A program made the position numbers and the translations under genes. A stretch of DNA of 64,000 bases from Eledone cirrhosa. Lineage: Eukaryota. Below the pieces are notes generated by a model, which saw only the letters and a program-made list of their open reading frames with translations, ran no database searches and was not told where the DNA came from. The DNA lies in assembly GCA_964016885.1 (NCBI GenBank), contig OZ024743.1, positions 49,600,001 to 49,664,000 of the forward strand, written 5' to 3'. Shown here one piece after another: positions 1 through 64,000 of the stretch (its first letter is position 1; each line of letters opens with the position of its first letter).

Positions 1-3000
1 ATTAGAGGCTCCAGTTCTATCATGTTGTTATATTAGGGGCTCCAGTTCTATCATGTTGTTATATTAGGGGCTCCAGTTCTATCATGTTGTTATATTAGGG
101 GCTCCAGTTCTATCATGTTGTTATATTAGAGGCTCCAGTTCTATCATGTTGTTATATTAGAGGTTCCAGTTCTATCATGTTGTTATATTAGGGGCTCCAG
201 TTCTATCATGTTGTTATATTAGGGGCTCCAGTTCTATCATGTTGTTATATTAGAGGCTCCAGTTCTATCATGTTATATTAGGGACTCCAGTTCTATCATG
301 TTGTTATATTAGGGGCTCCAGTTCTATCATGTTGTTATATTAGGGGCTCCAGTTCTATCATGTTGTTATATTAGGGGCTCCAGTTCCATCATGTTGTTAT
401 ATTAGAGGCTCCAGTTCTATCATGTTATATTAGGGACTCCAGTTCTATCATGTTGTTATATTAGGGGCTCCAGTTCTATCATGTTGTTATATTAGAGGCT
501 CTAGTTCTATCATGTTATATTAGGGGCTCCAGTTCCATCATGTTATATTAGTGGCTCCAGTTCTATCATGTTGTTATATTAGAGGCTCCAGTTCTATCAT
601 GTTATATTAGAGGCTCCAGTTCTATCATGTTATATTAGGGGCTCCAGTTCTATCATGTTATATTAGAGGCTCCAGTTCTATCGTGTTGTTATATTAGAGG
701 CTCCAGTTCCATCATGTTGTTATATTAGAGGCTCCAGTTCTATCATGTTATATTAGGGGCTCCAGTTCTATCATGTTGTTATATTAGGGGCTTCAGTTCT
801 ATCATGTTATATTAGGGACTCCAGTTCTATCATGTTGTTATATTAGGGGCTCCAGTTCTATCATGTTATATTAGAGGCTCCAGTTCTATCGTGTTGTTAT
901 ATTAGAGGCTCCAGTTCTATCATGTTATATTAGGGACTCCAGTTCTATCATGTTGTTATATTAGGGGCTCCAGTTCTATCATGTTGTTATATTAGGGGCT
1001 CCAGTTCTATCATGTTGTTATATTAGGGGCTCCAGTTCCATCATGTTGTTATATTAGGGGCTCCAGTTCTATCATGTTGTTATATTAGAGGCTCCAGTTC
1101 TATCATGTTGTTATATTAGAGGCTCCAGTTCTATCATGTTATATTAGGGACTCCAGTTCTATCATGTTGTTATATTAGGGGCTCCAGTTCTATCATGTTA
1201 TATTAGAGGCTCTAGTTCTATCATGTTATATTAGGGGCTCCAGTTCCATCATTTTATATTAGGGGCTCCAGTTCTATCATGTTGTTATATTAGAGGCTCC
1301 AGTTCTATCATGTTATATTAGGGACTCCAGTTCTATCATGTTGTTATATTAGGGGCTCCAGTTCTATCATGTTATATTAGAGGCTCCAGTTCTATCGTGT
1401 TGTTATATTAAAGGCTCCAGTTCTATCATGTTATATTAGGGACTCCAGTTCTATCATGTTATATTAGAGGCTCCAGTTCTATCATGTTGTTATATTAGGG
1501 GCTCCAGTTCTATCATGTTGTTATATTAGAGGCTCCAGTTCTATCATGTTATATTAGGGACTCCAGTTCTATCATGTTATATTAGGGACTCCAGTTCTAT
1601 CATGTTATATTAGAGGCTCCAGTTCTATCATGTTGTTATATTAGGGGCTCCAGTTCTATCATGTTGTTATATTAGAGGCACCAGTTCTATCATGTTATAT
1701 TGGGGACTCCAGTTCTATCATGTTATATTAGAGGCTCCAGTTCTATCATGTTGTTATATTAGGGGCTCCAGTTCTATCATGTTGTTATATTAGAGGCTCC
1801 AGTTCTATCATGTTATATTAGGGACTCCAGTTCTATCATGTTATATTAGAGGCTCCAGTTCTATCATGTTGTTATATTAGGGGCTCCAGTTCTATCATGT
1901 TGTTATATTAGAGGCTCCAATTCTATCATGTTGTTATATTAGGGACTCCAGTTCTATCATGTTGTTATATTAGAGGCTCCAGTTCTATCATGTTGTTATA
2001 TTATGGGCTCCAGTTCTATCATGTTGTTATATTAGAGGCTCCAGTTCTATCATGTTGTTATATTAGAGGCTCCAGTTCTATCATGTTATATTAGGGACTC
2101 CAGTTCTATCATGTTGTTATATTAGGGGCTCCAGTTCTATCATGTTGTTATATTAGAGGCTCCAGTTCTATCATGTTGTTATATTAGGGGCTCCAGTTCT
2201 ATCATGTTATATTAGAGGCTCCAGTTCTATCATGTTGTTATATTAGAGGCTCCAGTTCTATCATGTTATATTAGGGACTCCAGTTCTATCATGTTGTTAT
2301 ATTAGGGGCTCCAGTTCTATCATGTTGTTATATTAGAGGCTCCAGTTCTATCATGTTGTTATATTAGGGGCTCCAGTTCTATCATGTTATATTAGAGGCT
2401 CCAGTTCTATCATGTTGTTATATTAGAGGCTCCAGTTCTATCATGTTATATTAGGGGCTCCAGTTGTATCATGTTATATTAGGGGCTCCAGTTCTATCAT
2501 GTTGTTATATTAGGGGCTCCAGTTCTATCATGTTGTTATATTAGGGGCTCCAGTTCTATCATGTTGTTATATTAGGGGCTCCAGTTCTATCATGTTGTTA
2601 TATTAGAGGCTCCAGTTCTATCATGTTGTTATATTAGGGACTCCAGTTCTATCATGTTGTTATATTAGAGGCTCCAGTTCTATCATGTTATATTAGGGAC
2701 TCCAGTTCTATCATGTTGTTATATTAGGGGCTCCAGTTCTATCATGTTGTTATATTAGGGGCTCCAGTTCCATCATGTTGTTATATTAGAGGCTCCAGTT
2801 CTATCATGTTATATTAGGGACTCCAGTTCTATCATGTTGTTATATTAGAGGCTCTAGTTCTATCATGTTATATTAGGGGCTCCAGTTCCATCATGTTATA
2901 TTAGGGGCTCCAGTTCTATCATGTTGTTATATTAGAGGCTCCAGTTCTATCATGTTATATTAGAGGCTCCAGTTCTATCATGTTATATTAGGGGCTCCAG

Positions 3001-6000
3001 TTCTATCATGTTATATTAGGGGCTCCAGTTCTATCATGTTGTTATATTAGGGGCTCCAGTTCTATCATGTTATATTAGGGACTCCAGTTCTATCATGTTG
3101 TTATATTAGGGGCTCCAGTTCTATCATGTTATATTAGAGACTCCAGTTCTATCGTGTTGTTATATTAGAGGCTCCAGTTCTATCATGTTATATTAGGGGC
3201 TCCAGTTCTATCATGTTGTTATATTAGGGGCTCCAGTTCTATCATGTTATATTAGGGACTCCAGTTCTATCATGTTGTTATATTAGGGGCTCCAGTTCTA
3301 TCATGTTATATTAGAGGCTCCAGTTCTATCGTGTTGTTATATTAGAGGCTCCAGTTCTATCATGTTATATTAGGGACTCCAGTTCTATCATGTTATATTA
3401 GGGGCTCCAGTTCTATCATGTTGTTATATTAGGGGCTCCAGTTCTATCATGTTATATTAGGGGCTCCAGTTCCATCATGTTGTTATATTAGGGGCTCCAG
3501 TTCTATCATGTTATATTAGAGGCTCCAGTTCTATCATGTTGTTATATTAGAGGCTCCAGTTCTATCATGTTATATTAGGGACTCCAGTTCTATCATGTTG
3601 TTATATTAGGGGCTCCAGTTCTATCATGTTGTTATATTAGAGGCTCTAGTTCTATCATGTTATATTAGGGGCTCCAGTTCCATCATGTTATATTAGGGGC
3701 TCCAGTTCTATCATGTTATATTAGAGGCTCCAGTTCTATCATGTTATATTAGGGACTCCAGTTCTATCATGTTGTTATATTAGGGGCTCCAGTTCTATCA
3801 TGTTATATTAGAGGCTCCAGTTCTATCGTGTTGTTATATTAAAGGCTCCAGTTCTATCATGTTATATTAGGGACTCCAGTTCTATCATGTTATATTAGAG
3901 GCTCCAGTTCTATCATGTTGTTATATTAGGGGCTCCAGTTCTATCATGTTATATTAGAGGCTCCAGTTCTATCATGTTATATTAGGGACTCCAGTTCTAT
4001 CATGTTATATTAGGGACTCCAGTTCTATCATGTTATATTAGAGGCTCCAGTTCTATCATGTTATATTAGGGGCTCCAGTTCTATCATGTTGTTATATTAG
4101 GGGCTCCAGTTCTATCATGTTATATTAGGGACTCCAGTTCTATCATGTTGTTATATTAGGGGCTCCAGTTCTATCATGTTATATTAGAGGCTCCAGTTCT
4201 ATCGTGTTGTTATATTAGAGGCTCCAGTTCTATCATGTTATATTAGGGACTCCAGTTCTATCATGTTGTTATATTAGGGGCTCCAGTTCTATCATGTTGT
4301 TATATTAGGGGCTCCAGTTCTATCATGTTGTTATATTAGGGGCTCCAGTTCCATCATGTTGTTATATTAGGGGCTCCAGTTCTATCATGTTGTTATATTA
4401 GAGGCTCCAGTTCTATCATGTTGTTATATTAGAGGCTCCAGTTCTATCATGTTATATTAGGGACTCCAGTTCTATCATGTTGTTATATTAGGGGCTCCAG
4501 TTCTATCATGTTGTTATATTAGAGGCTCTAGTTCTATCATGTTATATTAGGGGCTCCAGTTCCATCATTTTATATTAGGGGCTCCAGTTCTATCATGTTG
4601 TTATATTAGAGGCTCCAGTTCTATCATGTTATATTAGGGACTCCAGTTCTATCATGTTGTTATATTAGGGGCTCCAGTTCTATCATGTTATATTAGAGGC
4701 TCCAGTTCTATCGTGTTGTTATATTAAAGGCTCCAGTTCTATCATGTTATATTAGGGACTCCAGTTCTATCATGTTATATTAGAGGCTCCAGTTCTATCA
4801 TGTTGTTATATTAGGGGCTCCAGTTCTATTATGTTATATTAGAGGCTCCAGTTCTATCATGTTATATTAGAGGCTCCAGTTCTATCATGTTATATTAGGG
4901 GCTCCAGTTCTATCATGTTGTTATATTAGAGGCTCCAGTTCTATCATGTTGTTATATTAGGGGCTCCAGTTCTATCATGTTGTTATATTAGGGGCTCCAG
5001 TTCTATCATGTTGTTATATTAGAGGCTCCAGTTCTATCATGTTGTTATATTAGGGACTCCAGTTCTATCATGTTGTTATATTAGAGCTCCAGTTCTATCA
5101 TGTTGTTATATTAGGGGCTCCAGTTCTATCATGTTGTTATATTAGGGGCTCCAGTTCCATCATGTTGTTATATTAGGGGCTCCAGTTCTATCATGTTGTT
5201 ATATTAGAGGTTCCAGTTCTATCATGTTGTTATATTAGGGGCTCCAGTTCTATCATGTTGTTATATTAGAGGCTCCAGTTCTATTATGTTGTTATATTAG
5301 AGGCTCCAGTTCTATCATGTTGTTATATTAGAGGCTCCAGTTCTATCATGTTGTTATATTAGGGGCTCCAGTTCTATCATGTTGTTATATTAGGGGCTCC
5401 AGTTCTATCATGTTGTTATATTAGGGGCTCCAGTTCTATCATGTTGTTATATTAGAGGCTCCAGTTCTATCATGTTGTTATATTAGAGGTTCCAGTTCTA
5501 TCATGTTGTTATATTAGGGGCTCCAGTTCTATCATGTTGTTATATTAGGGGCTCCAGTTCTATCATGTTGTTATATTAGAGGCTCCAGTTCTATCATGTT
5601 ATATTAGGGACTCCAGTTCTATCATGTTGTTATATTAGGGGCTCCAGTTCTATCATGTTGTTATATTAGGGGCTCCAGTTCTATCATGTTGTTATATTAG
5701 GGGCTCCAGTTCCATCATGTTGTTATATTAGAGGCTCCAGTTCTATCATGTTATATTAGGGACTCCAGTTCTATCATGTTGTTATATTAGGGGCTCCAGT
5801 TCTATCATGTTGTTATATTAGAGGCTCTAGTTCTATCATGTTATATTAGGGGCTCCAGTTCCATCATGTTATATTAGTGGCTCCAGTTCTATCATGTTGT
5901 TATATTAGAGGCTCCAGTTCTATCATGTTATATTAGAGGCTCCAGTTCTATCATGTTATATTAGGGGCTCCAGTTCTATCATGTTATATTAGAGGCTCCA

Positions 6001-9000
6001 GTTCTATCGTGTTGTTATATTAGAGGCTCCAGTTCCATCATGTTGTTATATTAGAGGCTCCAGTTCTATCATGTTATATTAGGGGCTCCAGTTCTATCAT
6101 GTTGTTATATTAGGGGCTTCAGTTCTATCATGTTATATTAGGGACTCCAGTTCTATCATGTTGTTATATTAGGGGCTCCAGTTCTATCATGTTATATTAG
6201 AGGCTCCAGTTCTATCGTGTTGTTATATTAGAGGCTCCAGTTCTATCATGTTATATTAGGGACTCCAGTTCTATCATGTTGTTATATTAGGGGCTCCAGT
6301 TCTATCATGTTGTTATATTAGGGGCTCCAGTTCTATCATGTTGTTATATTAGGGGCTCCAGTTCCATCATGTTGTTATATTAGGGGCTCCAGTTCTATCA
6401 TGTTGTTATATTAGAGGCTCCAGTTCTATCATGTTGTTATATTAGAGGCTCCAGTTCTATCATGTTATATTAGGGACTCCAGTTCTATCATGTTGTTATA
6501 TTAGGGGCTCCAGTTCTATCATGTTGTTATATTAGAGGCTCTAGTTCTATCATGTTATATTAGGGGCTCCAGTTCCATCATTTTATATTAGGGGCTCCAG
6601 TTCTATCATGTTGTTATATTAGAGGCTCCAGTTCTATCATGTTATATTAGGGACTCCAGTTCTATCATGTTGTTATATTAGGGGCTCCAGTTCTATCATG
6701 TTATATTAGAGGCTCCAGTTCTATCGTGTTGTTATATTAAAGGCTCCAGTTCTATCATGTTATATTAGGGACTCCAGTTCTATCATGTTATATTAGAGGC
6801 TCCAGTTCTATCATGTTGTTATATTAGGGGCTCCAGTTCTATCATGTTGTTATATTAGAGGCTCCAGTTCTATCATGTTATATTAGGGACTCCAGTTCTA
6901 TCATGTTATATTAGGGACTCCAGTTCTATCATGTTATATTAGAGGCTCCAGTTCTATCATGTTGTTATATTAGGGGCTCCAGTTCTATCATGTTGTTATA
7001 TTAGAGGCTCCAGTTCTATCATGTTATATTAGAGGCTCCAGTTCTATCATGTTATATTAGGGGCTCCAGTTCTATCATGTTGTTATATTAGAGGCTCCAG
7101 TTCTATCATGTTGTTATATTAGGGGCTCCAGTTCTATCATGTTGTTATATTAGGGGCTCCAGTTCTATCATGTTGTTATATTAGAGGCTCCAGTTCTATC
7201 ATGTTGTTATATTAGGGACTCCAGTTCTATCATGTTGTTATATTAGAGCTCCAGTTCTATCATGTTGTTATATTAGGGGCTCCAGTTCTATCATGTTGTT
7301 ATATTAGGGGCTCCAGTTCCATCATGTTGTTATATTAGGGGCTCCAGTTCTATCATGTTGTTATATTAGAGGTTCCAGTTCTATCATGTTGTTATATTAG
7401 GGGCTCCAGTTCTATCATGTTGTTATATTAGAGGCTCCAGTTCTATTATGTTGTTATATTAGAGGCTCCAGTTCTATCATGTTGTTATATTAGAGGCTCC
7501 AGTTCTATCATGTTGTTATATTAGGGGCTCCAGTTCTATCATGTTGTTATATTAGGGGCTCCAGTTCTATCATGTTGTTATATTAGGGGCTCCAGTTCTA
7601 TCATGTTGTTATATTAGAGGCTCCAGTTCTATCATGTTGTTATATTAGAGGTTCCAGTTCTATCATGTTGTTATATTAGGGGCTCCAGTTCTATCATGTT
7701 GTTATATTAGGGGCTCCAGTTCTATCATGTTGTTATATTAGAGGCTCCAGTTCTATCATGTTATATTAGGGACTCCAGTTCTATCATGTTGTTATATTAG
7801 GGGCTCCAGTTCTATCATGTTGTTATATTAGGGGCTCCAGTTCTATCATGTTGTTATATTAGGGGCTCCAGTTCTATCATGTTGTTATATTAGGGGCTCC
7901 AGTTCCATCATGTTGTTATATTAGAGGCTCCAGTTCTATCATGTTATATTAGGGACTCCAGTTCTATCATGTTGTTATATTAGGGGCTCCAGTTCTATCA
8001 TGTTGTTATATTAGAGGCTCTAGTTCTATCATGTTATATTAGGGGCTCCAGTTCCATCATGTTATATTAGTGGCTCCAGTTCTATCATGTTGTTATATTA
8101 GAGGCTCCAGTTCTATCATGTTATATTAGAGGCTCCAGTTCTATCATGTTATATTAGGGGCTCCAGTTCTATCATGTTATATTAGAGGCTCCAGTTCTAT
8201 CGTGTTGTTATATTAGAGGCTCCAGTTCCATCATGTTGTTATATTAGAGGCTCCAGTTCTATCATGTTATATTAGGGGCTCCAGTTCTATCATGTTGTTA
8301 TATTAGGGGCTTCAGTTCTATCATGTTATATTAGGGACTCCAGTTCTATCATGTTGTTATATTAGGGGCTCCAGTTCTATCATGTTATATTAGAGGCTCC
8401 AGTTCTATCGTGTTGTTATATTAGAGGCTCCAGTTCTATCATGTTATATTAGGGACTCCAGTTCTATCATGTTGTTATATTAGGGGCTCCAGTTCTATCA
8501 TGTTGTTATATTAGGGGCTCCAGTTCTATCATGTTGTTATATTAGGGGCTCCAGTTCCATCATGTTGTTATATTAGGGGCTCCAGTTCTATCATGTTGTT
8601 ATATTAGAGGCTCCAGTTCTATCATGTTGTTATATTAGAGGCTCCAGTTCTATCATGTTATATTAGGGACTCCAGTTCTATCATGTTGTTATATTAGGGG
8701 CTCCAGTTCTATCATGTTGTTATATTAGAGGCTCTAGTTCTATCATGTTATATTAGGGGCTCCAGTTCCATCATTTTATATTAGGGGCTCCAGTTCTATC
8801 ATGTTGTTATATTAGAGGCTCCAGTTCTATCATGTTATATTAGGGACTCCAGTTCTATCATGTTGTTATATTAGGGGCTCCAGTTCTATCATGTTATATT
8901 AGAGGCTCCAGTTCTATCGTGTTGTTATATTAAAGGCTCCAGTTCTATCATGTTATATTAGGGACTCCAGTTCTATCATGTTATATTAGAGGCTCCAGTT

Positions 9001-12000
9001 CTATCATGTTGTTATATTAGGGGCTCCAGTTCTATCATGTTGTTATATTAGAGGCTCCAGTTCTATCATGTTATATTAGGGACTCCAGTTCTATCATGTT
9101 ATATTAGGGACTCCAGTTCTATCATGTTATATTAGAGGCTCCAGTTCTATCATGTTGTTATATTAGGGGCTCCAGTTCTATCATGTTGTTATATTAGAGG
9201 CACCAGTTCTATCATGTTATATTAGGGACTCCAGTTCTATCATGTTATATTAGAGGCTCCAGTTCTATCATGTTGTTATATTAGGGGCTCCAGTTCTATC
9301 ATGTTGTTATATTAGAGGCTCCAGTTCTATCATGTTATATTAGGGACTCCAGTTCTATCATGTTATATTAGAGGCTCCAGTTCTATCATGTTGTTATATT
9401 AGGGGCTCCAGTTCTATCATGTTGTTATATTAGAGGCTCCAATTCTATCATGTTGTTATATTAGGGACTCCAGTTCTATCATGTTGTTATATTAGAGGCT
9501 CCAGTTCTATCATGTTGTTATATTATGGGCTCCAGTTCTATCATGTTGTTATATTAGAGGCTCCAGTTCTATCATGTTGTTATATTAGAGGCTCCAGTTC
9601 TATCATGTTATATTAGGGACTCCAGTTCTATCATGTTGTTATATTAGGGGCTCCAGTTCTATCATGTTGTTATATTAGAGGCTCCAGTTCTATCATGTTG
9701 TTATATTAGGGGCTCCAGTTCTATCATGTTATATTAGAGGCTCCAGTTCTATCATGTTGTTATATTAGAGGCTCCAGTTCTATCATGTTATATTAGGGAC
9801 TCCAGTTCTATCATGTTGTTATATTAGGGGCTCCAGTTCTATCATGTTGTTATATTAGAGGCTCCAGTTCTATCATGTTGTTATATTAGGGGCTCCAGTT
9901 CTATCATGTTATATTAGAGGCTCCAGTTCTATCATGTTGTTATATTAGAGGCTCCAGTTCTATCATGTTATATTAGGGGCTCCAGTTGTATCATGTTATA
10001 TTAGGGGCTCCAGTTCTATCATGTTGTTATATTAGGGGCTCCAGTTCTATCATGTTGTTATATTAGGGGCTCCAGTTCTATCATGTTGTTATATTAGGGG
10101 CTCCAGTTCTATCATGTTGTTATATTAGAGGCTCCAGTTCTATCATGTTGTTATATTAGGGACTCCAGTTCTATCATGTTGTTATATTAGAGGCTCCAGT
10201 TCTATCATGTTATATTAGGGACTCCAGTTCTATCATGTTGTTATATTAGGGGCTCCAGTTCTATCATGTTGTTATATTAGGGGCTCCAGTTCCATCATGT
10301 TGTTATATTAGAGGCTCCAGTTCTATCATGTTATATTAGGGACTCCAGTTCTATCATGTTGTTATATTAGAGGCTCTAGTTCTATCATGTTATATTAGGG
10401 GCTCCAGTTCCATCATGTTATATTAGGGGCTCCAGTTCTATCATGTTGTTATATTAGAGGCTCCAGTTCTATCATGTTATATTAGAGGCTCCAGTTCTAT
10501 CATGTTATATTAGAGGCTCCAGTTCTATCATGTTATATTAGGGGCTCCAGTTCTATCATGTTGTTATATTAGGGGCTCCAGTTCTATCATGTTATATTAG
10601 GGACTCCAGTTCTATCATGTTGTTATATTAGGGGCTCCAGTTCTATCATGTTATATTAGAGGCTCCAGTTCTATCGTGTTGTTATATTAGAGGCTCCAGT
10701 TCTATCATGTTATATTAGGGACTCCAGTTCTATCATGTTATATTAGGGGCTCCAGTTCTATCATGTTGTTATATTAGGGGCTCCAGTTCTATCATGTTAT
10801 ATTAGGGGCTCCAGTTCCATCATGTTGTTATATTAGGGGCTCCAGTTCTATCATGTTATATTAGAGGCTCCAGTTCTATCATGTTGTTATATTAGAGGCT
10901 CCAGTTCTATCATGTTATATTAGGGACTCCAGTTCTATCATGTTGTTATATTAGGGGCTCCAGTTCTATCATGTTGTTATATTAGAGGCTCTAGTTCTAT
11001 CATGTTATATTAGGGGCTCCAGTTCCATCATGTTATATTAGGGGCTCCAGTTCTATCATGTTATATTAGAGGCTCCAGTTCTATCATGTTATATTAGGGA
11101 CTCCAGTTCTATCATGTTGTTATATTAGGGGCTCCAGTTCTATCATGTTATATTAGAGGCTCCAGTTCTATCGTGTTGTTATATTAAAGGCTCCAGTTCT
11201 ATCATGTTATATTAGGGACTCCAGTTCTATCATGTTATATTAGAGGCTCCAGTTCTATCATGTTGTTATATTAGGGGCTCCAGTTCTATCATGTTGTTAT
11301 ATTAGAGGCTCCAGTTCTATCATGTTATATTAGGGACTCCAGTTCTATCATGTTATATTAGGGACTCCAGTTCTATCATGTTATATTAGAGGCTCCAGTT
11401 CTATCATGTTATATTAGGGGCTCCAGTTCTATCATGTTGTTATATTAGAGGCTCCAGTTCTATCATGTTATATTAGGGACTCCAGTTCTATCATGTTATA
11501 TTAGAGGCTCCAGTTCTATCATGTTGTTATATTAGGGGCTCCAGTTCTATCATGTTGTTATATTAGAGGCTCCAGTTCTATCATGTTGTTATATTAGGGA
11601 CTCCAGTTCTATCATGTTATATTAGGGACTCCAGTTCTATCATGTTGTTATATTAGGGGCTCCAGTTCTATCATGTTGTTATATTAGAGGCTCCAGTTCT
11701 ATCATGTTGTTATATTAGAGGCTCCAGTTCTATCATGTTATATTAGGGACTCCAGTTCTATCATGTTGTTATATTAGGGGCTCCAGTTCTATCATATTGT
11801 TATATTAGAGGCTCCAGTTCTATCATGTTGTTATATTAGGGGCTCCAGTTCTATCATGTTGTTATATTAGAGGCTCCAGTTCTATCATGTTGTTATATTA
11901 GGGGCTCCAGTTCTATCATGTTGTTATATTAGAGGCTCCAGTTCTATCATGTTGTTATATTAGGGACTCCAGTTCTATCATGTTGTTATATTAGGGGCTC

Positions 12001-12875
12001 CAGTTCTATCATGTTGTTATATTAGGGGCTCCAGTTCTATCATGTTGTTATATTAGAGGCTCCAGTTCTATCATGTTGTTATATTAGGGACTCCAGTTCT
12101 ATCAAGTTGTTATATTAGGGACTCCAGTTCTATCATGTTGTTATATTAGGGGCTCCAGTTCTATCATGTTGTTATATTAGGGGCTCCAGTTCTATCAAGT
12201 TGTTATATTAGGGACTCCAGTTCTATCATGTTGTTATATTAGGGGCTCCAGTTCTATCATGTTATATTAGGGGCTCCAGTTCTATCATGTTGTTATATTA
12301 GGGACTCCAGTACTATCATGTTGTTATATTAGAGGCTCCAGTTCTATCATGTTGTTATATTAGGGGCTCCAGTTCTATCATGTTGTTATATTAGAGGCTC
12401 CAGTTCTATCATGTTGTTATATTAGGGGCTCCAGTTCTATCATGTTGTTATATTAGAGGCTCCAGTTCTATCATGTTGTTATATTAGGGGCTCCAGTTCT
12501 ATCATGTTGTTATATTAGAGGCTCCAGTTCTATCATGTTGTTATATTAGAGGCTCCAGTTCTATCATGTTATATTAGGGACTCCAGTTCTATCATGTTGT
12601 TATATTAGGGGCTCCAGTTCTATCATGTTGTTATATTAGGGACTCCAGTTCTATCATGTTGTTATATTAGGGGCTCCAGTTCTATCATGTTGTTATATTA
12701 GGGGCTCCAGTTCTATCAAGTTGTTATATTAGGGACTCCAGTTCTATCATGTTGTTATATTAGGGGCTCCAGTTCTATCATGTTATATTAGGGGCTCCAG
12801 TTCTATCATGTTGTTATATTAGGGACTCCAGTTCTATCATGTTGTTATATTAGGGGCTCCAGTTCTATCATGTTG
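1..12875. repeat. Satellite array, 31-bp unit ATTAG(A/G)GGCTCCAGTTCTATCATGTTGTTAT with a 28-bp variant lacking one GTT; continues past the window start
   Basis: Direct tandem periodicity (unit restarts at position 32). About 12.9 kb uninterrupted, with rare diagnostic variants; ends at ...CATGTTGCC near 12875. Confidence 0.99.
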
Positions 12876-12950
12876 CCATTTTTTCTAATGACAGCAGGCA
12901 GGAATTAAACTGAAAATGCCCAAAGCTGGAACAGATCTTGCAATTCTACC

Positions 12951-13017
12951 AATCCCTCTCTTTAGTCCTCTCTGTAATCCCTCTCTTTAGTCCTCTCTGT
13001 AATCCCTCTCTTTAGTC
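12951..13017. repeat. 25-bp minisatellite AATCCCTCTCTTTAGTCCTCTCTGT, about 2.7 copies
   Basis: Direct tandem repeat visible. Confidence 0.9.
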
Positions 13018-13142
13018 TGGTATTTTATTTATCAACCGCGAAAAGATTTTAACTCGGAGCGCAGAACCATAAAAAACTCTACAGATCAGTCAATCTGATG
13101 TTCAAATGACTGTGTGTAGTATGTCTGTGTATAATTACACAT

Positions 13143-13330
13143 AGGGCGGTGGATTGGCAGTATCGGTAGAGGGTTGGACACCATGCTTTGAAGCATAGAG
13201 TTACGGCCCTTGCCATTCTGAGTTCGAATCCCGCCGAGGTTAACTTTGCCTTTCATCCTTACGGGGTCGATAAAATAAAGTACCAGTAATGCACTGGATA
13301 ATTGCTGGCCTTGTGCCAAAAGTAGAAACA
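13143..13330 (+). mobile_element. tRNA-derived SINE, family A (central GCCTTTCATCCTTACGGGGTCGATAAAATAAAGTACC domain)
   Basis: A-box-like TGGCAGTATCGG and B-box GAGTTCGAATCCC. Direct repeat ATAATTACACAT at 13131-13142 and 13331-13342 is a likely TSD. Several other copies in the window. Confidence 0.85.
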
Positions 13331-13920
13331 ATAATTACACATGGGTAGTATGTCTGTGTATAATTACACATGTGTAGTATGTCTGTGTATAATTACACAT
13401 GTGTAGTATGTCTGTGTATAATTATACATGTGTAGTATGTCTCTGTATAATTATACATGTGTAGTATGTCTGTATAATTACACATGTGTAGTATGTCTGT
13501 GTATAATACGCATGTGTAGTATGTCTGTGTATAATTACACATGTAGTATGTCTGTGTATAATTATACATGTGTAGTATGTCTGTGTATAATTATACATGT
13601 GTAGTATGTCTGTGTATAATTATACATGTGTAGTATGTCTGTGTATAATTATACATGTGTAGTATGTCTCTGTATAATTACACATGTGTAGTATGTCTCT
13701 GTATAATTACACGTGTAGTATGTCTGTGTATAATTACACATGTGTAGTATGTCTGTGTATAATACACATGTGTAGTATGTCTGTATAATTACACATGTGT
13801 AGTATGTCTGTGTATAATTATACATGTGTAGTATGTCTGTGTATAATTACACATGTGTAGTATGTCTGTGTATAATTACACATGTGTAATATGTATGTGT
13901 ATAATTACACATGTGTAGTA
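13331..13920. repeat. 29-bp minisatellite ACACATGTGTAGTATGTCTGTGTATAATT, about 20 copies
   Basis: Tandem periodicity; the first unit (about 13111-13142) is interrupted by the SINE. Confidence 0.95.
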
Positions 13921-14475
13921 GGTATTGGTGTTGTTATGTTATTAGTGTTCTATATTATATCTCTGATAGCTATATATCATCATCATCATCATCATCATTG
14001 ATGTTTTAATATCTGCTTTCCCTATTAGCAAGGGTTGCATGGGTCTACATAGACCAAGTCAGTACTGAAGCGGGGCTACAGATCTCCCAGACAGGTCAGG
14101 GATCTGTGTCTTGTTTATGTATGGTTAACGCTCTACCCAATGCACAGAAGAGGTTGTCATGCCTTTGATGCAACTGAGGGTCCTCCCAACCCTTTTTTTG
14201 GCAAGATTTGTATGGCTGGGGGTGCAATTATGATGGGGGTTGAAGTAGTGATGTTGAGAATATCTGTTGGTGAATGTTAGTGTAAGGGGGGGGGGCATGG
14301 AGGTAGGCCAGGTCACATTGTATGCTGGGTCTTCTTTGGCACTGCATATATATTACTGGAAACATCAGTAATGTTTGTTATATAATCAATATTCCTCACA
14401 AGAAATGCCTAATATATTGATCTATCTATGACAAATCTTTTCTTTTATTGCTATTATCATTATTGCACCTATAAA

Positions 14476-14690
14476 GGGCAATTGATTGGCAGAATTGTTG
14501 AAGCAACAGACACATTGCTTTGTAGCATTTGTTACATCTTTTTACATTCTTTATTAAACTCCTGCTGAGGCTAACTTTGCTTTTAATCCTTTCAGGGTTG
14601 ATAAAATACAGTTCCAGTCTAGCTCTGAGGTCGATATAACTTTCCCTTCCTTTCTAAACTGCCATGTTCCTGATTTACAAGCCATTATTG
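14476..14690 (+). mobile_element. Degenerate SINE family A copy
   Basis: GATTGGCAGAATTG...CTTTGCTTTTAATCCTTTCAGGGTTGATAAAATACAGTTCCAG matches the family A core. Confidence 0.6.
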
Positions 14691-14855
14691 TTGTTATTGT
14701 TGCACCTATTTATTTGTTCTCTAATAAACTTTGTACAACTTCAATAAAAAATTTCTTCATAATTTATCTAGTTACATTCCAGAATTTTTTTTATAAATTT
14801 TGATGTTTTAGCTGGGTAAGTAGCTTTTCCTAGTTCAAATTCTGAAGTTGTTATC

Positions 14856-14918
<63 letters not shown>

Positions 14919-14929
<11 letters not shown>

Positions 14930-15153
14930 GTCTGGAGTACCAAGAACAGGGAGACCACAAACCAGGGTAGTACTCTATGCATGGGAAGAATCAGAGTGGG
15001 TATAAAGGAAGGTAAAAACCCGACCGTGCACCTAGCAGTTTTGGTTTGTATTCGGCAAGCTTTTTTAAGGGTATACACCATTGTGTACATCGTTGAAAAG
15101 GCTTTCCGAATACAAACCAAAACTGCTAGGCATAACAGTCAGGTTTCTACCTT
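14919..15153 (-). mobile_element. Unclassified (TA)n-abutting repeat (family X) with a terminal fold-back hairpin at 15009-15153
   Basis: Reverse complement shares CGGTCGGG..TACCCACTCT..GAGTACT..TGGTC motifs with 52319-52467; imperfect inverted arms of about 70 bp. Confidence 0.55.
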
Positions 15154-15331
15154 TATATAGTGGTTAGAGAATTGGATTCGCAATCATGAGGTTGTGAATT
15201 CGATTCCTGGAATGGCAATGCATTATGTCCCTTTATTTCAAGTTGTCCCTTCTACCTAGAGTTATGACCGATAGATAGTATTAACAATTGGAAAGACCAT
15301 TGGAAACATTGTTTCCTTGGTCCAATTTGAC

Positions 15332-15396
<65 letters not shown>

Positions 15397-15439
15397 CTTA
15401 ATATAGAAATGGCTTCTACAGGACTAGAACTGTTTACAC

Positions 15440-15473
<34 letters not shown>

Positions 15474-15477
<4 letters not shown>

Positions 15478-15957
15478 CAGCTGTCATGAAGGATGACAGC
15501 TACATAAAAGGTGCAGAGCACTAGAAGACCTGGGATGAGGTGATAAAAACCGACCTTACTCAATTGTACCTCTCAAAGGCGATGACACAGGACCATGACC
15601 TCTGGCGTCATGCAGTAATACAGAAGACCCGATTTCCCACGGGTACAAGCCGAAGCTGAAGCATATAGACAATATGTCCCCATCCCCTCGCACTGTAAAG
15701 TGGTCGTGGAGGTGCCACGGCAAAAAAGCTCCCAGCCCATACTGTAAAGTGGACGTGTAGGCGCCACAGAAAAAAAGCACCTAGCACTCACTGTAAATGA
15801 GGTTGGTGTTAGGAAGGGCATCCAGCTGTAGAAATCAAGCCAGAATCAGTTCCTGTATGAGCAAGACAAGGTCAGCCGACTGGGCACTGCCCACAACAGG
15901 ACAACCCGTCTATCCCATGCTAGCATGGAAGAATGGACGTAAAACGGTGATGATGAT
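15474..15957 (+). mobile_element. RTE LINE 3' fragment (end of ORF, 3' UTR, (GAT)n tail) inserted in (TA)n
   Basis: Encodes MKDDSYIK-like C-terminus; 3' UTR GGTTGGTGTTAGGAAGGGCATCCAGCTGTAGAAA shared with 34990-36211. Confidence 0.85.
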
Positions 15958-16043
15958 ATATAATGTGTTTGTGTTTTCCTAGTTCAAATCTCAGCGTGGT
16001 ATCATAGTATATATTATATATTTTGATGTGTTTGTCTTTGCAG

Positions 16044-16105
16044 TGATATATTTGATGCCATGTTTCCTGTACATAGACACGCTGGTGAGGTCATCATACA
16101 ACAAG
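16044..16105 (+). CDS. PRKAR1: cAMP-dependent protein kinase type I regulatory subunit, internal exon (62 nt): (S)[20 protein letters not shown](G)
   Basis: TTTGTCTTTGCAG acceptor and GTCAGT donor. Peptide matches [17 protein letters not shown] of CNB-A; the phase-1 end joins the next exon to form Gly. Confidence 0.95.
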
Positions 16106-16179
16106 GTCAGTTTCTATTTCATACATCCTTCTCTTCATTCCTTTATTTAGTTGGAGGGCATCTGCAACATTTACATACT

Positions 16180-16670
16180 GTGTCTATCTATCCAGTCACC
16201 CTCTACATACCCTGTCTATCCAGTCACCCTCTACACACCCTGTCCATCCAGTCACCCTCTACACACCCTATCCATCCACTCAATATCTACACCCTGTCCA
16301 TCCAGTCACCCTCTACACACCCTATCCATCCACTCAATATCTACACCTTGTCCATCCAGTCACCCTCTACACACCCTATCCATCCAGTCAATATCTACAC
16401 CCTGTCCATCCAGTCACACTCTACACACCCTATCCATCCAGTCAATATCTACACCCTGTCCATCCAGTCACCCTCTACACACCCTGTCCATCCAGTCACC
16501 CTCTACACACCCTATCCATCCAGTCAATATCTACACCCTGTCCATCCAGTCACCCTCTACACACCCTGTCCATCCAGTCAATATCTACACCCTATCCATC
16601 CAGTCAATATCTACACCCTGTCCATCCAGTCAATATCTACACGCTGTCTATCCAGTCAATATCTACTCCC
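16180..16670. repeat. Composite 26/28-bp minisatellite CCATCCAGTCA(CCCT/ATAT)CTACAC(AC)CCT(G/A)T
   Basis: Tandem units starting about 75 bp after the exon donor; explains ORFs 16060 and 16151. Confidence 0.9.
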
Positions 16671-17259
16671 TGTCTCTCTAGCTAGTCAACAAGTCAACCT
16701 CAACAAATCATTTATGTTAAGGTTTGGAAAGAAAAATTTAAAGAGATATTTGTCTTCTCTATTGACTGATTATCTTTGTGAAATGATTACTATTTGTTTG
16801 AACTATTAAATTTTGCTTGGACATTTAAAACACTTGTGTATCTTTATATATATTGCTTTTATAGAGAAATTGTATCTGTAGATGTATTGTTGTCAATGAA
16901 TTTACCTAGAATAATTTTACTCATTAGTTTGTATGTGGAGCAATAAAAGAGTCTTTGCCTGATCACTGAATCTGTTTGACAGCCACATCTACATATCTTA
17001 CCATTGTAAAACAATTACTACACATGTCTAGCTAAATTACTATTTGCTGAGCCATTATAATTTGATATTGAAAGCCATTTGTCAGCACATTATCTAGATC
17101 AACTAAATTACTGTATTTAATGTCATTATTGCCTACTAATTACCCACTAAAGAATATACTCACTAATTACCTATCCAAATATGGCACTCCATACTCATCA
17201 ACCTCTAAAAGACACATCAAATCCTTATCTTTTAACTTTTCGAATATTAGTTTTAATAT

Positions 17260-17602
17260 CATCACCATCCTCCTTGGCTGCACTACCATCACTACCACTA
17301 CCATCACCACCACTACCATCACCACCACTACCATCACCACCACCACCACCACCATCACCACCCCACCACCACTACCATCACCACCACCACCACCACCATC
17401 ACCACCCCACCACCACTACCATCACCACCACCACCACCACCATCACCACCCCACCACCACTACCATCACTACCACTACCATCACCACCACTACCATCACC
17501 ACCACTACCATCACCACCACCACCACCACCATCACCACCCCACCACCACTACCATCACCACCCCACCACCACTACCATCACTACCACTACAACCACCACC
17601 AC
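17260..17602. repeat. (CAC/CAT/CTA)n triplet low-complexity tract
   Basis: Direct observation. Confidence 0.9.
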
Positions 17603-17853
17603 AAAATAGAGAAGCAAGCAGAAAGATAGATAGATATATTTCTTTATTTACCATAAAGGCATAAAAAGAAGGGACAAATACAAAGGGGGAGTTTACATAC
17701 AATCGAGTAAAAAGGGTATAAAATGAAAATAATCGAAGATAACCTCAAAAGGGAGGGGACGTGATGGGGGTTGCACACACCCCCGAAAAAGTGTGCAATC
17801 CTTTGCCCGGGGAGCACATGGAGAAGGTGCTCCCCTCTCCTTCACTTCTTTAC

Positions 17854-20800
17854 CTACAGGATGGTGTACAGAGAAGGCCCATTTACACGAGCCATTCTCG
17901 CCACTATCACCCACCTTTCATAAAACTGCCTGTGGCCAAGCACCTCTCTCTCCATTCTTATCCTTCTTCCGAAGTGATATCGGAAGAAGTAGACCAGACT
18001 ATGGCCAGAGAGGAAGTTGCCTGACCTCAGACCTTTCAATCGTGTCCACCAAACAACCTCTTTCAACATGGCTATTACGCACAGAAAAACCGCCTTTGCT
18101 TCCTTTGTGAAGAGGGGAGGCGGTTTGATTGTCATCACGGACTCGGCGGTCAATTGAATCGGCGCCACCCGCGACAGCAGTTGTTCGGCGTAGCCCCACA
18201 GATCAGCCACGCCCGGACATTGCACCAATGCGTGCGCAACGGTTTCTTCGTGACGCACGCATCTAGGGCAAATCTTTTTTGAGGGACCCTGCCCGGGCGC
18301 CCGTGTCTGTAGAGCCTCTCTTGAACGGGTAGAGCCCCCTGGTAGCACTGCCAGGCTAGTGACTTCTGGAAGTTGTCCATTGGTACCGGGCCGAAAGTCC
18401 TACCGAACAGGCTGGCCAGTTCGTCCTCTTCCATGTCCAGCGACTCTCCAAGGGTGTCATCACCCCTGCTAGCCACCAACCCTCTATAGAATGATGAGGT
18501 GGATTCTCCACCGACGGCCTGGCCCGCTTGCCAGAGAGCCCTGAGCGCCTGAGCACACTCAGTGTGCCAGTCTCCCAGTTTTCCGGATTTTTGCTTGACC
18601 CAGGACTGCAGCTCGGTGAGCGAGACGAGTCTCGGAAAGGCTCGTTTCACGAACGGAGCCCACACCGGTTGACCAGTGAGGAATACTTGTAGGTGCCGTA
18701 GCCTTAATGCGTGCCTACGCATCATCAACCACGGCATCCCCAGCCCTCCTTTCGAAGGTTGTTGGCAGCAGATGGATCTTCTCACCATAGGAGGGCGCTT
18801 CTTCCAAAGAAATTGGAAGATCATGCGTTCCATGGTGGTGAGTGTTTCCTTAGGGCAAGGCACGACAGTCAGGTGGTAGTAAGTGACGGACGCTATGTAA
18901 ATGTTCGCCACCTCCGCCCGCCCTTTTAGGGACAGCTTACACTTGGCCCATTTCTGGGTTAGTGCAAACACCTTGTTTGTAACCTCGTTCCAGTGCTTTT
19001 CCACCTGGAGGTCCGGTCCAAACCAGACCCCAAGCAACTTTACCGAGCCCTCCGTCCAGTGTCCGACGACACCGTCGGGAGGCATCGGTCTGCCTCTCCA
19101 CGTTCCGAGTTGCAGCCCGATGGATTTTTCCCGGTTCAGTTTTGCTCCTGACAACCTTTCGTAATCCTCCAGTAAGGTACCGATTGCCTCGATCTCCAAG
19201 TCGGTCGATACCATTACTGTTACGTCATCGGCGTAGGCCGACACCGCTTTGCTCAATCCTGGTTCCAGGGGGATACCCTGCAACAACTCCAACTTCCTCA
19301 GTAAAGGCTCGAGAGTCAATATGTACAGAAGGGAGGAGAGAGGGCACCCCTGTCGAATGGATCGTGTGATTTCGAACGGCTTCGAAAGGTAGCCGTTCAC
19401 CTTGATCCTAGAACAGATGTGGTTGCTATGTAAGGCAGTGATCCAGCCTCTGAAAACAGGACCGAACCCAGCCGCCACTAGCACCGCATCCAGGTAACCA
19501 TGGCCGACCCTATCGAAGGCCTTAGACTGATCCAAGTTGATCAGGGCCCCACCGAAGCCGGGTTTGTTGCCAACCCTCTCTATGATATATCGCATGAGGT
19601 GGAGGTTATCGTGAATGGACCTGGATGGGATAGCACATGTCTGCGCATCTCCCACCAGGCCACCCACGACAAGCGCCAACCTCTTTGCTAACACCTTGGC
19701 CAAAATCTTTAACTCTGTGTTTAGCAGGGTTATGGGCCGAAAATTATTTATACTATCTCCCTTGTTCTCGTCCTTCCTCACCAGCGTGACTACGCCCTTG
19801 GCTACAGAACAAGGAATTCTCCCGTTCTGCTGCCAATTGCAGTAGACCGCTTCGAGGAGTTCGGAGAAGAAACCGGCATTGCTAAATAAAGTTCGTAAGG
19901 TATACCATCGAGACCTGGAGATTTGCGTCTGCTGCATTGGCTCAGCGCATCTCCGATCTCATCAGCCGAGATTGGTCCCTCGCAGGACTCTGCCTCTTCG
20001 CTCGAGAGACACGGCAGGCCGTCGAGGTATGGACCGAAATCCACGTCCCCGCCCGGACCCTCGCCTCCACCGAACAATCGGGCAAAGTGCCTTTGAAAGG
20101 TCTCGCACATCTGCTTAGGCTCCCGGATCACCCGTCCATCTTTGTCTTGCAACGACCGGATGGTGGATCGATTTCCACTCTTAGCTTCTGTCACGCGGGC
20201 CCAGCCAACGGCTTTGGCCCCCTCATTACCTAGAGCACGTATTTTACTTCGAATGACGCAGCCTTCGTGCTTTGCATCGAAAAACTGGTTCAAAGCCGTC
20301 CTCGATGCCAGCACTCTGGCCACATCTTCGCTCTTGATTGCCTCTTCTAATTTACCTGTTAATTCTTTCTCGTTTCTATTCCTATCGGCAGCTAACATCT
20401 TGCTATAACTTATTGATTCTGTTTTAATCTCTCTTTTGAGAGATGCCCACCATCGGTTGTTGACGATTGCACCCATCAACCTCTCCTTAACTAATCTGCT
20501 AATCCGGTTTCTGTAAGTCTCTTTTGCCGGTAAAGACAAATTAAGTTTCCAGTAACCGGGACCCTGTTTATGTGTTTTCTCGAGATTGACTACGCAGGTC
20601 ACTAATTTGTGATCCGTGTAGCCAACCGTGCGCATTTCTGGACAGCTTAATATGTCCCTATCCTTACTTCTAACTAAGAATCTATCTAAGTACGATCTAG
20701 ATTGACCACTGTGGTTTCTCCAAGTCCAGGTAGGCACAGTTGGAAAATCTAGTCGATATCTATCGACCAAGTTTTAACGGTCGAGTAACCCCTTGAGGCT

Positions 20801-21289
20801 GTTACACCCCCCACTATTAGGACATACTCCTGCATAGTCCCAACGTGCATCTAGGATGTCATTCCAATCCCCCGCTAGAAGCAGGGAACGCGACGTTCCC
20901 AGAAAAGTCTCTAAACGCTGGAAGAAGTCGGGCCGTTCAGCTCCGAAAGGGGAGTAGACGGCGACCAGTCTTAAGGCCGCACCTTCACTACTGCCAACGT
21001 CTAGCACCAACAAATGACCCTCCGGGTCCGAGTGCACAACCTGTACGGCAAGACCCAGGTGTTTTTGCAGCAGTACGACAACCCCACCCCCACCTCCAGC
21101 TTGACAGAGAGATGCATGCACCTCAAAGTCATCGAAGGTAGTGGCCAGCTGCCGCACGACGCTGATCCGAGTCTCACAGATAACCATTACATTTATACCA
21201 CATGACCTGAGGTCATTTAGAAGCTTTGCTTGCTTCCAAGTTGAGCCCAGGCCACGTGCATTCAAACATCCTACTCTTAACACATCCAT
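17854..21289 (-). pseudogene. Tx1 ORF2 (APE endonuclease, reverse transcriptase, zinc finger) with one in-frame stop and two 1-nt deletions
   Basis: Motifs LNARGL, ICET, GDWN, SYLDRF, TDH, NFRPITLLN, LDQSKAFDRV, RQGCPLS, YADD. TAA at 20774-20776; deletions near 19870 and 18285 relative to the copy at 53537. Confidence 0.9.
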
Positions 21290-21322
21290 GCGGGCGGCAG
21301 AGCCAAAGGAGAGTGTAGAGAC

Positions 21323-23216
21323 CTACCTTTCCGCTTCCCGGGGTTCGGGTCGCACGACTTCCATGGGGTCGGGGGTGTTGGGTGAAGGGGTGTCTTGTGG
21401 TGGTGTGGGGTCGTCAGTGTGTGGTGGGGTTGGGGTGTTTGGAGTTGTGTTGGGAAGGGGAGGGGGAAAGCTTTTTAGTAGGACGCGGTTTATGGGTTTG
21501 ACAGAGGGTGGTCCTACGTCCTCCTTAAAATCCTTTTTTAGTTTTTGGCAGAGGTTCATTGGGATCTTTATTAATTTTAAATGTGGGTAGTTTTCTGAAG
21601 AAACAAAGTTTACACCTTCGGTTTGTACCGAAGGATTATTGTTTATGAGTTCATTTAATTTATTATTGTTTCTGTTGATGTAAGTATAGTGTAATGTCTT
21701 TTTTTCGGATGGTGTGAGTGTTTCGAAGAGGCGAGGGGCAGGTTTGGTTTTGTTTGTTGCTGGAGGGGTGTTTTGTGTTTTGTTGGATTGTGTTGACATT
21801 TGGGTGGGGGTTGTTTGGCCTTGTGTGTTTTGCACATGTTTTCTTTTTTTCCTTTTAATCTGTCTGAAGGACTCCGTTTCTTCCTCCGAATTCGTTGGGT
21901 TATCTTCAGTGTTGGAGGGAAGAGGTATGTTTGCTGGTAATGTTTCCGTGTTGGTTTTCTTTGTGGGGGAGATGGATGTCACTATGTTAGACTGTGTTGT
22001 GTGTTGTGTCTGCGGTGGTTGTGTTGTTTTATTGAGTGAGGGGTTGGGTGGGCCTGTATTTTGTTTTGGGGTAATGTGTTGTGACTGTTTGTGTTGTGGT
22101 GGTGGTGTAGTTTTACTGAGGGACGGGTTGGGTGGGACTGAGTTTTGTTGTTTGTTTATCTGTGGTGGTGGTGGAGCTGGTGTTGGTAGCAGGGTTTTCT
22201 TTTTGTTGAGTTGGGGACAAGCGGCCTTCAGGTGCCCTCTGCCTGCACAGATATGACAGGACGGCCTTCTCCCCTCCACGCTAATGTTTATATACCCGTG
22301 GCCCTCTAATAGGATTCTGTCGGGTATTTGGGCGATGCGTTCAGGCTTCATTTGCACTACCAGCTCTATACCTGTTCCACTGAACGCATTGCCTGTGGTT
22401 TTCCCAATGGAAATCACGTTGTCATTCACTGGATCGATGAAGCCAGCTATGAGCCAGCAGTAGTCCACATCTGGCATCATTACATCCAGCCATATGCGTT
22501 GAGTTCTTTTACCCATATAAGATGGATAAAAGGTAAAATTTTTCGAACGAATCGGTGACAAAGCATATTTTTTGGCCGCCGATTCGTTCTTCATAATAAT
22601 TGCTAGGCTTCCATACAGTCTGTCTTTTCTTATGAAAGTGGTTTCATTAAGTACTTCTGTGAGTACTGTTTTGATATCTGCCTGAGTTGGCTGTTCAGGT
22701 TTTTTTGAAGTGTTGTTGATGGTGCGGAACACGACCGTTCGACTTTCAATGTCTTTGGTGAGTTCTTGAGGCATTTTTACCGATAAAATACCATTCTCTC
22801 CTTCACCTATGTATTGTTTGGCGTCTGTGATTCTTCGTGCCACATCTGAAATATTTTCAGGTATATATGTCAAAGATTTCTTTGTTGTTTGTGCAAATGA
22901 AATCTTGTTGACTCTGTTGTCTGCTTTGCTTTCTGTTATGGTGTTATTTTCAAATGTTATTTTTGTGTTTGTTGTGTCTTTGTTTGTGGTATTAGTATTG
23001 TCATGCAATTTTTCAAATTTTTTTTTTTCCGTTGTTGGAATCCATGTCCAGATTTGTGTTTTCATCATTTTTCTCCGCAGATTCGTCTGTTTTTATTTTA
23101 TTTTTTCCTTTCTTCTCTATGACGTTAGTTGGAAAGGAAGGGGGGACTAAAGCGTGCGAGCTTACAACTCTTACCGCTGTCCCCCCACCACTATTTTCGT
23201 TCGCTTCGTTTAACAT
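21323..23216 (-). pseudogene. Tx1 ORF1 (gag-like, zinc knuckle CHICAGRGHLKAAC); probable start at ATG 23216 with a frameshift in the A-run near 23018-23028
   Basis: 581-aa ORF 21323-23068 plus overlapping 67-aa ORF 23013-23216, which ends in the homopolymer. Confidence 0.8.
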
Positions 23217-23479
23217 TTCTGTCAGACGATTGACATTTTTTTTGCCACAAAATTTTTAAAACAGGTTTTTCACCTCTAGGAGGGGTAAAGATGCGCTGAC
23301 CCACCGCCTGACAGTTCAGACGGGGGGTCAAGCTACACAATAGTATCAAAATTAAATTTGAACTCACAAAATTTCCGCAATAAATTTGAACAAAACTTCT
23401 GCGCGAAGTGAATTACATCCACACTGTAGAACAGACGACAGTTAGATTAGCAGAAAGATAGATAGATAGATTGATAAAC

Positions 23480-23966
23480 AGACATACTGGCTGATAGATA
23501 GAGTGGCTGATAGATAGAGTGGCTGATAGACACATAGAGTGGCTGATAGATAGAGTGACTGATAGACACATAGAGTGACTGATAGACACATAGAGTGGCT
23601 GATAGACACATAGAGTGGCTGATAGACACATAGAGTGGCTGATAGACACATAGAGTGACTGATAGACACATAGAGTGACTGATAGCCACATAGAGTGGCT
23701 GATAGCCACATAGAGTGGCTGATAGACACATAGAGTGGCTGATAGACACATAGAGTGGCTGATAGACACATAGAGTGGCTGATAGACACATAGAGTGGCT
23801 GATAGACACATAGAGTGACTGATAGACACATAGAGTGACTGATAGACACATAGAGTGACTGATAGACACATAGAGTGACTGATAGACACATAGAGTGACT
23901 GATAGACACATAGAGTGGCTTATAGACACATAGAGTGACTGATAGACACATAGAGTGGCTGATAGA
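23480..23966. repeat. 20-bp minisatellite GATAGACACATAGAGTG(G/A)CT, about 23 copies
   Basis: Tandem periodicity; explains ORFs 23413-23951. Confidence 0.95.
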
Positions 23967-24074
23967 TCTATTACTGTTGAAACCTGACCAGAATTCCTTG
24001 TGGAAATATTAGTAAATCTTTTATTAAAAAATCAATTTGCTTTATATTTACTTGAGTGTGAAGTGAGAAAGTGT

Positions 24075-24812
24075 TGATAGATGTGGTGGTGGTGTATAGA
24101 GGGATAGATGTGGTGGTGGTGTATATAGGGATAGATGTGGTGGTGGTGTATAGAGGGATAGATGTGGTGGTGGTGTAGAGAGGGATAGATATGGTGGTGG
24201 TGGTGGTGTAGAGAGGGATTGATATGGTGGTGGTGTAGAGAGGGATAGATGTGGTGGTTGTTGTGGTGTAGAGAGGGATAGATGTGGTGGTTGTGGTGGT
24301 GTAGAGAGGGATAGATGTGGTGGTGGTGGTGGTGTAGAGAGGGATAGATGTGGTGGTGGTGGTGTAGAGAGGGATAGATGTGGTGGTGGTGGTGTATAGA
24401 GGGATAGATGTGGTGGTGGTGGTGTAGAGAGGGATAGATGTGGTGGTGGTGGTGGAGGTGGTAGTGGTAGAGATGGTAGTGGTGTTGGTGGTAGAGGTAG
24501 TGGTTGTAGTGGTAGAGGTGGTAGTGGTAGAGGTGTAGTGGTAGTAGTATAGGTAGTTATGGTAGTGGTAGAGGTTGTAGTCGTGGTGGTGGTAGTGGTG
24601 GAGGCGGTGGTGGTAGTAGTGGTAGAGGTGGTAGTAGTATAGGTAGTTATGGTAGAGGTGGTAGTGGTAGAGGTAGAGGTGGTAGTGGTAGAGGTAGAGG
24701 TGGTAGTAGTATCGGTAGTTATGGTAGAAGTGGTAGAGGTGGTGGAAGTGGTGGTGGTAGTAGTGGTAGAGGTGGTAGTAGTATAGGTAGTTATGATAGA
24801 GGTGGTAGTGGT
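24075..24812. repeat. Minisatellite ATAGATG(TGG)nTGTAGAGAGGG followed by a (GGT/AGT/AGA)n tract
   Basis: Direct observation. Confidence 0.9.
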
Positions 24813-25358
24813 ATATCCATCAAGTAATTTGATTACACTAACCTTATTAGCCAATAAATAAAACAATTTTTTCAATGTCATTCTTTCATTTCATCAACAG
24901 CAGCATGTTGGTTTCTGCTGCCCCCACACCCCTCTCACACACACTCTCTCTCTGTCTCCCCCCTCTCACACCCTCGCCACACCCCCTCTTACTCTCTCTC
25001 ACATACACTCTCACCTCCTCCATTCTCTCACCCTTCTCTCTCACACCCTCACCACACACCCTCTCTCACCCCCTCTCCCTCACCCCTCTCCACCCCCTTT
25101 CTCTCACCCCCTCACCCCTTCCGTTCTCCCACCCTTCTCTCTCACACAACCTCTCTCTCACCCCTCTCCACATACCCTCCCCCTATCACCCATCTCTGCA
25201 CCCCCTCTCTCACTCTCTCACACACATACACACACACTCTCTCCCACTCTTACACACACACTCGACCACTCTCTTTTCCTCACCCCTGCTCTCTCTCTCT
25301 AACATACACACCACACTCCTTCTCCCTCTACCCCCCCCCTCTTCACACCCGTTTCTCT

Positions 25359-25700
25359 TCCACTCAACTCTATAAACCACGTTTCACCTCCACTCAACTC
25401 TATAAACCACGTTTCACCTCCACTCAACACTATAAACCATGTTTAACCTCCACTCAACTCTATAAACCACGTTTGACCTCCACTCAACTCTATAAACCAC
25501 GTTTCACCTCCACTCAACTCTATAAACCACGTTTCACCTCCACTCAACTCTATAAACCACGTTTCACCTCCACTCAACACTATAAACCATGTTTCACCTC
25601 CACTCAACTCTATAAACCATGTTTCACCTCCACTCAACTCTATAAACCACGTTTCACCTCCACTCAACTCTATTAAACCATGCTTCACCTCCACTCAACC
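25359..25700. repeat. 30-bp minisatellite CCACTCAACTCTATAAACCACGTTTCACCT, about 11 copies
   Basis: Tandem periodicity. Confidence 0.95.
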
Positions 25701-25932
25701 ATTTCACAACTCATAATCACTGAATCTATTCTCACTATCAATTTTCATTCTCTTCCTCTTTCCCATCATGCATTAATATCACAACTTCCTCTTTCTCAAA
25801 TAGCCAATGGCAACCTGGGAAATATAAATGTAATTATATAAAAAAACGAAGTTAATTTAATCACCACCATCATCATCATCATCATCATTTCATGTCAATT
25901 TTACATGTGAGCATGGGCTAGATGGGTTGTAT

Positions 25933-26225
25933 TCTCACAACTCCCCCATTCCCATCATGCAACAGTCTCACAACTCCCCCACTCCCATCATGCAACAGTC
26001 TCACAGCTCCTTCATTCCCATCATGCAACAGTCTCACAGCTCCTTCATTCCCATCATGCAACAGTCTCACAACTCCTCCATTCCCATCATGCAACAGTCT
26101 CACAACTCTCCCATTCCCATCATGCAACAGTTTCACGACTCCCCCATTCCCATCATGCAACAGTCTCACAACTCCCCCATTCCCATCATGCAACAGTCAC
26201 AACTCCCCCATTCCCATCATGCAAT
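25933..26225. repeat. 33-bp minisatellite TCTCACAACTCCCCCATTCCCATCATGCAACAG, about 9 copies
   Basis: Tandem periodicity. Confidence 0.95.
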
Positions 26226-26641
26226 AACCTCACAACCTTCACATCTTACTTTTCTACAACATCCAACAGTTTCTCACCAGTTACCCCTCCACCCCTACCC
26301 CACCCCCACACACCTACCTACATTACTCCTACTCCAATCAATCAATACTCTAAAACTGATAATTTGGTGCAGATAACTTCAGTCATTGATTTCCTGGGTT
26401 ACAATTTCTGCTTCATCAACTTTTCTTATTCTTATCTTAAGCTGCTGCTGCTTCTTCCCTCTCACAATTTACTAACAATTTCTTTCATATGTATTCTTTT
26501 TCTTCGTATTCAAGAAACATTTTCTTTACACATTGCATAGATATTAAACAATATGCTGACTGGATTGTCATCGTTGGAAAGTCTTTATTTCTTATTACAG
26601 CTGGTTATTGAAATACACCTAACAGTTTTAACAAGAAAATC

Positions 26642-27280
26642 ATAATTGTTTCTACTTTTGGCACAAGGCCAGCAATTAACAAGTGTATTACTGGTACTTT
26701 ATTTTATCGACCTCATAAGGATGAAAGGCAAAGTTAACCTTGGCGGGATTTGAACTCAGATCATAAAGGGCCGTAACTCTATGCTGCAAAGCATGGTGTC
26801 AGACCCTCTACCGATACTGCCAATCCACCGCCCCTTAACAAGTATATCATAATGATGTATATATAAACATGATGTAAGAACAATCTTTTTTGGCAAAATC
26901 TGTAGAGCGTCGGACACCATGCTTTGCAGCATATAGTTACAACCCTTTACATTCTGAGTTCAAATCCCTTCGAGGTTAGCTTTGTCTTTCATCCTTATGG
27001 GGTTGATAAAATAAAGTACCAGTAATGCACTGACGTTGATTTAATCGCCTTTTCTCACCCCTCCCCCCAAAATTGTTGGCCTTGTGCCTAAATCAGAAAT
27101 CATTATTTACGGTAGAGGGTCGGACGCCATGCTTTCCAGCATAGTTACGTCCCTTTACGATCTGAGTTCAAATCCCGCCGAGGTTGACTTTGCCTTTCAT
27201 CCTTACGGGGTCGATAAAATAAAGTACCAGTAATGCACTGGGTAATTGCTGGCCTTGTGCCTAAAGTAGAAACAATTATT
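26642..27280. mobile_element. Cluster of three SINE family A copies (26642-26835 minus; about 26900-27105 plus; about 27110-27280 plus)
   Basis: Each matches 13143-13330 (B-box, TTTCATCCTTA.GGGG.GATAAAATAAAGTACCAG). Confidence 0.85.
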
Positions 27281-27555
27281 TAAAAACCCCAAAACATTTA
27301 CAAGTAAATATTTGTAATATGTCCCTTCAAATCCAAACAAAAGAAACATATTCACTACTAAACTAATAGATAGTAAATGTTTCCCACACCCATTTCCTGT
27401 TTTATTATCCTTGTGCTGTCTATTCTTCCTCATATTCCACACCTAAACTTTTACTATTATCTAATAGTTACTTGACTTTGTCTTTCCCATCATGCAATAG
27501 TCTCACAACCTTTACCCCCAGCTTTTCCACATCTACCTCTTTCTCACCACTTAAC

Positions 27556-27890
27556 TCCACCACCCCTCTCATACCACCACCCCTCTTGTGCCCTCCCTCC
27601 TCTCATACCCCCCTCTCATACCACCACCCCCTCTCATACCACCACCCCCTCTCATACCACCACCCCCTCTCATGCCACCACCCCCTCTCATGCCACCCCC
27701 CCTCTCATACCCCCTCTCACCCCCATACCCCCTCTCATACCACCACCCCCTCTCACCCCCCTCTCATACCACCACCCCCTCTCACACCACCCCCTCTCAT
27801 ACCACCTCCTCTCATACCACCACCCCCTCTCATACCACCACCCCTCTTGTGCCCTCCCTCCTCTCATACCTCCCTCTCTTAACCCCCCCC
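27556..27890. repeat. C-rich 18-bp minisatellite CCACCCCCTCTCATACCA
   Basis: Tandem periodicity. Confidence 0.85.
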
Positions 27891-28108
27891 CTACATGCAC
27901 TACCCCCCCCCCCATATCCTGTTTACCATATTACCTACTGTCCAGACTGTTTATGTACTGTTTTAAAAGTTAATAAATAATGGTGGTGAATCTTTAAAAA
28001 TTAAACAGTCACTGATAAGTATTATATTGACTCTCTATACTGTATATTGTTGACTTTATATACTTTAATTCAGTATATGTCACACACGCCCATAAAACAA
28101 GCATTTAT

Positions 28109-28143
<35 letters not shown>

Positions 28144-28157
28144 GTATATATATATAT

Positions 28158-28645
28158 AATAAATGTAATCTGAGTTTTTCGAATATTAATAATAACATTC
28201 GATTCGTTTGCAATTATGCAAACAAACCTCAATTTTATAGCCATGGCAGTAGAATGAACACTTCATTCTTGCTCTTGTGTTGGCATGTGAACAGAACTGC
28301 AGACACTAATGTTTCTGGGTATCACCCTTCAGTACAGCTTTCTGTTCACAGACATGCAAATCAGGCTGATCAGTCACTGTATTTTAGAAAATAGCATATA
28401 TTTTCACTAGCTCTGACAGTTTGGCAGGTGAACAGTGATGAAGGGTGATACCCAGAAACATTAGTGTCTGCAGTTCTGTTCACATGCCAATATAAGAGCA
28501 AGAATGAAGTGTTCATTCTACTGACATGGCTATAAAATTGAGGCTTGTTTGCATAATTGCAAACGAATCGAATGTTATTATTAATATTCGAAAAACTCAG
28601 ATTACATTTATTCTATTTAGCCATGTAGAGCGAAATTTTCTTTTT
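28158..28645 (+). mobile_element. Penelope-type terminal repeat or retrozyme-like unit with a long inverted duplication and degenerate minimal hammerhead, in (TA)n
   Basis: Arms 28158-28349 and 28428-28612 are near-perfect reverse complements. Core TGATGA-AGGGTGATACCCA-GAAACATTAGTGTC; related to 57250-57780. Confidence 0.7.
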
Positions 28646-28734
28646 TATATATATATATATATATATATGTCCCACCCTTGCAAGCAGGGAAAAGCGGACG
28701 TAAAATGATGATGATGATGATGATATATATATAT

Positions 28735-29553
28735 AAGAAGGCCGAGGGTGTCTTGGCATCACTCAGCAAGACCTTTGTTAGCCGCTCTCCAGCCATCTAT
28801 TTAAAACTGTATACAGCTATGGTGCGACCACACTTGGAATTCGCATCATCAGTCTGGAACCCCTATCTTGCTTGGAACATTGACCTCCTGGAAACTGTTC
28901 AGAGACGTGCAACCAAGCGCATACCCTCCATCAGACACCTACCATACTCTGAACGCCTTGCTTCCCTGGGCATGGATTCATTGAAGCTCCGACGTCTGGC
29001 AATGGACTTGGTGAATACCCACAAAGTTTTTAACCATCTCGCCAACTGCAACCCTGAGCGCCTCTTTGATCTCCATGTGTCTAACACACGTGGACATGCC
29101 TACAAGATAAGAAAACAGCACAGCTCCCATGACTTTCGCAGACATTTTTTCACGCTCAGAGTTGCTGAAGCATGGAACAAACTGCCTGCGTCAATTGTTA
29201 GCTGCCGAGATACTGCATCCTTTAAGACACTCATGCTTCCCAAAATACGCCAAAACTACACCTGATGTACCCCTTCCATACACATGCACACATGTGTGTA
29301 TCATGACTCGTGCACTGTTCATTTTACTGATGTTTGTACATTGCCCTATGTACTGTACATGCACTTTTTTGATGAGTTGTGGTGCACCTGGGCACTGTGC
29401 ACAATATTTCGTTATTGTTATTATATCATGACTCATACACTGTTTATTTTCCTGACATTTGTACATTATTCTATGTACTATACATGCACCTTTGATGAGT
29501 TGTAGTGCACCTGAGCACTGTACACAATAATTTCATTATTATTATTATTATTA
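28735..29553 (+). mobile_element. 5'-truncated CR1/L2-type LINE (RT C-terminus, duplicated 3' UTR, (ATT)n tail)
   Basis: LYTAMVRPHLEFASSVWNP, ETVQRRATK, YSERL, TRGH, RRHFFTLRVAEAWN motifs; stop at 29265. Confidence 0.85.
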
Positions 29554-29619
29554 TTTATATATAAATATATATATAACAATTACAAATGAATTGATTTTTA
29601 AATCTTTTTGGTTGATATA

Positions 29620-29666
<47 letters not shown>

Positions 29667-30084
29667 AGATTAAACCAGTATTAAATTAGTTAGACCATTA
29701 TTCAACAGAGTACACAATACGTATGATATTAGAGTGTGACTGTAGTCAAAAGAGTTGGGGCCTGACGGCTGAGCTCTTCCCATTTCAACAACTAGTGTTC
29801 CAGCATCTGAAACAAGAGCTTGACCGTTGGACACTGATTGTTGCGAAGAAAAATATATATATATGATGAGGAGAAAACACTAGCCAGATAAAGTTTATTT
29901 TCTCAAGAAGTCAAGATAAACTGATGGCTGCAAACACTGAGTCCTTCCCTGGTTAGGAGTGTGCCTCCCAACATAACCTAGTTGTTAGTGGCTTTAGAGT
30001 TAGAGCTATACAAACTTGAAGACTGAAGGTAATCTTGAAGGGTATGGAAGCTGAAGGAGCCCTTAACTCATGACAGTGAGGAAG

Positions 30085-31020
30085 AGGAGATAGAGACCTA
30101 CAACATAGAACAGTGGGAGTTTCTGAGAGATAACCTGCTGAATGCCATAATCAAGATTTGTGGTTGGGGCAAAGCCCCAAGAATGGAGGGTAACATGGTG
30201 GTGGAACAGCGGGGTGGTTGAAGCAATAAGGGCTAAGAAAGAGGCAAGGAAAAGACTAAATGGTGGATGCAGAAAATAATAGCAAGAAGTTAGGCATCAG
30301 GCACTCTCTGAAGAACGGAAGCAAAATGTAAGAATTCGGCACACATTCTACAGCAAGAGGTGTTCAGAATTGCAAAATAGTGAATCAGAGAAAATCAGGT
30401 TGTTGTTGGAGAGAAGTGTGTCCAGAATGACAGTGTTGCACTTGCCCTCACCAATGTGAAGAAGAAAGAAGCATGGAAGTGCCATTGTGGGAGACTGTTG
30501 AAAGGGAAGAATGCATAGGAGGAAGATGGTTTGTTGCAAGTTAGCAGCATTATGGGAAGTAAGGTAATTTAGGATATGAAGACAGGCAAAGCAGCTAGAC
30601 CATTAGGGATAATTGCTGAGATGCTGAAAGCATCTGGGATGGTTACATGTTAACCACACATATTGTAAATTGAGTAATACAGGATATTGTCATACACAAT
30701 GACAGGTGTAGCAGCATCATTGTTCACTGTGACAAGGGCAATCGAGATTTACTGGATAGAGGAAACTAGAGAAGCTTCAAGCTGGTGGACAAGGTTAAGA
30801 AAGTTATGGAAAGAATTATAGCACACATGTTCAACTATTGAGTCAACCTAGATGAGATGCAGTTTGGCATTGTACTGAGTAAAGTGCAACAGATGATGTA
30901 AGATTAAGCCTCTCTACATAGCATTTGTTGATATGGAAACAGCTTTTAGCAGTGTCTTGCTCCATAATCTGATGGGCTTTTAGGAGACTAGGGTTAGATG
31001 AGTGGCAGACTAGGGGTTAA
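30085..31020 (+). mobile_element. Old, heavily degenerate RTE LINE fragment
   Basis: Collinear remnants of TYNIEQW, TWWWN, DEMQFG, GLDEW, matching the minus-strand element at 38200-39200. Confidence 0.65.
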
Positions 31021-32244
31021 AACTTTGCAGCTTTAGTGTATGAAACAAATGACTGAGAGGACTTTTCAGTTGTGTCAAAGTAATGACACCCTGTCTAGTG
31101 GTGGTGTCACAGTAAATCACACCCAGTCCATTCTGTAGAATACAGAAATATATATACGCAAGATGTAACAACCAGCTCATCTGAGATATCAGTGGTTCCT
31201 GCTAAGAACTGACTTGGTCTGTAATGACCCATCAAACCCTTGCTATCAAGGAGAATAAATGTTAAATGATGATATATATACAGATACTCATCACTTACAG
31301 ACCACCCCTTTTAATAACTTCTCACCTTACGACCAGTAACAAGTGCCAACTGCCACACATTGCCTCAGAAAAACCCTCTGACCCATGCCAGCATAGAAAT
31401 GTAAAATGATGGTGGCGACAATGATGATAATGATGTAAAATGATGATGATGATAATGATGTAAAATGATGATGATGATGATGTAAAATGATGATGATGAT
31501 GATGTGAAGTTGTGGGGATGATGTGGGTATAAAATGACGTTAGTGGTAATGATGATAATAATGTAAAATGGTGATGATAGTTAATATATATGTATTTTTG
31601 TAGAAAACGTCTGTTTAAACTATAATACACCATCTGAAGGTAGTTCTGAGATATGATGAGGAGAACCAACAGATAACATTGCTAGGAATGTAATATGAGT
31701 GATTCTAGAGACAAAATGTTTGATGACGTCACACTGCTATAAACAGCAACAACATGGTTTAAAGATCTGAAGACTATTTTCAGTTTGTTTAAGCTACATG
31801 TACATCAATATAGAAGAAGAAAAAAAATAATAATTAACAAAATGTAAAAATATATTCTGTAAGTAATGTCAAAGTTAATTTGCGGCATATGAGATTGATA
31901 TGAGGAAATGTTTGAAGCAAAGCATGATATTGGTAAATATCCCTTGAGGAATTCTGTGATGATACAGAATTAAACATTTCAGTGGAATAGTGAGCACAGA
32001 TGCTGCATAAGGGATGTATGAAAATAACTTGTAATTATATGCACACTCACACACATATATATATATATATAAAATATATATATATACATATATATATACA
32101 TATACGCATATATACATATATATGTGTGTGTGTGTATGTGTGTGTGCATATGTATATATATATATTATATATATATATCTAGTTCAAGAATAGACAAGAC
32201 AAACAGAGATACAAAAACACAGTTTTATTTTGTTTACTCTAGAG

Positions 32245-32280
<36 letters not shown>

Positions 32281-32283
<3 letters not shown>

Positions 32284-33160
32284 GTGCGGTTACACAACAG
32301 TTAGTTCACAATACCGAGAACAATTGTTTCACCTTCGTGGATCTTCAGCTTGTTGGGATGTGTATGTTTATAGGAACAGGAAGGACAACCATACGAACGC
32401 GCATGCGCAGAAACTCGGTCACTTCACACAGGCAATACTAGACTGTGTGCGGGAGGTGTAAGGGAGATAACTGTGAAAGTCCGGAAAGATTTTAGGTTGA
32501 AAATAAAATAAAAAAAATAAAAAATAAAATTACAAAGAATCAGTCCGGAGCCTTGTAGTTATGCAATAGATGTTTTGTGACGTGTGGACAACGTGTGAAA
32601 AATTCACTCCTCGTGTTTAAGCAATCACTATTGCGTAATCTCTTTAGGATTGCTATTCGTTCGTCGATACATAAGCCACACGTCGGATTTCCCCTTGCGT
32701 ATGGCTTGGACTTAGTGATGGCATTCCATTGAATGGAGTAGCCTATACTTGAGTCCTTGAGGGACCATACGTGGCTCGCGAGTTTCGTGGATGAACGTCT
32801 GTCCGAGTATCTGAAGGTAGACTGGTGGTTCAGGAAACGCTCCTTGAATCAGCCCTCTGCCATGCCCACATAGGATTTGATCTCCTGTGGTTCGTTTGCT
32901 CGGTTGGAAGTGACCACAGCTTCATAGATGACAGCTGGTGTGTTGCATTGCTGTTGAAGGGGGGGAAAGCTTCAGGCTTATGGCAAGAACACCCTGGTGG
33001 GGTGTTGCTTTTAGGGCTGCTGGTGATGTGGGCCTTCATGTTCTTAGTGCAGGAGTATCCTAGTTTAACTTTGTGTCGGTTAAAGATGGAGCGGTATTTA
33101 TGACCTAAGAGGAAGTGTCTATCTAAGAGGGCTAGACATTTTTTTTTCCTACATTGGTTG
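32281..33160 (-). mobile_element. 5'-truncated Penelope-like element: linker plus GIY-YIG endonuclease (degenerate) and 3' terminal repeat, abutting (TA)n
   Basis: Minus strand reads RSIFNRHKVKLGYSCTKNM, then after a frameshift AVIYEAVV..KSYVGMAEG*FKERF..LASHVWSLK..CGLCIDE..LNTRSEFFTRCPH. Hammerhead-like CTGAAGA..GAAACAATTGTT at 32319-32348. Confidence 0.85.
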
Positions 33161-33245
33161 AGTGTCAAAGGCATCATGTGGAGAGTCAGGAGTTAAAAAG
33201 ATGTTTTGCTTGAAAGAACACAATTACAGGTAGCACTGGTTGAAA

Positions 33246-33281
<36 letters not shown>

Positions 33282-33286
<5 letters not shown>

Positions 33287-34717
33287 GTGATGAAGAGGTG
33301 TGATTTTGATGATATCATCCTGGGGTTCTGTAACGGAGCACTGGAGAAAGGAGTTGCCCCGAATCAGTGGAGCATCAGTAACATCATCCCAGTGCCAAAG
33401 AAGGGAGATCTCTCTAACACCAACAACTACCGGGGGATCTCACTGGCGTCACTTGTGGCAAAGACCCTCAACAGGATGATTCTTAACAGGATCCAGCCTG
33501 AGATGGAGAAGAAGCTCAGGGACAACCAGAACGGCTTCAGAGAGGGTAGATCAACCACCAGTCACATCCTGATGCTGAGGAGGATATTAGAGGGAGCTAG
33601 AGCAAAGTGCCTTCCTGCGGTCATGGTTTTCATTGACTTTAGGAAGGCCTTTGATTCTGTGGACCGTTACTGCCTGATGAAGATCTTACAGGCTTATGGA
33701 ATCCCCAAGAGGATAGTGGACCTGATATCACTGCTCTACACCAACACCAAAGCCCAAGTCATTACACCTGATGGGATGACAGAGTTCTTTGAGATACTGG
33801 CTGGAGTGCTCCAGGGAGATACATTGGCTCCCTACCTTTTTGTCATCGTAGTGGACTATTGTATGCGCCTTGCACTGGAGAAACACCAGGACTCTGGCTT
33901 TACTGTAGCACCGGCTCAGAGCAGGAGAGTTAGGGCGAAAAAGGTATCGGATGCTGAATTTGCCGACGACATAGTTTTGGTGACAAATACAGTGAAGGAG
34001 GCAGAGGATTTGATGCGGGAGGTTGAGACTGTGTCGATGAGTGTGGGGCTGATAATGAATGAGACTAAAACAAAATATCTGGTAGAGAATGTTGAGAAGC
34101 CAGAGGGGATCACTAATGTAGGCGGGAAGCCGCTGGAATTGGTTGAGGACTTCCTGTATTTGGGAGCAAAGATTGGGAATACGGAAGATGATGTGGTTGA
34201 GAGGAAGAGCAAGGCCTGGGCGGCGTGCCACAGCTTGAGATCGGTGTGGAAGTCGGACCTTCGTAGAGACCTGAAAATCCGCCTCTTCATTGCTGTGGTG
34301 GAGTCTGTGCTGCTGTATGGGTCTGAGACTTGGACACTGACCAAGAAACTCACTCAGATGGTGGATGGGTGCTACACGAGAATGCTGAGGATGGCTCTGA
34401 ACATTAATCAGTATACACTGAGGATGAAAAACTCAGAGCTGTATGGGAGCATCCCAAAAGTCAGCTCAAAAGTGACACAGAGGAGACTGAGGTTGGCTGG
34501 ACATGCTCACCGACATCCAGAGTTGACATTGCACTCAGTGCTCCTTTGGGAGCCCCTACATGGACACACTAGAAGAGGAAGACCAAGGTTAACATATGTT
34601 GATGCCCTAAGGACAGACACTGGTCTGTTGGAGATGCAGGATATGGCAGCGATAATGAGGGACAGAGACCGCTGGAGAGAACTCGTCCATGGATCTCGGG
34701 AATTTTACCCGCCTTAG
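33282..34717 (+). mobile_element. 5'-truncated RTE-clade LINE with an uninterrupted RT ORF and essentially no 3' UTR, inserted in (TA)n
   Basis: NYRGISL, QNGFR, FIDFRKAFD, GVLQGDTLAP, FADD, FLYLG, LLYGSETW, GRPR motifs; TAG stop immediately followed by (AT)n. Confidence 0.92.
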
Positions 34718-34989
34718 ATATATATATATATATACTTTCAGTGCTACCTATAATTGTGTTCTTTCAAGCAAAACATCTTTTTAACTCCTGACTCTCCACA
34801 TGATGCCTTTGACACTAAAAACAATTATGTACTCTAAATGTTCTAAATGACTAGGATTTTAGTTACATGTTTCAACATTCCCTATGCTCCGATGAATCCA
34901 GACTTCCCTCTGGAAGAAACAATTGTCAGCAAATAAATGTTCTAAACTAAAATTTGATCATTTTAACACTTTGTGTATATATATATATA

Positions 34990-36211
34990 TCATCATCATC
35001 ATCATCATCACCGTTTTACGTCCGTTCTTCCACGCTAGCATGGGTTAGACGGGTTGTCCTGTTGTGGGCAGTGTCTGGTCCGCTGACCATGCCTTGCTCA
35101 TACAGGAACTGATCTTGCTTGATTTCTACAGCTGGATGCCCTTCCTAACACCAACCTCATTTACAGTGAGTGCTGGGTGCTTTTTCGTGGCGCCTACACG
35201 TCCACTTTACAGTGTGGGCTGGGTGCTTTTTTGCCGTGGCACCTCCACGGCCACCTTGCGGTGGAGGGGGGGGCATATTGTTTATATGCTTCAGCATGTA
35301 CCCATGGGAGGTCGGGTACCCTGTATTACTGCGTGACGCCAGAAGTCACGGTCGTGTGTCATTGACTTTGAGAGGTGTAGTTGGGTAAGGTCGGCTTTTA
35401 TCACCTCATCCCAAGTCATCTTGGGTCTCCCCACTCCGCGGTTTCCATCAACTTCTAGTGCTCTGCACCTTTTTATGCAGCTGTCATCCTTCATACGCAT
35501 CACATGTCCATACCAGCGTAACCGCCTCTCCTGCACGCAGCATTTGATTCCTCTTATGCTCAGTCTCTCTCTCAATTCCTTTATGCTTTGTCGTTCACGT
35601 ATATTACTGTTACACATCCATCGGAGCATGCAGGCTTCGTTTCTCTCTAATCTACGTAAGTCTTCCACCTTCAGCGCCCAGGTCTCACTACCATGCAACA
35701 TCGCTGTTCGGATACACGCATCATACAGTCTGCCTTTCATTCTGAGGGAGAAGCCTTTTGCAGCTAGCAGTGGTAGTAGTTCCCTAAACTTCTTCCATCC
35801 CGTTCTTACCCTAGTTATTGTACTTTCTGAGCACCCACCTCCGTTGCTAATTCGGTCACCTAGGTAGCAGAAGCTGTCTACTGTTTCTACAGGGCCCTCC
35901 CAGAGATTGGTGGTACTTGTTTCCTGTGGCTGTTTGCTTGCTGTTTCAGCACAGCTGCTGCATGTGAATCCTACATTCTTAATTAAGCTTCCTGAGATCC
36001 CGCTACATCTCTTGTGTACCCATTGTTTGCATTTGGGGCAGAGAATGGAGTTTCTACCTACACCTTTCCTACATACTGAGCAAGGCCATTTCCCTGAGGG
36101 GATCTGGGTTCTGTTTTCTCGTCTACTTACAAGGACCTTAGTCTTTGTCATGTTGACTTTGAGGCCCTTTCTCTCTAGTCCCTGCTTCCAGGGACTAGAG
36201 AGAAAGGGCCT
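34990..36211 (-). mobile_element. 5'-truncated RTE LINE with an internal PHD-type finger, (GAT)n tail
   Basis: ORF 35291-36151: CSVC..CPKC....H..C..CSSC, FCYLGD, HGSETW, LRWYGHV, GRPK. Confidence 0.9.
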
Positions 36212-36695
36212 TTATATTTTTTCTCCAATCCATAAAACTGTCTGCTCTATAAGAAAAAGAAGCTTTCTCTGTCTATTTTTTTCTATTACTCTCGAAAACT
36301 GTCGGCAAAAATCACTGAATCCTGCTATTTCTCTTTGTTTCACTTGTTGATTTGTTGACCCACCATAATGCTATCTCTTCCACTACAACATATGACAGAT
36401 GACCCAAGCCAATAACCCAGTCCAACACACACCATAAATGTGGTTTGTGTTTAAGAAGAGCATAAACATATTCCCGCTATGAGTAAGGTATGGCATGGCC
36501 AACAGGCCAGACCCTCCAGTGGGACCACCCAGTACCACACTGTAAATGTGGTTGGTGTTAGGAAAGGTATCCAGCAGCTGTAAAAATCCCAGCCAAAACA
36601 CAGGTTCTGTTGTGAGCAAGGTTTGATGCGACCAACTAGCATGACCTTCCTCATAACGGAAAGACTTCATTTATATATATATATATATATATATA

Positions 36696-39600
36696 TCATC
36701 ATCATCGTTTAACGTTCATCTTCCACGCTAGCATGGGTTTGGACGGGAATTTACCCACTTGAGGCAAGATTGGTTGTCTTGCTCGTATAGGACGGTCTGG
36801 CGGGTTTTCTATGGTTGGATGCCCTTCCTAACACCAACCACGTTTACAGTGTGGACTGGGAGGTTTTTACCGTATTACCTACAAGGCCACATTACAGCGT
36901 GGACTGTGTTTTTTGTCGTGACACCTACACAGCCTCATTTAGGACTGGATGTTGTGGTACCAACATAACTACATCGAAAGGGGTGGGGTTAGTGGGACGG
37001 GGGTGTATTTTGGTAAGAGGTGCCTACTGACTGTAGGTTTGGCTTTGCACTTAGGCAAGGCGGGTCGCCAAAGATCTCGGTCAAGTGACATTGTCTTGGA
37101 GAGGTGTAAGTGTGTGAGGTCGGAATTTATCAAGTCATCCCAGGTTTTTCTGGGTCTGCCTACTTCGTGGCTACCGTCTATTTTTATTGCCCTGCACTTT
37201 TTTGTACAGCTGTCGTCTTTCATGCGCATCACGTGACCATACCAACGTAGTCTTCTCTCGAGTAAACAACATCTGATACCTCTTATTCCTAATTTCTCCC
37301 TTAGTTCGTTTATGCTTTGCCATTCACGTATATTACTATTACACATCCAACGGAGCATGCAAGCTTCGTTCCTCTCCAGTCTGCGTAGATCCTCTGCACA
37401 CAATGCCCATGTCTCACTGCCATGTAACATTGCTGTTCGTATGCAGGCATCATACAGCCTGCCTTTCATTTTTAGAGAAAAACCTTTAGCGGCCAATAGT
37501 GGTATAAGCTCTCTGAACCTTTTCCATCCCGTTCTGACTCTAGCTACTGTACTTTCAGAGCACCCTCCACCACTGCTGATTTTGTCACCCATGTAACGGA
37601 AGCTATCCACTATTTCTATAGAACCATCTGGGCAATGGAATGGGCTAGTATTCTGTGGGCACTTGCTGCTACTTATTGCACCTGAGCACCGGCCACATAT
37701 AAAATCTATGTTCTTAGTTAGTTTACCTGTGATCCCACTACATCTTTTATGCACCCATACTTTGCATTTGGGACATAAAATGGAGTTTCTGCCTACTCCT
37801 TTCCTACACACTGAGCATGGCCATTTCCCAGTTGGGACCAGTGCCCTATTTTCCTTCCTACATACTAGAACTTTAGTCTTAGACAGGTTAATTTTAAGGC
37901 CTTTTGATTCTAGACCATGCTTCCATATTTGGAATTTCTTCTCTAGTTCAGCCATTGATTCAGCTATAACCGTTAGATCATCAGCGTATAGGAGTTCCCA
38001 TGGGCAGCCAGTCTTGAAATCCTCTGTTATAGCCTGAAGGGCAATAATAAATAGGAGGGGGCTAAGGACGGAGCTCTGATGAACACCAACTTTTACGTTA
38101 AACTCTTCACTATATTCATTGTAAACTCTAACCTTGCTGATTGTTTCTTTATACATGTCTTGTATAGCTCTCACAAGCCATTCATCAACACCTAGTTTTC
38201 TAAGAGCCCACCAGATAATGGGGCATGGGACTCTGTCAAAGGCTTTCTCCAAGTCAACAAAAGCTAAGTATAGTGGTTTACTTTTAGCTAGGTACTTCTG
38301 TAGTTGTCGTACAATGAAAAGAGCGTTTCTGGTACTTTTACCTGACACAAACCCGAACTGCATTTCATCCAGATCAATTCACTCACTGATTAGTTGCGCT
38401 ATTACTTTTTCTGTGACCTTCATGACCTGGTCAATTAATTTAATGCCTCTATAGTTTCCCCTATCTAGAGCATCTCTTTTTACTCTTGTAGCAGTTAATG
38501 ATGCTGCTGCTACGCCAGTCCTTCGGTACGACCCCATTCTGTATGACTTGGTTTACTATCCGGGTGACCATAGTGTGTCCCACCGTTCCAGATGCTTTCA
38601 GCAACTATTTCCGAAGGCCTAGCCGCCTTGCCCATCTTCATATCTTTGATTGCCTTACTTATACTACCTTCAACTTGCACTGCTGGTCCCTCTATTGGTT
38701 CGATATGGGGGAGACTGTCTTTCTCCCATTTATTCTCCTCATTTAGTAGCCTTTCGTAGTGACACTTCCAAGCTACCTTCTTATCAGCGTCAGTGATGGC
38801 AAGTACACCATCATCATTAAGTACACACTTCTCCCCGACAATATCACAGTTTTCCTTGACACATTGCCTAGCAATCCTGAACACCTCACATTTTTGGTCC
38901 TCGCGTTGTAGAACATGCTTGAACTTTCTTTCCTCTGCTTCCCTTTTTGCGAAGTACACTTGTCTCCTAGCTTCCCTCCTGGCCACTTGATAGTCTTCTC
39001 TACTTCCCCCATCCCGCCATACTTTCGAAGCCTGCTTTTTGGCCTTGTTTGACTCCTCCACCTTACTGTTCCACCACCACGTTACTCTCCTCCTGCCTAC
39101 AGGCCTGCTCCAGCCACAGACTTCATCTGTCGCCTTCAGCAGGTTAGCTTTCAGGAATACCCACTGTTCCTCTATATTGTACGACTCTAATTGCTCTTGC
39201 TTATTGTCAAGTAATATGCTTTTAAATTTATTACTGGCTGTGGGGTCCTTTAGCTTCCATATTTTTCTCCTGAGGACAGTCCTCCTCTGTTGTCGAGTAC
39301 CTCTTGTCCTGACTATGAGGTCGCTAACTATGGGTCTATGTTGGGAGGTGCATTCTTCATGGGGGAGGGATTTAGTGTTTACAACAGACACTCTGTCACG
39401 TCTTCTGGTAAGGATATAATCTATCTGTTCTCCTGATCTATAGGTGATCAAGTGATTGTCTCGTTTTTTTAAGTTAGTGTTACAGATAGTTAGATTATTT
39501 GCGTCACAGAATTCCAGGATTCTGGAGCCTTCCTCATTTCTAGTACCAAACCCATAGCCTCCATGGATTCCGTCATAGCCGTCACAATGTTGTCCAACGT

Positions 39601-39715
39601 GACCATTTAGGTCACCAGGAATAATTATGTAGTCACTGTCGGTTACTTGGGAGGTAGTGAGCATTAATGACTCATAGAATCTGTCTTTTATAACGCCAGG
39701 CAGTCCGGATTGGGG
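36696..39715 (-). mobile_element. 3-kb RTE LINE (partial APE endonuclease, RT with PHD insert), frameshifted, flanked by (TA)n
   Basis: ORFs 38510-39664 (GDLNGHVG, QIDYIL, SQH, WWWN) and 36969-38363 (QFGF, DLEKAFD, YADD, PHD, LRWYGHV). Confidence 0.92.
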
Positions 39716-39733
39716 TATATATATATATATATA

Positions 39734-40098
39734 TCATCATCACCGTTTTACGTCCGTTCTTCCACGCTAGCATGGGTTAGACGGGTTGTCCTGTTGAGGG
39801 CAGTGTCCAGTTGGCTGATCTTGTCTTGCTCATACGGGAACTGATTCTGGCTTGATTTCTACAGCTGGATGCCCTTCCTAACACCAACCTCATTTACAGT
39901 GAGTGGTGGGTGCTTTTTTTGTCGTGGCACCTCCACGACCACTTTGCAGTGGAATGATAGGGACCCCAGTCCTATCATCTCATTTCTACAGCTGAGTAAA
40001 CTGGAGCAATATGAAATAAAGTGTCTTGCTCAAGGAAACAACACATCACCCGGTCCGAGAATTGAACTCACAACCTTTCGATTGCAAACCCAATGCTC
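39734..40098 (-). mobile_element. SINE family B: tRNA head, CORE-like domain, RTE-derived tail
   Basis: Reverse complement contains GAGTTCAATTC, CCTTGAGCAAGACACTTTATTTC, then the RTE 3' UTR ending in (GAT)n. Confidence 0.82.
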
Positions 40099-40427
40099 TC
40101 TCTATATATATATATATAGATAGATAGATATATCATGTCCATAGAATTATTAGATAAAATATATACAATTTCCTCTCCCAATTAGCATAATTAACCATAT
40201 AAAAAATCAATTCGACCAGGCTATAAGAATAAAGGCTCCTATGAAGAAATATTTCATAAATAACTGAAAGCAGCCTCTTCGCGGTTGACCACAATAAAGT
40301 ATTTACCCAACATTTCAACAGCATGTAGAAACTGACAAAATATATCGTCAACCATACACAATTAGGTATAGATTCAAATAGATATATATATATATATATA
40401 CACACACCCATATATATATATATATAT

Positions 40428-40768
40428 GGAGGCACATGGCTTAGTGGTTAGAGCATTGGCCTTACAATCGAAAGGTTGTGAGTTCAATTATCAGACCGGG
40501 TGATGTGTTGTTTCCTTGAGCAAGACACTTTATTTCACATTGCTCCAGTTTACTCAGCTGTATAAATGAGAAACGACCACTTTGCAGTGGAATGATAGGG
40601 ACCCTATCTGCAAAGTGGTCGTGGAGGCGCCACGGCAAAAAAGCACCCAGCTCTCACTGTAAATAAGGTTGGTGTTAGGATGGGCATTCAGCTGTAGAAA
40701 TCAAGCCAGATCAGTTCCCGTCCCAAGCAGGGAAAAGCGGTGGCGTAAAATGATGATGATGATGATGA

Positions 40769-40772
<4 letters not shown>
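40428..40772 (+). mobile_element. SINE family B copy, full tRNA head, with an internal local inversion near 40578-40621
   Basis: A-box TGGCTTAGTGG, B-box GAGTTCAATT, CORE-like CCTTGAGCAAGACACTT, RTE tail and (GAT)n. Confidence 0.85.
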
Positions 40773-40797
<25 letters not shown>

Positions 40798-40801
<4 letters not shown>

Positions 40802-40891
40802 GAAGGAAATGTGGTAAGGAACCAGGTGGACCATAACGCACCAAAGTACTCAATACTTAGGGTAGTAGAGTGGGTAATAGGAACGAGTTCC
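40798..40891 (-). mobile_element. Family X fragment between (TA)n tracts
   Basis: Reverse complement of about 52380-52460 (GGAACCAGGTGGACCATAA...AGTACTC.ATACTTAGGGTAGTAGAGTGGGTAATAGG). Confidence 0.7.
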
Positions 40892-40930
40892 TATATATAT
40901 ATATATAAAAAAATGAAAAAAAATGAAATG

Positions 40931-40964
<34 letters not shown>

Positions 40965-41174
40965 GTGTGTGTGTGTATGCAAGAAGTGTATGCATAGAAA
41001 AGTGTCTGAGTATATATATATATATAAAGTTATATCTGTAGTATAAATACAGTGTGATACATACACACATATACATGGTTACACACACAGAGACAGGCAG
41101 AGCTATGTTTGAAAGAGTGTTTTTTGCTGTTATTTTAGTAAATTTCTAAAATTTCTGTTTTTGTTTCTGTTCAG

Positions 41175-41221
41175 GTGATGATGGAGACAACTTTTATGTC
41201 ATTGACCAAGGTGAAGTTGAT
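41175..41221 (+). CDS. PRKAR1: PKA RI internal exon (47 nt): (G)DDGDNFYVIDQGEVD
   Basis: TTTCTGTTCAG acceptor, GTAAGT donor; in frame with both neighbouring exons; matches RI GDEGDNFYVIDQGE.D. Confidence 0.96.
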
Positions 41222-41299
41222 GTAAGTATTTCCACATAAATATATCGCTTTATTATCATTGTTAACCTCACTGGCATAGCTTTATTATTACTACCATCA

Positions 41300-41465
41300 A
41301 GGGCAGTGGATTGCCAGTATTGGTAGAGGGTCGGAGGCCATGCTTAGCAGCAAAGTGTTACAGGCTTTTATGGTCTAAGTTCAAGTCCCGCCAAGAGTCA
41401 CTTTGCCTTTCATCCTCACGGGGTCGATAAAATAAAGTACCAGTAATGTACTGGGTTAATTGCCA
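41300..41465 (+). mobile_element. SINE family A copy
   Basis: Matches 13143-13330. Confidence 0.8.
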
Positions 41466-41654
41466 GCCACCACCATCATTACCATCATCATCACTATTGT
41501 CATAAGTATATCATCTTGTCAACATACAATCTGCTATGAAACCATTCTATTTTCACCACCTCCAAAATTCATTGTTTAAACAATTAAGGTTGACAAGTAG
41601 CAGTCCTCACTGCTTGTAGCCATACACAGATATTGGTTATCTATGGAATATGTG

Positions 41655-41800
41655 AAGGTGGGTGGCCTAGTGGTTTCAGTGTCAGTCTCACAATTGTAAG
41701 GTTGTATGTAGGTTCAATTCCCAGACCAGGTGGCACATTGTGCCCTCGAGCAAGGAACTTCATTTCAAATTGTTCCAGTGCACTCGGCTGAAAATGTGCA
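41655..41800 (+). mobile_element. SINE family B-related degenerate copy
   Basis: TGGCCTAGTGG, GGTTCAATTCC, CCCTCGAGCAAGGAACTTCATTTC. Confidence 0.65.
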
Positions 41801-42912
41801 TCAGCAGTATCTTGGTGTCTTGCATTCACAGTCACTTAATTGCTCTTCAACCAATTCAACCCTACCCAGCATTAGGGGAGGGGAGGGACAAAAACAAAAG
41901 AAAGAAAAATCCCTTAATATGGTCTTTCACAGTCACTGTGGGCCATAACCACTGGAAAACCACTAATACTAGCTCCTCACTACCACAAACACAACCATAG
42001 CCATCAACACCACTCATCCAAACACAACCATCACCACCAACACATTATCTTTATCACCACCACAAACAGTACACACTACTGTAACCACCACCACTACCAT
42101 ATACCACTATAACCACTACCCCCACCAATCTAAACATGACCACTACTTCTACCACCACCACCATTTCCAATAAACAATCATGCCAGTTGTATTTCTCCAC
42201 AGATGATCTATTAGTAGTTATCTTTTCCTTTTCTTTCTTTCCAAACAAGATACATTTCAATTTCCTGAGTCTTTTATTGATATATTGTGAAAGATTTCAG
42301 TTTAGATTGAAACCTTATCCCTATGTAAACAGCGTGCAGGCTATGGTGATTATAGAATGTCTTTTGTGTAACAATAGCAATTGCTAATGATGGAGGAAAG
42401 CAAAAACAAATTCTCTTCAGAAACATTCATCTACACACACACACACACGCACATAAATCCTTCTCAGCATGGCATCTCTCCCCATGTCTTGCCTTTGCCA
42501 TCTCCTCTGCCAGTCTCAGTGATTTGAGATCAGCTCTCACAACCTCAGCCCAGCTCCTTCTTGGTCGACCTCTACTGTGTCTTCCTTCCACTGGGATTTC
42601 CTGGCATTTTTTCACCAATCCATCATTGTCCATGCACATCACATGTTCATACCAATGCAGTCCATTCTGTCCTGGTCATTTCCAGTTGGTTAATTTATTC
42701 GCCTGATCTTTAAGTGTTTCAACTCAAGCCAGGTTATTGGTGTGCTTCTTCTCCTTTTTATCAGTCTCAATCCAATCTGTCTGACTATTATGTACAACAT
42801 CTTGCTCCCACATCCCTCCCTGGGTTGTTTAACCTCAGGGGTAGCATCGTTGGCTCTTTCTTTCCTTTCTAGCTGTTCAAATAACATCTGGTTGTTATTG
42901 AACATGTAGTGA

Positions 42913-45900
42913 ACATGTTAACTGTACTGTCTACCATGTCAACTGTACTGTCTACCATGTCAACTGTACTGTCTACCGTGTCAACTGTACTGTCTACCGT
43001 ATTAACTGTACTTTCTACCATGTTAACTGTACCGTCTACCGTGTTAACTGTACCGTCTACCGTGTTAACTGTACTTCTGCCGTGTTAACTGTACTGTCTA
43101 CCATGTTAACTGTACTGTCTACCATGTTAACTGTACTGTCTACCGTGTCAACTGTACTGTCTACCGTGTTAACTGTACTTTCTACCGTGTTAACTGTACC
43201 GTCTACCGTGTTAACTGTACCGTCTACTGTGTTAACTGTACTTCTGCCGTGTTAACTGTACTGTCTACCGTGTTAACTGTACCGTCTACCGTGTTAACTG
43301 TACCGTCTACCGTGTTAACTGTACTGTCTGCCGTGTTAACTGTACTTCTGCCGTGTTAACTGTACCGTCTACCGTGTTAACTGTACCGTCTACCGTGTTA
43401 ACTGTACCGTCTACCGTGTTAACTGTACCGTCTACCGTGTTAACTGTACCGTCTACCGTGTTAACTGTACCGTCTACCGTTTTAACTGCACCGTCTACCA
43501 TGTTAACTGTACCGTCTACCGTGTTAACTGCACCGTCTACCGTGTTAACTGTACTGTCTACCGTGTCAACTGTACCATCTACCGCGTTAACTGTACCGTC
43601 TACTGTGTTAACTGTACCGTCTACCGTGTTAACTGTACCGTCTACCGTGTTAACTGTACCGTCTACCGTGTTAACTGTACCGTCTGCCGTGTTAACTGTA
43701 CTGTCTGCCGTGTTAACTGTACCGTCTACCGGGTTAACTGTACCGTCTACCGTGTTAACTGTATCGTCTACCATGTCAACTGTAGTCTACCATGTTAACT
43801 GTACTGTCTACCATGTTAACTGTACCGTCTACCATGTTAACTGTACCGTCTACCGTGTCAACTGTACCGTCTACCGTGTTAACTGTACCGTCTACCATGT
43901 TAACTGTACCGTCTACCGTGTTAACTGTACCGTCTACCGTGTTAACTGTACCGTCTACCGTGTTAACTGTACCGTCTACCGTGTTAAATGTACCGTCTAC
44001 CGTGTTAACTGTATCGTCTACCATGTTAACTGTACTGTCTACCATGTCAACTGTACCATCTACCATGTCAACTGTACCATCTACCATGTTAACTGTACTG
44101 TCTACCATGTTAACTGTACTGTCTACCGTCTTAACTGTACTGTCTACCGTGTTAACTGTACTGTCTACCGTGTTAACTGTACCGTTACCTTGTTAACTGT
44201 ACCGTCTACCGTGTTAACTGTACCGTCTACCGTGTTAACTGTACCGTCTGCCGTGTTAACTGTACCGTCTGCCGTGTTAACTGTACTGTCTGCCGTGTTA
44301 ACTGTACCGTCTGCCGTGTTAACTGTACTGTCTGCCGTGTTAACTGTACCGTCTACCGTGTTAACTGTACCGTCTACCGTGTTAACTGTACCGTCTGCCG
44401 TGTTAACTGTACCGTCTGCCGTGTTAACTGTACTGTCTGCCGTGTTAACTGTACCGTCTGCCGTGTTAACTGTACCGTCTGCCGGGTTAACTGTACCGTC
44501 TACCATGTTAACTGTACCGTCTACCGTGTTAACTGTACCGTCTACCGTGTTAACTGTACCGTCTACCATGTCAACTGTAGTCTACCATGTTAACTGTACT
44601 GTCTACCATGTTAACTGTACCGTCTACCGTGTTAACTGTACCGTCTACCGTGTTAACTGTACCGTCTACCATGTCAACTGTAGTCTACCATGTTAACTGT
44701 ACTGTCTACCATGTTAACTGTACCGTCTACCGTGTTAACTGTACCGTCTACCGTGTTAACTGTACCGTCTACCATGTCAACTGTAGTCTACCATGTTAAC
44801 TGTACTGTCTACCATGTTAACTGTACCGTCTACCATGTTAACTGTACCGTCTACCATGTTAACTGTACCGTCTACCATGTTAACTGTACCGTCTACTGTG
44901 TCAACTGTACCGTCTACCGTGTTAACTGTACCGTCTACCGTGTTAACTGTACCGTCTACCATGTCAACTGTAGTCTACCATGTTAACTGTACTGTCTACC
45001 ATGTTAACTGTACCGTCTACCGTGTTAACTGTACCGTCTACCGTGTTAACTGTACCGTCTACCATGTCAACTGTAGTCTACCATGTTAACTGTACTGTCT
45101 ACCATGTTAACTGTACCGTCTACCGTGTTAACTGTACCGTCTACCGTGTTAACTGTACCGTCTACCATGTCAACTGTAGTCTACCATGTTAACTGTACTG
45201 TCTACCATGTTAACTGTACCGTCTACCATGTTAACTGTACCGTCTACCATGTTAACTGTACCGTCTACCATGTTAACTGTACCGTCTACTGTGTCAACTG
45301 TACCGTCTACCGTGTTAACTGTACCGTCTACCATGTTAACTGTACCGTCTACCGTGTTAACTGTACCGTCTACCGTGTTAACTGTACCGTCTACCGTGTT
45401 AACTGTACCGTCTACCGTGTTAACTGTACCGTCTACCGTGTTAACTGTATCGTCTACCATGTTAACTGTACTGTCTACCATGTTAACTGTACTGTCTACC
45501 ATGTCAACTGTACCATCTACCATGTTAACTGTACTGTCTACCATGTTAACTGTACTGTCTACCGTGTTAACTGTACTGTCTACCGTCTTAACTGTACTGT
45601 CTACCTTGTTAACTGTACTGTCTACCGTGTTAACTGTACCGTTACCGTGTTAACTGTACTGTCTACCGTGTCAACTGTACCGTCTACCGCGTTAACTGTA
45701 CCGTCTACCGTGTTAACTGTACCGTCTACCGTGTTAACTGTACCGTCTACCGTGTTAACTGTACCGTCTGCCGTGTTAACTGTACCGTCTGCCGTGTTAA
45801 CTGTACTGTCTGCCGTGTTAACTGTACCGTCTGCCGCGTTAACTGTACCGTCTACCGTGTTAACTGTACTGTCTACCGTGTCAACTGTACCGTCTACCGT

Positions 45901-48100
45901 GTTAACTGTACCGTCTACTGTGTTAACTGTACTGTCTACCATGTTAACTGTACTGTCTACCATGTTAACTGTATTGTCTACCATGTCAACTGTAGTCTAC
46001 CATGTTAACTGTACCGTCTACTGTGTTAACTGTACTGTCTACCATGTTAACTGTACTGTCTACCATGTTAACTGTACCATCTACCATGTTAACTGTACTG
46101 TCTACCATGTTAACTGTACTGTCTACCATGTTAATTGTACCGTCTACCATGTTAACTGTACTGTCTACCATGTTAACTGTACCATCTACCGTGTTAACTG
46201 TACTGTCTACCATGTTAACTGTACCATCTACCGTGTTAACTGTACCGTCTACCGTGTTAACTGCACCGTCTACCGTGTTAACTGTCCTGTCTACCGTGTT
46301 AACTGTACCGTGTACCGTCTACCGTGTTAACTGTACCGTGTACCGTCTACCGTGTTAACTGTACCGTCTACCATGTCAACTGTACCGTCTACCGTGTTAA
46401 CTGTACCGTCTACCGTGTTAACTGTACCATCTACCGTGTTAACTGTACCGTCTACCGTGTTAACTGTACCGTCTACCGTGTTAACTGTACCGTCTACCGT
46501 GTTAACTGTACTGTGTACCATTTTAACTGTCCTGTCTACCGTGTTAACTGTACCGTGTACCGTCTACCGTGTTAACTGTACCGTGTACCGTCTACCATGT
46601 TAACTGTACTGTCTACCATGTTAACTGTACTGTCTACCGTGTTAACTGTACCGTCTACCGTTTTAACTGTACCGTCTACCGTGTTAACTGTACCGTCTAC
46701 CGTGTTAACTGTACCGTCTACCGTGTTAACTGTACTGCCTACCGTGTTAACTGTACCGTCTACCGTGTTAACTGTACCGTCTACCGTGTTAACTGTACCG
46801 TCTACCGTGTTAACTGTACTGCCTACCGTGTTAACTGTCCTGTCTACCGTGTTAACTGTACCGTGTACCGTGTTAACTGTACCGTGTACCGTCTACCATG
46901 TTAACTGTACTGTCTACCATGTTAACTGTACTGTCTACCATGTTAATTGTACCGTCTACCATGTTAACTGTACTGTCTACCATGTTAACTGTACCATCTA
47001 CCGTGTTAACTGTACTGTCTACCATGTTAACTGTACCATCTACCGTGTTAACTGTACCGTCTACCGTGTTAACTGCACCGTCTACCGTGTTAACTGTCCT
47101 GTCTACCGTGTTAACTGTACCGTGTACCGTCTACCGTGTTAACTGTACCGTGTACCGTCTACCGTGTTAACTGTACCGTCTACCATGTCAACTGTACCGT
47201 CTACCGTGTTAACTGTACCGTCTACCGTGTTAACTGTACCATCTACCGTGTTAACTGTACCGTCTACCGTGTTAACTGTACCGTCTACCGTGTTAACTGT
47301 ACTGTGTACCATTTTAACTGTCCTGTCTACCGTGTTAACTGTACCGTGTACCGTCTACCGTGTTAACTGTACCGTGTACCGTCTACCATGTTAACTGTAC
47401 TGTCTACCATGTTAACTGTACTGTCTACCGTGTTAACTGTACCGTCTACCGTTTTAACTGTACCGTCTACCGTGTTAACTGTACCGTCTACCGTGTTAAC
47501 TGTACCGTCTACCGTGTTAACTGTACTGCCTACCGTGTTAACTGTACCGTCTACCGTGTTAACTGTACCGTCTACCGTGTTAACTGTACCGTCTACCGTG
47601 TTAACTGTACTGCCTACCGTGTTAACTGTCCTGTCTACCGTGTTAACTGTACCGTGTACCGTGTTAACTGTACCGTGTACCGTCTACCATGTTAACTGTA
47701 CTGTCTACCATGTTAACTGTACTGTCTACCGTGTTAACTGTACCGTCTACCGTGTTAACTGTACTGTCTACCATGTTAACTGTACTGTCTACCGTGTTAA
47801 CTGTACTGTCTACCGTGTTAACTGTACTGTCTACCATGTTAACTGTACTGCTTACCGTGTTAACTACTGTCTACCGTGTTAACTGTACTGTTTACCGTGT
47901 TAACTGTACTGTCTACCATGTTAACTGTACTGTCTACCATGTCAACTGTACTATCTACCGTGTTAACTGTACCGTGTTAACTGTACTGTCTACCGTGTCA
48001 ACTGTCCTGTCTACCATGTCAACTGTCCTGTCTACTGTGTCAACTGTACTGTCTACCGTGTTAACTGTACTGTCTACCGTGTTAACTGTACTGTCTACCA
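42913..48100. repeat. 21-bp satellite CTACC(G/A)TGTTAACTGTAC(C/T)GT, about 5.2 kb, with higher-order blocks
   Basis: Tandem periodicity; produces repetitive ORFs on both strands; ends 31 bp before the exon acceptor. Confidence 0.98.
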
Positions 48101-48131
48101 ATGACTGATCCATTCTGTTCTCTCTTTCCAG

Positions 48132-48230
48132 GTTTATGTAAATAATGATCATGTGACCACCATTGGTGAAGGCGGAAGTTTTGGAGAACTGGCCCTAATT
48201 TATGGCATACCTAGAGCAGCGACAGTTAAA
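48132..48230 (+). CDS. PRKAR1: PKA RI internal exon (99 nt): [33 protein letters not shown], containing the phosphate-binding cassette of CNB-A
   Basis: TCTCTTTCCAG acceptor, branch-like CTGAT at 48105, GTGAGT donor; FGELAL...PRAATV signature. Confidence 0.97.
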
Positions 48231-49060
48231 GTGAGTTACTCTTTTTCTCTCTCTAGTCACCTGCCTCTCTCTTTCTCCATTGTCATGACAACTACCATCC
48301 ATTGTCATGACAACTACACCCCCATTGTTATGACAACTACTCCCCCATTGTCACGACAATGGATCGTAGTTGTAATGACAACTACCCATCACTATGACAA
48401 CTGCTAATCACTATGGTAATTGCTATGACAATTGTAGATCACTATCATAACTACCTATCACTGTGGCAACTTCCCGTTGTCATGACAACTGTACTTAACT
48501 ATAGGATACAAAATGAATCAGTTTTTCCTTTCCACATTCAGTTATGAAAAATAAACACAAATTTATCCATCACTTCCTCTCTACTTCCCCCCACACTTCC
48601 TCTCTCACTACCTCCCCACCACCTTTATCTCAGAACTTACCTTCTCTCTATCACCTCCTCTCTCTGTATCAACCTTCTCCTCCGCACCCCTTCTTCTCCA
48701 TCTCCTTTCTCAGTACCCCCTTCCTCCTCCTCTCTCCAGTACCTACCATTCCCCACCTCATACAGTACCCATCCTCACACTCCACCTCTTTTCTCGGTAC
48801 TCCTTCCCCCTCCTCCCAGTACCTCCTCCACCACCACTCTCCCCCTACCGTACCCCACTACCACCCGACACTCCAGTTATTATCTATATCCAGCTAACAC
48901 AAAAATATGGCTTTTTCTAACAACTTAAAGGTTTTCAGTCAAAATTAAAGGAAACAATTTCAAATTGAACTAGAAAAATAGATATATCACTTTAATGTTC
49001 TTTATAAATAACTCTTTCCCCCTCTCTCTCTCATTCTCTGCTCTCTCTCTCTCTCTCTCT

Positions 49061-49123
<63 letters not shown>

Positions 49124-49521
49124 GACGTTCTGTCTCTTTCTTCTCTCTGTCTATAAAAAAACAGGGTTTACAGGATCCTTCAGTTCTGTCATGCCATGAC
49201 AACCCCTCTAGTGTTGGTGGTCTACTCAACACTCCCAGTACACACTATAAAGTGGTTGGTGATAGGAAGGGTATCCAAACAAAATTTTGGGAGGACCCTT
49301 TAGTTGTATCAAAGACATGACAACCTTTCTTGTGCACTCAATAGAACGTAAGACTGTATGTTAGTGAGATACAGGCCCTTGACCTCTCTGGGAGGTTGGT
49401 AGTACCACTTCACTACTGACTTAGTTTATTTAGATCCATACAACCTTTCCTAACAGGGAAAGTGGATGTTAAACAATACAGATAATAATATATATACGTA
49501 CAGATGATAATATATATACGT

Positions 49522-50870
49522 ACTAGAGAACTAGAGAAGAAATTCGAAACATGGAAGCATGGCCTAGAATCAAGAGGACTTAAAGTTAACTTGTCTAAGA
49601 TTAAAGTTCTAGTTTGTAGAAATGAAAATAGGGCACAGGTGCCCTCAGGGAAATCGCCATGCTCAGTGTGTAGGAAAGGAGTAGGCAGATATTCCATTTT
49701 ATGTCCCAAATGCAAAGTATGGGTACATAAAAGATGTAGTGGGATCACAGGTAAACTATCTAAGAACAAAGACTTTATATGTGGCCGATGCTCAGGTGCA
49801 ATAAATAGCAAGTGTCCACAGGATACTAGCTCCTTCTATTGCCCAGATGGTTCTATAGAAATAGTAGACATTTTCCGTTACCTGGGTGACGAAATCAGCA
49901 GTGGAGGAGGGTATTCTGAAAGTACAGTAGCCAGAGTCAGAACGGGATGGAAAAAGTTCAGAGAGTTTATACCGCTGTTGGCCACGAAAGGTTTCTCTCT
50001 AAAAATGAAAGCAGATTGTATGATGCTTGTATACGAACAGCAATGTTACATGGCAGTGAGACATGGGCATTACGTGCAGAGGACCTGCGCAGACTGGAAA
50101 GGAATGAAGCATGCATGCTCCATTGGATGTGTAATAGTAATATACGTGAACGGCAAAGCATAAATGAACTAAGTGAGAAATTAGGAATAAGAGGGATCAG
50201 ATGCTGTTTACTTGAGAGAAGACTACGTTGGTATGGCCATGTGATGCGCATGAAAGACGACAGCTGTATAAAAAGGTGTAGGGCGATCAAAATTGATGGT
50301 AGTTACGGAGTAGATAGACCCAGAAAAACTTTGGACGATTTAATAAAATCCGATCTTACACGCTTGCACCTCTCTAAGACAATGTCTCTGGACCGAGATC
50401 TTTGGCGCTACGCAGTAATACAGAAGACCCGCCTTGCCTATGTACAAAGCGAAACCTACAGTCAGTAGGCACCTCTTAACCAAATATACACTACAATCCA
50501 CTACCTTTACCCTATCCTCCCACTCCCACCAACACCACCCTCTCTCTGTAAAGTTGGTACCACAACATCCAGTCCAAATAAATGAGATAATGAGATCGAG
50601 ATTGTGTAGGTATCATGACAAAAAAAACACGCAGTCCAGGCTGTAATGTGGCCGTGTAGGTAACATGGTAAAAAGTTCCCAGTTCCACACTGTAAATGTG
50701 GTTGGTGTTAGGAAGGGCATCCAGCCGTAGAAAACCTGCCAGATAGTCCTATATGAGTGAGACACGGTCACCCGATTAACCTTGACTCAAATTGGGACAA
50801 CTCCCGTCTAACCCATACTAGCGTGGAAAATGGACGTTAAACGATGAAGATGATGATGATGATGATGATA
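49522..50870 (+). mobile_element. 5'-truncated RTE LINE (PHD type), frameshifted, (GAT)n tail
   Basis: ORFs 49504-50163 and 49947-50468 are homologous to 36969-38363. Confidence 0.9.
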
Positions 50871-50929
50871 ATATATATACATACAGATGATAATATATAT
50901 ACATACAGATGATAATATATACATACAGA

Positions 50930-51115
50930 TGTGGATTCGCAGTATCGGTAGAGGGTTGGACACCATGCTTTGATGCATAGAGTTATGGCCCTTGCCATTC
51001 TGAGTTCAAATCCTGCCAAGGTTAACTTAGTCTTTCATCCTTACAAGGTCAATAAAATAAAGTACCAGTAATGCGCTGGGATAATTGCTGGCCTTGTGCC
51101 AAAAGTAGAAACAAA
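50930..51115 (+). mobile_element. SINE family A copy
   Basis: Matches 13143-13330. Confidence 0.82.
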
Positions 51116-51769
51116 TATATATACATACACACATATCATGGGCTTCTACACTGTTTTTGTCTACTAAATTTCATTCACAAGATATTGGTTAACCCAATGC
51201 TACAGTAGAAGGTACTTGCTCAAGGAACCAAGGAACAGGATTTAACTTGGAATCATATAGCTGTGAAGTGATCTTAAACACAGATCTCCACACATAAACA
51301 TACTGAACAGTCCTGCTTTCTCTAGTTTTCTTCTCTTATATAATTGCATCTTTCTCCCCACCCTTCAGTCCTAAATCTCTGAACCTTTTCAACCAATTAA
51401 GATCTTCATTAGAAGTTATTTAAATTATGTTTGCTTTTACAGTTACTAGTGTCTTTTAGTGTCTGTGACTAATTCTATTTAATCTCATGGTTGACTTAAC
51501 TCACTTGGTGGTTAGTATTCCAGTTAGATATAACTACATGACTGAATACACTCCAGTAAACATCTGTAAAAGTTATAGTAGGTTATATATTTATCTCACA
51601 ATCTCTGCTGTAATGAAGCTGATTATAGGTGATGATGACAATTGTCATACTACATTTGAAGGAAGTTTACGGTAAAGATATAGAGATAAAACACTATATT
51701 AACTACATATCCAACAAGTTTACTGTAGACAGATGAAAAGACACTACACTATATGTTAATTACATATCG

Positions 51770-52060
51770 AGGAAATTTACAGTAGATAGTAATGTGGAGA
51801 CACTACACTATATATATGCTACATATCCAGGAAATTTACAGTAGATAGTAATGTGGAGACACTACACTATATATATATGCTACATATCCAGGAAATTTAC
51901 AGTAGATAGTAATGTGGAGACACTATACTAACTACACTATATATATATGCTACATATCCAGGAAATTTACAGTAGATAGTAATGTGGAGACACTACACTA
52001 ACTACACTATATATATATGCTACATATCCAGGAAATTTACAGTAAATAGTAATGTGGAGA
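51770..52060. repeat. 59-70-bp minisatellite GGAAATTTACAGTAGATAGTAATGTGGAGACACTACAC(TA)nTGCTACATATCCA
   Basis: About 4.5 tandem copies, with more diverged copies upstream. Confidence 0.88.
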
Positions 52061-52318
52061 GATATAAGAACTGAAACTCTTATTTCGCTATTATCTAATC
52101 AACTCCCATAATTGTCAACTGTGTTACCATAGAACTGTGTCAGTGAACAGATCATGAACAGTGAAATGAAAATTTTGACATCAAGAAATTTATGATACAT
52201 GTGAAGTTAACAGTTTTGTGAGTACACAAGTAAAACTAACAAGAAAAAGTAACAAGTTTCAAACTTGACCTTAAGTAATATATATATATATATATATTAC
52301 TTTTCTTGTTAGTTTTAC

Positions 52319-52463
52319 AGGTTTAGTTCAGATCTAGCTGTTGAAACAGCCAGAGCTCACCCGTCGGGGTCCTGACTTTTTCCCTATTACCCACTCTACT
52401 ACCCTAAGTATCGAGTACTCTGGTTCATTATGGTCCACCTGGTTCCTTACTACACTTTTTTTG

Positions 52464-52467
<4 letters not shown>
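52319..52467 (+). mobile_element. Family X element abutting (TA)n
   Basis: Shared with 40798-40891 and 61522-61672, more distantly with 14919-15060 and 29665-29850. Confidence 0.7.
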
Positions 52468-52505
<38 letters not shown>

Positions 52506-52771
52506 CTGTATGTGGTTGATGGACAAGAGAAATGAGTACTCAATACAAAAGTAGTTTAAATATTCATTTATTTTGGCTAAATAGTCTATTTAGCCAAAAT
52601 AAATGAATATATATATGTGTGTGTGTGTGTGTATATATTAATTCAAAACATTATAGAGTTAACTATGTCTAATACATAATCATCTCAATGAAAAGATAAG
52701 GTATATTAATAAATTATCTACTCAAAGAAATTATAAAATATTCCCCCAAATGAAATTTTGGCTTAAGTTTA

Positions 52772-52822
<51 letters not shown>

Positions 52823-53496
52823 CAGAAAATGCACACAGAAAAGAGTTACATAAGATGAACAGACAGCTGTATTGTTACCTCATTAGCCACTTTGCTGGCA
52901 TGGAATTTTGTACATTTAGGTGGTATTGTACTGATGATACCAGTTTGTGCAACAGATGGAGAATCACTCGGTTGGTAAGATGCATGTGAAACGATAACAA
53001 AATAGAAACAAATACATAACAGATAAATACATAAAAATATAGAATTAGTAGACAAGAGACAGCCTATAAAATGTGCTGTTAAGTCATGTTACTCTGGAGT
53101 TTCATCTATACTCACAGGGTTATCAGACATCACTAAACACACGGTATATATTACATTGTATTGCAATACAATTGTGTTTGCTAGTAAGAATTGGTTAGAT
53201 AACACATCTCTTGCACAAAAGAATGAAATCAATCGACCATAATAAGATTTATTACAGAGAAATCTGTTTTAGAAATCTGTTATTATTCTGTGAAATTCTC
53301 TCAACAAAAATCCTGTTTACGTTGATGTCAAGAAAGATAACTCCACATAAAAGGATTGATTACAGAATTATAAACACAGAGATGTGGCTTCTTGTTGTAG
53401 TGGTAGTGGTTGTTATGGTAGAGTGTATATGTAGCTGTATATGTAATACTGTATCTCTGTGTGTGTAGCTGTATATACTGTGTGTAACAGTATGTA

Positions 53497-53536
<40 letters not shown>

Positions 53537-53538
<2 letters not shown>

Positions 53539-56500
53539 TCTTAGTTAGAAGTAAGGATAGGGACATATTAAGCTGTCCAGAAATGCGCACGGTTGGCTAT
53601 ACGGATCACAAATTAGTGACCTGCGTAGTCAATCTCGAGAAAACACATAAACAGGGTCCCGGTTACTGGAAACTTAATTTGTCTTTACCGGCAAAAGAGA
53701 CTTACAGAAACCGGATTAGCAGATTAGTTAAGGAGAGGTTGACGGGTGCAATCGTCAACAACCGATGGTGGGCATCTCTCAAAAGAGAGATTAGAACAGA
53801 ATCAATAAGTTATAGCAAGATGTTAGCTGCCGATAGGAATAGAAACGAGAAAGAATTGACAGGTAAATTAGAGGCAATCAAGAGCGAAGATGTGGCCAGA
53901 GTGCTGGCATCGAGGACGGCCTTGAACCAGTTTTTCGATGCAAAGCACAAAGACTGCGTCATTCGAAGTAAAATACGTGCTCTAGGTAATGAGGGGGCCA
54001 AAGCCGTTGGCTGGGCCCGCGTGACAGAAGCTAAGAGTGGAAATCGATCCACCATCCGGTCGTTGCAAGACGAGGATGGACGGGTGATCCGGGAGCCTAA
54101 GCAGATGTGCGAGGCCTTTCAAAGGCACTTTGCCCGATTATTCGGGGGAGGCGAGGGTCCGGGCGGGGACGTGGATTTCGGTCCATACCTTGACGGCCTG
54201 CCGCGTCTCTCGAGCGAAGAGGCAGAGTCCTGCGAGGGACCAATCTTGGCTGCTGAGATCGGAGATGCGCTGAGCCAATGCAGCAGATGCAAATCTCCAG
54301 GTCTCGATGGTATACCATACAAACTTTATTTAGCAATGCCGGTCTTCTTCTCCGAACTCCTCAAAGCGGTCTACTGCAATTGGCAGCAGAACGGGAGAAT
54401 TCGTTGTTCTGTAGCCAAGGGCGTAGTCTCGCTGGTGAGGAAGGACGAGAACAAGGGGGATAGTATAAATAATTTTCGGCCCATAACCCTGCTAAACACA
54501 GAGTTAAAGATTCTGGCCAAGGAGTTAGCAAAGAGGTTGGTGCTTGTCGTGGGTAGCCTGGTGGGAGATGCGCAGACATGTGTTATCCCATCCAGGTCCA
54601 TTCACGATAACCTCCACCTCATGCGATACATCATAGAGAGGGTTGGCAACAAACCCGGCTTCGGTGGGGCCCTGATCAACTTGGATCAGTCTAAGGCCTT
54701 CGATAGGGTCAACCATGGTTACCTGGATGCGGTGCTAGCGGCGGCTGGGTTCGGTCCTGTTTTCAGAGGCTGGATCACTGCCTTACATAGCAACCACATC
54801 TGTTCTAGGATCAAGGTGAACGGCTACCTTTCGAAGCCGTTCGAAATCACACGATCCATTCGACAGGGGTGCCCTCTCTCCTCCCTTCTGTACGTATTGA
54901 CTCTCGAGCCTTTACTGAGGAAGTTAGAGTTGTTGCAGGGTATCCCCCTGGAACCAGGATTGAGCAAAGCGGTGTCGGCCTACGCCGATGACGTAACAGT
55001 AATGGTATCGACCGACTCGGAGATCGAGGCGATCGGTACCTTACTGGAGGATTACGAAAGGTTGTCAGGAGCGAAACTGAACCGGGAAAAATCCATCGGG
55101 CTGCAACTCGGAATGTGGAGAGGCAGACCGATGCCTCCCGACGGTGTCGTCGGACACTGGACGGAGAGCCCGGTGAAGTTGCTTGAGGTCTGGTTTGGAC
55201 CGGACCTCCAGGTGGAAAAGAACTGGGACGAGGTTACGAACAAGGTGTTTGCACTAACCCAGAAATGGGCCAAGTGTAAGCTGTCCCTAAAAGGCCGGGC
55301 GGAGGTGGCGAACATTTACATAGCGTCCGTCACTTACTACCGCCTGACTGTCGTGCCTTGCCCTAAGGAAACACTCACCACCATGGAACGCATGCTCTTC
55401 CAATTTCTTTGGAAGAAGCGCCCTCCTATGGTGAGAAGATCCATCTGCTGCCAACAACCTTCGAAAGGAGGGCTGGGGATGCCGTGGTTGATGATGCGTA
55501 GGCACGCATTAAGGCTACGGCACCTACATGTATTCCTCACTGGTCAACCGGTGTGGGCTCCGTTCGTGAAACGAGCCTTTCCGAGACTCGTCTCGCTCAC
55601 CGAGCTGCAGTCCTGGGTCAAGCAAAGATCCGGAAAACTGGGAGACTGGCACACTGAGTGTGCTCAGGCGCTCAGGGCTCTCTGGCAAGCGGGCCAGGCC
55701 ATCGGTGGAGAATCCACCTCATCATTCTATAGAGGGCTGGTGGCTAGCAGGGGCGATGACACCCTTGGAGACTCGCTGGACATGGAAGAGGACGAACTGG
55801 CCAGCCTGTTCGGTAGGACTTTCGGCCCGGGACCAATGGACAACTTCCAGAAGTCACTAGCCTGGCAGTGCTACCGGGGGGCTCTACCCGTTCGAGAGAG
55901 GCTCTACAGACACGGGCGCCCGGGCAGGGATCCCTCGAAAAAGATTTGCCCTAGATGCGTGCGTCACGGAGAAACCGTTGCGCACGCATTGGTGCAATGT
56001 CCGGGCGTGGCTGATCTGTGGGGCTACGCCGAACGACTGCTGTCGCGGGTGGGCCGATTCAATTGACCACCAAGTCCGTGATAACAATCAAACCGCCTCC
56101 CCTCTTCACAAAGGAAGCAAAGGCGGTTTTTCTGTGCGTAATAGCCATGTTGAAAGAGGTTGTTTGGTGGACACGATTGAAAGGTCTGAGGTCAGGCAAC
56201 TTCCTCTCTGGCCATAGTCTGGTCTACTTCTTCCGATATCACTTCGGAAGAAGGATAAGAATGGAGAGAGAGGTGCTTGGCCACAGGCAGTTTAATGAAA
56301 GGTGGGTGATAGTGGCGAGAATGGCTCGTGTAAATGGGCCTTCTCTGTATACCATCCTGTAGGTAAAGAAGTGAAGGAGAGGGGAGCACCTTCTCCATGT
56401 GCTCCCCGGGCAAAGGATTGCACACTCTTTCGGGGGTGTGTGCAACCCCCATCACGTCCCCTCCCTTTTGAGGTTTTCGATTATTTTCATTTTATACCCT

Positions 56501-56576
56501 TTTTACTCGATTGTATGTAAACTCCCCCTTTGTATTTGTCCCTTCTTTTTATGCCTTTATGGTAAATAAAGAAATA
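53537..56576 (+). mobile_element. 5'-truncated Tx1 copy (same family as 17637-23448) inside (TATC)n
   Basis: 827-aa ORF nearly identical to the first copy's ORF2; one frameshift near 56050; same 3' end AATAAAGAAATA followed by TATCTATC. Confidence 0.93.
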
Positions 56577-57169
56577 TATCTATCTATCTATCTATATATA
56601 TATATAATTCTTTGTCTCTCTCTGTCTGTTCCTTATACATTCTTAAACGGATCAACCAAATCAAATCAAATTTTATAAGATAATAGTATTAGACCCCCGG
56701 ATTAACAACATGTAATCTTTACTGTGAGTGTGTGTTTGCGTGTTCGTTAGGTACGTTAGGCCTTAGTAGGTTGCACAGAGAATTAAACACACACACACAT
56801 CTATACATACATATGTGGTGATTGACAAGTATATGTGTGTGAGTATATGTGTGTGTGAGTATACATACATTTCTGTGACGACTGACATAAACACACACAC
56901 ACACACATCTAAACAGAGAGAGACACAGAGGGAGAGGCAGAGAGAGAGAGAGAGAGGCTGTTATACAGAGAGAGATACAATTAAAGTGTGAGATATTTAG
57001 AGAGAGAGAGTGACGTCCCACAAAAGTCTAGAATCGGCTTAAACTATAGATCAAAGTATCAGTTGAATGTTCAACAACATTGCGTTAGCTTTTACAAAGC
57101 GTATATATGTATATGTGTATATATATATATACATATATATACTTGGAACTCTTTTAACAATCTTTTGAT

Positions 57170-57229
<60 letters not shown>

Positions 57230-57249
57230 AGTGTGTATGTGTGCATATT

Positions 57250-57780
57250 TACATTTATGTATCAGCTGTGCTAGGGCGAGAAATAAGATTCTAATTATAT
57301 TTTTAATATTTGGCAAGACCAGCCCTAACTCACTCGGTATTCAAATGAGGCAACTCAGCCGATGGGCACTTAAGAAAATACTATATATTTTCAACTGTTC
57401 AACAGACTGGCAGAGGTATACTGTCCTGATGAAGGGTAATGACCCCAAAACATGTTGATTGTTCCTCAAAGCCAGTGTTGCACAAACAGGTGATGATCGG
57501 TCACTGGCACAGCTTCAAATCGAGCCATTTGTTTACAAACAAATCGAATATTATTCTTAATGTTTGATATAACCCATACGTACATATGTATATGTATATA
57601 TGTGTATGTATATATATGTATATATATATGTGTGTGACATGCCGTGCTTAATAAGACCCGTCCTACCCTTGCAAGCAAGGAAAAACGGACGTAAAATGAT
57701 GATGTGTATACGTGTGCACACTTACATTTATGTATCAGCTGTGCTAGGGCGAAAAATAAAATTCCAATTTTATTTTTTTT
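57250..57780 (+). mobile_element. Second hammerhead-bearing pLTR/retrozyme-like unit with a terminally redundant end, interrupted by (TA)n and a short RTE tail
   Basis: TTACATTTATGTATCAGCTGTGCTAGGGCGA occurs at about 57249 and 57722; core CTGATGA-AGGGTAATGACCCC-AAAAC at 57426; homologous to 28350-28640. Confidence 0.6.
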
Positions 57781-58811
57781 ATAAAGTCGTTTTACACCAG
57801 TTTTTGAAATTATAGAACAGAAAAAATTGATACTATTTGAAATTAATCTATGGTGTATATTAATTTAGTTTTTTGAGTATAGTGTCATGTTATTATTGAC
57901 CTAATTCAAAATATGAGATGGGAAACAGAAAGGTTAAGACAACAAGAAAGATAATCGCAACAGACAGAGGGTCAATATGAAAATCACCAAGAGTCAATGA
58001 CGGTTGCGATGCAAACTTGATGAGCACAAACAAGAATAAACTGACTAAGAGCTGCGTTTTCATACGATCCATCGAAGAATTATAGAAATGATCCTAAAGT
58101 TGCAATTGGTAGCATGGATATTATACTTGGCATGTGTTGCTTAGGAGGAAAGGTCAGACTTCCACCGATAGAGGACCCTCCAGCTTTTATCCATATACTG
58201 CTTACAGACCGTACTAACGAAGCTAAACACTTCAGAAGCAATGTTATGCAGTATATTGCTGTGTTTCAGATGATGTCCCTTGGAGCTGAAAATAAGCATA
58301 CTGACTATGGTCATTTCACAACATTTAAAATCCAAGGCCAATGCTACCATTTAATCAGCAGTTTACTCACCCAACCTAATAAGGAAGTTTTATGATTGTT
58401 TTTTTATGTCTCTCTCTCTCTCTCACACATTACAGTCTCTTTTATCCGTCTTTTCTCTTTTATCCGTCTTCTCTTAACTGTTCTCCTGGGCGAAGCTGGG
58501 TACCATAGCTAGTACTGTATGTACACTCACACACATATGTGTTGTGAGTTTAGACTAAGAAGAAATCCGCTGATAAATATCGCTAGGTGTGTTTTTTGTG
58601 GGAGATACCATTTCTGGGGCAGTCTATTGCAAGATTTGTTAATCATAGATTGTCAAGAATCTCGTGGCAGTTATTTCAAACATGTTATCCATCCTCCACC
58701 TTAACTAAACAAATACATGCACACACACATATATACACATACATATGTATACACATACATATATACACACACATATATACGCATACACATTCTTGGGTTA
58801 CTTTATAGATC

Positions 58812-60520
58812 TCATCATCATCATCATCCTCATTTAATGTCTATCTTCCACGCTAACATGGGTTTAGACAAGAATTGTCCCACGTGAGGCAAGATTGGTT
58901 GTCTTGCTCGTATAGGACTGTCTGGCGGGTTTTCTACGGCTGGATGCCCTTCCTAACACCAACCACGAATACAGTGTGGACTGGGAGGTTTTTACCGTGT
59001 TACCTACACGGCCACATTACAGAGTGGACTGTGTATTTTTTTTTTATCGTGACACCTACACAACCTCATTTATTTAGGACTGGATGTTGTGGCACCAACA
59101 TAACTTTACAGAGAAATGGGTGGTGTAGATAGGGGTGGGGGTAGGGGTAGGGCGATGGGGGTGTATACTGACTGTAGGTTTCGCTTTGTACTTAGGCAAG
59201 GTGGGTTTTCTGTATTACTGCGTAGCGCCAAAGATCTCGGTCCAGTAACATTGTCTTGGAGAGGTGTGTAAGGTCGGAATTTATCAAATTGTAGCTTCCA
59301 TCTATTTTGATCGCCCTGCACTTTTTTATACAGCTGTCGTCTTTCATGCGCATCACGTGACCATACCAACGTAGTCTTCTCTCGAGTAAACAGCATCTGA
59401 TCCCTCTTATTCCTAATTTCTCACTTAGTTCATTTATGTTTGCCGTTCACGTATATTACTATTACACATCCAACGGAGGATGCAAGCTTCGTTCCTCTCC
59501 AGTCTGCGCAGATCCTCTGCACACAATGCCAATGTATCACTGCCATGTAACATTGTTGTTCGTATGCAGGCATCATACAGCCTGCCTTTCATTTTTAGAG
59601 AGAACCCTTTAGCGGCCAATAGTGGTATAAGCTCTCTGAACTTTTTTCATCCCGTTCTGACTCTGGCTACTGTACTTTCAGAGCACCCACTACCACTGCT
59701 GATTTTGTCACCCAGGTAATGGAAGGTATCCACTATTTCTATAGAACCATCTGAGCAATGGAAGGAACTAGTATCCTGTGGGCCCTTGCTACTACTTATT
59801 GCACCTGAGCACCGGCCACATATAAAATCTATGTTCTTAGTTAGTTTACCTGTGATCCCACTACATCTTTTATGCACCCATACTTTGCATTTGGGACATA
59901 AAATGGAGTTTCTGCCTACTCCTTTCCTACACACTGAGCATGGCCATTTCCCAGAGGGGACCAGTGCCCTATTTTCCTTCCTACATACTAGAACTTTAGT
60001 CTTAGACAGGTTAATTTTAAGGCCTTTTGATTCTAAGTTTAAGGCCATGCTTCCAAGTTTGGAATTTCTTCTCTAGTTCAGCCATTGATTCAGCTATGAG
60101 TGTTAGATCATCTGCGTATAGAAGTTCCCATGGGCAGCCGGTCTTGAACTCCTCTGTTATAGCCTGAAGGGCAATAATAAATAGGAACGGGGCTAAGGAC
60201 AGAGCCCTGATGAACACCGACTTTTACGCTAAATTCTTCACTATATTCGTTATTAATTCTAACCTTGCTGACTGTTTCTTTATACATGGCTTGTATAGCT
60301 TTCATGAGCCATTCATCAACACCTAGTTTTCTAAGAGCCCACCAGATAATGGAGCGGGGGACTGTGTCAAAGGCTTTCTCTAAGTAAACAAAAGCTCATG
60401 ATAGGGGTTTACTTTTCGCTAGGTACTTCTCCTACTTGTCGTACAATGAAAAGAGCGTCTGTGGTACTTTTACCTGACACAAACCTAGACTGCATTTCAT
60501 CTAGATCAATTTGCTCTCTC
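58812..60520 (-). mobile_element. 5'-truncated, degenerate RTE LINE (PHD type)
   Basis: ORF pieces 59434-60305 match 36969-38363; tail reads (CAT)n on the + strand. Confidence 0.9.
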
Positions 60521-60808
60521 AATGTATGTAAATACTTGTTTGAAAGCATATATATGCATGTGTATGTATAGAGGTATTTGTGTTTTTATTTATGTATGCA
60601 TATATATAAAATCTTTTCCTGAGTCCAACCATTCTCGTTGCTGTGGTAATGCGGCTGGACTGCTGATCACTATATTTGATTTGGTAAGCTGTCTAAATGT
60701 ATTGTTATTACTCTGGGGTACTATTCCCATTCGTGTGCTAAAGCTACATACCGAATTTGCATTTGTTAGCTTGGCCACAAACTAAAGCTTCGTTAATGCT
60801 GTACTAAA

Positions 60809-60864
<56 letters not shown>

Positions 60865-61154
60865 ATATATTTATATATAGTCTAACCATGAACCTTGAAT
60901 TCACAGGTTGTGAACTTATTAACTATCAATAGCTATTCTGGTATTCTTCTTGAATACCATGTGACTGTTCCTCATCCTTCCTGTCCCCCTCTCCCTTATT
61001 CCACCTCTGCAAGAGATAATATTTTGGTGATAAATCTTTGAATGCTGGTGAAGATAGTGACAAACTGATATGGTTGAGTGCAGAGGCATCTTGTAATAGA
61101 AACTGCTAAAGTAAGCAAATGGAATGTTGTGTTTCTCAGGGATGATAGCTTCTA

Positions 61155-61397
61155 TTTGGGAAACAGTAGCCTCACGTGGTGATACCTTCTCTTTGGGAGA
61201 CAGTAGCCTCACGTGGTGATACCTTCTCTTTGGGAGACAGTAGCCTCACGTGGTGATACCTTCTCTTTGGGAGACAGTAGCCTCACGTGGTGATACCTTC
61301 TCTTTGGGAGACAGTAGCCTCACGTGGTGATACCTTCTCTTTGGGAGACAGTAGCCTCACGTGGTGATACCTTCTCTTTGGGAGACAGTAGCCTCAC
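61155..61397. repeat. 37-bp minisatellite GACAGTAGCCTCACGTGGTGATACCTTCTCTTTGGGA, about 6.5 nearly identical copies
   Basis: Period 37 (61164 to 61201). Confidence 0.95.
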
Positions 61398-61488
61398 ATT
61401 GATATCATCTGCCTACAACTATGCTGCTGCCCCCATAAACAGACATGTCTAAACCATGTAAACATGAAAAATATATGTAAAACGTATG

Positions 61489-61521
<33 letters not shown>

Positions 61522-61523
<2 letters not shown>

Positions 61524-61670
61524 GAAAACAGTCAGGACCCCGACGGCTGAGCCCCGGCCATTTTGACAGCTAGATCTGAACTTCGGATCTAGCTGATTCT
61601 TTCCCTATTGTCCTCCACTCTGCTACCCTAAGTATCGAGTACTGGTTTCTTACCACACTTTCTTTGTTGT

Positions 61671-61672
<2 letters not shown>
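61522..61672 (+). mobile_element. Family X element with an inverted 5' segment, between (TA)n tracts
   Basis: First part is the reverse complement of about 52325-52385; hairpin CAGCTAGATCTGAACTTCGGATCTAGCTG; then the forward 3' part. Confidence 0.65.
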
Positions 61673-61701
<29 letters not shown>

Positions 61702-61702
<1 letters not shown>

Positions 61703-62930
61703 CCAAAGTTCTAGTTTGTAGGAAAGAAAATAAGGCGGCGGTCCCTTCCGGGAAATGGCCATACTCAGTGTGTAGGAAAGGAGTAGGCAGAAACTCCATT
61801 TTATGTCAGAAATGCAAAGTATGAGTGCATAAAAGATGTAGTGGGATCACAGGTAAGCTAACTAAGAACATAGATTTCACATGTGGCCGGTGCTCTGGTG
61901 CAATAAGTAGCAGCAAGTGCCCACAAAATACTAGCTCTTTCAACTGCGCAGAGGGCTCTATAGAAATAGTGGACACCTTCCGTTACCTGGGTGACAAAAT
62001 CAGCAGTGGGGGAGGGTGCTCTGAAAGTACAGTAGCTAGAGTCAGAACTGGATGGAAAAAGTTCAGAGAGCTTATACCACTATTAGCCGCTAAAGGGTTC
62101 TCCCTAAAAATGAAAGGCAGGTTGTACGATGCCTGCATACGAACAGCAATGTTGCATGGCAGTGAGACCTGGGCATTGTGTGCAGAGGATATACGCAGAC
62201 TAGAGAGGAACGAAGCTTGCATGCTCTGCTGGATGTGTAATAGTAATGTACGTGAACGGCAAAGCATAAACGAACTAAGGAAAAAATTAGAAATAAGAGG
62301 GATCAGATGTTGTTTACTCGAGAGAAGGCTACGTTGGTATGGACACGTGATGCACATGAAAGACGATAGCTGTATAGCAAAGTGCAGGGCAATAAAGATC
62401 GACGGTAGCCACGGAATAGGCAGACCCAGAAAAACCTGGGACGAGCTGATAAACTCCGACCTCACACACACCTCTCCAAGACAATGTCACTGGACCGAGA
62501 CCTTTGGCGGTACTCAGTAATAGAGAAGACCCGCCTTACCTAAATACATAGTAAAACCTACTACAGTCAGTAGGCATCTCTAACAAAATACACCCCCGTC
62601 CCACCACCCCCACCCCATCCACACCGCCCGCCCCCTTCTATGTAAAGTTATGTTGGTGCCACACCATCCAGGCCGAAACAAATGAGATCGTGTAGGTGTC
62701 ACGACAAAAAAACACACAGTCCACGCTGTAATGTGGCCGTGTAGGCAACACGGTAAAAACCTCCCAGACCCACACTGTAAATGTGGTTGGTGTTAGGAAG
62801 GGCATCCAACTGTAGAAAACCCGCCAGACAGTCCTATGCGAGCAAGACAATCACTCTTGCCTCAAGTGGGAAAACCCCCGTCCAAACCCATGCAAGCGTG
62901 GAACACGGACGTTAAACGTTGATGATGATA
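61702..62930 (+). mobile_element. 5'-truncated RTE LINE (PHD type) in (TA)n
   Basis: ORF 61825-62520 is homologous to the other copies; RTE 3' UTR and GATGATGAT tail. Confidence 0.9.
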
Positions 62931-63519
62931 TATATATTGATATCATATCATAGAAAGTACAACATTTAAAACAAGAAACAATACAACTTATAATGGTTCA
63001 AAACAATGTTTTTATTGTTTTATGCATTTTAAAGTTTAAAGCCAAACATTAACTCCCCTCTCTCTCTTTCTCTCTATGTGTGTAAATAGGTTGGTGTTAG
63101 TAAGCCATAAAAGACTTGTCAAACAAAAGCTTAGACTACTCTTCAGTTGTATCAAATACATGACAACCTCTCTCATGCCAGTGCCATGTTAAAATACACA
63201 ACACTCTCTGTAGAGTACAGGAATACATGTAAGCGTGATGCAGCCCTAACTCATCTGAGAGATCAGTTGCTCTGATAAGGGACTGACTTGTTCTGCATTG
63301 ACCTATCAGGAAGACAGCAAATTAAGTCATTTTATTCTTCTGAAACTGGATTCTGCAAAAAGAAACAAAAATATGTGAAAAAACAAAACAAACTAGTAAA
63401 AAATGTAACTGAGGGCAGCATCCAACAATAATTCAGCAGTGAGTAACAGCTGCTTCTCTGAAGATACCACGTACTCTCCACATCACTGCCCTACATCTAA
63501 TAAGAAAAAAACCTAGACA

Positions 63520-63710
63520 TAAAGATGGTTCGCACTACCTTTCTCACTTAATGTGAAAACAAATGTAGGCAAAAAGTTCCTAGCCCTCGTCGATCCCCAT
63601 TTCCCTATTGGCTATAAATACCGAAAGATATTTGATTGCCATACAGTAAAAATAGGATACTCTTGCACCATCAATGTTAAATCCTACATTACCAGCAAAC
63701 ACAAAAGCTG
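63520..63710 (+). mobile_element. Penelope-like element fragment (linker preceding GIY-YIG)
   Basis: WFALPFSLNVKTNVGKKFLALVD.HFP...YRKIF..HTVKIGYSC, homologous to 33030-33160. Confidence 0.7.
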
Positions 63711-63796
63711 TACGGAAGTGTGTGACAGCTCACACCTATGAAGGTTTAGCTGGCCTCCTCCAAGGTATATCTGATTGGAGGTGTCTTGGGTGATTT

Positions 63797-63956
63797 AATG
63801 ATAGGGACCCCAGTCCTATCATCTCACATCTACAGCTGAGTAAACTAGAGCAATGTGAAATAAAGTATCTTGCTCAAGGAAACAACACATCACCCGGTCC
63901 GAGAATTGAACTCACAACATTTCGATTGCAATCTCTAACCACTAAGCCATGTGCCT
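63797..63956 (-). mobile_element. SINE family B head and core
   Basis: Near-identical to 39955-40090, plus the A-box reverse complement CCACTAAGCCA. Confidence 0.82.
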
Positions 63957-64000
63957 ACGGCTGCTCATGTAGAAGACCTGAAACATCTCCACTAGACCAA

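What the first reader, a model, noticed from the sequence alone, without database searches (positions are those of the whole stretch)
17617..56595. Tx1-clade retrotransposon family apparently site-specific for (TATC)n/(GATA)n
Seen: two independent insertions (full-length 17637-23448 minus; truncated 53537-56576 plus) both end ...AATAAAGAAATA directly followed by TATCTATC, with the same strand and register. Copy 1 has an exact 20-bp TSD that includes three GATA units, so the repeat is target rather than element tail. Copy 2 has (TATC)n on both sides. Other LINEs here mostly sit in the far more abundant (TA)n. Known: Tx1 APE endonucleases repeatedly evolved target specificity (Kibi for (TC)n, Koshi for (TTC)n, Keno for U2 snRNA, Dewa for tRNA arrays). 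Inference: a GATA-repeat-specific family that I do not recognise. The lesions in the two copies are complementary, so most of ORF2 can be reconstructed.
Basis: partly seen in the sequence, partly recalled or inferred. Interest (0 to 1): 0.78.

Follow-up and report, generated by a model that had tools for sequence, protein, structure and literature searches.

The report
Jumping gene aimed at GATA repeats
These two inserts belong to a young family of about 1,500 LINE retrotransposon copies that almost always sit at one position in the motif C|TATCT of GATA-type repeats, while a sister lineage in the same genome sits in (ATT)n, a natural pair for testing how such elements likely change their DNA target.

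Summary
Observation confirmed; interpretation supported with two corrections. Both copies are real (97.5% identical) and belong to an L1-group LINE with 1,465 exact 3' ends in the genome; 1,279 of them (87%) continue AAAT-N|TATCT in one register. The repeat is target, not tail: 29 of 29 unambiguous TSDs (13-23 bp, mostly 16-21) start TAT[C/A]T, 25 of 29 follow a C that is not duplicated, and empty paralogous sites exist. Correction 1: one TATC unit can suffice; the target is a short motif enriched in (TATC)n, with (TA)n a weak second choice (about 880-fold lower per site). Correction 2: no reconstruction is needed, intact natural copies exist. Beyond the finding: about 29,700 sister-family ends split into a TATC clade and an (ATT)n clade, and 24 of the first 30 long (TATC)n arrays examined abut this lineage. 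Host is probably an octopod (closest named protein: Argonauta, 63%). Tx1 membership fits the ORF1 type and the targeting, but no named Tx1 sequence was available for a tree. No GATA-targeting Tx1 was found in the searchable literature; Repbase and Dfam could not be checked. New variant of a known kind.

The parts
17637..23448 (-). Copy 1, full-length element (5,812 bp), broken ORFs
   Evidence: 96.3% identical to intact copy L106 over its length
23449..23468 (-). 5' copy of the 20-bp TSD; preceded by C at 23469, which is not duplicated
17617..17636 (-). 3' copy of the 20-bp TSD, starting TATCT directly after the junction base A
21323..23216 (-). ORF1 (one CCHC knuckle; RRM/CCHC-like by language-model features), frameshifted near 23029 in this copy
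17854..21289 (-). ORF2: APE endonuclease, RT (YADD), C-terminal zf-RVT-like CCHC; stop at 20776-20774, frameshifts near 19871 and 18286
17637..17853 (-). 3' UTR ending AATAAAGAAAT plus one junction base; no poly(A)
53537..56576 (+). Copy 2, 5'-truncated (3,040 bp), frameshift near 56053
53497..53538 (+). (TATC)n array on the 5' side of copy 2; its last 18-19 nt can serve as TSD
56577..56595 (+). (TATC)4 plus TAT on the 3' side of copy 2 (TSD inside the repeat, length not uniquely defined)
39445..39553 (-). Empty paralogue, inside another LINE family, of the single C|TATCT site that is occupied in L052

Best explanation
A young L1-group (likely Tx1-type) LINE family inserts at one position of a short motif, C|TAT[C/A]T, that is concentrated in (TATC)n/(GATA)n repeats, duplicating mostly 16-21 bp of target, likely by target-primed reverse transcription from a nick made by its own endonuclease. 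Shown: fixed register, TSDs that begin at the motif, empty sites that already hold the motif, no poly(A), no added tail in most copies. Inferred: the endonuclease nicks the GATA strand at 5'-AGATA^G-3'; the transcript runs past the AATAAA signal a few bases into the flanking TATC of the donor site, these bases pair with the nicked GATA strand, and reverse transcription starts upstream of any poly(A); the second strand is cut 16-21 nt further on. Every insertion duplicates the motif, so later copies pile up beside earlier ones. A sister clade uses the same anatomy on (ATT)n.
For: 1,279 of 1,465 3' ends continue AAATN|TATCT. In the first 68 copies on contig C1 (67 parsed) 52 continue TATCTAT and 5 TATATAT, against background frequencies of 1.5e-4 and 1.3e-2: about 5,000-fold and 6-fold, so about 880-fold per site. 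29 of 29 unambiguous TSDs, drawn from 103 copies, start TAT[C/A]T; lengths 13-23, 26 of 29 within 16-21. The base before the TSD is C in 22 of 23 TATCT sites (background 133 of 868) and 3 of 6 TATAT sites (253 of 7,125); it lies outside the duplication, so RNA-primer pairing cannot select it. Empty paralogues: a single-unit site in another LINE (occupied in L052, empty at window 39553-39445 and in L177) and a 30-bp minisatellite with empty neighbouring units (L124/L125). 36 of 46 anchored TSDs begin directly after the junction base; 0 of 67 have poly(A). The junction base follows subfamily: 21 of 21 copies with one diagnostic base have C, against 13 of 62 others (Fisher p 4e-11), and is A in 20 sites whose target has C, so it is element-templated. 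Endonuclease and RT catalytic motifs are intact in natural copies and align to human L1 ORF2p at E 4e-51. Pairing of element RNA with the nicked strand is proposed for SART1Bm and R1Bm (PMC7265360, passages); the Tx1L endonuclease alone nicks its target (PMC1950540, passages).
Against: No biochemistry: the nick position and the RNA 3' end are inferred. 186 of 1,465 ends do not continue AAATN|TATCT, and 10 of 67 in the sample do not. 10 of 46 anchored TSDs are offset by 2-20 nt, mostly inside slipped repeats, with a few (L059, L153) showing 2-6 extra bases that could be short additions. The unambiguous-TSD set under-represents long arrays by design and holds one duplicated pair (L038/L039). The background is only 20 stretches of 10 kb and its TATCT count is inflated by one base context (489 of 868 after T). 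13 copies outside the C subfamily also have junction C, which is not explained.
Confidence: 0.85

Rival explanations
1. The endonuclease is only loosely AT-selective and the specificity comes from pairing of the RNA's 3' TATC bases with the nicked strand; nicks that cannot pair are not extended.
For: The invariant positions (+1 to +5) are those that would pair; the junction base is element-templated; the hairpin loop that reads the target in L1 has L1's length here (9 residues) and is similar in TATC and ATT families.
Against: The C at -1 lies outside the paired stretch and is kept in non-repeat sites (22 of 23 against 15%). The endonuclease differs more between TATC and ATT clades (60% identity) than the RT (74%), although that is usual for these domains. 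Both mechanisms may act together.
Confidence: 0.25
2. (TATC)n is an encoded tail that seeds microsatellites, as the (GAT)n tails of other LINEs in this window do.
For: 24 of the first 30 (TATC)4+ array starts on C1 abut a member of this lineage; a few junctions carry extra bases.
Against: The motif is present in the 5' TSD copy and in empty paralogues; many copies have one unit or none at the 3' end (29 of 67); 48 of 65 have two or more units at the 5' side; 8 of the 24 abutting array starts touch only a 5' end.
Confidence: 0.04
3. Insertion is unspecific among AT-rich repeats and copies in TATC are merely retained.
For: 6 of 67 copies start TATAT; insertions in repeats are likely neutral.
Against: TATATAT is 85 times more frequent than TATCTAT yet holds a tenth of the copies; the register is fixed to one base; copies are young (median 1.1% from the majority sequence); the sister clade sits in (ATT)n in the same genome.
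Confidence: 0.02
4. The element targets TATC as described but is a separate L1-group lineage, not a member of the Tx1 clade.
For: ORF2 is short (1,145 aa); beyond one 40%-identical group the next relatives are about 30% identical and unnamed; loop length is L1-like, not Tx1L-like.
Against: ORF1 is of the RRM/CCHC type that PMC5203782 (passages) links to Tx1 in non-mammalian animals; no Transposase_22 hit; microsatellite targeting is known in Tx1.
Confidence: 0.2

Closest known systems
Kibi (TC)n, Koshi (TTC)n and crocodilian Tx1 families in (TTCC)n/(TTTC)n (PMC4494074, section 15 and passages)
   Same: APE-type L1-group LINE inserted in a microsatellite; related families use different repeat units; meets that paper's criterion of more than 20% of flanks by a wide margin.
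   Different: Target is TATC/GATA (and ATT/AAT in the sister clade), not a pure pyrimidine repeat; host is probably an octopod; one unit can suffice. Kinship with Kibi/Koshi was not testable.
Tx1L of Xenopus (PMC1950540, passages)
   Same: Specific target; a purine follows the inferred nick.
   Different: Tx1L targets a DNA transposon and has an 11-residue hairpin loop; this family has 9 residues between the anchors, as human L1.
Human L1 (PDB 8sxt etc.)
   Same: ORF2 order EN-linker-RT-CCHC, catalytic residues, TSDs of similar length (length for L1 recalled).
   Different: No poly(A), no Transposase_22 ORF1, target C|TATCT instead of TT|AAAA.
SART1Bm / R1Bm (R1 clade; PMC7265360, passages)
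   Same: Repeat targeting by an APE endonuclease with proposed RNA-target pairing at initiation.
   Different: Other clade and targets; SART1Bm needs three or more repeat units and a poly(A) tail.
L1-Tx1 families in the Octopus vulgaris repeat annotation (PMC13282606, part 1 of 3 and passages)
   Same: 13 recently active L1-Tx1 families (421 insertions) are counted there; this family or relatives may be among their consensus sequences.
   Different: The main text has no occurrence of 'target'; no target preference is described. Library and supplements not seen.

Membership tests
L1 group of non-LTR retrotransposons | ORF2 with N-terminal APE endonuclease and L1-type RT | tested here: met
   Pfam Exo_endo_phos and RVT_1; best PDB match human L1 ORF2p, E 4e-51 over residues 7-866, far above R2
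L1 group of non-LTR retrotransposons | Two ORFs, 5' truncation, TSDs | tested here: met
   41 of 67 full length, the rest truncated, internally deleted or with an unresolved 5' end
Tx1 clade | RT phylogeny groups with named Tx1 families (Tx1L, Keno, Kibi, Koshi) | not testable with these tools
   No protein named as a Tx1 family was returned; Repbase/Dfam not available
Tx1 clade | Type I ORF1 (RRM plus CCHC knuckle) rather than Transposase_22 | tested here: met
   One CX2CX4HX4C in ORF1; Atlas look-alikes at 0.90-0.92 carry zf-CCHC, RRM_1 or ZCCHC3 RNA-binding domains; no Pfam hit for ORF1 itself, so the RRM is predicted only; criterion from PMC5203782
Target-specific Tx1 families (criterion of Kojima 2015) | One sequence type in more than 20% of flanks | tested here: met
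   1,279 of 1,465; criterion read
Kibi/Koshi lineage | Target (TC)n, (TTC)n, (TTCC)n or (TTTC)n | tested here: not met
   1 of 67 continues TCTC, 58 TATC, 6 TATA
Mammalian-type L1 | Poly(A) tail, Transposase_22 ORF1, TTTT/AA site | tested here: not met
   0 of 67 poly(A); no Transposase_22; site C|TATCT

The most novel reading that the evidence does not exclude
An undescribed octopod radiation of L1/Tx1-group LINEs has split into a GATA-targeting and an AAT-targeting clade through endonuclease change, has filled most long GATA arrays of the genome, and by duplicating its target at each jump helps make and lengthen the microsatellites it lives in; intact members of both clades give a ready pair of microsatellite-specific nicking enzymes.
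Probability: 0.35. Interest if true: 0.78.

Novelty: new variant of a known kind. Interest (0 to 1): 0.62.

Why it matters
How APE endonucleases acquire and switch targets is still open: loop grafts gave only partial changes of specificity (PMC1950540). Here two sister clades with 60% identical endonucleases, intact copies and thousands of insertions each use different short repeats, which makes domain swaps and nicking assays direct. It adds GATA and AAT repeats to the targets found in the papers I could read for this group. It also means that many long GATA microsatellites in this genome are element junctions, which matters for marker design and for repeat annotation.

Tried and rejected
Named Tx1 references: three protein searches and two cluster look-ups gave no protein named as a Tx1 family. 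Metagenome scan gave 4 distant loci (24-36%), not used. Single-sequence structure prediction of the endonuclease failed (pLDDT 34), no fold search done. The careful protein tree did not finish; the quick tree was used. The DNA tree of copies timed out; diagnostic columns were used instead. Orthologous empty allele of L046: flanks were not covered by the four runs, so no result. No RNA holder listed. An exact 26-nt pattern for paralogues of the L052 site matched only itself; the DNA search of its flank hit a downstream repeat; empty paralogues were then found among loci already held. TSDs of the ATT clade could not be resolved outside the repeat. Literature: searches found no GATA/TATC-targeting LINE; Kojima and Fujiwara 2004 was seen only as a citation; Figure 3 and the supplements of PMC4494074, which list targets of further Tx1 families, could not be read and may bear on novelty. 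The scan's own findings held nothing.

Full report
Observation. Copy 1 lies at 17637-23448 on the minus strand between two exact copies of TATCTATCTATCTTTCTGCT. Copy 2 lies at 53537-56576 on the plus strand with (TATC)n on both sides. They are 97.5% identical. Pfam finds an APE endonuclease, RT and zf-RVT. Lesions differ between the two copies.

Family size and 3' flank. The window belongs to a 3.0-Gb genome. An exact 23-nt piece of the 3' end occurs 1,465 times; 1,279 of these continue AAAT, one base, then TATCT. I took the first 68 matches on contig C1 as a sample not chosen by flank (67 parsed, L149 dropped) and 36 further best-scoring copies. In the 67, the four bases after the junction base are TATC in 58, TATA in 6, other in 3; 52 continue TATCTAT and 5 TATATAT. 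In 20 arbitrarily placed 10-kb stretches these heptamers have frequencies 1.5e-4 and 1.3e-2, so TATCTAT is favoured about 880-fold per site over TATATAT. The background is small, so the factor is approximate.

Target or tail. From 103 copies, 29 distinct sites have a TSD that runs out of the repeat into other sequence. All 29 start TAT[C/A]T; lengths are 13-23 bp, 26 within 16-21. In 21 of the 29 at most one perfect TATC unit follows the insertion point on the 3' side and many have none before it (for example L046, L052, L101, L066), so an array is not required; this set under-represents arrays by design, and in the 67-copy sample 48 of 65 have two or more units on the 5' side and 38 of 67 on the 3' side. 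The base before the TSD is C in 25 of 29 and is not duplicated. Empty paralogous sites exist: L052 sits in a single C|TATCT inside another LINE, whose empty copies are at window 39553-39445 and in L177; L124/L125 sit in one unit of a 30-bp minisatellite whose neighbours are empty (the other spanning hits there were simple repeats or self-matches and were not counted). 36 of 46 anchored TSDs start directly after the junction base and none of 67 has poly(A). The tail reading is rejected. By contrast the other LINE fragments in the window carry a (GAT)n or (CAT)n tail at the 3' end only.

Anatomy and age. Of 61 full-length copies, 12 have an open ORF2 and 3 (L106, L110, L126) have both ORFs open from the first ATG. 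ORF2 is 1,145 aa with intact catalytic motifs and matches human L1 ORF2p best among solved structures. ORF1 has one CCHC knuckle and resembles RRM/CCHC proteins. Median distance from the majority sequence over the last 2 kb is 1.1% in 83 copies; 41 of 67 sampled copies are full length. The closest named protein is from Argonauta hians (63%), so the host is probably an octopod. Contigs of three other coded organisms align through the element end and TATCT, and one shows an (ATCT)n loose end, so the preference is probably not confined to this species; that rests on one contig each.

Mechanism. Established TPRT chemistry puts the first nick at the start of the TSD: 5'-AGATA^G-3' on the GATA strand (inferred). 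The junction base (A or C) follows subfamily (21 of 21 against 13 of 62) and is A at 20 sites where the target has C, so it comes from the element RNA. The AATAAA signal ends 6 nt before the junction; cleavage 10-30 nt after such a signal (recalled) would fall in the flanking repeat. An RNA ending in target-like bases could pair with the nicked strand, which would explain exact 3' junctions without poly(A) and the invariant first five bases; similar pairing is proposed for SART1Bm and R1Bm (PMC7265360, passages). The C at -1 cannot be selected by pairing and points to protein recognition (22 of 23 against 133 of 868). The relative weight of enzyme and pairing is untested.

A radiation with two targets. 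A degenerate 3'-end pattern has 29,682 matches (control 5). Of 15,279 forward matches, 6,425 are followed by TATCTAT and 5,097 by ATTATTAT; the remaining quarter was not classified. In the first 30, 28 had lineage-type ends falling into these classes or close variants and two (L202, L203) did not. A quick IQ-TREE tree of ORF2 residues 540-1140 (49 rows; SH-aLRT only; rows under 330 residues left out) puts 10 TATC rows and 8 ATT rows on opposite sides of a branch with support 100, with the Argonauta protein outside both; which target is ancestral is not resolved, and four unnamed proteins of unknown target fall inside the group. Full-length ATT copies have (ATT)n on both sides (9 of 9 with one 5' end type, plus those listed), but their TSD could not be delimited. 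Identity between clades is 60% in the endonuclease and 74% in the RT; the hairpin loop has 9 residues in both. Lineage members are often nested or tandem: 9 of 65 sampled copies have another lineage 3' end within 120 nt upstream.

Occupancy. The genome has about 27,700 starts of (TATC)4 or longer. Of the first 30 on C1, 24 abut a lineage member (7 at a 3' end, 8 at a 5' end, 9 both), or 21 of 27 after merging three pairs in the same array. This is one region of one contig. It can mean near-saturation of existing arrays, or growth of arrays after TSD duplication; unoccupied arrays behind another repeat (L296, L314) show that some arrays arise independently.

Known systems. Microsatellite-targeted Tx1 families are known for (TC)n, (TTC)n, (TTCC)n and (TTTC)n (PMC4494074, passages and section 15); its main text has no GATA, TATC or ATCT, but its figure and supplements were not readable. 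An Octopus vulgaris annotation counts 13 recently active L1-Tx1 families without describing targets (PMC13282606, part 1 and passages). Passages of PMC5035012, PMC8869645 and PMC10294476 added nothing on such targets. Nine searches found no GATA-targeting LINE, but subscription journals, Repbase and Dfam were out of reach. It works like Kibi/Koshi; membership of the Tx1 clade is likely from ORF1 type (PMC5203782, passages) but untested by phylogeny.

Verdict. Real, strongly supported, a new target variant of a known strategy. Interest 0.62, mostly for the two-target sister pair and the high occupancy.

Noticed in passing
L233, L246, L252 and others (G000 C1): Sister clade inserted in (ATT)n; about 5,100 forward-strand ends. 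Full-length copies start exactly after (ATT)n with no unique TSD; L235 has only one ATT at its 3' side, so the TSD may be short.
   Followed up: partly
L214, L216, L235, L248, L251, L252 versus L233: ATT-clade copies share ORF2 (95-99%) but carry two or more unrelated 5' halves, switching near position 2126: 5' UTR/ORF1 exchange.
   Followed up: no
L106:609-6011: ORF1 and ORF2 are in the same frame, separated by a single TAG and 11 codons before the ORF2 ATG; read-through or re-initiation possible.
   Followed up: no
window 36695-39950 (-), 35001-36211, 49528-50862, 58820-60519, 61702-62956: Another LINE family with a PHD finger inside ORF2, after the RT, and a (GAT)n tail.
   Followed up: partly
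L052, L187, window 39445-39553: Two different TATC families have the same 3' flank start, a single C|TATCT inside the PHD-bearing LINE: a recurrent insertion site.
   Followed up: partly
L037, L121, L130, L138, L155 (occupied); L296, L314 (unoccupied): A shared upstream sequence precedes TATC runs, suggesting that another repeat family supplies target arrays.
   Followed up: no
G000 C1:168102626-168114291, 139189102-139194969, 147464145-147469998: Head-to-tail copies at about 5.8-kb spacing.
   Followed up: no
window 1-12875 and 42916-48099: Large satellites with 31/59-bp and 21-bp periods.
   Followed up: no
P0005-P0037: A large unnamed group of 1,145-1,160-aa ORF2 proteins about 40% identical is the nearest outside relative in the tree; host and target unknown.
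   Followed up: no
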